Positions 1 through 64,000 of a stretch of DNA of 64,000 nucleotides are shown piece after piece. The notes below the pieces were generated by a model. The model saw only the letters and a list, made by a program, of their open reading frames with translations, had not been told where the DNA came from and searched no databases. Position numbers and translations under genes: made by a program. This DNA is from an uncultured Parcubacteria group bacterium. GTDB taxonomy: Bacteria; Patescibacteriota; Patescibacteriia; UBA9934; CAMTUG01. The DNA is taken from the NCBI GenBank assembly GCA_947084965.1, contig CAMTUG010000004.1, positions 87,490 to 151,489 on the forward strand, given 5' to 3'. Each line of letters begins with the position of its first letter. Positions within the stretch are counted from its first letter, which is position 1.

Positions 1-2737
1 CCGTCGTGCCTTCGGCACTGCCGACGATAATCATCGAGTTTGGTGAGTCAGACGCGAGGGTAGCGGTAAGCGTACCAGCATCCGTGACCGTGACGATAAC
101 ATCTGGCTGGTCGCCGTCGTCATCGTTGTTTTCGGCCACAGCAGAGTCGGTGACGGTGTCGCCTTCTTCATCTTCCGCGGTGTGGTCGATGAGGGAGATG
201 GCGTAGTCGTCATCGTTACCTCCGTCGAGCGCGACGTTCGCGAGGTTACACTTGACGATCATCTTGTCGCCATCACCTGCCGCGATCGTCCAGTCGAAAC
301 CAGAGAAGATAAGTTCCCCAGTCGTTTCGAGAGATTCCGGTCCATCGATCAACGCTCCAGCAAGGTCGTAGATGGAGCAAGAGTTGATGAAGTCCTGAAC
401 TTCGAAGTCCGGAGCTGCATCACCAGCCAAGAAGACGTTACCGCCTGAGGTGTCTTCAACAAGGACGTCGAAGGTCACATCGGTGACGGTAATGTCGGAA
501 GCGTTGCCAGCTTCAAAGCTGAAGCCAACAAACTCCACGTTCTGGGAAGCGGTCACGACGGTCTTGCTCGTTGGGGTGCCCGCGAGGGTCACTTCAAGAG
601 AAGAATCATCGAGTTCGAGATCCCAACCGGCCAAATCGGCGGTAGGAACGATGTCATCACCAGCGACTAAGTCGTTGTTGTCGGCATCCTCGGCTTCGAT
701 CGTGCTCATATCGAGGGTGGCTTGGATCGTTTCGCCTGGAGCGGCGTCACCCGTGTCTTCGATATCAACGACGAGGGAGAAGTCAATGCTGTCACCAGCT
801 TCAAAGATAATTTCATCTGAGAAGGTGAGACTATTGGCCGTGTCGGTTGCTCCGCCGTCCACACAGGTTGCGAATTCTTCTGGACCAGCAACGGTCCTTC
901 CGTCTTCATCAACCACGGTGAAGCTGGTGAAGTTCGAGTCGTCGTTGCCATCACACAAGTTCGTACCATCAATGTCGAATTCGAATTCGTTCACCTGTGT
1001 CCAGTTCTGGGAGGTGATAGTGAAGTCGAAGATCGACTGGTTGTCGCCACCGATCGAAAGATCGGTCGTGGCTGAAGGACCATTGAAGGCAACGGTCAAT
1101 TTGCCACCGATGATCTCAGCGTACGAACATTCGTCAGCGGACGAAGCACAGGCATCACCGGTGTCAGCCATGTTGTTGATCACGCGCATACCGAAGCCGA
1201 AGTCACCACCGATCGCCATGAGGTCAGACGTTTCCTCAAGAGCGGTCAAGATAACATCGTTCGGTTCACCACCGATGTCGGCCGTGACCGTGAAGGTCTT
1301 GGTGTCGCCGTCTTCGACGGTGTAGGTGTCGTCAAGTTCGAAGAGCACCAAGTCGGAACCGATGTCCTCACCAGTAGCGAGCAAGGTCGAACCCTGCCAG
1401 AGCTGGTAGTTGGAGTGGTCACCAGAATCGTCGATGTTCAAGGTGACGGCTTCGATCATGGCATCTTCGTCATCAGCTTCGATGGTGAACTTGGCAATTT
1501 CTGCCTCTTCTTCACCGATCGTCACGTCAGAAATCGATCCCGTTTCGTCGATCGTGACCGTACCGACAGCCGCTGAGTCGGTGACGGTGTGCATTTCGCT
1601 TTCGATCGGGAAGTCACCAGCAACGGATTCAGCCGTTGAAGTGATGTTGTCTTCATCGAGGGAGAAGCCAAATGTGTGCGATCCGTCAAAAGCGTTATCG
1701 TCGTCGATATCGACCACCACCCAAAGGGTGGCCGTCTCTCCGTCAGCAACGTCTACGCCAAGGGCGGAGAACGTTACCTGGCGGGTCGAGCTGTTGACGC
1801 TCTTGCCGTTCGTCAAACGTGCTCCATCTTGGTAGATGTAGACGTTTTCAAGGACATCTTCATCGGCAACACCTTCAAAATCAAGGATGAGGCCGTTGAC
1901 CGTAACGTCTGAGCTGTCCCCTTCAAAGTCGATCGCCATCACCTGCACGTTGGTGGCAAATTCTGGGATCGTCTGTGAATCTGGGGTGTCGCTCGAGAGG
2001 GAGACCATGAGATCACCTTCAGCGACCGCTTCGGAAGTTTCCTGCTGCGAAGTGTCAGAGAGCGCTGGCACGTAGCCAGTGATGTCGCTGCCATCTTCGT
2101 AGTCATCAAGATCAACCGAGGAATCGGTGATGAGGAATTTGCTCTGGAGGCGGTTGGCGGTCATGCCAGCGTCCGTCACCATGCGCTTCTCTCCGTCCCA
2201 GATGATGTAGTACGAACCTTCGACGAGCATCCCGTCGACAAATTCGGCCGTGGTCATCGAGAGACCTTCTTCGTAATCGGTGAAGAAGACGTCCGGGACG
2301 TCGATCACCCAGTCGGACCAGTCAGAACCGTAGAGGTCTTCAGCAACCTCTTCGGTTTCCACCCAACGGATTTCTCCGCCGCGTGTGACCACGTAGGTCT
2401 TCGGATCGGTGTCAATTTTCACCATCCAAGTACCTGGGCGGACAACGATGTTACCGGCGAGCGGAATGCTGGCCAAGGTGACATCGCTGATCGTCTCCAC
2501 ATCGCTAAAATCTTCGTACCATGTGAAGTAGGTCTTTTCGTTCGGGAATGTCCAGCGTTCGCCGTCCATGTAGTAGTAGACGGTTGAGAGGGAACCTTTG
2601 ACAAGGTCACCATCTTCCAACGACTGGGCGTTGGCGGTAAGCGGCGACACGAACGAAGCGATACCGACCGACCAAAGAATGGTGGCGGCAGCGACAGCGA
2701 CCGTGAACGCGCGCTTGAGGGTAAACGCGTTTTGCAT
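1..2737 (-). CDS. Large secreted acidic repeat surface protein, N-terminal part; the ORF runs off the left window edge and is absent from the ORF track
   Basis: Minus-strand ATG at 2737-2735 opens MQNAFTLKRAFTVAVAAATILWSVGIASFVSPLTANAQS (signal peptide), then an Asp/Glu/Thr-rich repeat protein. I translated more than 70 codons by hand with no stop and found no in-frame stop around 1741-1800. The plus-strand ORFs here are Ser/Thr/Val low-complexity antisense. Confidence 0.6.
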   Translation of the reverse strand, partial: MQNAFTLKRAFTVAVAAATILWSVGIASFVSPLTANAQSLEDGDLVKGSLSTVYYYMDGERWTFPNEKTYFTWYEDFSDVETISDVTLASIPLAGNIVVRPGTWMVKIDTDPKTYVVTRGGEIRWVETEEVAEDLYGSDWSDWVIDVPDVFFTDYEEGLSMTTAEFVDGMLVEGSYYIIWDGEKRMVTDAGMTANRLQSKFLITDSSVDLDDYEDGSDITGYVPALSDTSQQETSEAVAEGDLMVSLSSDTPDSQTIPEFATNVQVMAIDFEGDSSDVTVNGLILDFEGVADEDVLENVYIYQDGARLTNGKSVNSSTRQVTFSALGVDVADGETATLWVVVDIDDDNAFDGSHTFGFSLDEDNITSTAESVAGDFPIESEMHTVTDSAAVGTVTIDETGSISDVTIGEEEAEIAKFTIEADDEDAMIEAVTLNIDDSGDHSNYQLWQGSTLLATGEDIGSDLVLFELDDTYTVEDGDTKTFTVTADIGGEPNDVILTALEETSDLMAIGGDFGFGMRVINNMADTGDACASSADECSYAEIIGGKLTVAFNGPSATTDLSIGGDNQSIFDFTITSQNWTQVNEFEFDIDGTNLCDGNDDSNFTSFTVVDEDGRTVAGPEEFATCVDGGATDTANSLTFSDEIIFEAGDSIDFSLVVDIEDTGDAAPGETIQATLDMSTIEAEDADNNDLVAGDDIVPTADLAGWDLELDDSSLEVTLAGTPTSKTVVTASQNVEFVGFSFEAGNASDITVTDVTFDVLVEDTSGGNVFLAGDAAPDFEVQDFINSCSIYDLAGALIDGPESLETTGELIFSGFDWTIAAGDGDKMIVKCNLANVALDGGNDDDYAISLIDHTAEDEEGDTVTDSAVAENNDDDGDQPDVIVTVTDAGTLTATLASDSPNSMIIVGSAEGTT

Positions 2738-2887
2738 AAGTGTAGGATCCTTTTCTATTTTAAGTATAGAGCAGAATAGCGGCCTAGCGGCCTCGACCTT
2801 TTGGCTACCCCACAGAATAAACGAAGTTGTGTCAGTTGCCCGACACGCGCGAGATGATCAGGTGATCAGCTCGAGCGCAACGACCAG

Positions 2888-3943
2888 CTACTCGAGCGGA
2901 GGCAAATCAACGCTCCCATCTTTTTGTGCGATGATCATCAGTTCAAGAGCGACCACATCTGTTTCTGTCTGGTCAATAACAAATTCCACAGCGTCGAGCA
3001 CAGCAAAGGCCTTGCGGAATCCACCGGAAGCCATGGCGTTCATCGCTTCATTGAACTGACCGTCAAAGGACTGCAGGACGTTCTCAAGCGACGTAAGATC
3101 AACCCCACGCGGAACGACGAATCCTTCGTTTGCTTTTGTTTCAATAACCGTAATGCGACCGAGGGTCAACTTGATGCGCTGGTCGATCGTCTCCAATCGA
3201 TTTTGAAACGTTGCCTGTAAGTCATCTTTGGCCATGTGCGCCGGGTCGTTTTCAACGGTCGTGACCAGAACTTCAACCGCTGCTTCAGCAACTTCGGTGA
3301 CGTCGCCCTGCGCTTCTTCGGTTGAAATACCGATTTCATCCGCCGCCCCGGCAAACGCCGCCGCCGTTTCATTAAGTGCCGTTGCGACTGCTGTGGCGTC
3401 CGCTCCGGCCGTAACGATCGTTTCCATCACCACTTTTGCTTCGCTCACCTCACTTTTAAACGCTTCAACGACCGTTTTCATCTGTTCTGCTTTTCCGGCA
3501 CGATCGCTGTTTGAAATCGCCTTGGCTTCATCTAAGCGTTTCGCGGCAAACTGCACATGTAGTTCGGCTTTCTTTTCATCACTTGCGGTAAACGTAAGCT
3601 TCGCCTGTTCATTGGCGATCTTCACCGGGTAAAGCATGTCCCCCGGAAGGGAGTTCGACGCAGCGCTCACGGAAGTCATCCAACCACCAACGACCATGAT
3701 AAATGCCCCAAAGCCGACCATCGCTGGTTTAAGAACGACATTACTCACGTTGTCCCAAACGTATTCGAAATATTCGCCAAACGCGTATTTGCGCTGATCG
3801 ATCTGATCGGATCCAAAAATCTGCATGTGCACCTGAGAGCGCACGCGCTGGAAACTCTCGTCGCTCATAGCGCCGAGGCGAGCATCATTCCGATGCTTCT
3901 TCAGAAATTTGATGAGATCCTGTTCTGTTTGCATAGTAGTCAT
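2888..3943 (-). CDS. Membrane-anchored protein immediately downstream of the ECF sigma factor; candidate anti-sigma factor
   Basis: 351 aa with a single hydrophobic segment (AMVGFGAFIMVVGGWMTSV). It overlaps the stop of the sigma factor gene, a typical sigma/anti-sigma arrangement. Confidence 0.4.
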   Translation of the reverse strand: MTTMQTEQDLIKFLKKHRNDARLGAMSDESFQRVRSQVHMQIFGSDQIDQRKYAFGEYFEYVWDNVSNVVLKPAMVGFGAFIMVVGGWMTSVSAASNSLPGDMLYPVKIANEQAKLTFTASDEKKAELHVQFAAKRLDEAKAISNSDRAGKAEQMKTVVEAFKSEVSEAKVVMETIVTAGADATAVATALNETAAAFAGAADEIGISTEEAQGDVTEVAEAAVEVLVTTVENDPAHMAKDDLQATFQNRLETIDQRIKLTLGRITVIETKANEGFVVPRGVDLTSLENVLQSFDGQFNEAMNAMASGGFRKAFAVLDAVEFVIDQTETDVVALELMIIAQKDGSVDLPPLE

Positions 3944-4496
3944 CCATGATCCGACGAATCGCTTTCAGTGACCGGTGGACCAGGACACGCACCGCATTTT
4001 CCGATCGTTCAAGGACATCTGCGATTTCACGAATCGTCATTTCTTGTAAGTACCGCATGATCAGCACTTCCTGGTATTCTTCCTTCAAGTGCTTGAGGTG
4101 CTTCTCTACAGCTTCAAAACTGAGAACGGCACTCACCTCTTCTTCAACGGATCCTTTCGAGACAACGTCGTCGGCATCCTCGAGTTCTGCCTCATTTCGT
4201 GTCGCGCGTTTTCGATAGTAGTTCGCGCAGACATTTCGGGCGATCTTGTAGAGGAGACCCTGGACCCGATCGACATGTGCTGTCTGAGCGTAATTCCAGA
4301 AGCTGATAAAAACTTCTGCAGTCAGATCCTCGGCCTCGGTAATGGTAGGAGTCTTATAGCGAAGGAACCGTTGCACCATTGGTGCGTTTTCCTTGTAAAG
4401 TTCATCAAACGCTTTCTGGTCTTTAAAGCGACGAATCCGGAACAAGAGAAATTTTTCGTGCTCCTTCTGCATATGCACAGTCGCAACCAGCGGCAA
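3885..4496 (-). CDS. RNA polymerase sigma-70 family (ECF-type) sigma factor
   Basis: Region 2-like LLYKIARNVCANYYRK and a region 4 HTH, LIMRYLQEMTIREIADVLERSENAVRVLVHRSLKAIRRIM. Confidence 0.75.
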   Translation of the reverse strand: MPLVATVHMQKEHEKFLLFRIRRFKDQKAFDELYKENAPMVQRFLRYKTPTITEAEDLTAEVFISFWNYAQTAHVDRVQGLLYKIARNVCANYYRKRATRNEAELEDADDVVSKGSVEEEVSAVLSFEAVEKHLKHLKEEYQEVLIMRYLQEMTIREIADVLERSENAVRVLVHRSLKAIRRIMDDYYANRTGSHQISEEASE

Positions 4497-4720
4497 GTTA
4501 TTACAGTCCTACTAAATGCGTGCATTATAGCAGACGGATTACGCTACAATTTCATTACTTTTAGCCCACAATGACCTTCCTGTGGATGAATGTCTTACCA
4601 CTAAACCGCCAGTTTTTCAATGGTATTGAGCACATATTTGACAGTTTTCGTTTACTTGTCTACACTGGTGTTGACAACAATTCCTGTTACCGGCTTCAGG
4701 AGCCGGTACTAAATAGTATG

Positions 4721-5011
4721 GCAACACAACCTCTTGTTAGACTTTCTATCTCTGAGGCCGCAAAGCTCTTTGGAGTGAGCACGCGCACCGTTCGGCGTGC
4801 CATCGCCGAAGAAGCGGTCACCTATATCGTCGTCCAAGGGCGTTATAAGGTAAACTTTGAGTCGCTCCTGCGCTGGTCGCAAGACACAACGACCATCCGC
4901 AACAAACGCGACAAAAAAGGGATCGGACAGTTTGTCGACCAGTGGAAGATCAAGAACAAACTGTACTCCCCGAATCCTAAGATCGTGGAAAGTTATGAGG
5001 AAAAAGGTTAG
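4721..5011 (+). CDS. Small helix-turn-helix DNA-binding protein (MerR/excisionase-like)
   Basis: MATQPLVRLSISEAAKLFGVSTRTVRRAIAE is an HTH signature. The start is chosen at the internal ATG of ORF 4571..5011. Confidence 0.45.
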   Translation, partial: ATQPLVRLSISEAAKLFGVSTRTVRRAIAEEAVTYIVVQGRYKVNFESLLRWSQDTTTIRNKRDKKGIGQFVDQWKIKNKLYSPNPKIVESYEEKG

Positions 5012-7031
5012 AGGAAAAAGGTTAGAGGTTGGAGGAAAGGGGTTCTTTGGGGCCCTGCTTATTGTTTCTCTTCTTTCCTCTTTCCTCTTTCCTCTAACTA
5101 CCTATTCCGCGAGCTCAGATTACGTTCGCACCGCCAACTACTTTTTGCTTTCCGGCACAACGCTCGACGATAAGGCGACGCGCGAAACGCTGATGAAATT
5201 CGATCTACTCATCCTGCCGATCCTCGCTCAGGAATACAACTTGGACTTCATCGCCGAAGCGCGCAAAAAAAATCCGGACATTATCTTGCTCGCCTACGTT
5301 CCGACGGTGAGCTGGAACTCTGTGTGGACGGCAAAAATTTACACCGACTTCAAAAAAGGGATTAAGTCGAGTTGGTGGCTGAAAGATTCAGACGGCGATC
5401 AAGTTTCAATCTGGCCAGGCACCCAAGCGCTCAACCTCACAACCGAGTGGGCCGACTACTTGGCGGACTGGACCAACGATGAAATTCTATCGACCGGACT
5501 TTGGGACGGAGTTTTTTACGACGAGGTGAGCGCTGAGATCGCCTGGGTCGGTGATGTGGACGTTAATCGCGACGGCGACGCCGATGATGCCGCATCAGCC
5601 AACGAGGCCTGGACCAAAGGTCTGATTCATCTGTTCGACAAAACACGCGATGCGGCTGGCCGCGATACGATCATCGTCATGAACGGTTCGAGCAACACGC
5701 GCCTGATGCCGTACGTCAACGGTCGCATGTTCGAATCCTTCCCTACCCCATGGGAATCGGGTGGTGTCTGGAACGAAATAGAATCACGCTATATCGCCCA
5801 ACAGAATCAGGTTGGCTACGATCCTATTTTTATTATCAACGGTAACTCCGACAACACCGGGAACAAAACGAATTACAGAAAAGTACGCTTTGGGTTAACT
5901 TCGACCTTAATGAGCGACGGGTACTTTGGTTACGACCACGGCGATCAGTCGCATGGGCAGACGTGGTACTACGACGAATACGATATCTACTTAGGTGAAC
6001 CGACCGAGGATGGGCACACGTTGTCCAGCGGCGTTTGGGAACGCGACTTTACGGAAGGCAAAGCACTCGTTAATCCAACAAGCACAGAACAGAAGATCAA
6101 GCTCGACGGCGACTACGAAAAAGTCCACGGTACGCAGGATCCGACGACAAACGACGGGCGGATTGTCAGCTCGGTCACTATCCCTTCGCAAGATGGGATC
6201 GTGTTGCTACGTACGATCGAAGAGATCACCGAGGCGGTATTTAAGAACGGTTCGTTCGTTCGCATCTTTGATAAATCAGGCAATACCAGCCGCAACGGAT
6301 TTTTTGCCTATGACAGCGCAGCCAAAGGGGGCGACCAGGTCATTCATGCGGACTTAAACGGCGACGGCAAACTGGAGATGATCAGCGCCGGCGAATCGCG
6401 CGTTGATATTTATAACGCGACTGGCGGATTGCACGCCTCATTCTACCCGTACACGGACAAATACAAACTCGGGGTCAACATTTCTGTCGGTGACTTGGAA
6501 GGCGACGGCACGGTCGAAATTGTCACAGGCACCGAAAATGGCGGCGGACCACAAGTGCGCATCTTTAATAAGGACGGGGTGCTCATCCACCCAGGATTTT
6601 TTGCCTACGACACCGCCTTCCGTGGTGGAGTCAACGTGACGATCGGCGACTTAAACGGCGATGACGTCGTGGAGATCATCGCTGGAGCTGGCGTTGGCGG
6701 CGGGCCACACGTACGTGTCTTTAATAAAGATGGCAAAGTGATCAATCCAGGATTCTTCGCCTATGATCCTTCGTTTCGTGGTGGGGTGAACGTGGCCGCA
6801 GCGGATTTAGACGGGGACGGGATCGACGAAATTATTACCGGTCCAGGCAAGGGCGGCGGGCCGCAAGTAAAGGTGTTTGATCGCAACGGAGCGCTCCTCA
6901 ATTCTGGCTTCTTCGCGTATGATGAAGGAAGTCGCGACGGCGTCGAAGTTTCCGCTGCGGACTTGGATGGCGACGGCAAAGACGAAATCATCGCCATCGG
7001 AACCGACGTCTTTACCTTGTCCCTCTTCTAA
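4995..7031 (+). CDS. Secreted protein with an N-terminal glycoside-hydrolase-like (GHL/TIM-barrel-like) domain and C-terminal FG-GAP/VCBS repeats
   Basis: Internal ATG of ORF 4857..7031 with a hydrophobic N-terminus (FFGALLIVSLLSSFLF). Four or more repeats of FFAYDxxxRGGVNVxxxDLDGDGxxEIIxGxGxGGGPxVxVF. The start overlaps a hairpin element. Confidence 0.6.
   Translation: MRKKVRGKRLEVGGKGFFGALLIVSLLSSFLFPLTTYSASSDYVRTANYFLLSGTTLDDKATRETLMKFDLLILPILAQEYNLDFIAEARKKNPDIILLAYVPTVSWNSVWTAKIYTDFKKGIKSSWWLKDSDGDQVSIWPGTQALNLTTEWADYLADWTNDEILSTGLWDGVFYDEVSAEIAWVGDVDVNRDGDADDAASANEAWTKGLIHLFDKTRDAAGRDTIIVMNGSSNTRLMPYVNGRMFESFPTPWESGGVWNEIESRYIAQQNQVGYDPIFIINGNSDNTGNKTNYRKVRFGLTSTLMSDGYFGYDHGDQSHGQTWYYDEYDIYLGEPTEDGHTLSSGVWERDFTEGKALVNPTSTEQKIKLDGDYEKVHGTQDPTTNDGRIVSSVTIPSQDGIVLLRTIEEITEAVFKNGSFVRIFDKSGNTSRNGFFAYDSAAKGGDQVIHADLNGDGKLEMISAGESRVDIYNATGGLHASFYPYTDKYKLGVNISVGDLEGDGTVEIVTGTENGGGPQVRIFNKDGVLIHPGFFAYDTAFRGGVNVTIGDLNGDDVVEIIAGAGVGGGPHVRVFNKDGKVINPGFFAYDPSFRGGVNVAAADLDGDGIDEIITGPGKGGGPQVKVFDRNGALLNSGFFAYDEGSRDGVEVSAADLDGDGKDEIIAIGTDVFTLSLF
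4997..5098. repeat. Heptamer-repeat inverted-arm hairpin element (GGTTAGAGGAAA family), no gene in the loop
   Basis: Left arm GGAAAAAGGTTAGAGGAAAAAGGTTAGAGG; right arm CTCTTCTTTCCTCTTTCCTCTTTCCTCTAAC, which is the reverse complement of GTTAGAGGAAAGAGGAAAGAGGAAAG. A solo arm recurs at 32453-32486. Confidence 0.5.
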
Positions 7032-7034
7032 CGT

Positions 7035-8771
7035 ATGGATCAACGCAAAGGAACCATTCTACACACCGCCCTGCACCTAGCCGCCGCACCAGGTCGGTTG
7101 GTTCGTCATCCGCTGACCCATCTTTTTCATCGCTACTACAAAGAAAAAAGTTTCGCTCGCACCCTCTTCGTGATCGACATCATCCTCGTCGCCACGATCA
7201 TTGTCTTAACGAGTGTCTTCACGTACCTGCTCTTCAGATCTGCTTCGATCACCGATCAAGTAGTGATCGATGCGACCGTTGCTCCAACAGAAATCGTGAG
7301 CGGGAGCGCCTCGACCTTGATCTTCCGTTACGAAAATCAGTCTGATGAGGAGTTACGTAATGCCCGGCTCGCGCTGACCTTCCCTGCACACTTTGAACGC
7401 CTCGAGGAAGCAAGTGGTGCAGACGAACACTCGGCTCAAGTATTTGATCTTGGTACGATCGCCCCGGACGCGCACGGCCAGATCAAAATCCGTGGGGTGA
7501 TGTTCGGCGATGTGGGTGGTGATCAACTCTTTGCAAGCAGCCTCTCCTTTACCTACGGCGAGCGCAATGCGCTGGCAACAAAAAAGAGCGAGCACTCCTT
7601 CCGTCCGGAACGCTCCACCCTTGCTTTGGAGCTCCGTCTCCCGGAACGACTCGTCGCTGGTCAGGAAGTGAGCGGTCAGATCGTTTATAAAAATACGGGC
7701 GAGATCAATTTCCCAGAGATCAGCATTGAACCGGTCTGGCCAGCAGATTTCACCTTGATTTCGAGCGACCCCTCACTTGCCAACGGCAACTTCCGTCTAC
7801 GCGCACTGGCCGCTGGCGAAGAAGGGGTGATGGAATTTCGCGGTCGTTTGCCAGGAATGGAATCGATTGATTTCTCTTTTCACCCAAGCTTCACCTTTGG
7901 GGAGGATCGCTACAAACAGGAAACCCTCAGCCAAACGGTGACCTTGCTCCCCTCCCAGCTGACCGCCCGAGCGGAGCCAACAAGCGCTGTTCTCACCCCG
8001 GGGGGCATGATCGAAGTCAACATTCTGTATGAACACACCGGAGAATTTGCTATCGAAAACGCAACGGTGACGATTTCCTCTGACCCAAGTGTCTTCACAA
8101 AAGATGTCGTGACAACGATCGGTTCGCTCGCCCCGGGCGCTACAGGTGAAATCACCGTGTCTGTACCGATCATCGCCCGTCCGATCATCAACACGACGTC
8201 GATCAAAACGACGACATCCTACATCCTCGAGGGCACCACGGACACGATCAGCGTGGTGACCGACCGCGACAGCATAAAAATTACCACCCCGGTGGTACTC
8301 GAGGCATTCGCTCGCTACAGCTCGCCCCAAGGCGATCAACTTGGTCGTGGCCCGTTACCACCGATCGTTGGCGAAGAGACAAAATACTGGATCTTCCTCA
8401 CCGTGCGTTCAACAACCAACGCCATCAATAACGTTCACCTCGACGCCGATTTGGGCCCAGGTGTTTCTTTCACAGGCAAGCAGAGCGTTTCGGTCGGCGA
8501 ACAGTTGACGTACTTGGCCGAATCCAACTCGATTGAATGGAAGATCCCGTCGATCGATCCAACCGTGCGCGACGGGGTGGTCAGTGTGGCGTTTGAAGTC
8601 GCGATCGTCCCGACAGAAGCGATGCTCGGCAAAACACCGACGCTCGTGAGCGGCCCGTTCGTTCGCGGACAAGATGCCTTCACCGGCGCCCAGGTGATTG
8701 GCCGTGGTGTAACGATCACCACCAATTTGCCGTACGACGCCATGGCTGCAGGACTTGGAATCGTTGAATAA
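7035..8771 (+). CDS. Membrane-anchored repeat-domain protein of unknown function
   Basis: 578 aa with an N-terminal TM segment (LFVIDIILVATIIVLTSVFTYLLF) followed by a beta-rich, DUF11-like repetitive extracellular region. Confidence 0.5.
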   Translation: MDQRKGTILHTALHLAAAPGRLVRHPLTHLFHRYYKEKSFARTLFVIDIILVATIIVLTSVFTYLLFRSASITDQVVIDATVAPTEIVSGSASTLIFRYENQSDEELRNARLALTFPAHFERLEEASGADEHSAQVFDLGTIAPDAHGQIKIRGVMFGDVGGDQLFASSLSFTYGERNALATKKSEHSFRPERSTLALELRLPERLVAGQEVSGQIVYKNTGEINFPEISIEPVWPADFTLISSDPSLANGNFRLRALAAGEEGVMEFRGRLPGMESIDFSFHPSFTFGEDRYKQETLSQTVTLLPSQLTARAEPTSAVLTPGGMIEVNILYEHTGEFAIENATVTISSDPSVFTKDVVTTIGSLAPGATGEITVSVPIIARPIINTTSIKTTTSYILEGTTDTISVVTDRDSIKITTPVVLEAFARYSSPQGDQLGRGPLPPIVGEETKYWIFLTVRSTTNAINNVHLDADLGPGVSFTGKQSVSVGEQLTYLAESNSIEWKIPSIDPTVRDGVVSVAFEVAIVPTEAMLGKTPTLVSGPFVRGQDAFTGAQVIGRGVTITTNLPYDAMAAGLGIVE

Positions 8772-8873
8772 CAAAAATCCTCTTTGCACCGCGGAGTCAG
8801 GATCACGTCACGACATGAATGGCCAGGAATCTATGTCGTGGCGGGATTCTGCGGAGCGATGCAAAGAGGGTTT

Positions 8874-10085
8874 TTATTTCATCACCTCTTCGTACACCTT
8901 CATTAATTCTGCGTAGTGCCGCTCGGCGCCGTAGCGCTGTTCGGCCCGGGTGCGACCAGCGCGACCGAATTTTGTAGCCAGAACGGGATCTTGGGCAAGG
9001 CGGCTGATCGCCTCCCGCAGCGCCTGGACGTCCGCAGGCGGAACCAGGAATCCCGTTACACGATCAACGATAACTTCTGGCAATGCCCCAGTGTGCGAAG
9101 CGATCACCGGTTTGCCCATCGCCATCGCTTCGATCGCCACCATCCCGAACACCTCTGGCCACAAGGACGGTACAACGACCGCCCGCGCTCCGCGGACCAA
9201 TTTCCAGAGCGATTCCCCACCTTGATACCCTTCGAATCGCACGTTGGGCATCCGGTCACCCGCAATGTGCAGATAGGCCTCCTCCGGCCCCGTCCCCACA
9301 ATCTTGCACGGCACCCCCGGCATGGTGTGCATCGCTTTCATTAACACCTCAACCCCTTTTTCTTCAACGAGCCGACCGTAATACAAAATATAACCGTCAT
9401 CGTCGAATCGCGGCGTGTGCGTTAAGGCGTCGGTGTAATGGGGAATCATCGTGCACTGCTTACGATCAAGTCCATGATCCACATGCTCGTTCAGAACATA
9501 TTGCGAGGAGAAAATAAATCGATCCACGGTACTGGTGTAGCTCCGTCGCAGACGATGTAGTTTGAACGTCAGTGCTTGAACGAACGAGGCCAACATCGAG
9601 TCCTTGTGAAACTTGGAAAGCGTCAGGGAAAGTAACGACTTATGCGAGAGATCCTCCACGCGCCCGTTGGCCCACATCATGTAATTTGGGGTGATTAAAT
9701 GATAGTCGTGAACCGTCATAACGATAGGAATCTTTTCTGATTTAAGAACATCGAGAATCGACGGCGAAATTTGCGTGTAAATGTTGTGGACATGGGCGAC
9801 GTCCGGGCGCTTATGACGAATCAACTCCCGCAGTTGACGTGCCGCTTCAAACGAGTACATCGCCCGTCCGAGAACGTTCAGGCCAGAGATTCCGCCGTGC
9901 ACTCGCTCGGTCTCAACCTTCCTTACAAAATATTTTGAAAACGCGGTCGGATGATTTCGATCATCTTGCATGGCAAACGGAATCACTTCATGCCCGTGCG
10001 CACGCAGTAAATCAGAGAGATCGAGCACGTAGCGCTCCGCTCCCCCTTTTGGCCAGTAATATTTATTGATTTGAAGAATCCGCAT
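8874..10085 (-). CDS. Glycosyltransferase family 4 (GT-B fold)
   Basis: N-terminus MRILQINKYYWPKGGAERYV; C-terminal EX7E-type region FGMVAIEAMAMGKPVIASHTGALPEVI. Confidence 0.8.
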   Translation of the reverse strand: MRILQINKYYWPKGGAERYVLDLSDLLRAHGHEVIPFAMQDDRNHPTAFSKYFVRKVETERVHGGISGLNVLGRAMYSFEAARQLRELIRHKRPDVAHVHNIYTQISPSILDVLKSEKIPIVMTVHDYHLITPNYMMWANGRVEDLSHKSLLSLTLSKFHKDSMLASFVQALTFKLHRLRRSYTSTVDRFIFSSQYVLNEHVDHGLDRKQCTMIPHYTDALTHTPRFDDDGYILYYGRLVEEKGVEVLMKAMHTMPGVPCKIVGTGPEEAYLHIAGDRMPNVRFEGYQGGESLWKLVRGARAVVVPSLWPEVFGMVAIEAMAMGKPVIASHTGALPEVIVDRVTGFLVPPADVQALREAISRLAQDPVLATKFGRAGRTRAEQRYGAERHYAELMKVYEEVMK

Positions 10086-10752
10086 AGGCGATGAGTACAG
10101 AGGTCAGACCGAACAAACGTTGTCGTAGAATCTTCACCCGCGTAGGGCGCGGGAATAACTTTTTAAATGCCGAGGAGGTAAGCAACGTCAGCGCATTATG
10201 CTTCCCTTCGTTCTTACGACCGAGCGAGCGATAGATCCTGTTGCGCATGAACGTCGGTAACCAATGTACAAACGGGATCATGGTGTGCGATTCAATCGGG
10301 AATGACCGCGCTGGAGTGGTGAGAAAAACTTTTTTTCCAACACGCAAACATTCAGAGACAAACTTTTCCTGATCACGTCGTCCGCCAACATGCTCGATCA
10401 CGGCGTTTGAAAAAACAACGTCGAACTCCCCATCTTTGAACGGCAGTTTGCGTGCATCGGCTTGAACCGCTTTGACCTTAGGATAGCGCTCGCTAAACTT
10501 CTTCATATCCTCGATCCCAACAGCGGTAATCATCTCCGGGTACGGATACCATTCTTCCAAAAAGTTCTCCGCTCGCTCCCCGCTCGCCACCCCGGAAGCG
10601 CCAATATCTAAAATCGTGGTCATTGCGGTTGGTTGAACGACGTGCATAAATCGGGCGAACTTTTTTTTACGCGAGCGAATCGTCAGCCCGCGTGTTCCTC
10701 GCCAGACAAGTCCGTCCGGCCAATCCCAAAACGTTTTCATGATCCAACTCAT
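10063..10752 (-). CDS. Class I SAM-dependent methyltransferase
   Basis: Motif I ILDIGASG and motif II/III region DGEFDVVFSNAVIEHV. Confidence 0.7.
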   Translation of the reverse strand: MSWIMKTFWDWPDGLVWRGTRGLTIRSRKKKFARFMHVVQPTAMTTILDIGASGVASGERAENFLEEWYPYPEMITAVGIEDMKKFSERYPKVKAVQADARKLPFKDGEFDVVFSNAVIEHVGGRRDQEKFVSECLRVGKKVFLTTPARSFPIESHTMIPFVHWLPTFMRNRIYRSLGRKNEGKHNALTLLTSSAFKKLFPRPTRVKILRQRLFGLTSVLIAYADSSNQ

Positions 10753-10756
10753 AAAT

Positions 10757-10872
10757 TCGAAATTCGAAATTCGAAGCTCGAAACAAATTCGAATCGAAAA
10801 TCGAAAATTCTTGAAACTTCTTTTTTTCTCTTTCCGATTGCTTCGTATTTCGATTTTTGTATTTCGTATTTC
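10757..10872. repeat. Heptamer-repeat inverted-arm hairpin element (GAAATTC family), no gene in the loop
   Basis: Left arm AAATTCGAAATTCGAAATTCGAAGCTCGAAA; right arm CGTATTTCGATTTTTGTATTTCGTATTTC, an imperfect reverse complement. A related element lies at 30735-30862. Confidence 0.45.
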
Positions 10873-10876
10873 ATAC

Positions 10877-12463
10877 TTACGCTATGCGTTCATGACGCCC
10901 GAGCAAAACAACAAAGGCCGCGAACATCCACAAGTATACCGCAAGCGAGCGCACTTCGAGGAATGTAGCCAAAAAGGCGTTCAAGGCAACGGCGATCATC
11001 GCCCCAGCAACGCCGAGCGCTATCGCCCGGGTGAAGTCATCGTCAGAGCGTTTATGAACGCGCAAGGCATACACAAACAATCCGAGATAGAGCCAGAGGT
11101 ACAAGGCAAAGCCGATCGTTCCGGTCTCTCCCCACAACGAAAACCAGTTGTTATCGAGGTAGCCTTCACTTCCGTACACACCGAATGGCAGTCCGAGTTG
11201 ATCGTACACTTCTGTGTTACGGAACAAGATCGCCGCACCGCCGCCGTAGGTGCCTGGACCGAACCCGAAAAGCGGCGATGCCGGAATAACCGTCGTCACC
11301 GTTTGGACGATCCAATACAATCGCCCCAGGCCGTAATACTCCCCGCTCCAACGCTCCACACTAAACGCCTCGAAGAATCGTTCAACAAACGTTTGCGACG
11401 GTGTGTCGATTAACTTGCTGACAACGAGCCCCGAGTAAGCAAGATACCCAGCGATGATTGCGGCACAAATGCCTACACCGACCATTACTTTACGATCGCG
11501 TTTGATAATGAGCGCGAGAAATAAAAAGCCGAGGAGGAACCCGAACCAACTTGAACGTGAATAGGTCAGAGCAAGCGCTGGGAGCCCGAGCAAAAAGAGC
11601 CACCATAATTCTTTGCGTTCGGTGCGGATACGCTTTTCATACAGCAAGCCAACACCGATCAACAGGAAAAATCCAAGGAAGGTGCCGAGACGATCGTAGC
11701 GGCCGAGCGTAGCAAAAACGCGCGAACCAGGATCCCAAAACTGCACCGTCCCTTCCGTTAACGTGAATTCACCAAAGGTGCGCGTTTGTGATGGCAACAA
11801 AAAACTATCGAGCGGTGCACCAAGCACGGCTTGGGCGATCCCGATCCCCGCTTGCAATGCGGCGACGGAGAGCATGATCACGACTAAACGTTTGATGTAG
11901 GTACGCGACGGATCCAAAAGCAGGACCGCGTAAAACAAAAGCATATAACGGATGATCTGACGAATCCCGACGATGGCGATCGTCGGATCGACCCAGTTAA
12001 TCACCGCACTTGAAGCGAGAACGACGAGCAAAAGGACGAACGGCAAGTTCATCGGATTTTCGATAACTTTTTTCCCGTCCAAAAAAGCGCGGACGACGGC
12101 GACGGCAAAGATCAAATAAATCAGTGCCTCGGAAAAAACACGGGCGTAAAGATAAATTTCATCCGGGATCCACTTGAGCACGAACGGTTCGAACGGAAGA
12201 AAGACGGAGAGGATGGTTAGTGACGTCAACGGTTTTAGAATCGTCAGCACGATGAAAAAGAGCGCGACCAAACCGCCGAGGACTGTAAGTGGCGAAGTGA
12301 AGACGATCCCGATTGTGCCGATGGCGATGATCGTGAGGGTCAACGCAAAAAGCATCGGCATCTTTTCATCCGATCGTCGATACGCTTCCCGGAGGTTCAC
12401 CATAGTACGGATATTATAGCAGAAATTCCAAACTCCAAGCACCAAATAACAAATAAATCTCAA
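10877..12463 (-). CDS. O-antigen ligase / Wzy-like polytopic membrane protein
   Basis: 528 aa with at least 10 hydrophobic segments and O-antigen-ligase-like architecture. The true start may be the internal MPMLFALTL. Confidence 0.6.
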   Translation of the reverse strand: MRFICYLVLGVWNFCYNIRTMVNLREAYRRSDEKMPMLFALTLTIIAIGTIGIVFTSPLTVLGGLVALFFIVLTILKPLTSLTILSVFLPFEPFVLKWIPDEIYLYARVFSEALIYLIFAVAVVRAFLDGKKVIENPMNLPFVLLLVVLASSAVINWVDPTIAIVGIRQIIRYMLLFYAVLLLDPSRTYIKRLVVIMLSVAALQAGIGIAQAVLGAPLDSFLLPSQTRTFGEFTLTEGTVQFWDPGSRVFATLGRYDRLGTFLGFFLLIGVGLLYEKRIRTERKELWWLFLLGLPALALTYSRSSWFGFLLGFLFLALIIKRDRKVMVGVGICAAIIAGYLAYSGLVVSKLIDTPSQTFVERFFEAFSVERWSGEYYGLGRLYWIVQTVTTVIPASPLFGFGPGTYGGGAAILFRNTEVYDQLGLPFGVYGSEGYLDNNWFSLWGETGTIGFALYLWLYLGLFVYALRVHKRSDDDFTRAIALGVAGAMIAVALNAFLATFLEVRSLAVYLWMFAAFVVLLGRHERIA

Positions 12464-12552
12464 AGACCAAAACTCAAATCGGTTTTAAACATTGATTCTT
12501 GGATATTGAGACTTATTTGATGCTTGGTGCTTGTGATTTGGTGCTTAAATGC

Positions 12553-12585
12553 GAACGCCCCGACTGCCGTAGTGCAGCCGGGGAC
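12553..12585 (-). terminator. Hairpin just 3' of the high-GC gene 12615..13718
   Basis: CCCCGACTGCC...GCAGCCGGGG stem with one mismatch, immediately after the minus-strand stop. The T-tract is weak. Confidence 0.35.
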
Positions 12586-12614
12586 GTTGTCGCGATTGTG
12601 CCGTAGGGATGGAC

Positions 12615-13718
12615 CTACAGCGAGCAGACGGGCTCGGTCGAGCACGAGGCGACGAACTGGGCCTCACAGCCGCTCCCCGTGGAGATCTCGATGATCTCCA
12701 GGTCGCAGGAGCTGCCGGAGGCGTCGTAGTACACCGCGCTGTGATCCCCGTCGAGCGAGGAGCCCATGCAGGAGTACCGCGTGCTCGAGTACTCGAGCGA
12801 GTAGCGGCCGACGTAGTCGTCGTAGACCTCCTCCACCGTGAAGGACCAGTCCGCGCCGTCGTCCGACACGCTCGCGGTCGCCGAGGTGGTGTCCCACCAG
12901 TCGCCGAAGTCCTCGCAGGCCTCGTCGACCTCGTAGCCCACCGAGGCGCTCGAGCGGGTCGCGCTCGGCGTCACGGTGATGACGACGCAGTCGAAGCAGG
13001 GGGGCTCCTCGGTCTCGGTCGCGGTGTCGGTCTCGGCGGCGGTGTCCTCGGCCGTGTCGGTGTCGGTGTCCTCCTCGGTCGCGGTGTCCGCCGCGACGCC
13101 GGTGTCCTCGGTGATGGCTCCGCTGTCCGAGGCGGCGCCGGTGTCCGTCACGGTGCCGCTGTCGGCCTCCGCGTCGGTGTCCTCGTCGCCCTCGGCGGGC
13201 TCCTCGGTGTCGTCGGCCTCGGGGGCGCCGGTGTCGGTCTCGGTCTCGGAGCCGGTGTCGTCGGACGCGGGGATGTCGTCGCGGTTGAGGGGGTTCGAGC
13301 CCGCCTCGACCTCTTCCCCGTCGCTGTAGCCGTCGCCGTCGGTGTCCGAGTCGTACTTCTCCGTGCCGAGCTCGTTCTCCTCCGCGTCGGTCAGGCCGTC
13401 GCGGTCGGAGTCGGGGCTCTCCTCCTCGGGCTCCTCGGCGGCGGTGTCGACGGGCTCCTCGACCGGCTCCTCGATGTCGGTGTCCTCGGCCGGGTCGTCC
13501 GTGTCCTCCTCGGGCTCCTCGGTCTCGGAGTCGTCGCCTTCGGGGACCTCCTCCGCCTCCTCCTCCATCGGCACGCCGGTGTCGCTGATCACCCCGGTGT
13601 CGTCGGCCTCGGGGCTCTTGGCGCCCTCGATGACCATGGTGAAGTTGTCACAGCCGACGGAGAAGAGCGCGGCGAGGGTGGTCAGGACCGCTGACCGCGG
13701 GATCGTGAACAGTCGCAT
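12615..13718 (-). CDS. High-GC secreted lipoprotein with thrombospondin type 3-like Ca-binding repeats and an acidic low-complexity region
   Basis: Signal peptide with lipobox (LAALFSVGCDN). DxDxDGxxDxxE motifs such as DSDRDGLTDAEE and DSDTDGDGYSDGEE. GC3 is close to 100%. Confidence 0.6.
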   Translation of the reverse strand: MRLFTIPRSAVLTTLAALFSVGCDNFTMVIEGAKSPEADDTGVISDTGVPMEEEAEEVPEGDDSETEEPEEDTDDPAEDTDIEEPVEEPVDTAAEEPEEESPDSDRDGLTDAEENELGTEKYDSDTDGDGYSDGEEVEAGSNPLNRDDIPASDDTGSETETDTGAPEADDTEEPAEGDEDTDAEADSGTVTDTGAASDSGAITEDTGVAADTATEEDTDTDTAEDTAAETDTATETEEPPCFDCVVITVTPSATRSSASVGYEVDEACEDFGDWWDTTSATASVSDDGADWSFTVEEVYDDYVGRYSLEYSSTRYSCMGSSLDGDHSAVYYDASGSSCDLEIIEISTGSGCEAQFVASCSTEPVCSL

Positions 13719-13829
13719 TGGACCTCCAGTTTGCGTGAGAAACGTTCCGCGGTGTCCAGCCGCAAAACGCAGGGAACGGGCTTGTGGCCCGGTTAGCTTG
13801 GGTTCAAAACCCGGGGGAGCGAACGTCGA

Positions 13830-13858
13830 AATATAGCATATTTTAGCCCTTTTGTCAA
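13830..13858 (-). promoter_or_regulatory. Near-consensus sigma70 promoter for gene 12615..13718
   Basis: On the minus strand, TTGACA, then 17 nt (AAAGGGCTAAAATATGC), then TATATT; about 110 nt upstream of the start at 13718. Confidence 0.5.
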
Positions 13859-13912
13859 TGGTATAACGCTAGAATTAGCCTAAAAATAGGCAAAAACATA
13901 GTACTGGCCACG

Positions 13913-14695
13913 ATACCGGCTTCAGAAGCCGGTATCAGGAGGACATAAGTTAGAAACCGGAACAAAATCCAGGTACAATAAAAAAACTATGGCAATCACA
14001 AGGGACTTCAACTCGGGTAGCTATTACCACGTTTATAATCGAACCGTAGTTGGTACAAAACTTTTTAGATCATTTGCTGACCACCAACGTTTTTATGAAA
14101 ATCTTTACGTGTTTAACAATGCGAACTACCGTCATCGTGGTGGTGACCCAAGACGCGCCTACTATGAACTTGCAACTGCTGAAATTAACCGTGCACCCCT
14201 CGTTGAAATCGAATGTTTTATCCTCATGCCAGACCACTATCACTTAGTTCTCAAACAGCTACAAGAAAATGGCATATCGAAATTCATGCACCGACTAAGC
14301 ATGGGTTATGCAAACTATCTGAATCTAAAATATCAACGAACGGGACACGTTTTCGAAACAAAGTTCAAGGCGAGGCCGGTCGATGAACAGGAGCATTTCG
14401 ATCACTTACCACGTTATATTCATCTCAATGCCCTCGATCATAAATTGCCGGGCTGGAGAAATGGTTCGATCTCAGATTGGGCGCTGGCAAAAGCGATTCT
14501 CGATTCCTATCCATGGTCGAGTCATCATGTTTATTCAGGCTATGGACAGTCATTTGAAGTAATTAACGAGTCATTTGCTCGTGCTCGCTACCCTTCACCA
14601 AAGGACTACTTTACCGATCTACAAAACTGGTCAGGTCGATCAACCCTATCAAAACTTGATTCGTATTTCTGATACCGGCTTCTGAAGCCGGTATC
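13913..14695 (+). mobile_element. IS200/IS605-family (RAYT-like) transposase unit flanked by inverted REP-like palindromes
   Basis: ATACCGGCTTCaGAAGCCGGTAT at 13913-13935 and GATACCGGCTTCtGAAGCCGGTATC at 14671-14695. Both are perfect palindromes with complementary loop bases, i.e. inverted copies. Confidence 0.65.
13989..14672 (+). CDS. IS200-like / REP-associated tyrosine (Y1, HUH) transposase
   Basis: HUH motif MPDHYHLVL and C-terminal YIHLNALDH, which matches the IS200/RAYT YxHxNP(V/A) signature. It is low-GC in a high-GC neighbourhood. Confidence 0.75.
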   Translation: MAITRDFNSGSYYHVYNRTVVGTKLFRSFADHQRFYENLYVFNNANYRHRGGDPRRAYYELATAEINRAPLVEIECFILMPDHYHLVLKQLQENGISKFMHRLSMGYANYLNLKYQRTGHVFETKFKARPVDEQEHFDHLPRYIHLNALDHKLPGWRNGSISDWALAKAILDSYPWSSHHVYSGYGQSFEVINESFARARYPSPKDYFTDLQNWSGRSTLSKLDSYF

Positions 14696-14788
14696 ATCTT
14701 TTTAAACGCGAAGACGCCCACGGAAGTTGTCCGTGGGCGCCGCTCGGGGGCTCGAGTGTCGGCTCGAGCCGTTGTCGTGCCGGTGGGG

Positions 14789-17700
14789 CTAGATCCCCTG
14801 CCAGGCGTAGGTGGTCGCGGAGCTCTCGAAGATCTCCACGTCGCGGGTGTTGGCCGAGAAGACCGCGTTCAGCCAGCACTGCGGCGTCGTGCCCGTCGAG
14901 CCGTCGATCACGAAGAGGGAGAAGACCCCGTCCGTGATCGTGAAGCTGTAGGACCCGGTGCCGGTGTAGGGCAGGTACTGCATCGCCCCGCCGGCCGAGT
15001 AGTCGATGACCCCGATCTGGTCGCCCGAGGTGAGGGTCATCGCCGAGGTGCAGTCGATCAGCGAGCTCGGGTCATCCAGGCCGCCCGAGAGGGTGAGGAC
15101 CAGGAAGCCGCCGCTCGCGACACCGTCCACGGTGAAGAGGCAGGTCGCCTCGTCCACGACCCCGTCGCAGTCGTTGTCGACGCCGTCGTCGCAGGTTTCG
15201 GCCGCGTCGGGGTTGCTGAGCGCGAGACTGTCCTCGCAGTCGTCCCCGCCGCAGGCCTCGCTCACGAGGCCGTCGCCGTCCTCGTCGTCCTCGCAGGTCC
15301 CGGTGTCGCCGCCCGAGTCGCCGGTGTCGGAGGTCTCGCAGACCTCCTCGTCGACGTCACCGTCGCAGTCGTCGTCGAGGGTGTTGCAGTACTCCTCGGC
15401 GCCGGGGTAGCTGGTGCGCTGGTTGTCGTCGCAGTCGGTCGCGTCGGCGACGTAGCCGCTGGGCTGGTCGCAGGCCGCGGTGGCGGTGGCGGTCTCGTCG
15501 CCGAAGCCGTCGCCGTCGCCGTCCGGGTACCAGTCGCTGTCGTCGATCGCGTCGTCCTCGTCGACTTCGCCGTCGCAGTCGTCGTCCTGGCCGTTGCAGA
15601 ACTCGTCGGCGCCGGGGTAGCTGTCGTCGTCGCCGTCGTCGCAGTCCTCGCAGGCCGCGAAGCCGTCGAGGTCGGCGTCGTCGTACATCACCGAGCCGTC
15701 GCAGTTGTAGTCCGTGGGGTCGGTGCAGTCCGACTCGTCCGCGCCCGGGTTGTAGAGCGCGTCGCCGTCGTCGCAGTCGCCGCCGATCGCGACGTAGCCG
15801 CTCGGCGCGTCGCAGGCGATCTGGGTGACGCTGTCGTCACCGTACTCGTCGTCGTCCGCGTCCGCGTACCACGTCCCCGCGTCGATCGCGTCGTTCTCGT
15901 CGACGTCACCGTCGCAGTCGTCGTCGAGGCCGTTGCAGGTCTCGGTCGCGGCAGGACTCACGTCGACGTTGCCGTCGTCGCAGTCGCCGTCGTTCTCGGA
16001 GTACCCGTCGCCGTCCTCGTCGGAGGCGTCGGTCCCCTGGTCGACGTTGCCATCGCAGTCGTCGTCGAGGCCGTTCTCGATCTCCTCGGCGCCCGGGTAG
16101 GTCGTGCGCTGGTTGTCGTCGCAGTCGGTCGCGTCGGCGACGTAGCCGCTGGGCTGGTCGCAGGCCGCGGTGGCGGTGGCGGTCTCGTCGCCGAAGCCGT
16201 CGCCGTCGCCGTCCGGGTACCAGTCGCTGGCGTCCTCGTCGACCGTCCCGTCGCAGTCCCGGTCCACCCCGTCCTCGCAGTCCTGCGGGGCGTCGGGGTT
16301 GGTGCGGAACACGCTGTCGTCGCAGTCGCCGTCGTCCTCGGTCCAGCCGTCACCGTCGTCGTCGTAGGAGTCGGTGTTGTTGTCCACGACCCCGTCGCAG
16401 TCGTCGTCGGCGCCGTTGACGTACTCGGTCGCACCCGGGTGGGTGCTGCGGTCGAGGTCGGCGCAGTCGCCGTCGCACTCGGTGTAGCCGTCGCCGTCCG
16501 CGTCGACCATGTCGCCCGGGTCGCTGTCGTCGCAGTCGCTCCAGTCGTCGACGTAGCCGGTGGGCGCGTCGCACTCGATGTCCATGACGCTCGCGTCGCC
16601 GTAGCCGTCGCCGTCCGCGTCCGCGTACCAGGTCGAGGCGTCGATCGCCTCGTCCTCGTCGACGTCACCGTCGCAGTCGTCGTCGACCTCGTTGCAGGAC
16701 TCCGCCTCGGCGGGGCTCACCGAGGAGTCGAGGTCGTCGCAGTCGTCGTCGTTCTCGACGTAGCCGGTGGGGAGCGAGCAGGCGGCGTGGGTGTTGCCCG
16801 CGTCGCCGTAGCTGTCCCGATCGAGGTCCGCGTACCAGGTCGAGGCGTCGATCGCCTCGTCCTCGTCGACGTCACCGTCGCAGTCGTTGTCGATCGTGTC
16901 GCAGATCTCGCTGTCGGCGGGCGAGATCGCGGCGTCGTCGTCGTCGCAGTCGTTGGCGTCGGCGACGTAGCCGCTCGGCTGGTTGCAGGCGTAGTCGATC
17001 GCGTCCTCGTTGCCGAAGCCGTCGCCGTCCGCGTCCGCGTACCAGGTCGAGGCGTCGATCGCCTCGTCCTCGTCGACCGTGCCGTCGCAGTTGTCGTCGA
17101 CCTCGTTGCAGGTCTCGAGCTCGCCCGGGTTGACGCTCGCGTCGGTGTCGTCGCAGTCGGTGGCGTCGACGACGTACCCCGCGGGGATGGTGCAGGAGGT
17201 GAGCGCGTTGTCCACGTCGCCGTAGCCGTCGCCGTCCACGTCGCCGAAGAAGTCGATCGCGTCCACCGCGTCGTCCTCGTCCACGATCGCGTCGCAGTCG
17301 TCGTCCACGCCGTTGCAGGACTCGGACTGGCCGACGAAGATCTCGGCGTCGAGGTCGTAGCAGTCGCGGCTGTCGGTCACGTAGCCGTCCGGCTGGCTGC
17401 AGGCCTCGACGGGCGCGTTCAGGTCGCCCTGGCCGTCGCCGTCGAGGTCGGCGTAGAAGGTCGAGGTCACGCCCTCGTCGACCGTGCCGTTGCAGTTGTC
17501 GTCGCGGTCGTTGCAGGCCTCGGTCGCGCCGGGGTTGACGTCGGCGTCCCCGTCGTCGCAGTCGCTGTCGTCGGCGACGTAGTGGCTCGGCGCCACGCAG
17601 TCGTCGATCGCGTCCGCGGAGTCGCCGTAGCCGTCCTGGTCGAGGTCGGCGTACCAGGTCCCGAGGGCGTTCTCGTCGACCGTGCCGTTGCAGTTGTCGT

Positions 17701-17977
17701 CGCGGTCGTTGCAGGCCTCGGTCGCGCCGGGGTTGACGTCGGCGTCCCCGTCGTCGCAGTCGCCGTCGTTCTCCGAGTACCCGTCGCCGTCGTTGTCGAC
17801 CTCGTCGGGATCCGGCTGGTCGATGTTGACGCCGGTGTCGTTGATCGGGTCCTGGAACCCGATCGTCTCGCAGCCGGCGAGGGTGAGGGTGATGAGCAGC
17901 CCGCCGATCTTGGCGCGGGTGCTCGAGGAGGCGGCCTTGCGGACGCCGGACTTCTTGGTGAGACGGAACAGGTTCAT
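14789..17977 (-). CDS. High-GC lipoprotein built from about 20 MopE-like (putative metal-binding, PF11617-type) Cys/Asp-rich modules
   Basis: Signal peptide plus lipobox (LITLTLAGCET). Tandem modules DCDDxDAxVNPGAxExCNxxDDNCDGxVDE(D)xAIDAxTWYADADGDGYG. The minus strand has recognisable motifs; plus-strand frames are V/A/G/R low complexity. Confidence 0.7.
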   Translation of the reverse strand: MNLFRLTKKSGVRKAASSSTRAKIGGLLITLTLAGCETIGFQDPINDTGVNIDQPDPDEVDNDGDGYSENDGDCDDGDADVNPGATEACNDRDDNCNGTVDENALGTWYADLDQDGYGDSADAIDDCVAPSHYVADDSDCDDGDADVNPGATEACNDRDDNCNGTVDEGVTSTFYADLDGDGQGDLNAPVEACSQPDGYVTDSRDCYDLDAEIFVGQSESCNGVDDDCDAIVDEDDAVDAIDFFGDVDGDGYGDVDNALTSCTIPAGYVVDATDCDDTDASVNPGELETCNEVDDNCDGTVDEDEAIDASTWYADADGDGFGNEDAIDYACNQPSGYVADANDCDDDDAAISPADSEICDTIDNDCDGDVDEDEAIDASTWYADLDRDSYGDAGNTHAACSLPTGYVENDDDCDDLDSSVSPAEAESCNEVDDDCDGDVDEDEAIDASTWYADADGDGYGDASVMDIECDAPTGYVDDWSDCDDSDPGDMVDADGDGYTECDGDCADLDRSTHPGATEYVNGADDDCDGVVDNNTDSYDDDGDGWTEDDGDCDDSVFRTNPDAPQDCEDGVDRDCDGTVDEDASDWYPDGDGDGFGDETATATAACDQPSGYVADATDCDDNQRTTYPGAEEIENGLDDDCDGNVDQGTDASDEDGDGYSENDGDCDDGNVDVSPAATETCNGLDDDCDGDVDENDAIDAGTWYADADDDEYGDDSVTQIACDAPSGYVAIGGDCDDGDALYNPGADESDCTDPTDYNCDGSVMYDDADLDGFAACEDCDDGDDDSYPGADEFCNGQDDDCDGEVDEDDAIDDSDWYPDGDGDGFGDETATATAACDQPSGYVADATDCDDNQRTSYPGAEEYCNTLDDDCDGDVDEEVCETSDTGDSGGDTGTCEDDEDGDGLVSEACGGDDCEDSLALSNPDAAETCDDGVDNDCDGVVDEATCLFTVDGVASGGFLVLTLSGGLDDPSSLIDCTSAMTLTSGDQIGVIDYSAGGAMQYLPYTGTGSYSFTITDGVFSLFVIDGSTGTTPQCWLNAVFSANTRDVEIFESSATTYAWQGI

Positions 17978-18138
17978 CCTGTCCTCCTGTGGTTGGGGGT
18001 CTACTTCTCTCGGACACTTCTCCGTCGTCAGGCCGACGGAGCACTAGAACACAAAAAGAGCTACGCGTTGCGTTTCCGCCTGATCCCCTCCCCATCAGTC
18101 GAAAACGACGCTAAAAATAGGCAAAATCACGGCCTGTG

Positions 18139-18167
18139 TTTTTATCACTTTTGCCCAAGAATGTCAA
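18139..18167 (-). promoter_or_regulatory. Candidate sigma70 promoter for gene 14789..17977
   Basis: On the minus strand, TTGACA, then 17 nt, then TAAAAA (weak -10 with TGA upstream); about 165 nt upstream of the start at 17977. Confidence 0.35.
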
Positions 18168-18369
18168 GAAATCGCTAACGAAATCTTTAAAAGTCGATGC
18201 GGTGTCGGTGCGTGGGGTGCCAGCCTCTGAGACGTACCCAAAATGTATGGCGAAGAAGTGGCAGGGACCCGCAAACCGGCAGATCGCAAATTCTGTACGT
18301 TTTAAAAAGCGTGATGCCCTCGGGAGTGTCCCAAGGGCATCAGAGCGTCGATCTACCCGGCCCGGTTGA

Positions 18370-20727
18370 TCAGTAGGCCTCGCGCAGCGAGAACTGGTCG
18401 AAGAGGTAGTCGCCGGATTCGAATCCGAGGCAGAGCGTATGATCCGCCTCGGTGGCGGTGAAGATCCAGGCGTACTCCTGCCAGGACGTCGTGGCGGCCG
18501 CCATCGTGTCGTCGTAGTCCCCGTCGCTCGCGCTCGGGGTGAGGTCGACAGTCGAACCGATCGAGCTCGTCTCGATCCAGGCGACTCCGAAGGAGAGCGA
18601 GGAGGCCGTCGTCGTCCGGTAGACGAAGGCGATCTCGTAGTCGACCCCGACCGTGAAGCCGGAGAACTCGGTGCAGACCCCGGCCTGGTACCAGTCCGAC
18701 GAGGTCGCCACGCTGACCTCCATGAAGTAGTCGTGGGACCCGACCGACGTGGTGTACACGTACGACGAGCTCTCCGAGTACCCGAGAGTGATGGCGTAGC
18801 TGCCCCAGGCGGTCCTGACCGCGGCCCAAACCGAACTGGGATCGCTGTCGATCGCCCCGTCCGTGAAGAAGCTCGAGCCCGTCGCCACGTAGCCCGTCCC
18901 GCTGACGCAGACCGTGGTGTCCTCGAAGTCCCAGAGGCCGTTGCAGTCGTTGTCGACCAGGTCGTAGCACTCGTGACCAGTTCCCCAGTCGTCCTCGGCG
19001 GTGTGAGCCGGGGACGCGGCCGCGGTGGTGTCGTCGCAGTCGCCGCCGGTCGTGACGTACCCCGAGAGGGTCGAACACGTGGTGGTGCCGGTGGACGAAT
19101 CGCCGTAGCCGTCGCCGTCCTCGTCGAGGTAGTAGGTGGTGCCCGCCCCCTCGTCGATCGTCCCGTCGCAGTCCTCGTCCATCCCGTCGCAGTTCTCGGT
19201 CGCGCCAGGGTAGACCCCGCTCGCGGCGTCGTTGCAGTCGCCGGCGTCCTCGGTGTAGCCGTCGCTGTCGTCGTCGTAGCAGGACGTCGTCTCATCGATC
19301 GTCCCGTCGCAGTCCTCGTCCACGCCGTCGCAGGACTCGCTCGCGCCGGGGCTCACGTCGGCGTCGCTGTCGTTGCAGTCACCGCCGGTTTCGGTGTACC
19401 CGTCGCCGTCGTCGTCGTAGAGCGAGGTCCCCTCGTCGACGATCCCGTCGCAGTCGTCGTCCACCAGGTTGGCGGACTCGGTGCCGCTCGGGTTGACCGT
19501 CGCATCGCTGTCGTCGCAGTCATCGTCGTTCTCGACGTAGCCGGCGGGGAGCGCGCAGGCGGCGAGCGTGCTGTCCGGGTCGCCGTAGCTGTCGCCGTCG
19601 TAGTCGCGGTAGTAGACGTTGGCCGTGAGGCCGTCGTCCACCGTCCCGTCGCAGTCGTCGTCCACGCCGTTGCAGGACTCGGTCGCCGAGGTGTTGACCG
19701 CCGCGTCGCCGTCGTTGCAGTCGCCGGCGCAGGTGGTCTCCCCGTCGCCGTCGCTGTCGACATCTTCGTCGATCGTGCCGTCGCAGTCCTCGTCGATCGT
19801 GCCGTCGCAGACTTCGCTCGCGCCGGGGTTGACCGCCGCGTCGCCGTCGTCGCAGTCCGACTCGCAGACCATGTACCCGTCGCGGTCGTCGTCCGCCTCG
19901 TCGCTTCCGGCGCTGCCATCGCAGTCGTCGTCCACGCCGTTGCAGGACTCGGTCGCGTCCGGGTTGACCGCCGCGTCGCCGTCGTTGCAGTCGTCGGCGT
20001 TGTCGGCGTAGCCGGTCGGCAGGTCGCAGGCCTCGGCCGGGACGAGCTCGTTGCCGAACCCATCGCCGTCCGCGTCCTCGTACCAGGTCGGCATGTCCAC
20101 GGCGTCCTCGTCGACCTCCCCGTCGCAGTCGTTGTCGACGTCGTCGCAGAGCTCATCGAGGTCGGGGGCGGCGGCGACGTTGCCGTCGTCGCAGTCCCCG
20201 GCGCAGGTCGTCCAGCCGTCGCCGTCCGCGTCCACGTCCTCGTTGATCTCCCCGTCGCAGTCGTTGTCGATCTCGTCCTCGCAGCTCTCCTCGAGTCCGG
20301 GGCTCGCGGTCGACAGGGCGTCGTCGCAGTCCCCGTCGCACTCGGTGTAGCCGTCGCTGTCGTCGTCGACCATGTCGCCGGCCGTGGTGTCGTCGCAGTC
20401 GCCCGCGACGGCCACGAAGCTGGTCGGCTGGTCGCAGGCGATCTCGGTGGTGGCTTCGTCGCCGTAGCCATCGCCGTCCGCGTCCGCGTACCAGGTCGGC
20501 ATGTCGATGGCGTCCTCGTCGATCTCGCCGTCGCAGTCGTCGTCGAGGTCGTTGCAGACCTCGTCGGTCGGGACGCAGCCGGAATCGGTGTCGGTGTCCG
20601 TGTCCGTATCGGTGTCCGTATCGGTGTCCGTGTCCGTGTCGGTGTCGGCGTCACCCGAATCACCAACGATGGTAGACTTGCCGAGGGTCAGCTCAGCGAG
20701 GCAGGCCATGAGGGTCAGTAGCAACAT
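18370..20727 (-). CDS. High-GC MopE-like Cys/Asp-rich modular lipoprotein with an N-terminal (Thr-Asp)n linker and a C-terminal beta-rich domain
   Basis: Start taken at the internal ATG giving MLLLTLMACLAELTL (signal peptide). A (DT)12 tract is followed by about 12 MopE-like modules. Confidence 0.65.
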   Translation of the reverse strand: MLLLTLMACLAELTLGKSTIVGDSGDADTDTDTDTDTDTDTDTDTDTDSGCVPTDEVCNDLDDDCDGEIDEDAIDMPTWYADADGDGYGDEATTEIACDQPTSFVAVAGDCDDTTAGDMVDDDSDGYTECDGDCDDALSTASPGLEESCEDEIDNDCDGEINEDVDADGDGWTTCAGDCDDGNVAAAPDLDELCDDVDNDCDGEVDEDAVDMPTWYEDADGDGFGNELVPAEACDLPTGYADNADDCNDGDAAVNPDATESCNGVDDDCDGSAGSDEADDDRDGYMVCESDCDDGDAAVNPGASEVCDGTIDEDCDGTIDEDVDSDGDGETTCAGDCNDGDAAVNTSATESCNGVDDDCDGTVDDGLTANVYYRDYDGDSYGDPDSTLAACALPAGYVENDDDCDDSDATVNPSGTESANLVDDDCDGIVDEGTSLYDDDGDGYTETGGDCNDSDADVSPGASESCDGVDEDCDGTIDETTSCYDDDSDGYTEDAGDCNDAASGVYPGATENCDGMDEDCDGTIDEGAGTTYYLDEDGDGYGDSSTGTTTCSTLSGYVTTGGDCDDTTAAASPAHTAEDDWGTGHECYDLVDNDCNGLWDFEDTTVCVSGTGYVATGSSFFTDGAIDSDPSSVWAAVRTAWGSYAITLGYSESSSYVYTTSVGSHDYFMEVSVATSSDWYQAGVCTEFSGFTVGVDYEIAFVYRTTTASSLSFGVAWIETSSIGSTVDLTPSASDGDYDDTMAAATTSWQEYAWIFTATEADHTLCLGFESGDYLFDQFSLREAY
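20575..20650. repeat. In-frame hexanucleotide microsatellite (GTGTCS/GTATCG)n encoding (Thr-Asp)n
   Basis: About 12 tandem 6-mers, seen directly in the sequence. Confidence 0.8.
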
Positions 20728-20926
20728 GTGGGGCTCCGTGCTGGGGTCAGGGTGTATCCTTACAAGCACCGCGAACTTGCGGGCTTCTGAATGCACATAA
20801 AAAGTGTTCAGTCAGAAATCCACAAATTCACCACACGATCCACTAAAGTGCGACCATTATAATTATCACAGAAAAATGAACTTGTCCAGTAGCTGCGGGC
20901 CCAATAAATAGCTCAATAAAGCACAG

Positions 20927-20975
20927 CACCCCCTCGGAGAGCTTCTCCGCGGGGGTGTCAGACGTAGTTCACGGC
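20927..20975 (-). terminator. Rho-independent terminator for gene 21024..21812
   Basis: On the minus strand, CACCCCC-GCGGAGAAGCTCTCCGAG-GGGGTG followed by CTGTGCTTTATTGAGCTATTTATTG. Confidence 0.5.
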
Positions 20976-21023
20976 CGGCACCCACGCTTCGAAGTCTTCG
21001 AAGGGATGCCGGGCCGGGCAGGG

Positions 21024-21812
<789 letters not shown>

Positions 21813-21956
21813 GGGGGTCTCCTTGGCGCTTGGGGGTTGGCCTTGTCAGGGCCGGGAACAGAACGCAATCCTTCATCGGTTGACGGCCGATATACCGATC
21901 CTGATCCTTTGGGTTTGAACCAGGACAGGCGGGAAGCTCTTTGGAAAGTCGTAATT

Positions 21957-22017
21957 GGTAAGTGGCAAGGAGAGACGCTCGTGTCTCCGCTTTCCACTTA
22001 CTGCTTACCACTTTCTA
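21957..22017. repeat. GTAAGTGG-family palindromic hairpin element, copy A (empty loop)
   Basis: GGTAAGTGGCAAGGAGAGACGCTCGTGTCTCCGCTTTCCACTTACTGCTTACCAC with central stem GAGAC/GTCTC; about 170 nt 3' of gene 22184..23638. Confidence 0.55.
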
Positions 22018-22183
22018 CAGAACTTTCCACCGTCCTAATTCTTGGATCGGTCGCAGGCCAAAGCCTGCAGCTACCACGATCTTGTAAAGGACACTCTGAG
22101 GGCACCATACCATGATGATGATCTCGGAGTGTCGTTGCTGAGGAGTGGCCCCAGCAACGATCACGGTGAGTCCCCCGACTCCT

Positions 22184-23638
22184 CTACATCGGGGGGGGCG
22201 AACCAGCGGGGGCGGCGGTGCTGGTCGCGGGGGCGGGGGCGACGGGGGCGGACACGGCGTAGGGCGACCAGGCGATGTCCTTCGTCTTGCCGCCGAAACG
22301 GTAGACGATGAGCGCGCTGGCCTGGAAGGTCGTGACCCCTCCACCGTTCTTGTAGCCCCAGGTGTTGTCCCCGGTGCGCAGGATGTCGGACTGTCCGAAG
22401 AGCCCGCCGCCCTGGACCTCGAGGCCCAGGCCGTTCGGCTTCAGCGGCATGAGGTCCACCATCGCGACGAGGCCGAGGAGCGCCCCGTTCACGACGACCT
22501 CGGCCGACCCGTCAGCGTCGGTGCTGCCGACGCCAAGGCTCTGGTACCCGCCCCGCAGGCCGATGGAGAAGGCGGGGACCGGGGTCACGAACCCGGTACC
22601 GCCGAAGCCGTAGGCGTCCGAGTACTCGCTGAGGAGGCCGAAGTTCCCGTAGGCGTTGAACCCGCCGTAGGTGCCCTCCATGCCCCAGCCCCCCTGGATC
22701 GCGGGGCCGGTGTGCCCACCAGACGACATGATGCCGCCGCCGATGGTGAACATCCCGTACTGGCCGTTGTTGAGCTTGGTGACGATCGAGGCCACGCCCG
22801 CCTCGGCGTTGGCGGCGCGGGCCTCGGCGTTGTCGGCCGTGCCCTGGGCACGGGTGATGCCGGCGAGGAACCCGGCGTTGGTCTCGGTCTGGGCCGTCCG
22901 GAAGCCCGCGAAGTCGGACTGGGTTGCCTGGGCCATGGTCATGGCGCCGGTCGCCGTGCCCATCGCGTCCGCCGCGAGCTGCCCCACGGCACGGGTCTCG
23001 ACGAGCGCGGTGTAGATGCCGGAGCAGACGACGGCCCCGGCGCTGTCCTTGACCTCGACCTGGCCGTTCATCGCGTCCCGCGTGGCCGTGAAGCCCGCGG
23101 GGAGCGTGCCGCCCAGCGCCACCTGCTGGCACTTGGACTCGGCGTCGAGGGCGCTCACGTTGCCCTCGAGGGCGGTGACCTTCTTCTCGGTCTTGGTCAC
23201 GCGCAGGCCGAGGGACGCGAGGGCGGCGGAGCTGGCGCCGTCGGTGTTCGTCGTGACGCCGAGGCACTGCTTCGCCTGCTTGTCCCACTCCATGTTGACC
23301 TGGACGCCGTTCTGGATCGGGTCGTCGCACCCGGCCTTGCGCGCCGGGGTGTCCCAGTGGGTGCGGGTGCAGATGGCGAGGGTCGACACGGCGCCGTTGT
23401 AGCACTCGACGGGCGCCGCGAGCAGGGCCTGGCCCCACTTCGCGATGTCCGGGTTGTCCCGGAGCACGTCGCTGATCTTGGGGGCTCCGGCGGGGGTGGT
23501 GCTGGTCGTCGGGGCCGGGGTCGTGCCGGTCACCGGGGTGGTCGCCTGGCCCGGGGTGAGGGCGTAGGCGGGGTTGATGCCGGTGACGACGGCGGCGCTG
23601 GCGAGAGCCAGGGTGATGAGCAGGTTGCGGACGTGCAT
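22184..23638 (-). CDS. High-GC secreted Gly/Ala/Thr-rich protein of unknown function
   Basis: Signal peptide MHVRNLLITLALASAAVVTG, a Cys-containing N-terminal domain and a Gly-rich C-terminal half (GGGIMSSGGHTGPAIQGGWGMEGTYGGF). Confidence 0.55.
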   Translation of the reverse strand: MHVRNLLITLALASAAVVTGINPAYALTPGQATTPVTGTTPAPTTSTTPAGAPKISDVLRDNPDIAKWGQALLAAPVECYNGAVSTLAICTRTHWDTPARKAGCDDPIQNGVQVNMEWDKQAKQCLGVTTNTDGASSAALASLGLRVTKTEKKVTALEGNVSALDAESKCQQVALGGTLPAGFTATRDAMNGQVEVKDSAGAVVCSGIYTALVETRAVGQLAADAMGTATGAMTMAQATQSDFAGFRTAQTETNAGFLAGITRAQGTADNAEARAANAEAGVASIVTKLNNGQYGMFTIGGGIMSSGGHTGPAIQGGWGMEGTYGGFNAYGNFGLLSEYSDAYGFGGTGFVTPVPAFSIGLRGGYQSLGVGSTDADGSAEVVVNGALLGLVAMVDLMPLKPNGLGLEVQGGGLFGQSDILRTGDNTWGYKNGGGVTTFQASALIVYRFGGKTKDIAWSPYAVSAPVAPAPATSTAAPAGSPPPM

Positions 23639-23816
23639 GGGTTCCTCCTTCAGTGAGGGGTGAGAAACCGTCGGATGCCTCCGCCGGTTCCTTTTGTGTC
23701 GTTACAGAGCCACTGTCCTGTCCGCCCTTGCGGGTCAGAACAGCGCCCGTCCGTTGATCCAAGGTGTCGAACCTACGGACGGACGGATTTCGAATTGGAA
23801 GGTGGGAAGGTGGAAA

Positions 23817-23884
23817 GCGGTAATTGGTAAGTGGAGAGTGGAGACACGAGTGTCTCTGCTTACTACTTACTGCTTACCACTTTC
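23817..23884. repeat. GTAAGTGG-family palindromic hairpin element, copy B (empty loop)
   Basis: GGTAATTGGTAAGTGGAGAGTGGAGACACGAGTGTCTCTGCTTACTACTTACTGCTTACCAC; direct-orientation copy of element A, lying in the 5' leader of gene 22184..23638. Confidence 0.55.
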
Positions 23885-24074
23885 ATAACTTCTTTCCACT
23901 CCGAAATCCATCCGCCCTCGGCCGATCCAAGGACCTTTCCGTAAACCGATCTTGTAATGAACGCTCGTGTGGTCTGACAGGACTCAACCACAAGGAGGAG
24001 ATGTGGCGAATACTGCCGGACCGCACGATAATTCATTGAGTCTAGGGACAATTCGCCCATTTAGCGAACGTGTG

Positions 24075-24103
24075 AGAATAGCAGGTTTTCCCAAAAATGT
24101 CAA
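24075..24103 (-). promoter_or_regulatory. Candidate sigma70 promoter about 440 nt upstream of gene 22184..23638
   Basis: On the minus strand, TTGACA, then 17 nt (TTTTTGGGAAAACCTGC), then TATTCT. Confidence 0.4.
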
Positions 24104-24257
24104 GAACCCCCGTTTTCGGCTCTGTAGTCACTTGTCGTGATGAGGAGGAGGCATCATGACCGTGCGCTATAGAGCCGAAAGAGGGGGTCCTAGTGGAAGT
24201 ACCTTAGAAGAATAGACGTGCTGTGTCAAGGTGGTGTGGATAATTAAAAATCGCTCT

Positions 24258-24717
24258 AGGATTAGCGAAATTTGAAATTCAGAAACTCAGAAATTGGATA
24301 GGATGGGTCAACGCTTCTGATTCAATGAAAGATTACGAGTGGAGCTGATATAACGATTCAAAACCATGTGAAGAGACTCAAGTTTGGTCAGCAGCAACGT
24401 TTTTTCTGATTCTACTATCTTCCCTCTCTCAAATAACCTCTCTGTCCAATGAATAGCCTCAACAAGGGATCCACGGGCGTTATAATTGAACTTATTTTTA
24501 TCAAGATAATGAAACCTTCCGAACCCCTCAGCAATATTTGCACCGACGGAATCAATGGCAGAAATCCATTGGTCGCCCATGATCTTCTTGTCCTGCCAAT
24601 GCATCCGATCGTATATATTCCATGCAACTTGCGCACTCTCGACAGATAATCGATAAGCATCTAACTCCGTAAGTTGCATACCCCCAGCCCAATTTCTAAT
24701 TTCTGATTTTCAAATTT
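24258..24717 (-). other. IVS-like cassette: four-helix-bundle gene in the loop of an inverted heptamer-repeat hairpin (GAAATTY family)
   Basis: Flank 24258-24290 is GAAATTTGAAATTCAGAAACTCAGAAATTG. Flank 24683-24715 is CAATTTCTAATTTCTGATTTTCAAATTTC, whose reverse complement is GAAATTTGAAAATCAGAAATTAGAAATTG. Confidence 0.45.
24308..24679 (-). CDS. Four-helix-bundle protein (TIGR02436; 23S rRNA intervening-sequence protein / Avd family)
   Basis: Family hallmark ISAIDSVGANIAEGFGRFHYLDKNKFNYNARGSLVE. It is a paralog of 25406..25771. Confidence 0.8.
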   Translation of the reverse strand: MQLTELDAYRLSVESAQVAWNIYDRMHWQDKKIMGDQWISAIDSVGANIAEGFGRFHYLDKNKFNYNARGSLVEAIHWTERLFERGKIVESEKTLLLTKLESLHMVLNRYISSTRNLSLNQKR

Positions 24718-25347
24718 CTATTCATGGATCAACTGGTGTCTCCGACGAATCCGTTCCACTTTCAAGAGAACGAATCCGACCCCGGCCAATCCACCCAAAA
24801 TCGCACCAGCAAAAGCATTCAACGGAATGTTTGGCCGAACGGGCCAGTTTGAGCTCAAAGGTTCATCAACGAGCTGAATCGAGATCGATCCCCCGCTCGT
24901 ATACTGCCACCCTTCGGTCACAATCACCGCCCCCAGGGCGCGGGCGATCAATTCCGCCTGGGCAACATCTTCATGATAAACAACGATAGTCAGCAACCCC
25001 GTTCCACGGGCAACGGACGCCTGCACCGTCTCTCCCCACTTCTTACGCTTTTTCTGATCATCGCTCGGGAAATAATCCTGATCGATCTGACTCGACGCGG
25101 CCATCACCTTTTCGAAAAACGTGGTGGTGTAAATGACGTTGGTAATATCTTCGGCCACACGCTCGGCCGAACGCGACGCGGTGTAGGCATCAACGGCGCC
25201 CAGCTGTTGGATGATCAACAAACGTTCGGTCGAAGAATATTCAAGCGGACGCAGAAACGACAAAATCACTCCGAGGAGTAATCCGATCGCGGCCATCAAG
25301 ACGATGGTGTGCCAGAAGTTGATGAGGGTTGTGGAATATTTGGGCAT
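24718..25347 (-). CDS. Wzz-like polysaccharide chain-length-determinant domain protein (2 TM)
   Basis: N- and C-terminal TM segments flanking a periplasmic-like domain; the size and architecture fit a Wzz N-terminal domain. Confidence 0.45.
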   Translation of the reverse strand: MPKYSTTLINFWHTIVLMAAIGLLLGVILSFLRPLEYSSTERLLIIQQLGAVDAYTASRSAERVAEDITNVIYTTTFFEKVMAASSQIDQDYFPSDDQKKRKKWGETVQASVARGTGLLTIVVYHEDVAQAELIARALGAVIVTEGWQYTSGGSISIQLVDEPLSSNWPVRPNIPLNAFAGAILGGLAGVGFVLLKVERIRRRHQLIHE

Positions 25348-25371
25348 AGGGGGAAAGGAAAGAGGTGAGAG

Positions 25372-25806
25372 GAAAGCAGTAAGCAGTAAGTGGTAAGTGG
25401 AGATACTAACGAAGGATGGAACGGTCTTTGGTTGCTGCGATGTAATTATTCAGCATCTTCATGAGCCGACCAATTTTTTCATTGTACGAACCGAGCTCCT
25501 CTATTGAAACCTTCTGCCGTTCTCCCAAAACATCTGTCCAGTGCTGAGCCTCCTGTAATGAACCACGGGCGTTGTAATTAAATTTGTTCTTATCCAAATA
25601 ATGGAATCGACCGTACCCCTCGGCAATATTTGCCCCAACGGAGTCAATAGCCGTAATCCACTGATCACCCATGATCTTCTTTTCCTGCCAAGTCATCCGT
25701 TCATACACCGCCCACGCTTCACGAGAAATCTCCCGAGCTAACTGGTAAACGTAGATTTCCGTAAGCGCCATAGTGTCTCCACTTACTGCTTACCACTTAC
25801 TACTTT
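25372..25806 (-). other. IVS-like cassette: four-helix-bundle gene in the loop of the GTAAGTGG-family hairpin
   Basis: 25372-25405 is AGCAGTAAGCAGTAAGTGGTAAGTGGAGATAC. The reverse complement of 25772-25806 is AGTAGTAAGTGGTAAGCAGTAAGTGGAGACAC. The arms match the halves of empty elements A and B. Confidence 0.5.
25406..25771 (-). CDS. Four-helix-bundle protein (TIGR02436 / Avd family), paralog
   Basis: ITAIDSVGANIAEGYGRFHYLDKNKFNYNARGSLQE; about 60% identical to 24308..24679. Confidence 0.8.
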   Translation of the reverse strand: MALTEIYVYQLAREISREAWAVYERMTWQEKKIMGDQWITAIDSVGANIAEGYGRFHYLDKNKFNYNARGSLQEAQHWTDVLGERQKVSIEELGSYNEKIGRLMKMLNNYIAATKDRSILR

Positions 25807-25811
25807 CTCAT

Positions 25812-26843
25812 CTATCTCCGCCCCAATTGTACATCAATCATCACTTCTTCACCACCGCGATCGATCGTTAATCGCACCGTTTCTTCGGGTGCATAGGACA
25901 ACAGACGTTCGGCAAACGATTCATCACCGAGCGCCATTCCTCCAACGTGAGTGATAATGTCCCCACGACGAACACCAGCGATCGCTGCAGGTCCGTTCAC
26001 AACGACCGTATCAATGTACGTGCCACGACTGAACCCACGATCAATCCCTGCTGGAACATGGACGGCGGAAAGATCGATGACCGTCGCTCCAAACACCGTG
26101 CGTGCACTTTCACCCGATCGAATGACAGATCGCACCACAGGGAGCAATTGGTGGAGGGGCGTGCCGTCGATCGCAATCAACTCCCCTGCCGAATTGACGA
26201 CCGGTGTTCCAGGAAGCGGAAAAAGATCGGCGTAGGTGAAACTGCGGGTGAACGTTTCGGCCGGCAGTCTGGCAACGGTCGCATTCCAGTGATGCGCATC
26301 GACCACGGCCGTTGGCAACAGAGCCGATGCCGACGTTGCGGCAAAAGCCAGCGAACCGCTTTCGACCTGATCCGACGCACCAAACGGAATGACCGGCAAC
26401 CCACTCGCTTCGAGACGATAAAAATAGATCTCGGTGTACGGATCGCTGACAGAATCAACAATCGTGTACTCCGTTTCACCGATGAAGGCGTGCAAGGGAG
26501 CGTCCCCTTCGGCCGTTTCCACGCTCGTCATCACCCAGCCATCAGAAGTGATGACCACACCGAGAGAGTCCTCTTCACCCGGAAGGAGGATCGGATCGAT
26601 ACCGCCGACACGTTGAAATCGCACCAACGCCGGCTGCACAACGTCACGCGCCCGGGCCGCTGCTTCTTCGAACGTCCCCGGAATCGGTTGCGGCTTTTCT
26701 TGCGACAAACGAATGACTTCATTGCCAGCACCTTCGAGCGAAGCGGCGTATCGATCTAAATATTCCGCGCTCCAAACAGAAGCGAAGATACCGGCCGAAA
26801 GGCCAGCGGCGACCGACAAGACGATCAACAGAATTTTTTGCAT
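25812..26843 (-). CDS. Secreted trypsin-like (HtrA/S1C-like) protease-fold protein with a C-terminal PDZ domain
   Basis: Signal peptide, protease-like core (TPVVNSAGELIAIDG) and PDZ-like GVRRGDIITHVGGMALGD. The catalytic triad was not verified. Confidence 0.5.
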   Translation of the reverse strand: MQKILLIVLSVAAGLSAGIFASVWSAEYLDRYAASLEGAGNEVIRLSQEKPQPIPGTFEEAAARARDVVQPALVRFQRVGGIDPILLPGEEDSLGVVITSDGWVMTSVETAEGDAPLHAFIGETEYTIVDSVSDPYTEIYFYRLEASGLPVIPFGASDQVESGSLAFAATSASALLPTAVVDAHHWNATVARLPAETFTRSFTYADLFPLPGTPVVNSAGELIAIDGTPLHQLLPVVRSVIRSGESARTVFGATVIDLSAVHVPAGIDRGFSRGTYIDTVVVNGPAAIAGVRRGDIITHVGGMALGDESFAERLLSYAPEETVRLTIDRGGEEVMIDVQLGRR

Positions 26844-26844
26844 A

Positions 26845-27609
26845 TTACGTCCACTGAGCAGTGAGCAGAATCGCGAGGATCATTAGAGTGCCGACGGTGA
26901 TGTAACGACGAACGACCGTTTTCGATAACTTCGACGATAAGTTCGCACGCGAAAGGCCAAGGTACATGTAATAGAGAACCGCGACAAGGGCACCGTCCGT
27001 AATGTACATCGTTGGTAAATAGGTAATCACCACTAACAGCTCAGCGAAGATCACCGCAGCGGCCAGCGCGTACACAGCGGCGCGCTGAAGCGGAACTTTC
27101 GAAATCCACAACGCGGAAAGCGTCAATGTAAAACAGAGAACAGCAAAAGAGATCGCAAAGAGGTACAGGGGGATGCGAGCAAACGAGTAGAGCGCATGAC
27201 CGCCAGCGGCGAGAAAAAACAAGGTAACAACGGCCATAATCCCTCCGGAGTTTTGTAGACTGTACGCTTGATAAGCCCCAGGCAGATGCAAATATGTAAA
27301 CAAGTTCTCCGCATAAAAATAGGCAACGCCGGCACCAAGAAGAATGACAAGAAATCGAATAGCGGTATCGTCAGCAAGCATGAACAGGAGGACTGTGGCC
27401 AGAATGTGGAGTGTGGGGATCGCGACCAGACCCCAAAACTCCTTTTCGCGAAAGCGCGCACCAGCAAGACGGAAGAAGAGGGACAGAGCGAGGACGGTGA
27501 CGATCGTCAAAATCCAGACGGCAGACATCGGATGATAGGAAACGAAAAGCATCCCCGTGGCAAAGACGGTTGCGATAACAAACGGCGTGATGCGATGGAG
27601 AAGAATCAT
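26845..27609 (-). CDS. Polytopic membrane protein of unknown function
   Basis: 254 aa with 7-8 hydrophobic segments. Confidence 0.4.
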   Translation of the reverse strand: MILLHRITPFVIATVFATGMLFVSYHPMSAVWILTIVTVLALSLFFRLAGARFREKEFWGLVAIPTLHILATVLLFMLADDTAIRFLVILLGAGVAYFYAENLFTYLHLPGAYQAYSLQNSGGIMAVVTLFFLAAGGHALYSFARIPLYLFAISFAVLCFTLTLSALWISKVPLQRAAVYALAAAVIFAELLVVITYLPTMYITDGALVAVLYYMYLGLSRANLSSKLSKTVVRRYITVGTLMILAILLTAQWT

Positions 27610-27618
27610 GAATGGACG

Positions 27619-28320
27619 TTACTCTTCGACGATCAACGTTCCCTGAATCACCAGCGATCCTTCAGAAAGTTCGACCGCGGTCAGTTGGGCATACGGTCTG
27701 ATCGCTTCGTTAAACGGCGCCGTCGCTTGAGTGATCACGGCCTGCAGCGACCAGGTGAACAACCAGCGTGGAAGCGGAAGGGATCCGACAGAAAGACGCG
27801 TCAGTTTGAATTGAAGCCCTCCTTCTTCAATCACGGGTTTTACCGCGATCGTCACACCAGCGGCCGGGGCATCTTGCACGAGGGGGAGATAAAATTCAAC
27901 TTCACTCCCGGCAATCACCGCCACCTGCGTCTGTTCGATGTCGACGATCGTGGCCCCTGTTTTTTCGATCATCTGACGGGCAGACGCAGTCAATGACGAC
28001 TCTTCTAGGGTCAGGGTGATGGCGTCCGTGCGCCGGGCGATCTGCGCGCTGATCTGGGAGGGAACGGTTTCTTCAACGGGCACGCCGGCCGCCACAAGAT
28101 GATCCGGCGTATCGGCTCGATGAATCGCTAAAAAAAGAAAGATCGCCGCGCTGCACAGGAGCGTGAGGCTCACTCCCCAAAAAATCACTTTGCGTCGAAG
28201 CGCGGCACCGAATCTGGTGCTCGGGGTGTCCGAACTCGATGGCCGTGCGGCTTTTGGATCAGCGATCAATTCGATCCGTGCCATAAACTGATTATTCAAT
28301 CCAAGAGTACTGATCGACAA
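27619..28320 (-). CDS. Membrane-anchored hypothetical protein
   Basis: Single TM (VIFWGVSLTLLCSAAIFLFLAI) followed by a soluble domain. Confidence 0.35.
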   Translation of the reverse strand: MSISTLGLNNQFMARIELIADPKAARPSSSDTPSTRFGAALRRKVIFWGVSLTLLCSAAIFLFLAIHRADTPDHLVAAGVPVEETVPSQISAQIARRTDAITLTLEESSLTASARQMIEKTGATIVDIEQTQVAVIAGSEVEFYLPLVQDAPAAGVTIAVKPVIEEGGLQFKLTRLSVGSLPLPRWLFTWSLQAVITQATAPFNEAIRPYAQLTAVELSEGSLVIQGTLIVEE

Positions 28321-28714
28321 GCGTCTGCCAACGCGCTTCGGCCCCTTCCGTTCCGTTCATCCAGTCGGTGAGCAGAATCACCAGATCAAGATGAAGATCT
28401 TTATATTCAGACGGGACGTGCAGTTGAAGTAACGCTTCGCGCGCTTTGGAAAGAATCTCACTCTTCCCTTCTGACGCCGATTCAGCGGCGATGCGTGTTC
28501 GCACATCTCCAAGGATCGCGTGAGCGTTGGCTTGATACTCAACGGAGGTGACGGCCGACGGAACGGTCGGTTCGAGCGTGGCGCGATCTTTAAAAATGGA
28601 AAAAATAGCACCGGCAAGGATGAGGGTCAGCACGCCGACGAGGATCGGGAAATATGTTTTGTGATGAAGCATAACGTTAAGTCTTTTCTTGATTGCGAAT
28701 GACGTCGTACACAA
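28292..28714 (-). CDS. Small membrane-anchored hypothetical protein
   Basis: N-terminal TM (YFPILVGVLTLILAGAIFSIF); translationally coupled to its neighbours. Confidence 0.35.
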   Translation of the reverse strand: MCTTSFAIKKRLNVMLHHKTYFPILVGVLTLILAGAIFSIFKDRATLEPTVPSAVTSVEYQANAHAILGDVRTRIAAESASEGKSEILSKAREALLQLHVPSEYKDLHLDLVILLTDWMNGTEGAEARWQTLVDQYSWIE

Positions 28715-29711
28715 AGACGCTGGTCATAGTAGCGACAGGGATAGCGAGCGCAGCCCCGGCGATCCCGCCGAGTTTGAAGCCGATCAACAAGGCGACGATC
28801 GACACGATCGGATTTAATCCGGTCACCTTCTGCATCACCTTCGGAATTAAAATGTGATTCTCCACTTGCTGAATGATGATGTACAGGAGCAAAACCATCA
28901 CCGCTTTCACCGGCGATTCACCAAAGGCGATGACGATCGCGGGGATCGCCGAAAGCGTTGGACCGGCGTACGGAATCACTTCGAGCAAGCCGGCAAGTAG
29001 GGCGAGGACGAGGGCATACGGCACACCGAGGATAGTGAGACCGAGATAGGCACAGACAGCGATGACGATCATCAACAGCAACTGTCCGCGCAGCCACTGA
29101 CCGATCTTTTCCTGCATCTTGTTAAACAACTGGGTGAGGTATGGCTGATATTCGTCCGGGGAAAGGCGGCGGAAGATGCGCTTCCAAGCATCTTCTTCAA
29201 CGACAATATAAAACGCCAGAACGAGGACGATGAAAAAGGCGGCAACGCCCCCGATGATCCCGGTGACCGTAGCGAACAGCCCTGTAAGGAGCGAGCCCGC
29301 CTGTTCACGGAGCTGATCGATCGAAGCGTTGATACTTTCTTGGATGCCGTACTGTTCACCAAAAGCGATCAGACGATTGACCTGTTCAGAAACATTGCCT
29401 GCTGCCCCAGAAAAATTATTCAGCAGTTCATGAAACTGCGAAACGAACGGCGGGATGATCAAAATGAGACTGGTGGAGAGGATCGAGAACAGGATGACGT
29501 AAATAGTGATCACTCCCAGGGGGCGCGGGATTTTTCGGCGATGCAACCAACTAACGGCCGGCTCAATCAGTGCCGAGAGCATCAGGGCGAGCAGGAGCAT
29601 GATGACGATCTCTTTGATGTACCACAAAAAGCCGACAGCAAGGGCGATCACCAGGACACGAAAGATCGTGCCGGTCGAGATACTGATCGATTGTGGAATA
29701 GCGCGCGGCAT
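28677..29711 (-). CDS. AI-2E family transporter (PerM/UPF0118)
   Basis: 344 aa with about 8 TM segments and the family-typical length and loop pattern. Confidence 0.65.
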   Translation of the reverse strand: MPRAIPQSISISTGTIFRVLVIALAVGFLWYIKEIVIMLLLALMLSALIEPAVSWLHRRKIPRPLGVITIYVILFSILSTSLILIIPPFVSQFHELLNNFSGAAGNVSEQVNRLIAFGEQYGIQESINASIDQLREQAGSLLTGLFATVTGIIGGVAAFFIVLVLAFYIVVEEDAWKRIFRRLSPDEYQPYLTQLFNKMQEKIGQWLRGQLLLMIVIAVCAYLGLTILGVPYALVLALLAGLLEVIPYAGPTLSAIPAIVIAFGESPVKAVMVLLLYIIIQQVENHILIPKVMQKVTGLNPIVSIVALLIGFKLGGIAGAALAIPVATMTSVFVYDVIRNQEKT

Positions 29712-29787
29712 ACGTCGCCAATTTTAGCATATTCCCCCCATATCCTCCACTTACCACTTACTGCTTACCGCTTTCTTTCCCAGTTCC

Positions 29788-29816
29788 TTGACATTTTTGC
29801 CAAATTTTGCTATATT
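29788..29816 (+). promoter_or_regulatory. Consensus sigma70 promoter for the high-GC gene at 29960
   Basis: TTGACA, then 17 nt (TTTTTGCCAAATTTTGC), then TATATT. A GGAGGA Shine-Dalgarno lies 7 nt before the ATG at 29960. Confidence 0.55.
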
Positions 29817-29959
29817 CTTCAGTCGGTTTTCCCTGCGTCTTGGCGCTCCCGCGCACAATTCGCTTCGATTTCCATTCCCCCCGCCGCCTGGACCGACACA
29901 GGTGGTTCCGTTCGAGACCCAAGGCCCCCGTGGGCCACTTCCCGTCCCTGGAGGACACC

Positions 29960-30646
29960 ATGCCGACCGCAACCCCCCACCCCGCGTGGGTTCTCGCCGC
30001 ACAGCTGTGTGGCATCGCCCCCGACACCGCCGACGAGGTGGAGAAGGGCCAGATCGAGGCGGCGCTCGCCGATCTCAAGGCCGCCTTCGCGACCCGCATG
30101 CCGATCATCCCGACCGCCGAGGACATCAAGGAGATCGCCCGCGAGGAGGCCGAGCACGTCATGCCGGTGATCCCCGAGCGCGGACTCGTGGATCGCTGGG
30201 CCGGCACGTTCGCGGTCCTCGGGCTGATCCTCGGCCTCGCCGGCACGATCGGCGCCGCCGCGGTCGCGTGGAAGTCGACGATGGACGAGCGGGAGCTGTG
30301 GCTCCGCGTCGCGACGGAGAGCTACGCGACCCAGTACCAACTCCCCGGCCGCATCGCCGCGGTCGAGGGCGCGATCGCCACGCTCCAGGCGGCCCAGCCC
30401 ACCCCGGCCCCCGCCGCCCCGCCGCCCCCGGCCACCACCACCGACCCCGCCGCCCCCGCCCAGCCCACCGCCGCCGCCATGGACGACGCCAACATCTCGG
30501 CGAAGTGCAACAACATCGTGGCGCTCGGCGGCACCGATGGCTACCGGCTCGACCAGTGCGCCGACAGCCAGACCTACGTCTGCCGCGCCTACGACCAGCC
30601 GCGGGGGCAGGTCTCGGAGTGTGCCCTCGCGAGCACGGTCCCCTAG
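29960..30646 (+). CDS. High-GC membrane protein of unknown function (Pro/Ala-rich linker, Cys-containing C-terminal domain)
   Basis: Start moved from the track's 29807 to the ATG at 29960, because 29807 lies inside the promoter. TM segment FAVLGLILGLAGTIGAAAVAW. Confidence 0.5.
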   Translation: MPTATPHPAWVLAAQLCGIAPDTADEVEKGQIEAALADLKAAFATRMPIIPTAEDIKEIAREEAEHVMPVIPERGLVDRWAGTFAVLGLILGLAGTIGAAAVAWKSTMDERELWLRVATESYATQYQLPGRIAAVEGAIATLQAAQPTPAPAAPPPPATTTDPAAPAQPTAAAMDDANISAKCNNIVALGGTDGYRLDQCADSQTYVCRAYDQPRGQVSECALASTVP

Positions 30647-30672
30647 GACCTGCCACACCGATGGGCAGGTCC
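30647..30672 (+). terminator. Hairpin 3' of gene 29960..30646
   Basis: GGACCTGCC-CACACCGAT-GGCAGGTCC with no clear T-tract. Confidence 0.3.
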
Positions 30673-30734
30673 GCGACCCTGCCTATCTCTCGACTCCCTT
30701 CAGCACTACGGCTGGAGGGATTCGTGTTTATTGG

Positions 30735-30862
30735 AAGGAAAATTCGAAATACGAATGTCGAAATTCGAAATAAAAGGAAATACAAAAAAGTAAAAGTTTC
30801 CAAATTTCCCATTTCCGGTTAGGATTTGTTTCGTGCTTCGTATTTCGGATTTCGTATTTATA
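30735..30862. repeat. Heptamer-repeat inverted-arm hairpin (GAAATWC family), no gene in the loop, immediately 5' of smpB
   Basis: Left arm AAATTCGAAATACGAATGTCGAAATTCGAAAT; right arm CTTCGTATTTCGGATTTCGTATTTATAC. Confidence 0.4.
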
Positions 30863-30867
30863 CCTCC

Positions 30868-31311
30868 ATGCCAACGCTCGCTACCAACAAACGCGCACGA
30901 TTTGACTACGACGTCCTCGAAGAATTTGAGGCCGGGATTAAGTTATCTGGCGGCGAAGTAAAATCGGCCAAAGGCGGGCATGTGCAGCTCGATCGGGCAC
31001 ATATTTCCCTGCGCGGCACGGACGCCTATTTAGTCGGCGCCCATATTTCCTATTATAAACCGAGCGGCCCGCAAACGGACTATGACCCAGAACGCCCTCG
31101 TCGACTTCTTCTCCACAAAAAAGAACTCAACCGATTATTGGGGAAATCAAAGGAAGGCGGATTGACAATTATCCCAATTTCGCTCTATACTAAGGGCGAT
31201 TTGGTAAAAGTTTCCGTAGCTTTAGCCAAGGGAAAAAAGAAATTCGAAAAACGGGAAACGATCAAAAACCGCGAAGTGGATCGCGAGATCCGCCGCGCCA
31301 AACTTGAGTAA
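30868..31311 (+). CDS. smpB: SsrA-binding protein SmpB
   Basis: MPTLATNKRARFDYDVLEEFEAGIKLSGGEVKS matches the SmpB N-terminus. The start is moved to the internal ATG. Confidence 0.9.
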   Translation: MPTLATNKRARFDYDVLEEFEAGIKLSGGEVKSAKGGHVQLDRAHISLRGTDAYLVGAHISYYKPSGPQTDYDPERPRRLLLHKKELNRLLGKSKEGGLTIIPISLYTKGDLVKVSVALAKGKKKFEKRETIKNREVDREIRRAKLE

Positions 31312-31444
31312 TGACGAATGCTTTGAAAAACTCGAGATGCAAGGCGTGGGACAGCGAGCTCTGAGACGTAGGTAAATCCTACGTTGAGGAGCGAGCAGGG
31401 ACCCACAACACAGCAGATCGAGGAATTTCAAAGCATGAGTTTAT

Positions 31445-31826
31445 GGGGGTGTCGGGTATCGACGGGAGTTCATTTTCATGTGAGCAAGCCGAGGACGTAC
31501 GCTACCTCGTAAATACTGCGTGCAACGTAGATAACTGCCAATCTCATCACGAAACTTAGGAACGCGTATAGCGCTCCTGCGTTCGTACCAGCGTTCGCCT
31601 AAGGGCGAACCTGCACTTCCTCCACGATGCTCGATAGTGGATACGAAGTGTTATATATCGAGCTCGGGATTATCTCTTTCGATCGGATAATCTCTAAAGG
31701 CTAGATCGGAACCTTCTGGCGTCTTTTGTTCCGCCTTATTCGTCAGAAGTATTCAGCGGAACTACGCTTGTAGAAACACGTGGGGATTGCTTTCGCACAG
31801 GAGTTCAACTCTCCTCACCTCCACCA
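31445..31826 (+). ncRNA. ssrA: tmRNA (ssrA), one-piece
   Basis: The 5' end GGGGGTGTCGGGTATCGACGGG and the 3' end GGAGTTCAACTCTCCTCACCTCCACCA (T-arm plus acceptor) pair into an acceptor stem. It lies directly downstream of smpB. A candidate tag ORF ends ...AYSAPAFVPAFA-stop. Confidence 0.8.
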
Positions 31827-31889
31827 GTTCATATAACAGACTTTGCTTCGCACGTCTGTCAATCCGGTCAATCCATAAGAAACATTACA

Positions 31890-32441
31890 ATGCGCATTCA
31901 TCGTCACCGAAATCGTGCTCCGAAATTCGAAGCACCAACGTACCGCGTCAACGAACAGATCACCAACGAGACCGTTCGCGTGATCGACGAAGAGGGAGCT
32001 CCCCTTGGCGTCATCAAAACAACGGACGCTCTTGAACGTGCCCGCGAAGCAGGATTTGATCTCGTTGAAGTTTCCCCAAAGGCAGAACCGCCGGTCTGCA
32101 AATTCCTCGAGTACGGGGTTTTTAAATATCAAAAGGAAAAGGAAGCGCGTAAAGCCAAGGCTCAATCAAAGGAGGTGGAGATCAAAGGGATCCGCCTTTC
32201 TCTGCGCATCGGCGTTGGCGATTTGGAGACCCGCAAGAACCAGGCGCTCGGGTTTATGGAGCGCGGGGATAAGGTCAAAATCGAAATTGTGCTCCGTGGC
32301 CGTGAAAAAGCCCACGTCGATGTGGCCAAGGAAGTCATGACCAATTTTATGGAGTCCCTCAAAGCCACCTACCCCCTCCGGATTGAACAGCCGTTCCAGG
32401 CTCAAGCCGGCAGGTTGACAATGATAGTCGCTAGAGTGTAG
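31890..32441 (+). CDS. infC: Translation initiation factor IF-3
   Basis: RVNEQITNETVRVIDEEGAPLGV...FDLVEVSPKAEPPVCKFLEYGVFKYQ matches IF-3. An upstream non-ATG start is possible. Confidence 0.85.
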   Translation: MRIHRHRNRAPKFEAPTYRVNEQITNETVRVIDEEGAPLGVIKTTDALERAREAGFDLVEVSPKAEPPVCKFLEYGVFKYQKEKEARKAKAQSKEVEIKGIRLSLRIGVGDLETRKNQALGFMERGDKVKIEIVLRGREKAHVDVAKEVMTNFMESLKATYPLRIEQPFQAQAGRLTMIVARV

Positions 32442-32496
32442 GATGCGGCGGCATAGGAAAAGGTTAGAGGAAAGAGGAAAAAGTGAAGGAAATTGT

Positions 32497-32682
32497 ATGA
32501 ACAAAACGTATAAAGCACTGGCAAAACGGGTCACCGTGACCAAAACAGGCAAGGTGATCAAACGCAAAGCTGGCCAGGACCATTTTAATTCCCGCGAGAC
32601 CGGCAAGGAACGCCGCAATAAGCGCTCGGATATGGGCGTTTCCAAGCCGATCAACAAGCTCGTCGTGGATAATCTTCAATAA
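32497..32682 (+). CDS. rpmI: 50S ribosomal protein L35
   Basis: MNKTYKALAKRVTVTKTGKVIKRKAGQDHFNSRE. Confidence 0.8.
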   Translation: MNKTYKALAKRVTVTKTGKVIKRKAGQDHFNSRETGKERRNKRSDMGVSKPINKLVVDNLQ

Positions 32683-32684
32683 GT

Positions 32685-33029
32685 ATGCCACGAGTTAAAC
32701 GAGGCGTCATGCACGCCAAAACGCGCCGCAACTTGTTAGCCAAAGTGAAGGGCTACAAGCCAGGTCGCCGCAACAAGATCAAGCAGGCCCGTGTCGCCTT
32801 CTTGAAAGCCGGTGTCAACGCCTACACCTCGCGCAAGTTGAAAAAGCGCGTCAACCGCGGACTCCAGAACATCCGCATCAACGCCGCCGCTCGCGAAAAT
32901 GGCACGATCTACAGCCGCCTGATCGACGCCATGAAGAAAGCGAATATCGAGCTTGATCGCAAAGTGTTAGCCCAGATCGCCGCGGCACACCCAGCCGTCT
33001 TCTCGAAGATCGTCGCCGCGACCAAATAA
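32685..33029 (+). CDS. rplT: 50S ribosomal protein L20
   Basis: MPRVKRGVMHAKTRRNLLAKVKGYKPGRRN; conserved infC-rpmI-rplT gene order. Confidence 0.9.
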   Translation: MPRVKRGVMHAKTRRNLLAKVKGYKPGRRNKIKQARVAFLKAGVNAYTSRKLKKRVNRGLQNIRINAAARENGTIYSRLIDAMKKANIELDRKVLAQIAAAHPAVFSKIVAATK

Positions 33030-33039
33030 AAGAAAATTG

Positions 33040-33085
33040 ATGAGCCCCGCGGAAGTTCTCCGCGGGGCTCTTCTTGTTGTTGTCG
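33040..33085 (+). terminator. Rho-independent terminator of the infC-rpmI-rplT operon
   Basis: GAGCCCCGCGGA-AGTTC-TCCGCGGGGCTC followed by TTCTTGTTGTTGT. Confidence 0.6.
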
Positions 33086-33094
33086 ATCGCTCGT

Positions 33095-33880
33095 TCAGCG
33101 ACCGACCGATCCGCCCGGTCGCCCCTCTCCACCACTTCCCTTGCAGAGCTGAGGTGCGTCCGACTTGGTCGTGCACATGTACTCGACCGCAGCGCAGAGA
33201 CGCCCCGGATCCTGATCCTCGGCCGCGTCGACCAGGTAGGCCTTGCCACCAGGGAAGGTGTAGATCTTCATTCCGGCGTTGACCATCTTGCCACCGGGGT
33301 CGCCACCCTGGGCCTGGTTGCATTCCTTGAGCGCCTTCTCCGCCTTCTTGGCCTGGCGCTGGGACTCTTCGGCCTGGCGCTCGGCCTTGGCCGCATCGGC
33401 CTGAGCTGCCGCGAGTTCTGCGGACATCTTGATGATCTGCTGGCGCAGCTCCTTGGAGCTCGCCTGGCACTCCTTCAGCTCCTTGCGGAGCTTGGGGGCT
33501 TCGGCCAGCGCTTCGATGTCGCCGTCGGACAGATCCTGATTGGCGAGCTCGGTCATCGCCGCCAGGGTCTGGGCGGCCTTCTGCTTGGCTGCGGCCTCCA
33601 GCCGTGCGAGCTCTGCCCGCTTCTGCTTGCTGGCGGCCAGATCGGTCTCCGCCAGCTGCCGCGCCTCCATCTCGACCTTCAGTGCCTGCGCCTTGGCCTC
33701 GAGCTCGACCTCCTTCTCCTTGAGGTCAGCGAACGAAGTGGCGATGATGAGCATCAGCACCCGAATGATCGCCACCTGCCCGAGAACGACGACCAAGAGG
33801 GCGATGTTGAAGCCCGAGAGGATGTCGGACTGCGAGTCGCTCGGGCTGGAGTGAACCCGCTCGTCGAATTCTTCGCTCAC
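33095..33880 (-). CDS. High-GC MotB/ExbD/TolR-like single-TM protein with a long coiled coil and a Cys-containing C-terminal domain (no peptidoglycan-binding domain)
   Basis: TM SDILSGFNIALLVVVLGQV has an Asp at the cytoplasmic end, as in MotB (ADFMTAMMAFFLV), followed by about 150 aa of coiled coil. Its start overlaps (ATGA) the stop of the upstream MotA-like gene. Confidence 0.4.
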   Translation of the reverse strand: MSEEFDERVHSSPSDSQSDILSGFNIALLVVVLGQVAIIRVLMLIIATSFADLKEKEVELEAKAQALKVEMEARQLAETDLAASKQKRAELARLEAAAKQKAAQTLAAMTELANQDLSDGDIEALAEAPKLRKELKECQASSKELRQQIIKMSAELAAAQADAAKAERQAEESQRQAKKAEKALKECNQAQGGDPGGKMVNAGMKIYTFPGGKAYLVDAAEDQDPGRLCAAVEYMCTTKSDAPQLCKGSGGEGRPGGSVGR

Positions 33881-34974
33881 TTGGCACCTCCCTTCTCGCC
33901 CGTCTTGATCTCGAGCACGTAGCCGCCTTCGACCAGCTTCATCTTCAGCGTTCCGCCGTCGAGCCCGCCGATCAGCTCGGCCAGGCGCTCGAAGCGCGGC
34001 CCGAAGACCTCGGTCATCGTGCGCATGATCGCCGCGTTGGCGCGACCGGCGCTCCGCAGCTCGCCCGCGACATCGGCGATCTTCTCGGTCGCTTCGATCA
34101 GCGGCTTGGCCAACTCGTTGTTGGCGGCGAGCGTCAGGTAGGTTGACACCTGGCTCGGCAGGTGCAGCTTGGCCATGATCTCGTCCTGGATCCAGGACTC
34201 GACCTCGGTCAGCGAATCCATCTCCGCGCTCTTGCGGTCGTCGATGAACCGCCCGAGCCAGGCCTTGGCCCCCCAGCCGATGAGGGAGGTGATGAAGGCG
34301 GTCATGACCGTGTACAGGTCGATCGTCGAGGAGTTGGCCGAGAGCTCGGTGAAGAGCTGGAAGGCGTCGAAGCTCTCCTTGGTGATCGTCGGCATCTTGA
34401 AGAGGCCGACCGCCTGCGCCAGGAAGGTCATGAAGCCGATGATCGTACCGATCGCGCCCTCGAACGAGAGCGTCTCGACCTCGGCCTTGATCGTGCCGAA
34501 GCGTTGAGCGACCTTGCGGCGCTCGATCGTCATCTTGGCATCGACGAACTTCTGGATCGACCCTTCGTCCGCGGCGTTGGTGATCTTGGTCAGCAGCGCC
34601 GCGATCAGCCCGTGGACGAGCACCGCCCCGCCGTTCTTGCGCGGGTCGGGGTCGATCAGATCAGGGATGTGCTCGCGGTCGATCACCGGCGTGGTGCCGT
34701 AGAACTTCGGCGGGGCAAAGACCCGGGACTTGGGGATCCGCCAGACGATGTAGCCGAAGAGCTTGAACACCATGTAGATCGTGAAGACCCAGGCCATGGT
34801 GTTGAACGCTCCGGACGCCGTCGCGAAGTAGGAGTAGCCGACGACACCCGACACGCCGGTCAGGGCGATGCCGAACAGGGACCAGATCATGCGAACCTCG
34901 GGGGTGGAGAGATGATGAGACGAAACGATCTGCGGGTTGTCCCGCCGCTTTTGTGCCCGAATACTCGGTCGCAA
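33877..34974 (-). CDS. High-GC MotA/TolQ/ExbB-family proton-channel protein (4 TM)
   Basis: 2 TM, then a cytoplasmic loop, then 2 TM. TM3 reads AIGTIIGFMTFL, matching the family motif LGLLGTV(I/W)G(I/M)xxAF. Confidence 0.5.
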   Translation of the reverse strand: MRPSIRAQKRRDNPQIVSSHHLSTPEVRMIWSLFGIALTGVSGVVGYSYFATASGAFNTMAWVFTIYMVFKLFGYIVWRIPKSRVFAPPKFYGTTPVIDREHIPDLIDPDPRKNGGAVLVHGLIAALLTKITNAADEGSIQKFVDAKMTIERRKVAQRFGTIKAEVETLSFEGAIGTIIGFMTFLAQAVGLFKMPTITKESFDAFQLFTELSANSSTIDLYTVMTAFITSLIGWGAKAWLGRFIDDRKSAEMDSLTEVESWIQDEIMAKLHLPSQVSTYLTLAANNELAKPLIEATEKIADVAGELRSAGRANAAIMRTMTEVFGPRFERLAELIGGLDGGTLKMKLVEGGYVLEIKTGEKGGAK

Positions 34975-34995
34975 AGGCAGAGAGGCAAACGGCAG

Positions 34996-35024
34996 AAATT
35001 ACCAGGGATTTCCATTTCTGTCAA
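34996..35024 (-). promoter_or_regulatory. Consensus-like sigma70 promoter for the MotA-like operon
   Basis: On the minus strand, TTGACA, then 17 nt (GAAATGGAAATCCCTGG), then TAATTT. Confidence 0.45.
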
Positions 35025-35049
35025 TGAAGGGATCCTCAACCTATTTCCC

Positions 35050-35078
35050 TTGACTTTTTCACTAAAGCTAGATATCTT
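35050..35078 (+). promoter_or_regulatory. Divergent sigma70-like promoter for gene 35145..36941
   Basis: TTGACT, then 17 nt (TTTTCACTAAAGCTAGA), then TATCTT. Confidence 0.45.
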
Positions 35079-35144
35079 CTGAGGTCCGCGTTCTTACGTG
35101 GCAACGTTCCCGACAGATCCCATAATCCCAACCAGAGGTCCGCG

Positions 35145-36941
35145 ATGCCTGCCAAAACCCGCCTGAACTGTACGACCGTCCCCGCCGGCCGCACCCTCGC
35201 TGCCGAAGGGACGACAACGCTCACCCTGGGGGTGAACGCGCTGAGCGCCCCCAACTTCAAGTCGAGGGCGGCGCTGATCCAGGACGAGACCAAGGCCCCG
35301 GGCCTGCGCTTCGTCGATCCGGCGACCGGTGACAAGGTCGCCTACCTCGAAGTCGAGATCGTGGGCGGCCGGGTCGAAGTGACGTTCGTCTTCCTCGCGC
35401 GGTGCGAGGCGACCGAGATCGCCTTCGTCCTCGAGCCCCACTCCTCGAAGTTCCAGGAGATCGAGGTTCGCCTGCCCGTCGCGGTCGCGGCCCCGCCCCC
35501 GTCCCCGACCACGCCGGCCGAAGTCGTGGTGGAGCTCACCGACACGCTCCAGCTCATCCACAACGACGGCAGCGTGGCCAAGGGGCTGATGTTCGGCGAG
35601 AGCCAGCCGATCTACCTCGAGGCGAAGGACGCCACGGGACTGCCGATCGCGGTCCGTGCCAAGGTCTCGGTCGTCACGACGATCTCGACGAACGCCGTGA
35701 TCCGCATGGCCGCAGACGCGATCGTGGGCCTGACCGAGCTCGACCTGGAGACGGATGCGCTGAGCGGCAAGTCCGCGCCGTTCATCCTCTGCGACACCGG
35801 GCTCGGCGACGCAACGACGATCCTCACGATCGAGCGACTGGACGAGCTGTTCCCGCCGATCGAAGTCGTGCTGGAGATGTTGCCGTCGCCCCCGCCCCCA
35901 CCCCCGCCCCGCTACGGTCCGCCGCCGGCGTCTCGCCGCTCCACCCCTCGGGTGCGTGCTGCAGAAACGGATGCCCCGGAGCCGGGACATGTGCGCATGG
36001 CCCCTGTGGCCATCGCACCGCCTCTCCCCCTGCCGCCCCCGGACCCCACGATCGTGATTCCGCCCCCGGCCCCGATCGTTCCATCACCCGCCACCGTGGC
36101 TCCACCGCGTCCGGCTGCCCCCCGGCCCCCGCCGACCATCTCGGCCCCGCCCCTGCTCCTCGATCCCGAGTCCGAAAGGAGGAGGGAGCTCGAAGACCTG
36201 CTCGCGACCGCTCGCGGACGGGTCGGAGAACTCGAGCGTGAAGCTGGAACTCGGGACACGCAGATCGCGGGGCTCATTCGTCAGAACGCCGAGCTCGAGC
36301 GCCGGCTCTACGAGAAGTCCGAGGAACACATGAAGGAACGCATTCTCCGCACTCGTCGCGAGCGCGAGGATCAGGAACGGATGGAGCGCATCGGAGTGCT
36401 GGGCCGCGAGATCGAGCGGCTGCGGGGCGTGATCCGCCAGCTGGAGAACACCCCGCCGTCGGCCCGACGTCGGCCCGACGATCCGCCGACCCCACTCGCG
36501 AAGCCCCGATCGGTCCTGCGACTCACCGCCGCCGGAGTGATCACCGCACTCGTCGCGATCCTGATCGCTACGGCCCTTCTCCCCTCGGAGAAGAAGGAGG
36601 TCCTGGCCGCGCAGGCTCGCCGCGGGTGCGTGGTGCTGATGGGTGAAGAGCCCGAGAGCATCACGCCGAGTGGCGCGTCGAAGGCCCAGAAGCCCGCCCC
36701 GGACAGTCCCAAGCTCGAGGTGGTCGTGGTGGAAGACGGCCCCCCGCCGCCCCCGCCCACCAACACCTTCGACCCGCGGAGCCTGTGCACCGAGACGTTC
36801 TCGGACCCGTACGCCACCCGTACGGCCACCTACTGGGGATGCCCCGGCGACGCGGAAGCCCGCTGGGTCTGCCCGATGAAGTGGGTGGACACCGCAAGTC
36901 GATCCTTCGAGATCGACGTCCCTACCTGTCGCAAGCAGTAG
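35145..36941 (+). CDS. High-GC Pro-rich, coiled-coil protein with a C-terminal TM segment and a Cys-containing extracytoplasmic tail
   Basis: Polyproline tracts (PSPPPPPPPRYGPPP), an ERRLYEKSEEHMKER coiled coil and TM VITALVAILIATALL. Confidence 0.5.
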   Translation: MPAKTRLNCTTVPAGRTLAAEGTTTLTLGVNALSAPNFKSRAALIQDETKAPGLRFVDPATGDKVAYLEVEIVGGRVEVTFVFLARCEATEIAFVLEPHSSKFQEIEVRLPVAVAAPPPSPTTPAEVVVELTDTLQLIHNDGSVAKGLMFGESQPIYLEAKDATGLPIAVRAKVSVVTTISTNAVIRMAADAIVGLTELDLETDALSGKSAPFILCDTGLGDATTILTIERLDELFPPIEVVLEMLPSPPPPPPPRYGPPPASRRSTPRVRAAETDAPEPGHVRMAPVAIAPPLPLPPPDPTIVIPPPAPIVPSPATVAPPRPAAPRPPPTISAPPLLLDPESERRRELEDLLATARGRVGELEREAGTRDTQIAGLIRQNAELERRLYEKSEEHMKERILRTRREREDQERMERIGVLGREIERLRGVIRQLENTPPSARRRPDDPPTPLAKPRSVLRLTAAGVITALVAILIATALLPSEKKEVLAAQARRGCVVLMGEEPESITPSGASKAQKPAPDSPKLEVVVVEDGPPPPPPTNTFDPRSLCTETFSDPYATRTATYWGCPGDAEARWVCPMKWVDTASRSFEIDVPTCRKQ

Positions 36942-36959
36942 GGCCCTCACCGCGATGAC

Positions 36960-37003
36960 TCCGTCCTTGGTACGCAAGGACGGAGTTCGCTTTTTTAGCC
37001 AAA
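36960..37003 (+). terminator. Rho-independent terminator of gene 35145..36941
   Basis: ACTCCGTCCTT-GGTACGC-AAGGACGGAGT followed by TCGCTTTTTTAG. Confidence 0.55.
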
Positions 37004-37035
37004 TCGGATTATCATAAAGAGATAAAGTTGAATCT

Positions 37036-37920
37036 ATGAATGAATACACCCCTCGTCCAAAGCCCGAGTTTAAAGGAGAAGCAGAAGATCACGGCGTTGT
37101 TGAATACAAAGCCAGATCAAATCCGGCACTCCATCCAGAAAAACCAAAGCCTATTATTAAGGGGAGCTCCGAGCGTGTCCGTCAGGAAGCTGTTGGTCGT
37201 GTCGAAGCGCGTCTACAGGCCGGAATCGATCTTGATGTCTACAAAGAACAACTCGAAGCCGATCTCCTCCAAACTGAAGATGAGCTTGAACAGATGGACA
37301 ATGATGCCGACATGTTTGCAGAAACGTTTAAAGATGCTGAAAAACTGCGTCTGGAACTTGATCACGTTACGTTTCTCCGCGACAATCCAGCAGAGCTGAA
37401 ACGCGTCGTTGGAACGATCGTTGATAAATTGAGCACCGGTGCGTCAGGCGAAACGACGTTTAGAGTCGCACCAAAAGCAGAGACAACAAAGCCAGTCGCC
37501 CGAGGAGAAAGACCGCAGAGCGCCAAGCCACCGGAAGCCCAACAAGCAAAAGCATCGTTGGAATCAACCGTTGATAAATTTGTCGGCTGGCTGAAAGCAA
37601 AATTTGCGCCAAAGGAAAAACCAGCGGTGCCTCTAACCGCCTACGATCGAGAACAGCCACAACGTAAAGCGGCAGCGATGGCCAACAAAGCGGCGGAATC
37701 AAAAATGCTTCAGGAACGTGCAACGATTGAACGAAAAATTTCTGCCGATCCGCGGGTCATTCGCCTTGAGCGAATCATCTCTGAAGCGAAACTCGAAGGC
37801 AATCGCAAACGCTACCAAGCCGAACTCAACGCCCTCAAAGCCACATTGCGTAAACAGGAATCATTTGATGATCTCCCAGAGATTGAACCAGAAGCGCTGG
37901 AGCACCTCGCGAGCAAATAG
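37036..37920 (+). CDS. Hypothetical charged/coiled-coil protein
   Basis: 294 aa, Lys/Glu-rich and moderate-GC, with no recognisable motif. Confidence 0.45.
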   Translation: MNEYTPRPKPEFKGEAEDHGVVEYKARSNPALHPEKPKPIIKGSSERVRQEAVGRVEARLQAGIDLDVYKEQLEADLLQTEDELEQMDNDADMFAETFKDAEKLRLELDHVTFLRDNPAELKRVVGTIVDKLSTGASGETTFRVAPKAETTKPVARGERPQSAKPPEAQQAKASLESTVDKFVGWLKAKFAPKEKPAVPLTAYDREQPQRKAAAMANKAAESKMLQERATIERKISADPRVIRLERIISEAKLEGNRKRYQAELNALKATLRKQESFDDLPEIEPEALEHLASK

Positions 37921-37940
37921 TCGCACCGCCCAGAGGAATC

Positions 37941-37972
37941 ACGACCAACACCCGTTGGTCGTTTTTCGTCTA
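37941..37972 (+). terminator. Rho-independent terminator of gene 37036..37920
   Basis: ACGACCAAC-ACC-CGTTGGTCGT followed by TTTTCG. Confidence 0.5.
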
Positions 37973-37983
37973 TAAAATTCGAA

Positions 37984-38026
37984 AGCCGCCCCGGAGAAGG
38001 TCGAGGTGACCTTCTCCGGGGCGGCG
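37984..38026 (-). terminator. Long GC hairpin 3' of the POT transporter gene (convergent terminator)
   Basis: GCCGCCCCGGAGAAGGTC-GAGGT-GACCTTCTCCGGGGCGGC, about 18 bp, followed on the minus strand by TTTCGAATTTTATAG. Confidence 0.45.
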
Positions 38027-38050
38027 AGGAGCAGCTCCGGACGCACGCCG

Positions 38051-39391
38051 TTACGCGGCGTCCTGGACGTAGTTGACGACCTTGTACCGACGGGCGATCG
38101 GGATGTAGACGAGCGCCGCCACGAGCATCAGCCCTGCGAAGAACAGGAAGTAGTCGGGGCCCTCGAGCATGCTGGTGCCATCGTCGCGCAGGATCACCGT
38201 GTTCACCAGCGCGGTGAAGGCGTTCCCGAGCGAGATCGCCAGGAGATCGAGGGACATGACCGAGCTCTTCATCGTCTTCGGCGCCTGCGTGTAGCAGAAC
38301 TCGATCAGCGTCACCGAGAGGAAGACCTCCGCGGCGGTGAGGATCACGAAGCAGAGGATCTGCCAGGCGATCGAGGGCTGCCCGCCTGCGTCGATGAGCA
38401 TCTGGACGTAGGCGCAGATGAGGAACGGCACCACCGTCAGGAAGAGGCCGATTCCGATCTTGCGCAGGGGCGAGAGCGGGAAGACGCGGCTGAGGAGTGG
38501 GTAGAGGGCGTAGGTGAAGAGCGGGATGTAGAGCATCACGAGGAACGGGTTGACGCCCTGGATCTGGGCGGACATGAGCTCGAAGCCCAGGACGGTGCGG
38601 TCCATCTTCTCGGCCTGCAGCACCCAGGCCGATCCACTCTGCTCGTAGAGCGAGGAGAAGATCGCGCTGAAGGCAATGATGACCGAGAGGCGGGCCAGAG
38701 TCTTGATCCCCTCGCCGCTGAAGGTCTCGCGCAGGAACGTCAGGCCGCCGGGCGGCACGTGGACGAAGCGGTTGCGGCCGAGCCAGAAGGCGACGGTGGC
38801 GATGAACATCAGGATGCCAGGCACCGCGAAGGCGACCCGCGGGCCGTAGTTCTCGAGCAGCCAGGGGGTGGCGAGCATCGCCAGCCCGCCGCCCATGTTG
38901 ATCGCGAAGTAGAACCAGTTGAACATCTCCGCCATGCGATGGGCGTTGCCCTTGCCGAACTGGTCGCCGAGGTGAGCCGCGACGCACGGCTTGATCCCGC
39001 CCGCGCCGATGGCGATGAGACCGAGGCCGATGGCGAGCCCGGTGCGGGTCTCGTCGAGCGCGAGCGCCAGGTGGCCGAAGCAGTAGACGACCGAGAGCGC
39101 CATGATCGTGCGGTACTTGCCGAGGATGGTGTCGGCGAGCAGCGCCCCGAAGATCGGGAGGAAGTACACCGCCGAAGCGAAGGTGTGGTACCAGACCATG
39201 GCGTCCGCCTCGCTCATCGGCGCGAGCGCGCCGCTGTCGTCGAGGAGGTACTTGGTCATGAAGATCACCAGGATGCCGCGCATCCCGTAGTACGAGAACC
39301 GCTCTGCGGCCTCGTTCCCGATGATGAACGGAATCCCCGGAGGGATGCCGGTCGCCTCTTGCGAAGGCGCCGTTCGACGCATGACGGACAT
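38051..39391 (-). CDS. High-GC POT/PTR2-family proton-dependent oligopeptide transporter
   Basis: IIGNEAAERFSYYGMRGILVIFM (ExxERFxYY motif) and about 12 TM. The start is taken at the internal MSVMRR. Confidence 0.75.
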   Translation of the reverse strand: MSVMRRTAPSQEATGIPPGIPFIIGNEAAERFSYYGMRGILVIFMTKYLLDDSGALAPMSEADAMVWYHTFASAVYFLPIFGALLADTILGKYRTIMALSVVYCFGHLALALDETRTGLAIGLGLIAIGAGGIKPCVAAHLGDQFGKGNAHRMAEMFNWFYFAINMGGGLAMLATPWLLENYGPRVAFAVPGILMFIATVAFWLGRNRFVHVPPGGLTFLRETFSGEGIKTLARLSVIIAFSAIFSSLYEQSGSAWVLQAEKMDRTVLGFELMSAQIQGVNPFLVMLYIPLFTYALYPLLSRVFPLSPLRKIGIGLFLTVVPFLICAYVQMLIDAGGQPSIAWQILCFVILTAAEVFLSVTLIEFCYTQAPKTMKSSVMSLDLLAISLGNAFTALVNTVILRDDGTSMLEGPDYFLFFAGLMLVAALVYIPIARRYKVVNYVQDAA

Positions 39392-39520
39392 GGGAACCTC
39401 GTGGCTTGCGCTCCGTTCGCGGTGAATCGCCGCTGTGGGCGATCGTCGGTCAAGACGGAGAACCGACAGCATCCGATCTGGACGCGACCGTATTTAACCT
39501 GGGGGCATGTGGAAAGTCAA

Positions 39521-40057
39521 TCAAACGGCGTTCGAACGAAAAAGACGATGAAGGTTCGATGCGGCAAAGGCCAGTGCAGTACAAAGGATTGTTACGATAA
39601 AAAGGATAACGGCCGGCCAGAAGGAGTGACCGGAAAGAAGGAACGCGAAGCCGAAAAACGCGTAGCAGAGAATATCCGCACTCAGAATCCAAATAAACAG
39701 CTGGCGAGCGCTCGGCGCGGCGCGAGGAAATAGGTGATGAAGGATCGATCCGATGACGTCGAAGAGCAAAGCCAGGATCAGATACCATCGCAAAATGTAA
39801 GGGACCGGATTTACGGAATAGGAAACATGGGTCAGGCCCGCTTCGGTGAGAATTCGAATGATCGCCGTCTGAATAAATCCTGGATCATATGAAAGGACAA
39901 GAACCAACAGCGCGGACACCCCACAAAACAGAGTGAATGCTTGAAGCAGGATTGCCGGGAGACTCAAAAGATAAGCGATGTAACTGAATACAGCGCGTAC
40001 AACGATCAACAAAAAATCTGTCCCCTTCTGGCGCATCATGTCCTTGAAGTATGGCAC
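39521..40057 (-). CDS. Small polytopic membrane protein
   Basis: 178 aa with 4-5 hydrophobic segments. Confidence 0.4.
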   Translation of the reverse strand: MPYFKDMMRQKGTDFLLIVVRAVFSYIAYLLSLPAILLQAFTLFCGVSALLVLVLSYDPGFIQTAIIRILTEAGLTHVSYSVNPVPYILRWYLILALLFDVIGSILHHLFPRAAPSARQLFIWILSADILCYAFFGFAFLLSGHSFWPAVILFIVTILCTALAFAASNLHRLFRSNAV

Positions 40058-40122
40058 GACGAGCCCAGGCGGACAAATGACCCTCCCATTCGAATCCCGT
40101 CCGATAATGAAAAACGACCAAC

Positions 40123-41145
40123 GTGAAGTTGGTCATTTTTCATGGCGGGACGGAGGGGTTAAGTACCAAAATTGTAGCGACCTTTGAAGGGGTTTTGGAG
40201 GATTCGTCCTTTGGCGATTTTGAGGCGGACGGGTCGCTCCCTTTGGACAACTTGGTACAAAGTGGAACACGAAACGGCACTTTCCCAGTTTTGGGGACTT
40301 ATAAGGGTTTTCGGCTTTCGTTCGCCTTATTCTCCTGTTCGATGAGCATCCTGACATTTTCGTCATATATAGCCCTCCAAAAACAAAATGTCCGGTTTCT
40401 GATAAACTTCGTACGCGATGAACATAATAATTCCTACAGAGGAAAAGCGGCTCCGTTACCCCTCACGTCCTGTATGGAAAAAGCAGAAGAACCAGATTTT
40501 GACCTTCAGGGGTTGATTGAAACTCCGGGTAGGTTAATCAGCGCCTACCTGAACAACTTCATGGCTGATTTGGGTTGCGCGACGACAGAGGAATTTCATC
40601 AAAAGTTGTCCGATATCACAAACCACCCTTATAGGTACATTTTTCATGACGATACCCTTGCAGATGGCATTAATACTTCAAAAATTTTAGAGTCCATCAG
40701 CATTCTTCGGCTTGAAGCGGTGCGTTCTCCTGAACTCTTCAAAAATATCGCCACGATGCACGGATTGTCACTAAATGATCCCGAACTGCTACGTTCTGAA
40801 ATTGAGGCAATAAAAACGACGCAAACACGGGTTACAAAATACGATTTTCATCTATCAAATAGCGCCATCATACACATTGGCACGGGCAAAAAGCGAGTGT
40901 TGACCGACAAGCAGTACGGGCTACTTGCGTGTCTAAACACGAAAAAACATAAGCCGCGGACATTTTTAAGAAGTCACTCCGGGTATCAGGATGAAGGGCT
41001 GAGAGGGTTTATAAAGGAATTCAACGCTTGGGTGAGAGATGAATGCGGCATCCCTATTCGAGCGATAGAGGGTGATAAAAAAATCGGTGGCTATAAGTTT
41101 GCGACCTGTATTAGGGTGAAGAAAGTCGGTCGGCACGAAACTTAA
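40123..41145 (+). CDS. Hypothetical protein
   Basis: 340-aa ORF; the true start may be internal. No motif recognised. Confidence 0.35.
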   Translation: MKLVIFHGGTEGLSTKIVATFEGVLEDSSFGDFEADGSLPLDNLVQSGTRNGTFPVLGTYKGFRLSFALFSCSMSILTFSSYIALQKQNVRFLINFVRDEHNNSYRGKAAPLPLTSCMEKAEEPDFDLQGLIETPGRLISAYLNNFMADLGCATTEEFHQKLSDITNHPYRYIFHDDTLADGINTSKILESISILRLEAVRSPELFKNIATMHGLSLNDPELLRSEIEAIKTTQTRVTKYDFHLSNSAIIHIGTGKKRVLTDKQYGLLACLNTKKHKPRTFLRSHSGYQDEGLRGFIKEFNAWVRDECGIPIRAIEGDKKIGGYKFATCIRVKKVGRHET

Positions 41146-41167
41146 GGGTGCACACGAGTGTGCAGAA

Positions 41168-41200
41168 AAACGGCTAAATCTAGCCGTTTTTCTTGTTGAT
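41168..41200 (+). terminator. Rho-independent terminator
   Basis: AAAAACGGCTA-AATC-TAGCCGTTTTTCTTG. Confidence 0.5.
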
Positions 41201-41328
41201 AACTTTTCCCAGCGCACCATAGGCACACCTCGTGCGGGTGTTGGAGAATGGCCTGTGAAGGCGGCAGTTGACCGCCGTAAAACCAAACAGAAGCGTTGGA
41301 TGCTGACCAACATTTCTGAATCACTTTT

Positions 41329-41691
41329 ATGCCAAATGCCCCGAGTCATGATGTCACTCCGATCGAATCCGATTTTCCATCCGTTCCGAGCGTCCAGTAC
41401 GCGGGTGGGTTCGTCGAATTCGCACTGTGGTACGCGACGCCAAAGGTCGATCGCAAGCATAAAACGCAGAAGGCGTTTGCGGAATCAGTCGGAGTCTGCG
41501 AGGACACTCTCACTGACTGGAAACATAGACCGGAGTTCTGGCCGACAGTGCAACAGTTCATCGCGGAGCGCATGCGTGAACGTATTCCTGACGTGATCAA
41601 CGGACTATTTATCAACGCGTCCCATACGGGTAAGGCCTCTGACGTGGAGTCCTTCCTAAAAATCGCTGGGATCCTAAACCTTAAACGATAA
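41329..41691 (+). CDS. Hypothetical phage-associated small protein
   Basis: 120 aa, tightly coupled (4-nt gap) to the ParB-methyltransferase gene. Confidence 0.4.
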   Translation: MPNAPSHDVTPIESDFPSVPSVQYAGGFVEFALWYATPKVDRKHKTQKAFAESVGVCEDTLTDWKHRPEFWPTVQQFIAERMRERIPDVINGLFINASHTGKASDVESFLKIAGILNLKR

Positions 41692-41694
41692 CTT

Positions 41695-42957
41695 ATGCCA
41701 CAACTAAACATTCACGAGATGGCGATCGGAGATCTCAAGCCAGCCATTTATAACCCGAGAAAGATTTCTGATAAACAGAAAGAGGAACTCAAGACCAGCA
41801 TTCAGAAGTTCGGCTTCGTGGATCCGATCATCGTAAACGACCACAAGGAGAGGAAAGGCGTGGTCATCGGCGGTCACCAGAGATTATCCGTCGCGAAGGA
41901 ACTCGGATTCAAAAAGGTACCCGTCGTCCTCCTGAACTTGCCGGAAGCCAAGGAGCGCGAGCTGAACCTGCGTCTGAACAAAAACGTCGGGGAGTGGGAC
42001 ATCGATCTATTGCGCAACTTCGACATCGGGGATCTTCTGCGGGTCGGATTCGACGATCAGGATCTGCAAGACATATGGGCGGACACACTGTCCGTGACGG
42101 ACGACGAGTTTGACGTGGAAGAAGCCGTGCGAGCGATCGCTAAACCAAAAGCCAAGCTGGGAGATATCTATCAACTTGGGAGCCACCGAATCTCGTGCAA
42201 CGATGCCACCGACTTGGCGGCGGTACAAAAGCTCGTTGGCAACGAGCGGATGGATATGGTGACTCTGGATCCGATATACGGGATCGGCCTGTCGTACGAC
42301 AGGGGCGTGTCGACCAAGGGAAAGTACGCGGGTTCCGAAAAGGATCAGATGAAGGGAGATGAGTACCGCACGTTTTTAAAAACGGTGTTTGAAAATTCGC
42401 TGGCCGTTTCAAAGGAAGATCTGCATTTCTACTGCTGGAACGATCAACGGCACATCGGTCTCGTCCAGTCGCTCGTGGAGGAAACGAAACTTTCGAACAA
42501 GAGCGTCTGCCTGTGGGTGAAGAATAACTTCACGCCGGTTCCCGGGATCGCGTGGAACAAGAGCTACGAGGCGTGCGTGTACGCGACGCGCGGCAGGCCG
42601 TACTTGAATCCCGACGTTCAAAACCTGACGGAGATCATGAACAAGGAAGTCGATTCCGGCAACCGTCAGATCGACGACATCGTAGACCTGTTCGACCTCT
42701 GGCTCGTGAAGCGGCTCCCTGCCCAGGAGTACCAGCATGCGACCCAAAAGCCGCTTCCACTATACGAGAAGCCGTTGCGCCGATGCACCAAGGTCGGGGC
42801 GAACGTGTTGGATGTATTTTCCGGAAGCGGCACCACGCTTCTCGCGTGCGAGCAGATGAAGCGGACGGCCTTCGTCATGGAAAAGGATCCCGTCTTCGTG
42901 GACGTCTGCATTCAGCGTTTCGAGGAAACCACGGGCATCAAAGCTAAAAAACTCTAA
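41695..42957 (+). CDS. ParB-like nuclease domain fused to a DNA methyltransferase (orphan, phage-type)
   Basis: ParB motif VIGGHQRLSVAKELG followed by a methyltransferase region with DPIYGIG (DPPY-type motif IV). Confidence 0.75.
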   Translation: MPQLNIHEMAIGDLKPAIYNPRKISDKQKEELKTSIQKFGFVDPIIVNDHKERKGVVIGGHQRLSVAKELGFKKVPVVLLNLPEAKERELNLRLNKNVGEWDIDLLRNFDIGDLLRVGFDDQDLQDIWADTLSVTDDEFDVEEAVRAIAKPKAKLGDIYQLGSHRISCNDATDLAAVQKLVGNERMDMVTLDPIYGIGLSYDRGVSTKGKYAGSEKDQMKGDEYRTFLKTVFENSLAVSKEDLHFYCWNDQRHIGLVQSLVEETKLSNKSVCLWVKNNFTPVPGIAWNKSYEACVYATRGRPYLNPDVQNLTEIMNKEVDSGNRQIDDIVDLFDLWLVKRLPAQEYQHATQKPLPLYEKPLRRCTKVGANVLDVFSGSGTTLLACEQMKRTAFVMEKDPVFVDVCIQRFEETTGIKAKKL

Positions 42958-42964
42958 CCACCAT

Positions 42965-43711
42965 ATGAAGATAAAAAACGGAGACCTCGTTCAATTAGGC
43001 GATCACTTTTTAATCTGCGGCGACTCGATGAATGAGAAAACGGTCGGTCGGCTGCTCGCGGGACGCGAGATCCAGCTCGTCCTCACCGACCCGCCCTACG
43101 GGGTGAGCTACGTGGAGAGCAAGATGGGATTCACGCAGTCGCTCGCGAAGCCGAAGGTGATCCAGAATGATCAGATCGAAAGCGAGGAGGAGTACGCCTC
43201 GTTCACGCGGGCATGGCTCGGTGCCTGTACACCGTTCATGGCCAAGAAAAACTCCATGTACATCTTCAACTCCGACCGGATGCTGTTTGCCCTCCGGTCT
43301 GGGATGGAAGCCGCTGGTTTCAAGTTCGCACAACTTCTCATCTGGGCGAAGACGCACGCCGTCGTAGGCCGCATGGACTACCTGCCGTCGCACGAGCTGA
43401 TCGCCTACGGGTGGCATGGGACGCACGCGTTCCGCAAGTCGAAGGATAAGAGCGTCATCATCTGCCCGAAGCCAAGCAAGAGCAAGTGGCACCCAACGTC
43501 CAAGCCCCGGCAACTCCTGCGTCGATTGATTCTTAACAGCTCAAAGGTCGGCGACACGGTTTATGAGCCCTTTGCCGGCGGAGGGTCATGCCTTCTCTCA
43601 TGCGAAGAAACGAGGCGCAAATGCCTGGCGGTTGAGCTGGATACGGAATACTGCGAAACCATCGTCATGCTCTGGGAACGCATGACGGGAAAGGAGGCTA
43701 TTAAGAAATAA
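42965..43711 (+). CDS. DNA methyltransferase (N6-adenine/N4-cytosine, DPPY class), orphan
   Basis: LVLTDPPYGVSY. Confidence 0.75.
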   Translation: MKIKNGDLVQLGDHFLICGDSMNEKTVGRLLAGREIQLVLTDPPYGVSYVESKMGFTQSLAKPKVIQNDQIESEEEYASFTRAWLGACTPFMAKKNSMYIFNSDRMLFALRSGMEAAGFKFAQLLIWAKTHAVVGRMDYLPSHELIAYGWHGTHAFRKSKDKSVIICPKPSKSKWHPTSKPRQLLRRLILNSSKVGDTVYEPFAGGGSCLLSCEETRRKCLAVELDTEYCETIVMLWERMTGKEAIKK

Positions 43712-43715
43712 TCGT

Positions 43716-44228
43716 ATGCCGAAGAAAACAGAAGCGTATCCCGCGAACACCAAGCGGATCGACGCGCAGAAGAAGCTCCTGCTCCAGCACATCGAGAAGA
43801 CGCCGATCGTCGAGGTCGTGTGCCAGAAGGTCGGCATCGGACGCACGACCCTCTATCGCTGGCTACACGAGGACGAATCGTTCGCTAAGGAATATGGCGA
43901 GGCCTTCGGCACCGGGGTCGATCTCATCAGCGACCTCGCGGAGTCGAAGCTCATCGGGAAAATCCAGGAGGGCGACATGACAGCCGTGAAGCTCTGGCTC
44001 GGCACACACCGCAAGGACTTCGTGAACAAGCTTGAAGTGAGCGCGACCAGGCAGGAAGAGATGACCGAGGAAGAAAAGAAGTTGATCGAGGCGGCGCACG
44101 CCCGGCTCGGCCTGATTGCACCACCGACAATTATTAACCCGCAACCATATGTCCAACCAATTCCTAGACCAGAAAACGATGAACTTAATTCTAAGCAACA
44201 AGGCGGCGAGGCTCATGCTCGTGAATAA
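43716..44228 (+). CDS. Terminase small subunit-like HTH protein
   Basis: The position (5' of TerL, overlapping it), size (170 aa) and HTH (GIGRTTLYRWL) fit a small terminase subunit. Confidence 0.5.
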   Translation: MPKKTEAYPANTKRIDAQKKLLLQHIEKTPIVEVVCQKVGIGRTTLYRWLHEDESFAKEYGEAFGTGVDLISDLAESKLIGKIQEGDMTAVKLWLGTHRKDFVNKLEVSATRQEEMTEEEKKLIEAAHARLGLIAPPTIINPQPYVQPIPRPENDELNSKQQGGEAHARE

Positions 44229-45924
44229 GTCCCATCGCAACTTCTTCGCCACGTATTTTCCCCATTACCTGACGTACCCGTGCGCGGACATCCACCAGCG
44301 ACTCTTTGACCTCACCGAAGACGCGAACAACAAGTTCGCCGTAGGCCAGACGTTCCGAGGTAGCGGAAAGTCGACGATTGTCTCGCTGTCATACGCGCTC
44401 TGGGCGATTCTCGGGTGCCAGCAAAAGCACCTCGTCGTGCTCGTCGCGAAGACTCAAGAACAGGCGAAGAGATTACTCGACGCCATCAAGCGCGAGCTTG
44501 AGACGAATAAGCTTCTGCAAGTCGACTTCGGGAAAATCCACGAAGAGAGTACCCCGTGGAACTCGACAGCACTGACGTTCAATGACCAGAACGCACAGAT
44601 CACCGCCATTTCCATCGACCAGGCCATGCGCGGCATGCGCTTCCAGAACTACCGCCCCGACCTCATCATCCTTGACGACATCGAGGACTCCGCCTCCGTC
44701 CGTACTCTCGAGTCTCGCGACCGCCTGCAGGAGTGGTTCGACAAAGACCTGCTCCCGGCAGGCGACACGAATACGCGGGTTATTCTTCTGGGTAACAATC
44801 TACATCCGGACTCCCTGCCGAACCGCATCATCGACCGCGTGCAAAACAGACAGTTCGACGCGAAGGTTATAAGGTGCCCGCTCGTTGACGAGAACGGCAT
44901 CTGCGCTTGGCCAGGAAAGTTCCCGACGAAGGAGTCGTTGGAAGCGCTTCGCAAGCTGTATTCATCCGAGCGTACATGGCGACAGGAATTCTTGTTACAA
45001 CCCGTCCTTTCGGAAGAAACGATCGTGAACGAACGGCAGATCAACTATTACGACGAGTTTCCCGAGGACGAGGACTGTGGTGTCTACGCGGCAATCGGCA
45101 TCGATCTTGCCTGTAGCACGTCGTCGCGGGCGGACAAGACCGCGATGGTCTGCGCGAGGGTCTATGGCAAGGGCGACGAGATGCGCGTCTACCTATTGCC
45201 AAACCTGGTCAACGACCGGCTGGAAATCCACGGATCGCTTGCGGAATGTGTCAATCTCGCCGGCCGCATCAGTCTCGACGGCGGCACCGGCCGGTCGTCG
45301 GTTCGGATATTCGTCGAATCCGTCGGGTTTCAAAAGACGTTCGCGCAGCAGCTTACCTCCCGTGGCATGAAGCGGGTGGAGGAATTCCAGCCAGGAAAGA
45401 TTGGGGACAAGCGCGACCGCCTCTACATGGCAGCCGACCTCATCAAGAGCGGACAGGTTCTCTTCCCTCGGCACGGGCTGGAGGAACTCACCGGGCAGAT
45501 TATAGCCTTCGGCGTCGAGCGGCACGACGATCTTGTCGACGCGTTCACGACACTCGTACTTAAGGTGATTGAAAATAACCCGAGGAACTCCAGCGTCGGC
45601 GTCGCTGTCGGCAACCTCAATAAGATTTATACGCCCGAAGAACTTGCAATTGAGAGGGAAAATCAGCGTCGTGATTACCGTGCGATGATGGACGGGTACG
45701 ACTATCGGGTTATGCTGGCAGAGCTGCACGCCAAGGGACAGTGCCCTAATCTCCGCATTGGTAATCCGTACGTCGCAAAACGGAAAAAGGTTTCTAATCC
45801 TGAGAAGCTACCAACGAAAGCTTCTGAAAAATTGAAACCATCGCATACGTGTCCAAACCACAATAATCCAACATATTCTTCCGTAACTGAGACTTCTGTT
45901 CAGAAGGAAGGTCAGGATTCGTGA
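44215..45924 (+). CDS. Terminase large subunit
   Basis: Walker A in FRGSGKSTIV and a nuclease-domain Asp in AAIGIDLA. Start taken at the ATG overlapping the TerS stop. Confidence 0.75.
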   Translation: MLVNKSHRNFFATYFPHYLTYPCADIHQRLFDLTEDANNKFAVGQTFRGSGKSTIVSLSYALWAILGCQQKHLVVLVAKTQEQAKRLLDAIKRELETNKLLQVDFGKIHEESTPWNSTALTFNDQNAQITAISIDQAMRGMRFQNYRPDLIILDDIEDSASVRTLESRDRLQEWFDKDLLPAGDTNTRVILLGNNLHPDSLPNRIIDRVQNRQFDAKVIRCPLVDENGICAWPGKFPTKESLEALRKLYSSERTWRQEFLLQPVLSEETIVNERQINYYDEFPEDEDCGVYAAIGIDLACSTSSRADKTAMVCARVYGKGDEMRVYLLPNLVNDRLEIHGSLAECVNLAGRISLDGGTGRSSVRIFVESVGFQKTFAQQLTSRGMKRVEEFQPGKIGDKRDRLYMAADLIKSGQVLFPRHGLEELTGQIIAFGVERHDDLVDAFTTLVLKVIENNPRNSSVGVAVGNLNKIYTPEELAIERENQRRDYRAMMDGYDYRVMLAELHAKGQCPNLRIGNPYVAKRKKVSNPEKLPTKASEKLKPSHTCPNHNNPTYSSVTETSVQKEGQDS

Positions 45925-47266
45925 GCGTCGCCCAGCTCGCGGATGCCGTGCCGCCTTCGTGTATGGCGAGATTGTTGTAAGAAAGCTCGGGACACATGAC
46001 AGGAAGAACCTTCTTGATCGACGCGCTGCCGCCGAAGCGGGAGTCGACGTAATAGCCCTTCTTCACGATCATCATCAGATCGTAGATGCGATCGTTCACG
46101 CTCGCCATGAAGTCAGCGAACTCGGGCAGGTGCTCTCCAATCTCCGCGTTGCGCGATGCCTCGAACCGCGCGTTCCAAACGATCACGCTTCCGACGTCAC
46201 CGATATGTTTCTTGAGGGACTCCGCGACCATCGGCGCGGGGTCTTTCATTTCATCGGCGAGGAATTCGTAGTGCTCAGGATCAGCTTCCGGCTCGCGCAT
46301 GACGTGGACGGAATATTGGAACACGGCGTGCTGGTACGGTCGGTAGTCGTCGAAGAGCGGCACTGCCGGGAAATACGTTTCATAGTCCAAAAAGTAGAGC
46401 GGGTACTGCAAACTATCGAAGTCAGACTTGATCGCATCCTTATCAATCGAAAGAGTCGGCGTGGCCTTCGTGCCCGGCAGTTTGATATCTCCAAGTTCGG
46501 CCATGACGTCGGCCGGAACTTGGTCGGGCTTGATAAACCCGCGTTCCAAAAAGGCGACAAGCTTCTCTTTCGGAAGCGATGCGGCTATGGAATACTTGTC
46601 GTCGCCGTTCAGCTCGGAAAAATAACAGGCAAGGAACTCGCACTCCGCTGGGTCGTTGCAGGACATGACGTGCATGAGGCGCGGCACCTTGTCCCAGTCG
46701 AGGACTGCGAGGGCGCGTGGGATTTCTTTCTTCGCCATCGGCATGACGTTTTCGACCTCGTGCGTTATGTCTACCTTGGTAAACAATTGTCCCGGATCAA
46801 TCTCGCCGTTACGGACGTACTGATTGTTGACGTGGACAAGAAACGTACGGGAGACGCGGATGCCAGCCTCCTCAAGGCAGATGCGTTGGAAAGCGACGTC
46901 TGTGATGTGCTCCTCTTTTACGTCAGTGGAACTCTTCACTTCGTAGATATCCCACGAGCCGTCGGCATTCTTCGTAAGGATGTCGCAACGGCAAGAAAGC
47001 TTAGCCGTCATGAACGTCGGCTGAAGCAAAATGGTCGCGCCGCTCGCGATTGCCTTCTTGGTGTTCTCAGCGGCCGGCTTGCCAAACCCATCAACGTTCA
47101 CGCCGCTTGGAAAGAGCTTTTGCGCCCACGCGTCGATTACGTTTCCCTCATCGAAGATGCGTTGGAGCGCAGGATCAGTGGGTGGAACCAAATCCGGCCG
47201 TTGCTTCACGAGCCACAGCTCGCACGAGCATCGGAGAAATTGCATGAAGTTGGATTTGGAGAGCAT
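45794..47266 (-). CDS. DUF2779-like protein (RecB/PD-(D/E)xK nuclease-related)
   Basis: N-terminus MLSKSNFMQFLRCSCELWLVKQRPD fits the DUF2779 pattern (LSKSxF...C..LWL). Its 3' end overlaps the TerL 3' end convergently by about 130 nt. Confidence 0.5.
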   Translation of the reverse strand: MLSKSNFMQFLRCSCELWLVKQRPDLVPPTDPALQRIFDEGNVIDAWAQKLFPSGVNVDGFGKPAAENTKKAIASGATILLQPTFMTAKLSCRCDILTKNADGSWDIYEVKSSTDVKEEHITDVAFQRICLEEAGIRVSRTFLVHVNNQYVRNGEIDPGQLFTKVDITHEVENVMPMAKKEIPRALAVLDWDKVPRLMHVMSCNDPAECEFLACYFSELNGDDKYSIAASLPKEKLVAFLERGFIKPDQVPADVMAELGDIKLPGTKATPTLSIDKDAIKSDFDSLQYPLYFLDYETYFPAVPLFDDYRPYQHAVFQYSVHVMREPEADPEHYEFLADEMKDPAPMVAESLKKHIGDVGSVIVWNARFEASRNAEIGEHLPEFADFMASVNDRIYDLMMIVKKGYYVDSRFGGSASIKKVLPVMCPELSYNNLAIHEGGTASASWATLTNPDLPSEQKSQLRKNMLDYCGLDTYAMVSIFQKLSLVASQD

Positions 47267-47275
47267 AGTCGGATG

Positions 47276-49438
47276 TTAAAGCTTGGTGAGCGCGTCACGC
47301 ACGAGGTCGCGATACTCGTCGCGGATGCGATAGTTATCCTTCCGCGCACCCGGGCGGTCGTGCTCGAGGTCGTAAATCAGGATGGCGCGGAGGTGGGCGT
47401 TGTTCGGGTTCGTCACGAACTGCGAGATGTTGCTGAGATATCGGCCGGACTGCCCGACATCCTTGCCGATGCCATTCACGTACAGGCTATCGCGAAGCTC
47501 CTCCTGGGTAAAGCCGCGATTGTCCGAAAGCAGGGTTTTCAGGAAGACGATAAGGCGCGGCGTGAGGTCGCTCACGCGCTCAAGCGTCTCCTCGAGCCTG
47601 TAACGGATGTCGTCGGTCGTGAGGACGTCGACCGGCATCTCCTCGCGCGTATCGCTTTCGTCCTTGGCGTACGAGGCATCGATGTCCTCGGCGGTAAGGT
47701 GCCAGGCTTCGACAAGTGAAGAGATTATTACCTCGGTGCGTTCTTGAATAACGGTTGGAGTCCATGAATCGTAATCCACGACCTCCTGCGTCATGCGGAA
47801 GGCGGAGAGGCCGTCCCTGTTCGTCTCGCCGCGATAGATCTTCACCTTCTCGGCGAACGGCTTGTTGGAGGCGGATTGGTTCTTCGACTTCCGGCTCTCG
47901 TCCATGCTTCCGGCGAGGAGCGTGAGGTTGCCGAGCGTATTCACGAGCGAGTCGTGTTCGTCCTCGGTGAAGTTTGCCGACCAAGACGGGTCGGTCATCG
48001 TCTGCGGCAGGATGTGCTCGAGCTGGACATTCTTCGTGAACGGGATCTCGCGGATCACCGAGTCGTCGAGGAGCGAGTACTCGTACTTGGCGAGCGCGTA
48101 CTTGCCGCAGCTCGCATGGTAGACGTCGCCGCGCAGGTTCTCCGTCGCGTCGCGCACGACGCGGTTCTTGCGCAGGAACGTCTCGAGCCGCGCGAGGATG
48201 GCGTCGACGGGCTGGTTCGCGTTCGCGTCGCGCACGGACGCGAGAAGCGGGGCAAGCACCCCGCGCGAGGTGTGTCCGGCGACGAGCGACAGTCCGCAGA
48301 ATCGCTCGATTCCCTCGATCAGCGTTCCGGCATTCTGTTTGGACAGTCCGTTTCTCCACGCGGCGATGATGGGCGGAAGCCAGTATCCGTGGCCGACGTT
48401 CCATAAAAGAAGCAAGGCCTTCTTGGCGGAACCGTTAAGGGGCTCGCCATGCCACGCGCCAGCCTTCAGTTCGACATACGCATCGACGGACTTCTTCCAG
48501 TCGTCCATGAACGTTCCCGTCGACAGACCAGCGTCCTTGATGTCCTCGGAGATCTCGCGGAACAAGTCCTTGCGCGAGCGGTCGCCGACGACGGCGATGC
48601 GGTGGAACCGCAGGAGGTCGTCCATTGGCACGCCGACCCGCTCGATCTCGCGCCATGTGTCTAGGAATGGTCGCTTCTCGTCGTCGAAGGACTTCCGCGC
48701 CGTCGGATGCTCGGCGTTATGGCGCGTGGTTTCTTCCTCAAGGCGTCGGATGAGCAGGTTCTTGAGCAGGTCCTTCGTGTCCAAGTCCTTGCCGCGCGTG
48801 TTGATCGCCTCGAAGATGGTGTACGCCGACGAAAACGAGTCGCTCGTCATCACGACAAGCATCACCTCGTCGAGCAGGAAGTGGTAGAAATCGTCGAGAT
48901 ACGTCATGATGTCCACTTCCGCATTCTTTGACTTCAGCTCCTCGCTCTTCTCGTCGATGAATTGTTTGAGAAGCCGGATCGCCATCTTGTACGTCTCGGG
49001 GAGGGCGGATCTTTCGTAGCCGGAAAGAACGCCGACGGACTTCAGAATATTTGCCTCGAACGCCGCGCGCTCCTCGGGCTTCACGCTCAGGCGGCACTTC
49101 CCGCGAATGATGCAGCTCTCCTGAATCTCGTTCGCGCGGTCGGGAAGATCTCCCTCAAAGAAAAAATCACGGAGCACGGCGAGGAGAATCATGGTCGTCG
49201 TCAGGCGCTGTCGCCCGTCGACCACCTCGAAGTCCTTACTGTCCCCGCGATTGACCAGAATCAGTTTGTCCAAAAAGTATCCGTCCTCCTTGCGCTCGTA
49301 GGCTTTGGTGAGATCCATCCAGAAGTCCTCCACGTTCTCCATCGTCCACTCGTAAGGGCGTTGGTAGTCGGGAATATTGTAGTAATTGCCGCCGGCGACG
49401 ACTTCGCGCATCCGACAGGGCTTGGCAGTGATGTTCAT
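47276..49438 (-). CDS. GmrSD-family type IV (modification-dependent) restriction endonuclease, DUF262 + DUF1524, with an extra C-terminal domain
   Basis: DUF262 motif VVDGRQRLTTT (DGQQR variant) and DUF1524 His-Me finger region NVQLEHILPQ. Confidence 0.75.
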   Translation of the reverse strand: MNITAKPCRMREVVAGGNYYNIPDYQRPYEWTMENVEDFWMDLTKAYERKEDGYFLDKLILVNRGDSKDFEVVDGRQRLTTTMILLAVLRDFFFEGDLPDRANEIQESCIIRGKCRLSVKPEERAAFEANILKSVGVLSGYERSALPETYKMAIRLLKQFIDEKSEELKSKNAEVDIMTYLDDFYHFLLDEVMLVVMTSDSFSSAYTIFEAINTRGKDLDTKDLLKNLLIRRLEEETTRHNAEHPTARKSFDDEKRPFLDTWREIERVGVPMDDLLRFHRIAVVGDRSRKDLFREISEDIKDAGLSTGTFMDDWKKSVDAYVELKAGAWHGEPLNGSAKKALLLLWNVGHGYWLPPIIAAWRNGLSKQNAGTLIEGIERFCGLSLVAGHTSRGVLAPLLASVRDANANQPVDAILARLETFLRKNRVVRDATENLRGDVYHASCGKYALAKYEYSLLDDSVIREIPFTKNVQLEHILPQTMTDPSWSANFTEDEHDSLVNTLGNLTLLAGSMDESRKSKNQSASNKPFAEKVKIYRGETNRDGLSAFRMTQEVVDYDSWTPTVIQERTEVIISSLVEAWHLTAEDIDASYAKDESDTREEMPVDVLTTDDIRYRLEETLERVSDLTPRLIVFLKTLLSDNRGFTQEELRDSLYVNGIGKDVGQSGRYLSNISQFVTNPNNAHLRAILIYDLEHDRPGARKDNYRIRDEYRDLVRDALTKL

Positions 49439-49440
49439 AG

Positions 49441-49672
49441 CGAGGGTTAGGTTTCAACCCACGGGCCGCCATGAATACAAAGCGACACCCGGTGGTGACG
49501 AAACCCAACCCCCGTACGGATCGTACGAGTGTTGTTTTAACCGGATGCCGCTCAATGCGTGCGATCCGGATAGGGAAAAATCCCCTGGTAAGGAGGTTGG
49601 GTTTCGTCAGGGCTAGAATAGCTTACAAACACCCATAAGTAAAGTCCTTTTTATGGAGTTTTGAGCCCTTCC
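49441..49672 (-). ncRNA. Candidate structured RNA between the DGR reverse transcriptase and GmrSD
   Basis: A perfect 15-bp long-range stem (TGACGAAACCCAACC / GGTTGGGTTTCGTCA) encloses about 95 nt with nested hairpins, CCGGAT...ATCCGG and CGTACGATCCGTACG. The strand was not resolved. Confidence 0.3.
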
Positions 49673-51130
<1,458 letters not shown>

Positions 51131-51145
51131 GCGCGGAATCAAGCA

Positions 51146-51283
51146 CTTTCGAAGACGGAAGACGAACTGATTGTTCGCATTCCACTTGTTCGTCGGCTTC
51201 GCCCAATTGTTGTTGAGCCACGACCCGTCGTCATTGCGTTCCACGTTGAAGACGTTCGGGTTGCCGTCCGAGTCGGATTGCAT
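51146..51283 (-). repeat. DGR template repeat (TR)
   Basis: About 138 nt homologous to 51596-51735. In the VR frame it encodes ...NVERNDDGSWLNNNWAKPTNKWNANNQFVFRLRK, with AAC/AAT codons where VR varies. Confidence 0.8.
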
Positions 51284-51580
51284 GGCGTGCCACCATTGCC
51301 ACTGCCCGCCTATCTCAAAAGAGGTCGGGCTGTATTTTATGCGTGATCGAAAATCACCAAGCACACCATACCAAGTACTTCATTTTTGTTTGGACACAAT
51401 GCGCATCCTCCGAAGGGAACCGTAGCCACCCTCGTTCTCAACACGCATGTACCGAAAAGGCCTTTGGACAGCCGTAACCGCCCATATGAACCAGTCTAGA
51501 CGCCAGAATAACAAAAATTTTCCGATCCGCCTACGGCGGAAAGTATCAAAGGGTCAAAGGAACAAAGTTTCAAGAAGAAG

Positions 51581-53803
51581 CTAAGACTTCAAGGGTTTCT
51601 TGCGAAGACGGAAAACGAACTGACTGTACGCAGGCCACCCGTACGTCGGCTTCGCCCAATTGAGGCCGAGCCACGACCCGTCGTCATTGCGCCCCACGTA
51701 GAAGACGTGCGGCCAGCCGCCCGAGGCGGAAATTTGCTTCATGCCAACGTACACGTATTCGTTCATCGGCTGATTCGCATATTGCAGACGGAACTGCGGG
51801 CCTACTTCCGGCGGACAGAGTTCAAGGCCTAGTTCTTCCGCTCGGGCATAAATCTGATCCGTCGTGGCTCCGCTCGGGAACCCAAGGTCTTCGACGCGAA
51901 GGCGAATAAGCGTCGCTTCCTCCGGAGATTTGATCTTCCACTGTTTCCAGTCCGGCTGATTCTCATCCGGTTCTCGGAGAGATCGCTTGAAGTCGTCATG
52001 CTCCAACATCCATCCCACGTAGTCAAAGCGGTGTCCATTTTGCGTAAGAAAACTTTCTAGTTCACGTTCATCCTTGCCACCAATCTCAATGTTCTGGCGG
52101 GGGATTTTTCCTTCAGGGAAGGAAGTGTATACGTTCTCCACACCCTCGGGGAGACGGTCGAAGATGCCGGGATCGAGTTTGCCGACGTAGGCTTTGGTCG
52201 ATTCGTTGATTTGATCGACCGAATGGGCAATTTGGCTTTCGTCACACTCGAAGACAACAAGGATATCCTCGTCAGTATTTCGCTGACCACGAAGCTCCGC
52301 GACGCGTGGATCCTTATCATAACCGAAACCCTCGATAGGGGTGTCGATTTCGTAGAGGAACAGGAGGTCGTTTTTTGTGAGAGGTTTACCAACGACGGTT
52401 TTTTGTTCAATGAGCGTTAGAAGCCGCATATCCCCGGCCTTCTTCTCGTAAGCCGCGCCGTCCGGGAATTCTTTCATCTTTGCGCCGACGACCGGAGCGA
52501 TATGCGGATCAAGGTTTTGGTCGGGGGCGATACCGCGAACTTCGGCGATCTTGTCGCCTTCCATGCGGATGGCGGCGCGAGGGATGCTGTTTGCGCCGTC
52601 CTCGTCTTGCGAATAGTAGACGTAAAAATCACCGCGGGAGAGTTGAGATTTCGCCACCTCCTCTCCGGCGGTACACCAACCCGTCTTGTGGCGTTCGATG
52701 GATTGAACCAGCTCGGTTGGCTCAGAGCCTTTGTTGTACTTTATCCATTGTCCGGCGGTGTTATGAAGAAGCGTTTCACTTGTGGGAATGAGCTTGGCAA
52801 ATTCAAGGGCATAGAGTCTGGCAAAGTCCTTGGCATCCAAGGCTTGTTGAACTTCTGGTTCAAGATTGCGATCGTCGACAGGGGTTTCAATTTCAAACGT
52901 CGACGGATCAAATGGAGCCATGTCCAAATCCGCGATGATTCTTTCACGATCAACGGGTACGGTCGGATGTTGTTTCTTCGCTTGCGCAATCCTTTGGCCA
53001 ATAACAAGCTGGCGCTCCTTGTTATGCTTTCTTTCCGCTCGTTCCAACTCTTCTCTAGAAGCGGCAAGGCGCTCCTTGTACACACGATCATGCTCCACGT
53101 GGTCACGAACCTTTCCAAGAACGGCTTGATCCAATTCCGGGAACGGGTTCATGGTCTCTTCGTCCCTGGACGGAAAGACCTTGGTGTCTTTATCAAAGCT
53201 GGAAAGCCCGGTGACGCTTCTCATTGCCCAATACCTGAACCAGTCCGGATAGGCGGCTTGAGCGTCGTCGGTTGCCAGATAGTCGATCCATTTATCCAGT
53301 GATCGTTTTTGATCGTCGATCTTGGCGACGATTTCTTCCACCATCTGCTTTTGTTCGTTCTCAAAATCTTGAATTTCGTCCTTGATGTCCGACCCTTTGG
53401 CGCTGGCTTCGACCGCACGCGCGATCTGATCGCGAACCTCGTCCGGAATTTCCGTGTCCCCGTGTCCCAAGGCACGCGCTTGTTTTTGTTGGTGACCCAA
53501 ATATTCGTCGGTGGCGACGTTAGGCTTCACGATAAGCGCGTCGTGCATGAAGCGCTTCATCATGGAAAGATTGCGCTCTTTGCGGTCGAAATTCTCGTGT
53601 CCTTCGAGTTTGGGAGGGTTCAAAATCGTATCCAAGCGTCCAAGATAAGCCTGGATGCGTTCTTCGGGGGTATTGCGGACGCGAGAACCCTTGCGCTCCC
53701 GCGCGGCAACGGCGCGCTCGACATCCTCGGTTTTTTCCACTTGGTACTTTTGCCTGAGAAATTCAGGATTTGATCCATTTTCCATATGGGGGAATGGTAG
53801 CAA
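51581..53803 (-). CDS. DGR target (variable) protein, 740 aa, no signal peptide or TM evident, C-terminal VR
   Basis: C-terminus ...SASGGWPHVFYVGRNDDGSWLGLNWAKPTYGWPAYSQFVFRLRKKPLKS. The N-terminal about 600 aa have no recognised motif. Confidence 0.8.
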   Translation of the reverse strand: MLPFPHMENGSNPEFLRQKYQVEKTEDVERAVAARERKGSRVRNTPEERIQAYLGRLDTILNPPKLEGHENFDRKERNLSMMKRFMHDALIVKPNVATDEYLGHQQKQARALGHGDTEIPDEVRDQIARAVEASAKGSDIKDEIQDFENEQKQMVEEIVAKIDDQKRSLDKWIDYLATDDAQAAYPDWFRYWAMRSVTGLSSFDKDTKVFPSRDEETMNPFPELDQAVLGKVRDHVEHDRVYKERLAASREELERAERKHNKERQLVIGQRIAQAKKQHPTVPVDRERIIADLDMAPFDPSTFEIETPVDDRNLEPEVQQALDAKDFARLYALEFAKLIPTSETLLHNTAGQWIKYNKGSEPTELVQSIERHKTGWCTAGEEVAKSQLSRGDFYVYYSQDEDGANSIPRAAIRMEGDKIAEVRGIAPDQNLDPHIAPVVGAKMKEFPDGAAYEKKAGDMRLLTLIEQKTVVGKPLTKNDLLFLYEIDTPIEGFGYDKDPRVAELRGQRNTDEDILVVFECDESQIAHSVDQINESTKAYVGKLDPGIFDRLPEGVENVYTSFPEGKIPRQNIEIGGKDERELESFLTQNGHRFDYVGWMLEHDDFKRSLREPDENQPDWKQWKIKSPEEATLIRLRVEDLGFPSGATTDQIYARAEELGLELCPPEVGPQFRLQYANQPMNEYVYVGMKQISASGGWPHVFYVGRNDDGSWLGLNWAKPTYGWPAYSQFVFRLRKKPLKS
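51596..51735 (-). repeat. DGR variable repeat (VR) at the 3' end of the target gene
   Basis: It differs from TR at about 24 positions, almost all of them TR adenines in the coding sense (for example AAC to GGC, CTC, TAC, CCT, TAC, AGT). There are 2-3 non-adenine differences. Confidence 0.8.
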
Positions 53804-54391
53804 AAAACGGGAAGATCGTGTAGTCGGAATAGGAGCAGGCCTAAGCTTCCAAATTTGAAGGGTTTGTCGGGCTTTTTAAAGCCTAGACAACCCCAACCAT
53901 TGTGGCATTGATGTGGGGGGAACTATGAAGAATCCACTCGAGCTTACGGTCAATTTAGAGGCGTTTCAGCTCCCGGAAGGGTCTGTGATGACTTCGAAGG
54001 AGGTAACAAAGGAACTCGCCTCCCAGTAGAGGCCATACTGACCGCGACGCTTTTTCGATGCAACGGAGGGTTTGTGACGGTTATCACCGCAGCCAACAGA
54101 CGGCTCAACCTGAAGGCGGTGATGCACGAACTCGACAACAACTGGGTAACGTATCCCAATGAAGATGAGTGGGGGTGATCTCGGTGCGGTCGACCGGAAC
54201 AATCCGTTCGGTCTCGCAAGCGATCCGAGGGTCACGACGTTCATTGACGCACTCGTGCTCAAACAAAAAGAAGTCGCGTTTCAGGTGAGTGGGAACCGCG
54301 CCATCAAGGTGGCGATGAACGGCCTCGTTATTGGAACGAGAGCAAAATTGCTTGGTGGAATCTCCTTGCCGAAACGATTTTAATAATCCAA

Positions 54392-54425
54392 AAACGCGAC
54401 CCGTGATGAGCCGCGTTTTGACTGC
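54392..54425. terminator. Bidirectional rho-independent terminator 3' of hsdR
   Basis: AAAAACGCG-ACCCGTGATGAGC-CGCGTTTTT. Confidence 0.5.
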
Positions 54426-54449
54426 TGATGACGAACGATAACAGTCGCA

Positions 54450-57400
54450 CTAGAACCTCCCGCCGGATATGTCGAAGAACCGCTCGAAGAATCCCGTGAG
54501 CTTGCTCAATACGCTTTCTCGCTTTTGCGTGCGCTCTCCCGACGGAGAGAAGCGAGATACAGGAGGTAGGACTTTCGTGATCGCTGTACCTGTTGTTGAC
54601 ACGACCCCGTCTCGGAACGCATTTTGAATGAATTTATGTGTCGCTTCCGGATCGAGATTTTCCTGTTCAATAATTTGATCAAGTTCCTCGATCTTTTTCT
54701 CCTCGACGAACTTGTGCCAATCCTCGTCAACGATCGAATGCACATCAAGAGAGGTAATGAACTTGTTAATGAGATCCTTCTTGTTACGTAGTTCAATGCT
54801 CGAATCGATGGCCTTGTTGATGTCCGCCAGGATCTCCCGATTCTTCGTGTGGTCTTCGTGATATTTTTTGATCAATCCGAGAACGTAGTCGATGTTAATC
54901 TCAACCTGCTTAATCAATTCCATCTCGAACACGAGATCGTCGTTGATGTTTTCCTTCTCCGCCTCGTCGCTCTTTCGGAACTCATGGTAGAGGTCGATGT
55001 ACAGGCTGTGATAATCCTGAACGTCGCGCTCGGTAAGAATTTCATTCCCCGTAAATTCATCGAAGGCGGAGAGAATGTTTCGTACCCGCAGAATCGCGCC
55101 GTAGAGCTTGATGAAGTCCTTTTGCGCCTGCTCTCCCACGATTTCTTCTCCGATAGGAAACTTCTGACGTAACTCATCAACGAGGCTCTGATATCCACGC
55201 ACTTCTTTTTCTCCGTCACGGTATCCGTTGTAGTAGTCGACGTACGATTTCAGAAGGACGATTCCGCCCGCTTCCTTGTCGCCGAAAAGCGCGATGGACT
55301 CATTCGTCGCCTTCTCGAGGTTACGGAAGCAGACGATATTACCGAATGTCTTCACGCTATTTAAAATACGATTTGTGCGCGAATACGCTTGTAATAATCC
55401 GTGCAAGCGAAGATTCTTATCCACCCAGAGCGTGTTCAGTGTTGTCGCGTCAAAACCGGTCAGGAACATGTTAACGACGATGAGGATGTCGATTTCCCGA
55501 TCCTTCACCTTTTGGCTGACATCCTTGTAGTAGTTTTGAAACTTATCCGCCGAGGTATCGTAAGACGTCCCAAACATGGTGTTGTAGTCCGCGATGGCGC
55601 TGTCCAAGAAGTCGCGAGAGCTTGCATCGAGTCCACTTGTATCCTCCGAGTTTTCGTCGATCACGCCGTCGGCCTCCTCCTCATTCACGCCAAAGCTAAA
55701 GATCGTTGCCACCTTCAATTTTTGGTCGCTCGGAACATCTGCCAGCTGACGCTTGAACTCCGCGTAATACTTCTTTGCCGCATCAATGGAGGAAACCGCA
55801 AAAATGGAATTGAACCCTGCCAACCGCCGATCTTTCAGCTGGTAGAAGCTGTTGCGCTTGGTTTTCTGGTCGAAGTGGTCGCGAATGTACCGTACAATAT
55901 TCGCCAAACGCTCAGGTGCGGCGAGCACAGCCTCGCGGTCGATATCGTTGACCTTTTTATCCTCAATATCCTCGGCTTCGCGCACGGTGGATACGTAGTC
56001 AACCTTGAACGGCAGGACGTTTTTGTCTGCGATCGCGTTGACGATGGTATAGGTGTGGAGCTTCTCGCCGAAGGCCTGTTCGGTTGTCTTCAGGTCGATG
56101 CGACCGCCCGAGGATGCATTCGCCGCGAAGATCGGGGTGCCGGTGAAACCAAAAAGATGGTAGTTCTTGAACGCCTTGGTAATCGCCGTGTGCATGTCGC
56201 CAAATTGTGAGCGATGGCATTCGTCGAAGATGAGGACGACGTGTCCGTCAAAAATGGCGTGCGCTCCATTGCGGGCAATGAAACGGTCGAGCTTCTGGAT
56301 CGTGGTGATGATGATATTCGCATTCGGGTTTTCGAGCTGACGCTTCAATACCGAAGTGCTCGTATTGCTGTTGGCCGCGCCCTTTTCGAACTTGTCGTAC
56401 TCGCGCATGGTCTGGTAGTCCAAATCCTTACGGTCGACGACGAACACGACCTTATCGACGAAGGACATTTTGCTCGCGAGTTGGGCAGTCTTGAAGCTCG
56501 TCAGCGTCTTTCCGGATCCCGTTGTGTGCCACACGAAGCCACCCGCCTCGATCGTGCCTAGCTTCTTATAATTCGTGCTGACTTCGATACGATTGAGAAT
56601 CCGCTCCGTGGCAACAATCTGGTACGGACGCATGACCAGCAACAATCGGTCGGTGGTAAAGACGCAGTAACGCGTCAAAATGTTGAGAAGCGCGTGCTTG
56701 GCAAAAAAGGTCTTGGCGAAGTCCATCAAGTCGGTGATCGGTCGGTTCGTGGCATCCGCCCACCAGCTCGTGAATTCAAAGCTGTTGCTCGCACGCTTGC
56801 CTTTCTTAACACCGCCCTCACTTGATTCCTTGATGTGCTGCTTTCGCGTGGTGTTGCTGTAGTATTTCGTGTGCGTCCCGTTGGAAATCACGAACAGCTG
56901 GACGTATTCAAACAGTCCGGCGGACGCCCAGAAACTTTCGCGCTGGTATCGGTTGATCTGATTGAAGGCCTCCTGAATGGCTACACCCCGGCGCTTCAGC
57001 TCGACGTGGACGAGCGGGAGGCCGTTCACGAGAATAGTGACGTCATAGCGGTTCGCACGCTGGCCGTCCTCGGTCGCATACTGATTTATGACTTGCAGGC
57101 TATTGTTGTGGATGTTGTCCTCCTTGAGGAGATAGACGTTCTTCGTCGTGCCGTCGTCGCGGATAAGATTCTTGACGTAGTCCTCCTGAATGGTCGCCGT
57201 CTTTTCCTCGATGCTCTGATTGGCGTTTGCAATTTCGGTAGTGAAAAATTGCTTCCATTCCGTATCAGTGAACGCAAAGCCGTTGAGCTTTTCAAGTTGC
57301 TGGCGCAGGTTGGCAACCAATTCCTCTTCCGACGTGATGGTGACGTAATCGTATGCCTGCGTTTTAAGCTGTTCAATGAACGCACGCTCAAGTTCCGCCT

Positions 57401-57503
57401 CGCTCTGATAGTGGGCGACGCGCTTTCCGTCCGGCGTATATTCAGCCACCACGGTGCTCTGCGCACTTTCGGCAACGAGATTGTATTTCTTAGGCTTCGG
57501 CAT
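54450..57503 (-). CDS. hsdR: Type I restriction enzyme R subunit
   Basis: 1017 aa with Walker A TTGSGKTLTSF and DEAH-box FDECHRSQ. Confidence 0.9.
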   Translation of the reverse strand: MPKPKKYNLVAESAQSTVVAEYTPDGKRVAHYQSEAELERAFIEQLKTQAYDYVTITSEEELVANLRQQLEKLNGFAFTDTEWKQFFTTEIANANQSIEEKTATIQEDYVKNLIRDDGTTKNVYLLKEDNIHNNSLQVINQYATEDGQRANRYDVTILVNGLPLVHVELKRRGVAIQEAFNQINRYQRESFWASAGLFEYVQLFVISNGTHTKYYSNTTRKQHIKESSEGGVKKGKRASNSFEFTSWWADATNRPITDLMDFAKTFFAKHALLNILTRYCVFTTDRLLLVMRPYQIVATERILNRIEVSTNYKKLGTIEAGGFVWHTTGSGKTLTSFKTAQLASKMSFVDKVVFVVDRKDLDYQTMREYDKFEKGAANSNTSTSVLKRQLENPNANIIITTIQKLDRFIARNGAHAIFDGHVVLIFDECHRSQFGDMHTAITKAFKNYHLFGFTGTPIFAANASSGGRIDLKTTEQAFGEKLHTYTIVNAIADKNVLPFKVDYVSTVREAEDIEDKKVNDIDREAVLAAPERLANIVRYIRDHFDQKTKRNSFYQLKDRRLAGFNSIFAVSSIDAAKKYYAEFKRQLADVPSDQKLKVATIFSFGVNEEEADGVIDENSEDTSGLDASSRDFLDSAIADYNTMFGTSYDTSADKFQNYYKDVSQKVKDREIDILIVVNMFLTGFDATTLNTLWVDKNLRLHGLLQAYSRTNRILNSVKTFGNIVCFRNLEKATNESIALFGDKEAGGIVLLKSYVDYYNGYRDGEKEVRGYQSLVDELRQKFPIGEEIVGEQAQKDFIKLYGAILRVRNILSAFDEFTGNEILTERDVQDYHSLYIDLYHEFRKSDEAEKENINDDLVFEMELIKQVEINIDYVLGLIKKYHEDHTKNREILADINKAIDSSIELRNKKDLINKFITSLDVHSIVDEDWHKFVEEKKIEELDQIIEQENLDPEATHKFIQNAFRDGVVSTTGTAITKVLPPVSRFSPSGERTQKRESVLSKLTGFFERFFDISGGRF

Positions 57504-58644
57504 ATTCTTTGAAAGTCAGGAGTTTCTCCCGGTAGTACTCATACTGTTTGCGCCGAGCGGCGAGCTCTGCTGGAAGACCGACGGAGATGTCATTCACAAG
57601 TGCGTCGAACTTGTCGAGAATCGATACGATGCGTTCTTGTTGGGCAAGAGGTGGGATGGGGATTTGGACAGTCGTTAGTTCTTTTTTATTAACCGCTGGG
57701 ATACTTCCGGTTTTTCTTAGCCCAACAATTGCTGCCTGGATATTCTTAAGATAGTAGTAGACATATTTTGTAAGCAATCCTTCTTTCCGACTTCTGATCC
57801 TGTAACAAAGTGGGCCGCACCAGAAATCTGTTTTTTGATAGCCAACGTGTCCTGCGCCACCCTGTCCCCTGGAAGGAATAGTGATCGTTTCAGCTGGTGA
57901 ATTTTTTTCTGATAGGTAACCGGAAGGTTCATTCCCTGCATTAATAAAAGGAAAGGCATTTACGCCTATAATTGAACTTCTATCAGGTGCTTGACCTGTG
58001 CCAATATCGCAAACCTCACCCAAAGCCGTCCATTCTAGATCCGCATCTAACACTAGAAGTTTCGAACGATAATGTTCGTATTGCTTCTTCCTTGCTTCCA
58101 GCTCTGCTTCCAGCTCTGCTTCCAGCTCTGTGAAAGAGTTTAGCACGCGGACAATCTCTTCTTGGACAGCGACAGGAGGGATGGGGATTTTGATTCGATT
58201 TAAAAAATCAACTGTAATTCCTTTTACTATCGTTCCATTTCCGACAACGTTTATCGTTTGAAAATAATAGGTTAAAAATCTGTTGTTTAGAAATGGTTGC
58301 AATTCAAGCCCGCGCAGATCTTGATTGATCGCAATATCTGTCCCCGCAATTTTCATTTTTCCCGGTGAAATTTTTACAGCAACTATCACGCTACCCTTTG
58401 GAATCAAGTGACTTGAGCTGTCTTCCAGTCCTTCTTTGGTAATGAAATTTCTAGTTGCGTGAATTTCAATATTTACGTTGGAAAGATCTCCAACTGAAGC
58501 CCATGGGATATCACCGTTCCAATAGCTTAATCTAGACTTAGATGGAGTTCCGCCTCCAATATTTCTAATAACACATTCGCCTAATGGTTTGAATACGACC
58601 CCATTCGGGCAGAATTGAGCAATTAATTTTTCAATCTTACTCAT
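57490..58644 (-). CDS. hsdS: Type I restriction-modification specificity subunit
   Basis: Two target-recognition domains separated by conserved helices (LEAELEAELEARKKQYEHYRSKLL and LAARRKQYEYYREKLL). It overlaps hsdR by 14 nt. Confidence 0.85.
   Translation of the reverse strand: MSKIEKLIAQFCPNGVVFKPLGECVIRNIGGGTPSKSRLSYWNGDIPWASVGDLSNVNIEIHATRNFITKEGLEDSSSHLIPKGSVIVAVKISPGKMKIAGTDIAINQDLRGLELQPFLNNRFLTYYFQTINVVGNGTIVKGITVDFLNRIKIPIPPVAVQEEIVRVLNSFTELEAELEAELEARKKQYEHYRSKLLVLDADLEWTALGEVCDIGTGQAPDRSSIIGVNAFPFINAGNEPSGYLSEKNSPAETITIPSRGQGGAGHVGYQKTDFWCGPLCYRIRSRKEGLLTKYVYYYLKNIQAAIVGLRKTGSIPAVNKKELTTVQIPIPPLAQQERIVSILDKFDALVNDISVGLPAELAARRKQYEYYREKLLTFKEYAEA
58095..58130. repeat. Tandem 12-bp repeat (GCTTCCAGCTCT)x3 inside the hsdS central conserved region, encoding (AELE)3 on the coding strand
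   Basis: Seen directly; three perfect copies. Confidence 0.85.
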
Positions 58645-58648
58645 ATGG

Positions 58649-60208
58649 CTACTTCGTTCCTTCTATATCACGCACAATTTCATCAATAGAGGTACGGAGT
58701 TCGTTTTGATGCGCAACAATTTTGTCGATCTCTGAATTCAACCTCATTATATCGACAACTTCGCGAATGTCTTCGGCTACGATATAACTTGAAACGGCAA
58801 TATTGTAGTCGTTGTCAGCGACAGCCTGATTATCGATAACTTTTGCGAAGTATTCGACGTCCTTACGGTTCGTGAATGCTTCCAAGATCTTTGCTCGATT
58901 TGTATCACTGAGCTTGTTTTTATTACCGCCGCGCACAAACTCTGAAGATGCGTCAATGAAAAGCGTTTTATTGTCCTTCTTGCTCTTCTTTAATACAATG
59001 ATGCAGGTCGCGATCGTAGTGCCGAAAAAGAGATCGGGCGGAAGCTGGATCACAGCGTCGACGTAGTTATTGTCGACAAGGTACTTGCGGATTTTTTGTT
59101 CTGCGCCTCCTCGGTAAAGGACACCAGGGAATTCAACGATCGCTGCAGTGCCGCTCGTGGAAAGCCACGAAAGCATGTGCATGGCAAAAGCAAGATCGGC
59201 CTTGCTCTTTGGAGCTAACACACCGGCTGGCGCGAAGCGTGGGTCATTAATAAGGAGAGGATTGCCGTCTCCTTCCCATGTAATCGAGTACGGCGGGTTT
59301 GAAACGATGGCATCAAACGGCTCGTCGTCCCAATGTTTTGGATCGGTCAGCGTGTCGCCGTGGGCGATATTGAAATGGTTGTAGTTGATGTCGTGCAGGA
59401 ACATGTTGATACGACAGAGGTTGTAGGTTGTGAGGTTGATTTCCTGGCCATAAAAACCCAGCCGCACATTTTCTTTGCCAAGAACCTTCGCGAATTTCAA
59501 AAGAAGCGATCCAGAACCGCAGGCAGGGTCATAAACCTTGTTTACTTCCATTTTGCCGACAGTCGTGATCTCAGCAAGAAGCTCGCTGACTTCTTGCGGC
59601 GTGTAGTATTCGCCTCCCGACTTGCCGGCATTCGATGCGTACATCGCCATGAGGTACTCATACGCATCACCAAACATGTCGATCGTGTTCTCCGTATAAT
59701 CTCCGAGGCTCAGATCGCCAATCGTTTCCAAAAGCTTAGCGAGCTTTTGATTTCGCTTCTCGACTGTATTGCCGAGCTTGGGCGAATTAACGTCAAGATC
59801 TTGAAACAGGCCGTTCAAATCATCCTCGCTATCAAATCCCTTCGCGGAACTTTCAATGTTACGGAATACTGCGGCGAGCGTCTCGTTAAGATTCGCGTCT
59901 TCCCGAGCCCGTGCGCGAACATTCACGAAGAGCTCGCTTGGCAGAATGTAAAATCCTTTTTCTTTCACTGTGTCAGCCCGACCAAACTCCGCGTCTTTGT
60001 CGGAAAGGGCGGCGTAGTTGAAGCTGGCGGTACCAGCGCGGCGTTCATCAGCATTGATGTAGCTTGTGAGATTCTCGCTGATGAAGCGGTAAAAAAGCAT
60101 TCCAAGCACATACTGCTTGAAATCCCAGCCATCAATGCTCCCTCGCAGATCGTTTGCGATTTGCCAGATAGCGCGATGCAGCTCTGCGCGTTCGTCTTCT
60201 TTGCTCAT
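58649..60208 (-). CDS. hsdM: Type I restriction-modification N6-adenine DNA methyltransferase subunit
   Basis: Motif I DPACGSGSLL and motif IV VSNPPYS. Confidence 0.9.
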   Translation of the reverse strand: MSKEDERAELHRAIWQIANDLRGSIDGWDFKQYVLGMLFYRFISENLTSYINADERRAGTASFNYAALSDKDAEFGRADTVKEKGFYILPSELFVNVRARAREDANLNETLAAVFRNIESSAKGFDSEDDLNGLFQDLDVNSPKLGNTVEKRNQKLAKLLETIGDLSLGDYTENTIDMFGDAYEYLMAMYASNAGKSGGEYYTPQEVSELLAEITTVGKMEVNKVYDPACGSGSLLLKFAKVLGKENVRLGFYGQEINLTTYNLCRINMFLHDINYNHFNIAHGDTLTDPKHWDDEPFDAIVSNPPYSITWEGDGNPLLINDPRFAPAGVLAPKSKADLAFAMHMLSWLSTSGTAAIVEFPGVLYRGGAEQKIRKYLVDNNYVDAVIQLPPDLFFGTTIATCIIVLKKSKKDNKTLFIDASSEFVRGGNKNKLSDTNRAKILEAFTNRKDVEYFAKVIDNQAVADNDYNIAVSSYIVAEDIREVVDIMRLNSEIDKIVAHQNELRTSIDEIVRDIEGTK

Positions 60209-60211
60209 AGG

Positions 60212-61129
60212 CTATTTGTTCAAATCGTAGCTCTGCTTGATAAGTCCGAGCGCGTAATCAAAATCCTGATCCGACTTGATCTTGATCTCGTAATCTCCGT
60301 TGCCCCAATGACCTTTTTTCGGATTGGTGAAATCCGTCGCCCGATGCTCTGGATCGTTTAACTCGCCGCTTTTTACGTTGAGCGTAATCCGTAGTTCGTC
60401 CTTATAGAAGATTACGTCAGCAAAGTTCGTCGTCAGTTTGTAAGCGACGTACATTTTCTTGGGTACTTCGGTTACTTCCTCGTCAAATGCCAAGATCGCT
60501 TCGCGCAACTTCATGAAGATGGCTTTGGTTACCTCGTTCGATTTTTGCACGTGCTCTTCTATAGTGTAATTTTTCTGCAACGGTTCGGCACCATCTGGAG
60601 ATTTCTCATGCTTTGCTTTACGGACAATGCCTGATGTTGAAACTTTGACGCGCTGATAATTTTCCGGCTCGAGATACAAAATGTTGTCATCGTAAATCCT
60701 GTAGCGAAAGAGCTCGATATTGATAGGAAGAAAATCCGCAGTGTCGATGTCGAACTTGTTGTAGCTTTCGGCGACGCAAATCACGCGGGACGAGTCCCAA
60801 TCGACCTCAATAGCAACCGCACGTTCTCCACAGAGGGCTTCAAACTCGGCCTTGTGATCGAGAAGCCAGCGAAGGTACGAGAGGCCTTGGTTGATCACGC
60901 TTTCATTTGTCGACCGTTTGTATTCGATAATAACCGGCGCACCGTTCTTATCGATTCCGAGCGTGTCGATCCGGCCGCCGAAGCTCGTTGAGTACTCGGT
61001 AGCCAAGAACGTGATATTCAAAATCTCCTCAAGATTTTGCTCGAAAAGCCGCTGGAGATCTCGTTCTAGACGGACATCCTTGGCGGTTAGGCGTTTTACC
61101 TTGGTTTGATTGATCTGAAATAAGGCCAT
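60212..61129 (-). CDS. PD-(D/E)xK nuclease-superfamily-like protein co-transcribed with hsdMSR
   Basis: GGRIDTLGIDKNGAPVIIEYKR fits a D...(D/E)xK pattern; 4-nt gap to hsdM. Confidence 0.45.
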   Translation of the reverse strand: MALFQINQTKVKRLTAKDVRLERDLQRLFEQNLEEILNITFLATEYSTSFGGRIDTLGIDKNGAPVIIEYKRSTNESVINQGLSYLRWLLDHKAEFEALCGERAVAIEVDWDSSRVICVAESYNKFDIDTADFLPINIELFRYRIYDDNILYLEPENYQRVKVSTSGIVRKAKHEKSPDGAEPLQKNYTIEEHVQKSNEVTKAIFMKLREAILAFDEEVTEVPKKMYVAYKLTTNFADVIFYKDELRITLNVKSGELNDPEHRATDFTNPKKGHWGNGDYEIKIKSDQDFDYALGLIKQSYDLNK

Positions 61130-61262
61130 AATTGGGTTTTGGATTGGCCTAAGTTTATGCGAAATCAGCGTTTTTGGCTACCTTGTCGCCTAAATGAAGG
61201 GGTTTTCAGGGACTTAGTTACCAACAGCTAGGCGGACTAGACGCCCCGCAGGGGTTGCGGCA

Positions 61263-62636
61263 TTGATGTGTTGTATGAAAAACACACAAGGTGGCGTGAC
61301 GACCCAGGTGGGGATTACACGCACAAAACACGAACAGGACAGGTCGGCGGTTCCAGAGGCCGTTAAGTACTGCCTTTACGCTCGTAAGAGTAGCGAATCG
61401 GCAGAACGTCAGGTTCTCTCGATCGATTCGCAGACCAAAGAAATGTTGCAGATCGCAGAACGTGACGGGCTGAATGTGGTGGAAATCAAGCGTGAAAGTC
61501 ACTCGGCTAAGGCTACTGGCGAGCGTCCGGTTTTTAACGAACTTTTGCGGGATGTCCGTGAGAAAAAGTTCAACGGAATCCTGACGTGGGCACCGGATCG
61601 ACTAAGCCGTAACGCGGGTGACCTCGGAGCAGTAGTCGACCTGATAGACCAAGGACTGCTTGTAGAGATTCGGACGCACGGACAGACATTCAGTAACAAT
61701 CCAAACGAGAAGTATCTGCTGATGATTCTTGGCTCAACGGCTAAACTCGAAAACGATCACCGAGGAGAAAACGTAAAACGTGGGCTTCGCACGCGAGTCG
61801 AGATGGGATTCTGGCCGGGCATGGCACCAATCGGATACTCTGATCAAAACTTAATGGATAAGAAGGGTCAAAAGCTCCTCGATCCTGTGCGAGCACCGAT
61901 CGTAAAGCAGATGTTTGAGAAAGTCGCCTACGAAAAATGGAGCGGACGAAAGCTCTACAACTGGCTCAAGCACGATTTGAACTTCAAGACGCGCGGCAAT
62001 AAAACACTAACGCTCAGTGGTATCTACCGCATCTTCGAGAATCCCTTCTACCATGGGCGGTTCGAGTTTCCACGCAACACTGGGAACTGGTACGAAGGAA
62101 AGCACAAACCAATCATCACGAAGGAGCTGTTCGATCTGGCCCATGTTCAATTAAAACGCGATCAGATCGTGCGGGAGAACAAGGAGTTCGCCTTCACCAA
62201 ACTGTTCACGTGTGGACAATGTGGGTCGGGAATGTCGGCACAAGAAAAGTACAAGCAACGGAAGGACGGTGGCCACACGCGATATGTCTACTATGGCTGT
62301 ACGCGTTCGCGGGATCGCAACTGCACCAATCCGTATATCAGAGAAGATGAGCTGATCGTAGAGCTACTGAAAATCATCGATGAAATCGATATCAACGAGC
62401 TTGGATTGAAAATAAAACTCGAAGAAGAAATAAAACGCTTTAGCCGCTTCGAACGATTGTTCCGTGGTGGAACGTCTGTGCCGGAAGGAACTACAGAGGA
62501 GATGGACGTCCGTGCGTACATGAAGTATCTCCTACGCGAAGGAAGCATGTCGGAGAAGCGAGAATTGCTTGGGAACCTAAGATCTAGACTACTCTGCACT
62601 AACAAACAGGTCTCAGTCATTGATCGAAGCAACTAG
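61263..62636 (+). CDS. Large serine recombinase (resolvase/integrase family)
   Basis: Catalytic region KYCLYARKSSESAERQ, recombinase domain and C-terminal Cys cluster (CGQCGSGM...YYGCTRSRDRNC). The real start may be a few codons downstream. Confidence 0.8.
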   Translation: MMCCMKNTQGGVTTQVGITRTKHEQDRSAVPEAVKYCLYARKSSESAERQVLSIDSQTKEMLQIAERDGLNVVEIKRESHSAKATGERPVFNELLRDVREKKFNGILTWAPDRLSRNAGDLGAVVDLIDQGLLVEIRTHGQTFSNNPNEKYLLMILGSTAKLENDHRGENVKRGLRTRVEMGFWPGMAPIGYSDQNLMDKKGQKLLDPVRAPIVKQMFEKVAYEKWSGRKLYNWLKHDLNFKTRGNKTLTLSGIYRIFENPFYHGRFEFPRNTGNWYEGKHKPIITKELFDLAHVQLKRDQIVRENKEFAFTKLFTCGQCGSGMSAQEKYKQRKDGGHTRYVYYGCTRSRDRNCTNPYIREDELIVELLKIIDEIDINELGLKIKLEEEIKRFSRFERLFRGGTSVPEGTTEEMDVRAYMKYLLREGSMSEKRELLGNLRSRLLCTNKQVSVIDRSN

Positions 62637-64000
62637 AATCTCGTAATGTTCGTGGAATACGGAATCCATCATTTCCAGAAGGTACTGCACATTCTTTTGG
62701 GTTTCAGGAACCAAAGACGGATCAAACCCAGCGCCCGTTATGTGTGACTGATCGTTCGTGTATTTATAGATCGCTGTCTTTTTGTTTTCATCGAAAGTCA
62801 GAGCTTCCATCTTTTTATAAAGCGTCTGATTGCTTGGGACTCTAAACATCAAAAATGTTTCCAAAACCTTTCGGGCGATATTAGGAATATGGTAGACGGA
62901 AGCGATACTTCCATCGGTCTCAAATTGATGCAAAATCTTGAACAAGTAATGATACTCGCTCTCATGGTTCCTTAAATCTTTGTCGAGTTCAGCTAAATAG
63001 GCGGTTCTTCCTTCTGAGGCTGAATACTGATTTTTGATCATGTAATATTTACTCCCACCCGTCTTGCTGAGCCAGTTTAAGATCAACTTCAAAAAATCAA
63101 AATTGTGAGTCAATAGAAAGACCTGCCTCGCGTCCTTTACTGCATTCTTGAGGTAAGCAAACGCTTGAAAAAGAGAATTGGAATCCAAACTAGAGATCGG
63201 ATCATCAACGACGATGATTCCGTTCTCCAGATCAAAATCCTGATCCTTGAGTTGGATAACAAAGTATAGGAAGGCGACTGCCGTCTTTTCACCCTCGCTC
63301 AAATTTTTGGCAAGTATGCCATTTCGTTTTATCAGGTAACCGCCATCCGGAGCAACCTCGAAAACTATTTCGTTTCTTCCAAGAAACGTTCCCAATTCCT
63401 TGTTTAGAGAATCACAGGCTCTGTGTTCCGAAGATATCTTTCCTTTGTTGTCGTTGATTCTTTTCTTCAGTGCCGAAATACCAAGAAAGCTCTCGTCGCC
63501 AGCATCCCCTTTTTCAAGTCGATGGATTTCCTTTGAGGCTGCGGCAATCTCATTGTCCAAAGCCTTCACTTCTTCAAAGATCGTGCTCAAGTGATGCTGT
63601 TTGAGTAGCTCGGCAGCCTTATCCTTCTCTGACTGAAAGTTATCACTTTTTTGGTTGTGTTGATCCACCAACTCATTAAGTGAAGCGACAGCTTCCTTAA
63701 AGTTATTGCTGAGCGACTTGGAAAAGGATAACGACTCGGTCGTCTTTTGTTTTTTGTTGGTCAGAATCTCAACCATCGCTAAAAGCTCAGCGCAAGAATT
63801 CTCCTTCTCTTGGTTGTAAGACATTACCCTCGAGGCGAATTTTGTTTGCAGATCGTTGTAAAATTGCGCCTTGTCGGGCACCTGCCTATTTTGTACAGCT
63901 TGAATGAAACCCTGTAGATGCGTGATCTGGGAGTCGATTCTGCTCTTCAGTTTTTTGTCGGCCTCATTGAAGTGACCAAGAAGCGCCTCGACTCTTCCGG
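62613..64000 (-). CDS. ABC/AAA-type ATPase (abortive-infection/RloA-like), partial; the N-terminus lies beyond the right window edge
   Basis: Signature-like LSEGEKTAVAFLYF, Walker B plus D-loop IIVVDDPISSLD and H-loop LLTHN. The frame stays open from 63881 to the window edge (...GRVEALLGHFNEADKK...). Confidence 0.55.
   Translation of the reverse strand, partial: GRVEALLGHFNEADKKLKSRIDSQITHLQGFIQAVQNRQVPDKAQFYNDLQTKFASRVMSYNQEKENSCAELLAMVEILTNKKQKTTESLSFSKSLSNNFKEAVASLNELVDQHNQKSDNFQSEKDKAAELLKQHHLSTIFEEVKALDNEIAAASKEIHRLEKGDAGDESFLGISALKKRINDNKGKISSEHRACDSLNKELGTFLGRNEIVFEVAPDGGYLIKRNGILAKNLSEGEKTAVAFLYFVIQLKDQDFDLENGIIVVDDPISSLDSNSLFQAFAYLKNAVKDARQVFLLTHNFDFLKLILNWLSKTGGSKYYMIKNQYSASEGRTAYLAELDKDLRNHESEYHYLFKILHQFETDGSIASVYHIPNIARKVLETFLMFRVPSNQTLYKKMEALTFDENKKTAIYKYTNDQSHITGAGFDPSLVPETQKNVQYLLEMMDSVFHEHYEILVASIND

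Follow-up and report, generated by a model that had tools for sequence, protein, structure and literature searches.

The window, the whole 64,000-nt stretch of DNA that was analysed, contains from position 40143 to beyond its right end a series of phage-type, defence and recombination genes flanked by attachment sites. All of the gene content reported for this region by the first-pass annotation is present according to Pfam, PHROGs and PADLOC. The features are, in window coordinates:

40116–40142, minus strand: chromosomal side of attL, with a hairpin (40116–40134) and T-runs on either side
40143–40357, no strand: attL, core TGGCGGG (40143–40149) followed by a conserved element-side arm ("el", ~215 nt)
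40342–41145, plus strand: ORF of ~267 aa, its C-terminus winged-helix-like as judged by eye
~41168–41195: terminator-like hairpin internal to the island, 3' of the preceding ORF
41329–41691, plus strand: TerS-like HTH protein, 120 aa (weak HTH_Tnp_1_2 and phrog_2538 matches)
41695–42957, plus strand: ParB_N-fused N6/N4 DNA methyltransferase (MTase) (Pfam; phrog_498, 4.7e-99; PADLOC MTase_II)
42965–43711, plus strand: second N6/N4 DNA methyltransferase (Pfam, PHROGs, PADLOC)
43716–44228, plus strand: TerS (phrog_24579, 1.1e-10; HTH_Tnp_1_2; weak Sf6_terminase)
44179–45924, plus strand: TerL (phrog_38, 1.7e-73)
45794–47266, minus strand: DUF2779 protein that begins with a Cas4-like PD-(D/E)xK domain; its gene converges on TerL
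47276–49438, minus strand: GmrSD type IV restriction enzyme (PADLOC HEC-06/Orf5-like)
49439–49685, no strand: conserved stretch upstream of GmrSD that contains an inverted repeat (49496–49517/49588–49609)
49673–53803, minus strand: DGR cassette (RVT_1, bAvd; 132-nt repeat)
49673–50833, minus strand: DGR RT
~50786–51130, plus strand: DGR avd
51146–51277: DGR TR
51599–51730: DGR VR
51581–53803, minus strand: DGR target gene, 740 aa
53925–54383, plus strand: small gene, weakly matching tRNA_edit (YbaK-like)
54450–60208, minus strand: type I R-M system, comprising hsdR (EcoR124_C type, 54450–57503), hsdS (57490–58644) and hsdM (58649–60208), all on the minus strand
60212–61129, minus strand: DUF5655/NucS-like protein (PADLOC candidate defence family PDC-S18, 1.5e-99)
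61213–61270, plus strand: conserved motif 5' of the recombinase gene, AGTTACCAAC...GACGCCCC...GTTGCGGCATT
61263–62636, plus strand: large serine recombinase (LSR) (Resolvase, Recombinase and Zn_ribbon_recom; phrog_95 integrase, 1.2e-61)
62613 to ~64877 (past the window end), minus strand: AAA_13 ABC-type ATPase (PADLOC PDC-S06, 8.9e-255; weakly PrrC-like)
~64,991 (64976–64997 in window-equivalent coordinates, ~990 nt past the window end): attR, with a conserved 89-nt arm

Comparison with relatives placed the left edge sharply, as conservation begins abruptly at 40143. The attL arm is 92–95% identical in L002 and L010–13, more than the coding regions are, and its profile also matches at the left ends of further family members; it has no Rfam match and no consensus RNA structure. 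On the minus strand its first 25 nt resemble a tRNA 3' end, and the hairpin at 40116–40134 is interpreted as the terminator that the targeted tRNA gene originally had. An earlier placement of the left boundary at a terminator near 41.2 kb is off by 1 kb. The hairpin at ~41.17–41.20 kb was rejected as a boundary and is an internal terminator that follows an island ORF.

The right end lies outside the window, as had been anticipated, and was found by extending rightwards with contig L001, which is 100% identical to window positions 51721–64000 and 1050 nt longer. There the motif GATAAGAAGTTGTCC leads into TGGCGGGCCGGACGGGATTCGAACC, which is a tRNA 3' end in reverse complement, and the attR arm directly adjoins the 3' end of a partial tRNA on the minus strand. 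The 60 nt available of this tRNA include a T-loop and a long variable arm and are tRNA-Ser-like; from these features the targeted gene is most likely a tRNA-Ser, entered at its 3' end. In L072, L073 and other loci the same right arm adjoins a tRNA-Ser called by ARAGORN, at its 3' end; in L071 the sequence after the arm is a tRNA-like 3' end not called by ARAGORN. Of 59 metagenome loci anchored on the LSR, 35 have a convergent tRNA-Ser as their first downstream tRNA and four have a tRNA-Asp. The two attachment sites have 19 of 30 nt in common; they share the core TGGCGGG, and conserved element-side arms flank both. In L010 and L073 the right arm is fused straight to the left arm, an attP-like junction that indicates tandem arrays. 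An arm profile search detected no second arm within the window, and the region is thus one element, 24,848 bp in size; no circular contigs were found, and no excised circle, empty site or encapsidated form was seen.

The LSR, the sole recombinase in the island, likely starts at a GTG at 61296. Its PDB matches are the SPbeta YokA and TP901-1 integrases, and its S-x6-Q motif is invariant among 15 homologues, the serine being the presumed catalytic residue. The motif upstream of the gene is kept in L071 and in both L073 copies. LSR-type mobility of the island is well supported, and we infer that this enzyme both integrates and excises it.

More than 570 LSR relatives were confirmed in metagenome contigs, and the family shows a common order: the attL arm, a short regulator slot, an HTH gene in some members, the ParB-MTase, in some members the second MTase, TerS and TerL, then a first cargo slot, the LSR, a second cargo slot, the attR arm and tRNA-Ser. 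The only families that recur across 118 related loci are those of LSR, MTase, TerL and TerS, followed in frequency by hsdM, in 15 loci. The elements measure 2.6–24.8 kb, and their sizes show no obvious sign of being constrained by a capsid. Here the first slot holds the DUF2779 and GmrSD genes, the DGR, the YbaK-like gene, the type I R-M system and PDC-S18, and the second, between the LSR and attR, holds PDC-S06, the ATPase gene, whose product is 754 aa in L001; the cargo is mostly defence. Type I R-M genes recur in the same slot in relatives, and the TR/VR mismatches of the DGR are specific to minus-strand adenines.

Nucleotide similarity to the close relatives L002, L009 and L010 breaks off abruptly at 49685, and these have no LSR in the 6–8 kb available to the right of their module. 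The entire DGR cassette is an insertion relative to L002, where its flanks are contiguous and the YbaK-like gene is shared (tblastn, 51% identity over 152 aa). These observations would suit a set of two or more neighbours that are independent of each other, namely a terminase/GmrSD block that ends at 49685, the DGR, an R-M island and an LSR element; we nevertheless regard this as very unlikely, since a single attL arm (40143) and a single attR arm (~64990) frame the region with none internal. Sharp internal breakpoints are moreover expected from modular cargo exchange within one element. L071, whose LSR is 88% identical, has an MTase and TerS ~8.7 kb upstream of its LSR with a DUF2779 gene between, and the linkage is reciprocal over 48 loci: this LSR lies downstream in 18 of 24 TerL-anchored IMG/VR loci (gaps of -24 to 4416 nt), and MTase/TerS(/TerL) lie within 10 kb upstream in 16 of 24 LSR-anchored loci. 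The results agree with the first-pass annotation in treating the region as one composite mobile island with defence cargo, its recombinase and terminase in the same element.

TerL retains its Walker A (GSGKST) and Walker B (DLIILDDIED) motifs and the nuclease Asp/Glu residues. All seven module genes have dN/dS values of 0.07–0.26 at a synonymous divergence of 0.4–1.5 (TerS-like HTH protein, 0.12; ParB_N-fused MTase, 0.09; second MTase, 0.08; TerS, 0.26; TerL, 0.10; DUF2779 protein, 0.07; GmrSD, 0.14). Judged by these motifs and ratios, the terminase is catalytically intact and under purifying selection. In L010–13 the TerS C-terminus and TerL were exchanged as a unit (TerL 37% identical, flanking genes 82–95%), a further sign of a functional terminase. 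As had been proposed, it is not accompanied by virion genes: Pfam and PHROGs identified no portal, capsid, tail or lysis gene from 40.1 kb to the window end, nor did a portal or capsid family recur across the 118 related loci. The positive control, L047, gave a portal and a major head protein directly 3' of its distant TerL. No primase, replicase or origin was found in the island.

The order ParB-MTase, MTase, TerS, TerL is the typical opening of a phage late operon and is shared with LSR prophages of the SPbeta, TP901-1 and phiC31 types, whose LSR domain architecture the island enzyme also has; the SPbeta and TP901-1 integrases are its closest solved homologues. This likeness could suggest that the terminase genes are a decaying remnant of a prophage at this tRNA around which an ordinary defence island accreted, a history that is hard to credit given the purifying selection on every module gene and the intact TerL motifs. 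The same structure without structural genes is also found in dozens of loci whose TerL is just 35–46% identical, and, although 581 TerL homologues were found, the closest counterpart in a GenBank phage has 26% identity. The island further differs from LSR prophages in lacking genes for portal, head, tail, lysis and replication, and the family in having the LSR or cargo directly after TerL.

The terminase module is absent from family members L073, L077, L092 and L096 and is therefore dispensable for the element. Between pairs of members, TerL identity does not correlate with LSR identity (Spearman 0.07, a value reached in 132 of 500 permutations), indicating that the module is shuffled among elements and not co-inherited. 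Both observations, together with the defence genes that surround the module at each locus seen (CBASS, a Thoeris TIR protein, GmrSD, type I–III R-M, DGR) and a DUF2779 nuclease gene always 3' of TerL in the window's lineage (L002, L009, L010–13 and the P0012 contig), would fit a mobile island in which MTase-MTase-TerS-TerL is defence cargo: a terminase decoy that cuts or mis-packages infecting phage DNA, or the ATP-driven nuclease arm of a restriction-like system with self-marking MTases. We consider this unlikely, if less so than the other alternatives. TerS and TerL match no PADLOC family, the two MTases belong to the phage orphan type (phrog_498), and the module is fixed in position and orientation beside the attL arm whereas the cargo varies. 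TerS keeps its DNA-recognition HTH and TerL is full length, its C-terminal tail conserved, which is what genuine packaging would predict. In at least five members a divergent S24 (CI/LexA-like) repressor gene lies one gene upstream of the MTase-TerS-TerL operon, and such an SOS-type repressor is more typical of an induced phage-like operon. In the present island, the ORF at 40342–41145 has no Pfam, PHROG, PADLOC or PDB match; the TerS-like HTH protein, conserved in L002, L010, L131 and L135, is a possible regulator.

Known elements share parts of this design. PICIs and SaPIs have as their core an integrase, their own TerS and accessory or defence cargo, with no structural or lysis genes, and PICI-type satellites carry a primase, replicase or origin (PMC10085698). 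Like them, the island is integrated at a specific site, carries an integrase, its own TerS and accessory and defence cargo, and lacks structural and lysis genes, but it has a large serine in place of a tyrosine integrase, additionally encodes TerL, shows no primase-replicase module or capsid-morphogenesis gene and resides in a CPR host. Typical PICIs are smaller than 24.8 kb. The cf-PICIs, whose terminases group in satellite-specific clades, are the sole described satellites to encode TerL as well as TerS, and they are defined by capsid, portal, protease and head-tail adaptor/connector genes (PMC10085698). The island likewise encodes both subunits, but the defining capsid, portal, protease and connector genes are absent here and in the 118 related loci. 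Of the earlier proposal of a cf-PICI-like packaging hijacker, a satellite function remains plausible, whereas the cf-PICI likeness fails, as capsid genes are missing from the island.

Tycheposons of Prochlorococcus are tRNA-proximal with modular cargo and replication genes, mostly with tyrosine and in a minority with large serine recombinases; PICI-like forms have TerS or a capsid protein and no cargo (bioRxiv 10.1101/2020.12.28.424599). They share tRNA-proximal integration and modular cargo with the present Patescibacteria family, which differs in joining TerS, TerL, MTases and heavy defence cargo. Their islands reportedly form tandem arrays resembling those of L073. PLE of Vibrio cholerae is an LSR-integrated satellite with no structural genes that depends on helper capsids, uses the helper's TerL under control of Gpi and GpsAB, has its own replication initiator and integrates in a repeat element, not a tRNA. 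The island has in common with it a large serine recombinase and the lack of structural genes, and presumably dependence on helper capsids, but has its own TerL, lies at a tRNA and has no known sequence relationship to PLE. SCC elements are cassettes mobilised by Ccr LSRs that integrate in rlmH, vary in cargo and form tandem or composite arrays at one site; they are not known to carry a terminase or to occur outside staphylococci. Both are chromosomal cassettes that an LSR mobilises, with cargo that varies and with tandem arrays, but the present island lies in a probable tRNA-Ser 3' end, with a terminase, in Patescibacteria.

On balance, the region from 40143 to ~64990 is a single 24.8-kb integrative genomic island in an Uhrbacteria-like Patescibacteria genome, and somewhat more likely than not it is integrated by its LSR and packaged by a helper in a satellite-like way. 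Following LSR-mediated excision, a TerS/TerL holoenzyme would recognise and cut island DNA and pump it into the procapsids of a putative helper phage, giving satellite-like transfer, possibly plus in-situ packaging as in lateral transduction. The two phage-type orphan MTases would shield the transferred DNA from restriction, and the defence cargo would repay the island's upkeep. Counting against this reading, there is no known helper phage, no replication module of the kind that PICI-type satellites have (PMC10085698) was found, no excised, empty-site or encapsidated form was seen, and terminase and recombinase do not co-diverge, with some members devoid of the module; the wide range of element sizes and the lack of an LSR in the available sequence of L002, L009 and L010 weigh in the same direction. 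We found no published description of this LSR/terminase island family, which may be a new kind of phage satellite.

The island is a discrete, att-bounded element of 24,848 bp (40143-64990) with a GC content of 51.1% versus 58.1% for the rest of the window. Its left end is an arm of ~215 nt (40143-40357) that is 92-95% identical in L002 and L010-13, metagenomic loci closely related to the island's terminase module, a conservation above that of the coding regions. The outer edge of this arm is very sharp, starting TGGCGGGACGGAGGGGTTAAGTACC, and in L010 and in L073, a locus of the recombinase-anchored family, a second conserved sequence, ending GATAAGAARTTGTCC, stands immediately before the arm. 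This motif occurs once in L001, a Logan contig identical to the right part of the window whose 1050 extra bases are enough to include attR; it lies at window-equivalent 64976-64990, ~100 nt past the start of the AAA_13 ATPase gene and 60 nt before the contig end. The first-pass annotation had placed the right end outside the window and proposed a rightward extension, which with L001 reached attR at this position; a scan of genome contigs with AAA_13 gave only relatives <=67% identical. Its left boundary, a terminator at ~41.2 kb, has to be moved: this terminator is internal, following an ORF at 40342-41145, and the true edge is 40143. Within the window the island is not flanked by meaningful long repeats, direct or inverted, the right end being outside it, and because no second arm is found inside the window we regard the island as one element rather than a tandem pair.

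Beyond the right-arm motif L001 continues with TGGCGGGCCGGACGGGATTCGAACCCGCGAAC, which reads on the opposite strand as a tRNA 3' end that has a canonical T-loop and long variable arm. The same right arm abuts a minus-strand tRNA-Ser called by ARAGORN in seven related loci (L072, L073, L075, L076, L104, L130 and L144), and next to it in L071 comes a comparable tRNA-like 3' end without an ARAGORN call. Across 59 family loci, the first tRNA downstream of the large serine recombinase (LSR) is a convergent tRNA-Ser in 35 and a tRNA-Asp in 4, at distances of 0.1-6.1 kb, so the tRNA target is conserved. The core TGGCGGG is common to attL (40143) and attR (~64991), with 19 of the first 30 nt shared. 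The attP junction is predicted to be ...CCGATAAGAAGTTGTCC joined to TGGCGGGACGGAGGGGTTAAGTACC, and the empty attB ...GAAGTTGGTCATTTTTCA joined to TGGCGGGCCGGACGGGATTCGAACC. Immediately left of attL, a hairpin between T-runs (40116-40134) is read from its sequence as the probable original terminator of the tRNA. With its short repeats the left arm itself resembles an att arm for protein binding; the alternative of a non-coding RNA or a tRNA-like gene was rejected here, as the arm has no Rfam family and no ARAGORN tRNA, and RNAalifold on 17 homologues gave zero pairs. L001 stops within the target tRNA, directly past attR (its positions 1-60, window-equivalent 64991-65050), and at its other end breaks in the target gene of the diversity-generating retroelement (DGR) just beyond the variable repeat (VR). 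Both ends resemble breaks of the assembly in repeated or heterogeneous sequence, which might stem from a population that is heterogeneous at the att site.

Tandem arrays of these ends occur in the family. Between 6400 and 14400 L073 contains at least four att-arm junctions by tRNA-Ser genes; two units there are minimal (arm plus LSR, 2.6-2.9 kb), and one arm is inverted. An attP-like junction is present on the left side of L010, and together these sequences indicate probable tandem accretion. The attP-like junctions of L010 and L073 fit either tandem arrays or circles. The first-pass annotation had suggested looking for excised circular forms, and no circular contigs were found among 150 loci.

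All of the genes that had been listed for the island are confirmed by Pfam, PHROGs and PADLOC matches, and they are arranged as follows.

Features of the island (window coordinates; minus strand where marked)
41329-41691: TerS-like HTH protein, 120 aa
41695-42957: ParB_N-fused N6/N4 methyltransferase (MTase)
42965-43711: second N6/N4 MTase
43716-44228: TerS
44179-45924: TerL (phrog_38, 1.7e-73)
45794-47266, minus: DUF2779/Cas4-like nuclease, convergent
47276-49438, minus: GmrSD
49673-50833, minus: DGR reverse transcriptase (RT), with template repeat (TR) at 51146-51277 and VR at 51599-51730
54450-60208, minus: type I hsdR, hsdS and hsdM
60212-61129, minus: DUF5655/NucS-like gene (PADLOC PDC-S18)
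61263-62636: LSR, with Resolvase, Recombinase and zinc-ribbon Pfam domains
62613 to past the window's right edge, minus: AAA_13 ATPase, 754 aa in the identical contig L001 (PADLOC PDC-S06)

The LSR is the only recombinase of the island and is of the phage-integrase type, with PDB matches to the SPbeta YokA and TP901-1 integrases. The S-x6-Q motif is invariant among 15 LSR homologues, and its serine would be the catalytic residue. The only candidates in the window for a regulation module of the PICI kind (an alpA, merR or stl homologue) are the 120-aa HTH protein and an unannotated ORF; relatives have S24 repressors, HTH_17 or HTH_3 proteins. Neither the 267-aa ORF of the island nor a 363-aa gene beside the arm in relatives matches any family.

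The cargo includes a type I restriction-modification (R-M) system whose hsdR, hsdS and hsdM form one operon, and a DGR with RVT_1, bAvd and a 132-nt TR/VR pair in which mismatches are nearly all at minus-strand adenines. The avd-like gene (bAvd match, ~50786-51130) is on the plus strand, opposite to the RT, TR and target gene, and overlaps the RT start; RT homologues (~45% identical) are recurrent cargo in L019, L026, L036, L037, L039, L119, L128 and L132. The hsdR is of the EcoR124_C type, and the central region of hsdS (58093-58130) contains a 12-nt unit three times in tandem, overlapping a 14-nt match TGCTTCCAGCTCTG. In EcoR124-type HsdS the copy number of a comparable 12-bp repeat alters the spacer of the recognition sequence, and by analogy the hsdS repeat could be a specificity-switching one. 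DUF2779 and GmrSD adjoin as a pair at several unrelated places in the family (window 45794-49438, L019 1221-4437, L042 952-4157), and in P0012, a contig with a closely related module, a PDDEXK_4 protein replaces GmrSD as the partner; DUF2779 may belong to a restriction-type unit of two genes and not to the terminase module. Upstream of GmrSD, 49439-49685 is conserved and non-coding with a 22-nt inverted repeat (49496-49517/49588-49609), and a small ORF (49386-49616) is conserved in four loci.

Outside the island, SmpB, tmRNA and infC lie at 30.8-32.4 kb, and the best named IF3 homologues are all from Candidatus Uhrbacteria or Patescibacteria, which places the host in the candidate phyla radiation (CPR). 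The window is not syntenic downstream of infC with L151 and L153, its IF3 relatives, and rpmI and rplT, which come after infC in L153, do not do so here. Searches with the IF3 and POT transporter genes gave no syntenic genome to compare with the island's site in an empty state. The segment between infC and attL (32500-40100) has a GC content of ~62% and a sole Pfam match, a POT transporter whose homologues are <=63% identical, the best named ones being from Proteobacteria, Planctomycetes and Myxococcota rather than from the CPR; it may be another acquired region beside the tmRNA/infC locus. Further left, an ORF for an IS200-like Y1 transposase (13989-14672) is followed by a segment to 23700 with 65-70% GC, strong negative AT skew and very long overlapping ORFs on both strands, and the plus-strand ORFs tested in it have no Pfam match.

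Searches with Pfam and PHROGs across the whole att-bounded element (40143-~64990) returned no portal, capsid, tail or lysis protein. As a positive control, L047, a viral contig with a distant TerL (28% identical), gave a portal (1.3e-123) and a major head protein (1.6e-107) directly after TerL. The earlier observation of TerS/TerL without virion genes is therefore upheld. Full head and tail modules just outside the window, which the first-pass annotation had named as the mark of an ordinary prophage, are not found up to attR, and the island differs from a temperate prophage in having no head, tail or lysis modules between its att sites. A decaying prophage is ruled out because all seven module genes are under purifying selection (dN/dS 0.07-0.26 at dS 0.4-1.5) and TerL is intact, retaining Walker A, Walker B and the nuclease acidic residues.

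With PICIs the island shares an integrase (the LSR), TerS, cargo and the lack of structural and lysis genes, serine and tyrosine recombinases being treated as exchangeable in the definition of PICIs (PMC10085698), but it differs in having no primase-replicase module and in carrying TerL, which is an extra absent from PICIs. Primase, replicase and helicase families have no match among the island ORFs in Pfam or PHROGs, and none recurs in 118 loci. The label cf-PICI-like given by the first-pass annotation is wrong: the island has both TerS and TerL in common with cf-PICIs but fails on capsid, portal and connector genes as defined for these elements (PMC10085698): no capsid, portal, protease or head-tail adaptor/connector gene was found in the island or among the families recurrent in the 118 loci. 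Tycheposons resemble the family in tRNA-proximal site-specific integration, modular cargo and tandem arrays but have a characteristic tyrosine recombinase in place of the LSR and replication hallmark genes that were not found here; terminase content and host also differ. Integration by an LSR is in common with PLE and with SCC elements.

The terminase module is found as a unit in the close relatives (L002, L009, L010-13 and the P0012 contig, from Logan, ENA and JGI), in which ParB-MTase, MTase, TerS and TerL precede a convergent DUF2779 gene and then GmrSD or another PD-(D/E)xK gene. Nucleotide similarity spans window 41256-49685 and stops abruptly at 49685, and the DGR (49686-53873) is an insertion/indel relative to L002. 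In L010-13 the TerS C-terminus and TerL are exchanged for a cassette with a TerL 37% identical (window 44000-45837) between neighbours that are 95% (MTases) and 82-88% (DUF2779/GmrSD) identical; such a swap of TerL with the interacting TerS C-terminus is expected if the terminase must fit different helper portals. Six loci (L020, L021, L023, L024, L029 and L044) have two tandem full-length TerL paralogues, both phrog_38, between TerS and the LSR. TerL is <=26% identical to anything in 50,697 GenBank phage records, and a search of solved structures gave only a weak match to T7 maturase B (E = 0.004); judged by sequence, its clade is separate from any described phage.

The flanks of the close relatives differ in their defence genes (CBASS, a Thoeris TIR protein, S24 repressors, type I R-M), and none of them contains structural genes. 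This purely defensive neighbourhood favours the main rival explanation, in which the module would itself counter phages, by interfering with packaging or in a restriction-like manner, yet TerS, TerL and the 120-aa HTH protein have no matching family in PADLOC-DB v2, and we rejected the terminase as a known defence protein on the same grounds. The DUF2779 protein matches only Cas4 models in PADLOC.

The association of recombinase and terminase was examined in both directions. A forward scan of IMG/VR with the TerL alignment yielded ~33 loci, with TerL 35-46% identical to that of the window and the gene order MTase(s), TerS, TerL; an LSR homologue (44-68% identical) lies downstream, at a gap of -24 to 4416 nt, in 18 of the 24 TerL loci with enough sequence. 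The reverse, LSR-anchored metagenome scan confirmed >574 relatives, the best 80 of which (59-88% identity) were analysed: MTase/TerS(/TerL) occur <=10 kb upstream of the LSR in 16 of 24 loci that are long enough, 14 of these in the same orientation, and in L071, which has the closest LSR (88%), MTase and TerS genes are ~8.7 kb upstream with DUF2779 in between. Over 118 loci only the LSR (104), MTase (60), TerL (54) and TerS (53) recur, the next family being hsdM (15), and sampled neighbours are R-M enzymes, GmrSD, PLD-SNF2 helicases, RTs, C5-MTases, a copper ATPase and small HTH proteins. A protein search found 581 TerL homologues. Several contig names in the family include size-fraction labels, for example 'Hain-H43-02um' and 'Hain-H41-01um'. 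The mobile-island reading was essentially right, with ends, target and family now defined. From left to right the family consists of an attL arm, a short variable regulator slot (S24 repressors, HTH proteins or the 363-aa protein), an optional 120-aa HTH gene, ParB-MTase, an optional second MTase, TerS, TerL, a first cargo slot, the LSR, a second cargo slot, the attR arm and tRNA-Ser. Family-type TerL and MTase also appear in MAGs assigned outside Patescibacteria (L005, Bdellovibrionales; P0050, Heimdallarchaeaceae; P0098, Bacteroidota), L005 having an LSR and att arm as well, which reflects either cross-phylum spread or mis-binned CPR contigs.

Several lines of evidence make it reasonable to infer from these sequences that the island may function as a satellite: the fixed position and orientation of the module, the cassette swap, the separateness of the TerL clade and, in at least five members, a divergent gene for a CI/LexA-like S24 repressor one gene upstream of the operon. 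Against this, no replication module was found in the island, the module is dispensable in some members (it is missing from L077, L092 and L096), TerL and LSR show no co-divergence (Spearman 0.07), the size of elements with both ends in view varies widely, between 2.6 kb (LSR only) and 24.8 kb (the island itself), and neither a helper phage nor an excised or encapsidated form was observed. As a satellite, the island would be integrated and excised by the LSR, and TerS and TerL would recognise and cut its DNA and move it into helper-phage procapsids; alternatively, packaging might proceed in situ from the integrated copy. The orphan MTases, which are phage-type (phrog_498), could shield the DNA on arrival, and the defence cargo would benefit the host. 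It is possible, although we lean slightly to the doubtful side, that the family is a new Patescibacteria-specific class of 'terminase-only' satellite (TerS/TerL and protective MTases, without capsid genes) that uses an LSR at tRNA-Ser and is a main vehicle by which CPR genomes acquire defence systems and DGRs, either through excision and packaging or through packaging in situ as in lateral transduction. In a full-text literature search, no account of an LSR island with terminase genes at tRNA-Ser in CPR bacteria came up.

Descriptions of mobile elements and phages from Patescibacteria are scarce; one paper notes a single known phage and very few defence systems (PMC12366544). For these reduced genomes the family provides a tangible, plentiful carrier of defence and R-M systems, DGRs and copper-resistance genes. 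Its att sites are defined and directly testable, and its LSR, having a defined attP and a tRNA-Ser attB, is a candidate tool for integration. If the terminase does package the island into helper capsids, a full terminase without capsid genes would represent an undescribed satellite strategy and would provide a pointer to the helper phages of CPR bacteria.

Follow-up and report, generated by a model that had tools for sequence, protein, structure and literature searches.

Can a type I restriction-modification enzyme acquire a second DNA specificity by the gain or loss of a single 12-nt unit in its specificity gene? This question is raised by a tandem repeat in an hsdS gene located within a 64,000-nt stretch of DNA, in the following designated the window. 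Precedents are well documented. EcoR124I carries two TAEL units and recognizes GAA N6 RTCG, whereas EcoR124II carries three and recognizes GAA N7 RTCG (Loenen et al., 2014, PMC3874165). The literature hence confirms the initial annotation of the locus, according to which two versus three copies change the spacer in this enzyme pair. The change in unit number arises by unequal crossing-over. [quoted passage not shown] How one helix of a coiled coil can be lengthened while its partner stays the same has no structural explanation even for EcoR124II (PMC3874165). In NgoAV from Neisseria gonorrhoeae, 0 to 3 LEAT units are found among strains, and methylation of GACN6TGC versus GACN7TGC tracks the unit number (PMC6789123). 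In isogenic NgoAV strains, one LEAT unit yields N6 and two yield N7, while the enzyme with zero units is inactive; the LEAT number differs between closely related isolates (bioRxiv 10.64898/2026.01.10.698759). The N6 and N7 motifs for one and two units were read by both PacBio and Nanopore sequencing (PMC6789123; bioRxiv 10.64898/2026.01.10.698759). A repeat of four amino acids is regarded as characteristic of type IC HsdS proteins (PMC10030836).

The ELEA repeat and its type IC cassette

Tandem Repeats Finder reports a perfect array with a period of 12 (3.2 copies, 100% matches, 0 indels, score 76), and direct reading of the window letters yields the same 12-nt array. The three tandem 12-bp repeats that had been annotated at 58095..58130 are real: they are this array in another phase. 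Their unit, GCTTCCAGCTCT, is a phase-shifted version of the in-frame unit GAGCTGGAAGCA, which encodes Glu-Leu-Glu-Ala. Similarly, the peptide originally given as (AELE)3 is a cyclic permutation of the right one, but the exact reading is T-(ELEA)3-R. The (ELEA)3 stretch comprises HsdS codons 173-184 (58093..58128), and translation around the array reads ...EEIVRVLNSFT-ELEA-ELEA-ELEA-RKKQYEHYRSKLL... A period-12 self-match over 26 positions is expected 2e-11 times per 64 kb. A two-unit pattern was found nowhere else in the 64-kb window, and 100 shuffles predicted 0 occurrences. With the amino acid repeat taken as given and codons drawn at the frequencies of the four cassette genes, the probability of three DNA-identical units is about 2.5e-4. 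The protein repeat therefore does not account for the identity of the units at the DNA level. The array provides three identical 12-nt in-frame units with 38 nt of perfect periodicity; misalignment would need at least two.

The hsdS product matches Pfam Methylase_S in two stretches (179.5 bits) and the EcoR124 HsdS chain 7bst_A with 153.5 bits, so that the original hsdS call holds and can be specified as type IC. HsdM aligns with the EcoR124 M protein 7bst_D (628 bits) and HsdR with EcoR124I HsdR (879 bits; 2w00/4bec), the latter with 236 bits for Pfam EcoR124_C. The gene order hsdM-hsdS-hsdR is a feature of the type IC (EcoR124I) family. The window genes follow this order (Table 1). They are located on the minus strand as DUF5655-hsdM-hsdS-hsdR and are contiguous or overlapping: the hsdR start overlaps the hsdS end by 14 nt, and the DUF5655 gene lies 3 nt upstream of hsdM. 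By homology and gene order, the gene set is predicted to be an intact type IC restriction-modification cassette strongly homologous to EcoR124I. The DUF5655 gene occupies the same place in the sister cassettes L082-L087 and L089-L094 (L082, 116..1033; L083, 2581..3498; L089, 1580..2497). By position, it looks like a fixed fourth gene of a widely transferred type IC cassette.

Table 1. Coordinates of the repeat, the cassette and neighbouring features in the window
Feature	Coordinates	Strand	Properties and basis
Perfect tandem array, 12-nt unit GAGCTGGAAGCA x3 (3.2 copies)	58093..58130	-	Tandem Repeats Finder, sequence, translation
Central conserved helix of HsdS, residues 158-196, contains the repeat; first strand of the inter-domain coiled coil	58057..58173	-	DSSP on AF2 model
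C-terminal conserved helix of HsdS, residues 333-375 (...LPAELAARRKQYEYYREKLL); partner coiled-coil strand	57520..57648	-	DSSP on AF2 model
hsdS, specificity subunit	57490..58644	-	384 aa; two target-recognition domains (about residues 12-157 and 197-332)
hsdM, N6-adenine methyltransferase subunit	58649..60208	-	519 aa; Pfam N6_Mtase (384.8 bits) and HsdM_N
hsdR, motor and nuclease subunit	54450..57503	-	1017 aa; Pfam HSDR_N, SWI2_SNF2, T1R_D3-like, EcoR124_C
DUF5655 gene	60212..61129	-	305 aa; Pfam DUF5655; PADLOC candidate PDC-S18 (331.5 bits)
Large serine recombinase, divergent, adjoins the cassette	61263..62636	+	Resolvase, Recombinase, Zn_ribbon_recom
AAA_13 ATPase	62613..64000, continuing in contig L001 174..2438	-	754 aa; PADLOC candidate PDC-S06 (519 bits)
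Reverse transcriptase	49673..50833	-	putative defence island
GmrSD type IV restriction enzyme	47276..49438	-	putative defence island
Second N6_N4 methylase	42965..43711		putative defence island
ParB_N-fused DNA methylase	41695..42957		putative defence island
tmRNA gene	31445..31826	+	142.5 bits

An AF2 model of HsdS built on 32 homologues (mean pLDDT 87.3) consists of two globular domains joined by two long helices, and the repeat is situated inside the first. The central conserved region aligns without gaps with residues 152-209 of EcoR124 HsdS. At the repeat, HMMER pairs FTELEAELEAELEARKKQY of the window with FTALTAELTAELNMRKKQY of the EcoR124 HsdS chain from the cryo-EM structures, which places the window repeat at the position of the TAEL repeat; the tetra-residue tandem repeat (ELEA)3 itself is aligned to the TAEL segment. 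Model helix and alignment both bear out the initial placement in the central helical spacer between the two target-recognition domains. The C-terminal conserved region matches residues 304-397 of EcoR124 HsdS (72.6 bits). The central ARKKQYEHYRSKLL resembles the C-terminal ARRKQYEYYREKLL, which agrees with the type IC trait of two similar long-helix regions, and the direct-repeat family D2 links both regions of hsdS. The C-terminal helix contains no tandem repeat.

The window segment FT-ELEAELEAELEA-RKKQY and its counterpart FT-ALTAELTAELNM-RKKQY in the deposited EcoR124 chain are equally long. As the 12 repeat residues of the window are matched by AL plus two TAEL plus NM, the three window units correspond to the two-TAEL length class. 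By length, the window allele would therefore be of the N6 type and not resemble the three-TAEL EcoR124II (N7). The comparison with EcoR124I/II drawn in the initial annotation concerns the same region, but the copy numbers are not directly comparable, as three units in the window equal two in EcoR124I in length. EcoDXXI and EcoPrrI, both type IC, have three TAEL units and N7 gaps and represent the 16-residue class, whereas the window belongs to the 12-residue class.

With EcoR124I, the window locus shares homology of all three subunits, a repeat in the same helix segment between FT and RKKQY and a unit of 12 nt or four residues. It differs in the unit itself (ELEA, GAGCTGGAAGCA, instead of TAEL), in the perfection of the repeat (12/12 residues, versus AL-TAEL-TAEL-NM in EcoR124I) and in its chromosomal, island-borne location. 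In addition, the target-recognition domains are unrelated in detail, so that the half-sites would differ; they have no close counterpart among the characterized enzymes available for comparison. NgoAV has a comparable tetra-amino-acid tandem repeat in the HsdS helix, with LEAT being a near-identical motif to ELEA/LEAE. However, NgoAV also has a homopolymer tract that truncates HsdS, which is absent from the window hsdS, and the repeat of NgoAV is backed by population and methylome data.

Logan assembly contig L001 (run ERR3478686) is identical to the window over 11,352 overlapping bases, including the three units. The array is not an assembler artefact, as both assemblies agree. L001 probably originates from the same sample and was rejected as independent confirmation of the copy number. 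A megablast search of all complete E. coli genomes and PLSDB plasmids for close relatives of the hsdS allele gave 0 matches. The closest HsdS in the protein search was only 54% identical, and the collections searched contain no close relative. While the gene is called on L001, the protein collection lacks an exact copy of its HsdS product. Scanning metagenome contigs for the exact hsdS flanks with a variable gap gave 0 matches; a relaxed clade pattern found one locus, L096, a member of the L083 lineage described below. This means, the collections searched hold one independent sequence of the window hsdS locus, and both of its assemblies carry three units.

Length classes and unit turnover among relatives

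A scan of one genome per species provided 80 type IC hsdS loci. The helix segment, bounded by an F[TS] anchor and R..QY, was delimitable in 65 of them. Among the resulting 66 genes (65 different species and the window), its length always changes in steps of four residues: 12 aa were found in 38/66, 16 aa in 26/66 and 8 aa in 2/66. Similarly, 53 protein homologues with the motif have segments of 12 aa (45), 16 aa (4), 8 aa (3) or 4 aa (1), and the Leptospira alleles among them include one, two and three ELTA units. The 12-aa state of the window is the most frequent one in the family.

Among 164 pairs of units that share their amino acids, 116 share their DNA sequence as well, compared to 3.6 pairs expected from the codon usage of each gene. 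This approximately 30-fold excess was seen in Bacillota, Bacteroidota, Pseudomonadota, Actinomycetota, Patescibacteria and one archaeon, and it points to continual unit turnover across type IC hsdS genes. The nearest relative of the cassette, L082 (HsdM 91% identical), carries (GAGCTGGAGGCA)3, while the window carries (GAGCTGGAAGCA)3. One and the same synonymous change occurs in 3/3 units, while the flanks are only 83-85% identical. Taken together, the 116/164 identity and the L082 change bear the signature of concerted evolution by repeated loss and gain of units.

To follow individual loci, contigs were read for five related HsdM proteins, each of which occurs on several contigs. In the P0124 lineage (HsdM 87% identical), which has the order DUF5655-hsdM-hsdS-hsdR and the flank ...EEIVRVLNSFT as in the window, the 8,560-nt alignment of L083 with L084 contains 0 mismatches and a single gap, which is 12 nt long and lies inside the repeat. 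L083, L085, L086 and L096 have the four units ELET-ELET-ELET-ELEA (L083 HsdS, 416 aa), L084 the three units ELET-ELET-ELEA (HsdS, 412 aa). In the P0162 lineage (HsdM 85% identical), L089 and L092 contain four GAGTTAGAAGCG units and L091 three; L089 and L091 differ by 5 mismatches in 6,560 nt and one 12-nt gap. The three other sister lineages showed no variation, with three units in every contig read. Hence, near-identical loci differ in copy number in two sister lineages (L083/L084 and L089/L091) and not in three others, and copy-number change is not ubiquitous on short time scales. Where it occurs, it is a change between three and four units, matching the two common length classes. Judged from these alignments, a one-unit change appears to arise within the time needed for zero to a few substitutions per 6-9 kb. 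For this reason, the mutability of the 36-48-nt tract would exceed that of an average site by several orders of magnitude. Slippage as proposed for the window locus appears realistic, since close relatives of the cassette differ naturally by precisely one 12-nt unit. Some short-read contigs stop within or at the edge of the repeat (L093, L103 and L104), and scaffold L090 has an N-gap at this place. These features were considered as signs of within-sample heterogeneity and rejected, because k-mer cycles in 4-unit alleles and low coverage account for them just as well.

The sister cassettes L083/L084 and L089/L091 resemble the window in the order DUF5655-hsdM-(hsdS)-hsdR, in the flank (...EEIVRVLNSFT or ...MLDSFT) and in their ELET/ELEA units. 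They differ in having other target-recognition domains and, in the P0162 lineage, two extra genes between hsdM and hsdS. They are metagenome contigs. Extra genes between hsdM and hsdS are present in L089..L094 (P0162), L097/L098 and L101..L104; the insertions are 147-aa and 231-aa ORFs without Pfam match, an SduA_C protein or a RhuM-family protein. Accessory genes seem to insert preferentially at the hsdM-hsdS junction. Thousands of proteins from widely separated phyla share 84-91% identity with HsdM of the window cassette, which indicates that the cassette has been widely transferred. Homologues P0123-P0241 are attributed to Patescibacteria, Roizmanbacteria, Smithella, Chloroploca, Margulisbacteria and many metagenome contigs. 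Such conservation across phyla is unusually high and would imply that this type IC lineage has spread horizontally, both broadly and very recently.

A probable molecular ruler and its alternatives

We consider it likely that the repeat is the length-setting segment, or molecular ruler, of a type IC HsdS, and that gain or loss of a unit would switch the gap length. In the proposed mechanism, the antiparallel helix pair of HsdS would hold the two target-recognition domains apart, and the four-residue units (ELEA x3), for which the perfect 12-nt repeats code, would form part of the central helix. As these repeats are DNA-identical, slipped-strand mispairing or unequal crossing-over could add or remove one of them in frame. 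One unit, i.e. four residues or just over one helical turn, would shift the domains and turn them by roughly one base-pair step. As a result, both the methyltransferase and the restriction enzyme would recognize the same half-sites separated by a non-specific gap that is one base longer or shorter. The likeliest alternative allele would have four units and fall into the 16-residue, EcoR124II-like class with a gap of +1. A two-unit allele with 8 residues would be a less useful product. Few genes of the family have this length, and such an allele may function poorly. From the relatives, we infer that the copy number can change at the window locus and that a unit change would shift the spacer by 1 bp. 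With only three units, the slippage rate is expected to be low.

Assemblers can collapse or expand tandem repeats, and in relatives some short-read contigs stop inside the array, with a run of Ns at this place in one scaffold. A mis-assembled or mis-sequenced repeat number in the window is nevertheless extremely improbable: at 38 nt the array is shorter than a read, and no 31-mer recurs within it. Two different assemblies are identical at every base, the ORF is unbroken, and three units give the segment length that is most frequent in the family. If the number is real, the repeat could still be static, with units that are identical owing to an old or occasional duplication, a copy number that is effectively fixed and no role in specificity. 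That the 12-residue state is the family mode (38/66; 45/53) suggests stabilizing selection on length and would suit this explanation, as would three sister lineages without variation among contigs and the three units in both assemblies of the window locus. On the other hand, a unit DNA identity about 30-fold above the codon-usage expectation across distant taxa and a synonymous change in all three units between the window and L082 require repeated unit turnover. Neither pattern fits a static repeat kept only by protein-level selection. In addition, single-unit differences exist between loci with 0-5 substitutions in 6.5-8.5 kb. We therefore regard a static repeat as unlikely, albeit not negligibly so.

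A changing copy number might also inactivate or relax the enzyme (ON/OFF switching or attenuation) instead of altering its specificity cleanly. The rarity of the 8-aa class (2/66; 3/53), the inactivity of NgoAV with 0 LEAT units (bioRxiv 10.64898/2026.01.10.698759) and the register problem left by lengthening a single helix (PMC3874165) speak for such an outcome. However, the 16-aa class is common (26/66), and the longer state in EcoR124II, EcoDXXI hybrids and NgoAV corresponds to a defined motif with a gap one base longer. Inactivation is plausible for contraction to two units and unlikely for expansion; as the main consequence of copy-number change we deem it quite improbable. ON/OFF phase variation by frameshift is ruled out, as the 12-nt unit is divisible by three and all changes stay in frame. 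Inversion-type (shufflon) switching of hsdS via the adjacent large serine recombinase is ruled out as well, because a second hsdS fragment or inverted repeat is lacking: within 50000..64000, no inverted repeats of hsdS sequence were found, the only pair being 23 nt long with 78% complementarity, and a single Methylase_S gene is present.

The ruler mechanism is textbook knowledge from EcoR124I/II, EcoDXXI and NgoAV, and the window locus adds an example, not a principle. If its copy number changes in the organism, a single lineage could switch back and forth between two specificities of restriction and methylation, one spacer base apart. This would reshape the range of restricted phages and plasmids and possibly alter methylation-dependent gene expression, and it would require no extra genes or recombinase. 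The more useful by-product are the family-wide results, i.e. the strict four-residue steps, the about 30-fold excess of DNA-identical units over expectation and the single-unit polymorphisms between near-identical environmental loci. A published screen for phase-variable type I systems left out repeats divisible by three, which its authors named as a limitation, and for this reason could not see the 12-nt ruler class (PMC7383803). Our results suggest that in-frame 12-nt ruler repeats, omitted by such earlier screens, deserve a systematic survey. Tentatively, and with about as much doubt as confidence or slightly more, we propose that the perfect 12-nt ruler repeats of this clade are actively maintained by unit turnover, and that gap-length switching between 12-aa and 16-aa states is a general, ecologically relevant way of specificity diversification in environmental bacteria.

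Genomic neighbourhood of the cassette

The region 40000..64000, which follows the tmRNA gene, looks like a defence island. Besides two DNA methylases, a GmrSD enzyme and a reverse transcriptase (Table 1), it comprises the type IC cassette, the large serine recombinase and the AAA_13 ATPase. Its GC content is 0.45-0.52, compared to 0.55-0.70 in the rest of the window. This difference suggests that the region was acquired horizontally, possibly at the tmRNA gene. A large serine recombinase is also encoded beside a related cassette of another lineage (L101, 426..1745; L102, 257..1600), and a mobile element with a serine recombinase may be the vehicle of the type IC cassette.

Outside the island, the region 14000..24000 has a composition sharply unlike the rest of the window, with a very high GC content of 0.60-0.70, a strongly negative AT skew and long overlapping ORFs on both strands. 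Its three longest plus-strand ORFs (14756..18178, 18439..20721 and 22145..23656) have no Pfam match. Within the island, a 740-aa ORF (51581..53803, minus strand) has no Pfam or PADLOC match. Between the reverse transcriptase gene and the start of this ORF, two copies of a 132-nt direct repeat (51146..51277 and 51599..51730) are 83% identical and 453 nt apart; they might be a non-coding RNA or a repeat element linked to the reverse transcriptase. The AAA_13 ATPase weakly matches the PrrC anticodon nuclease (41.7 bits), a reminder of EcoPrrI, a type IC system with which PrrC is associated.
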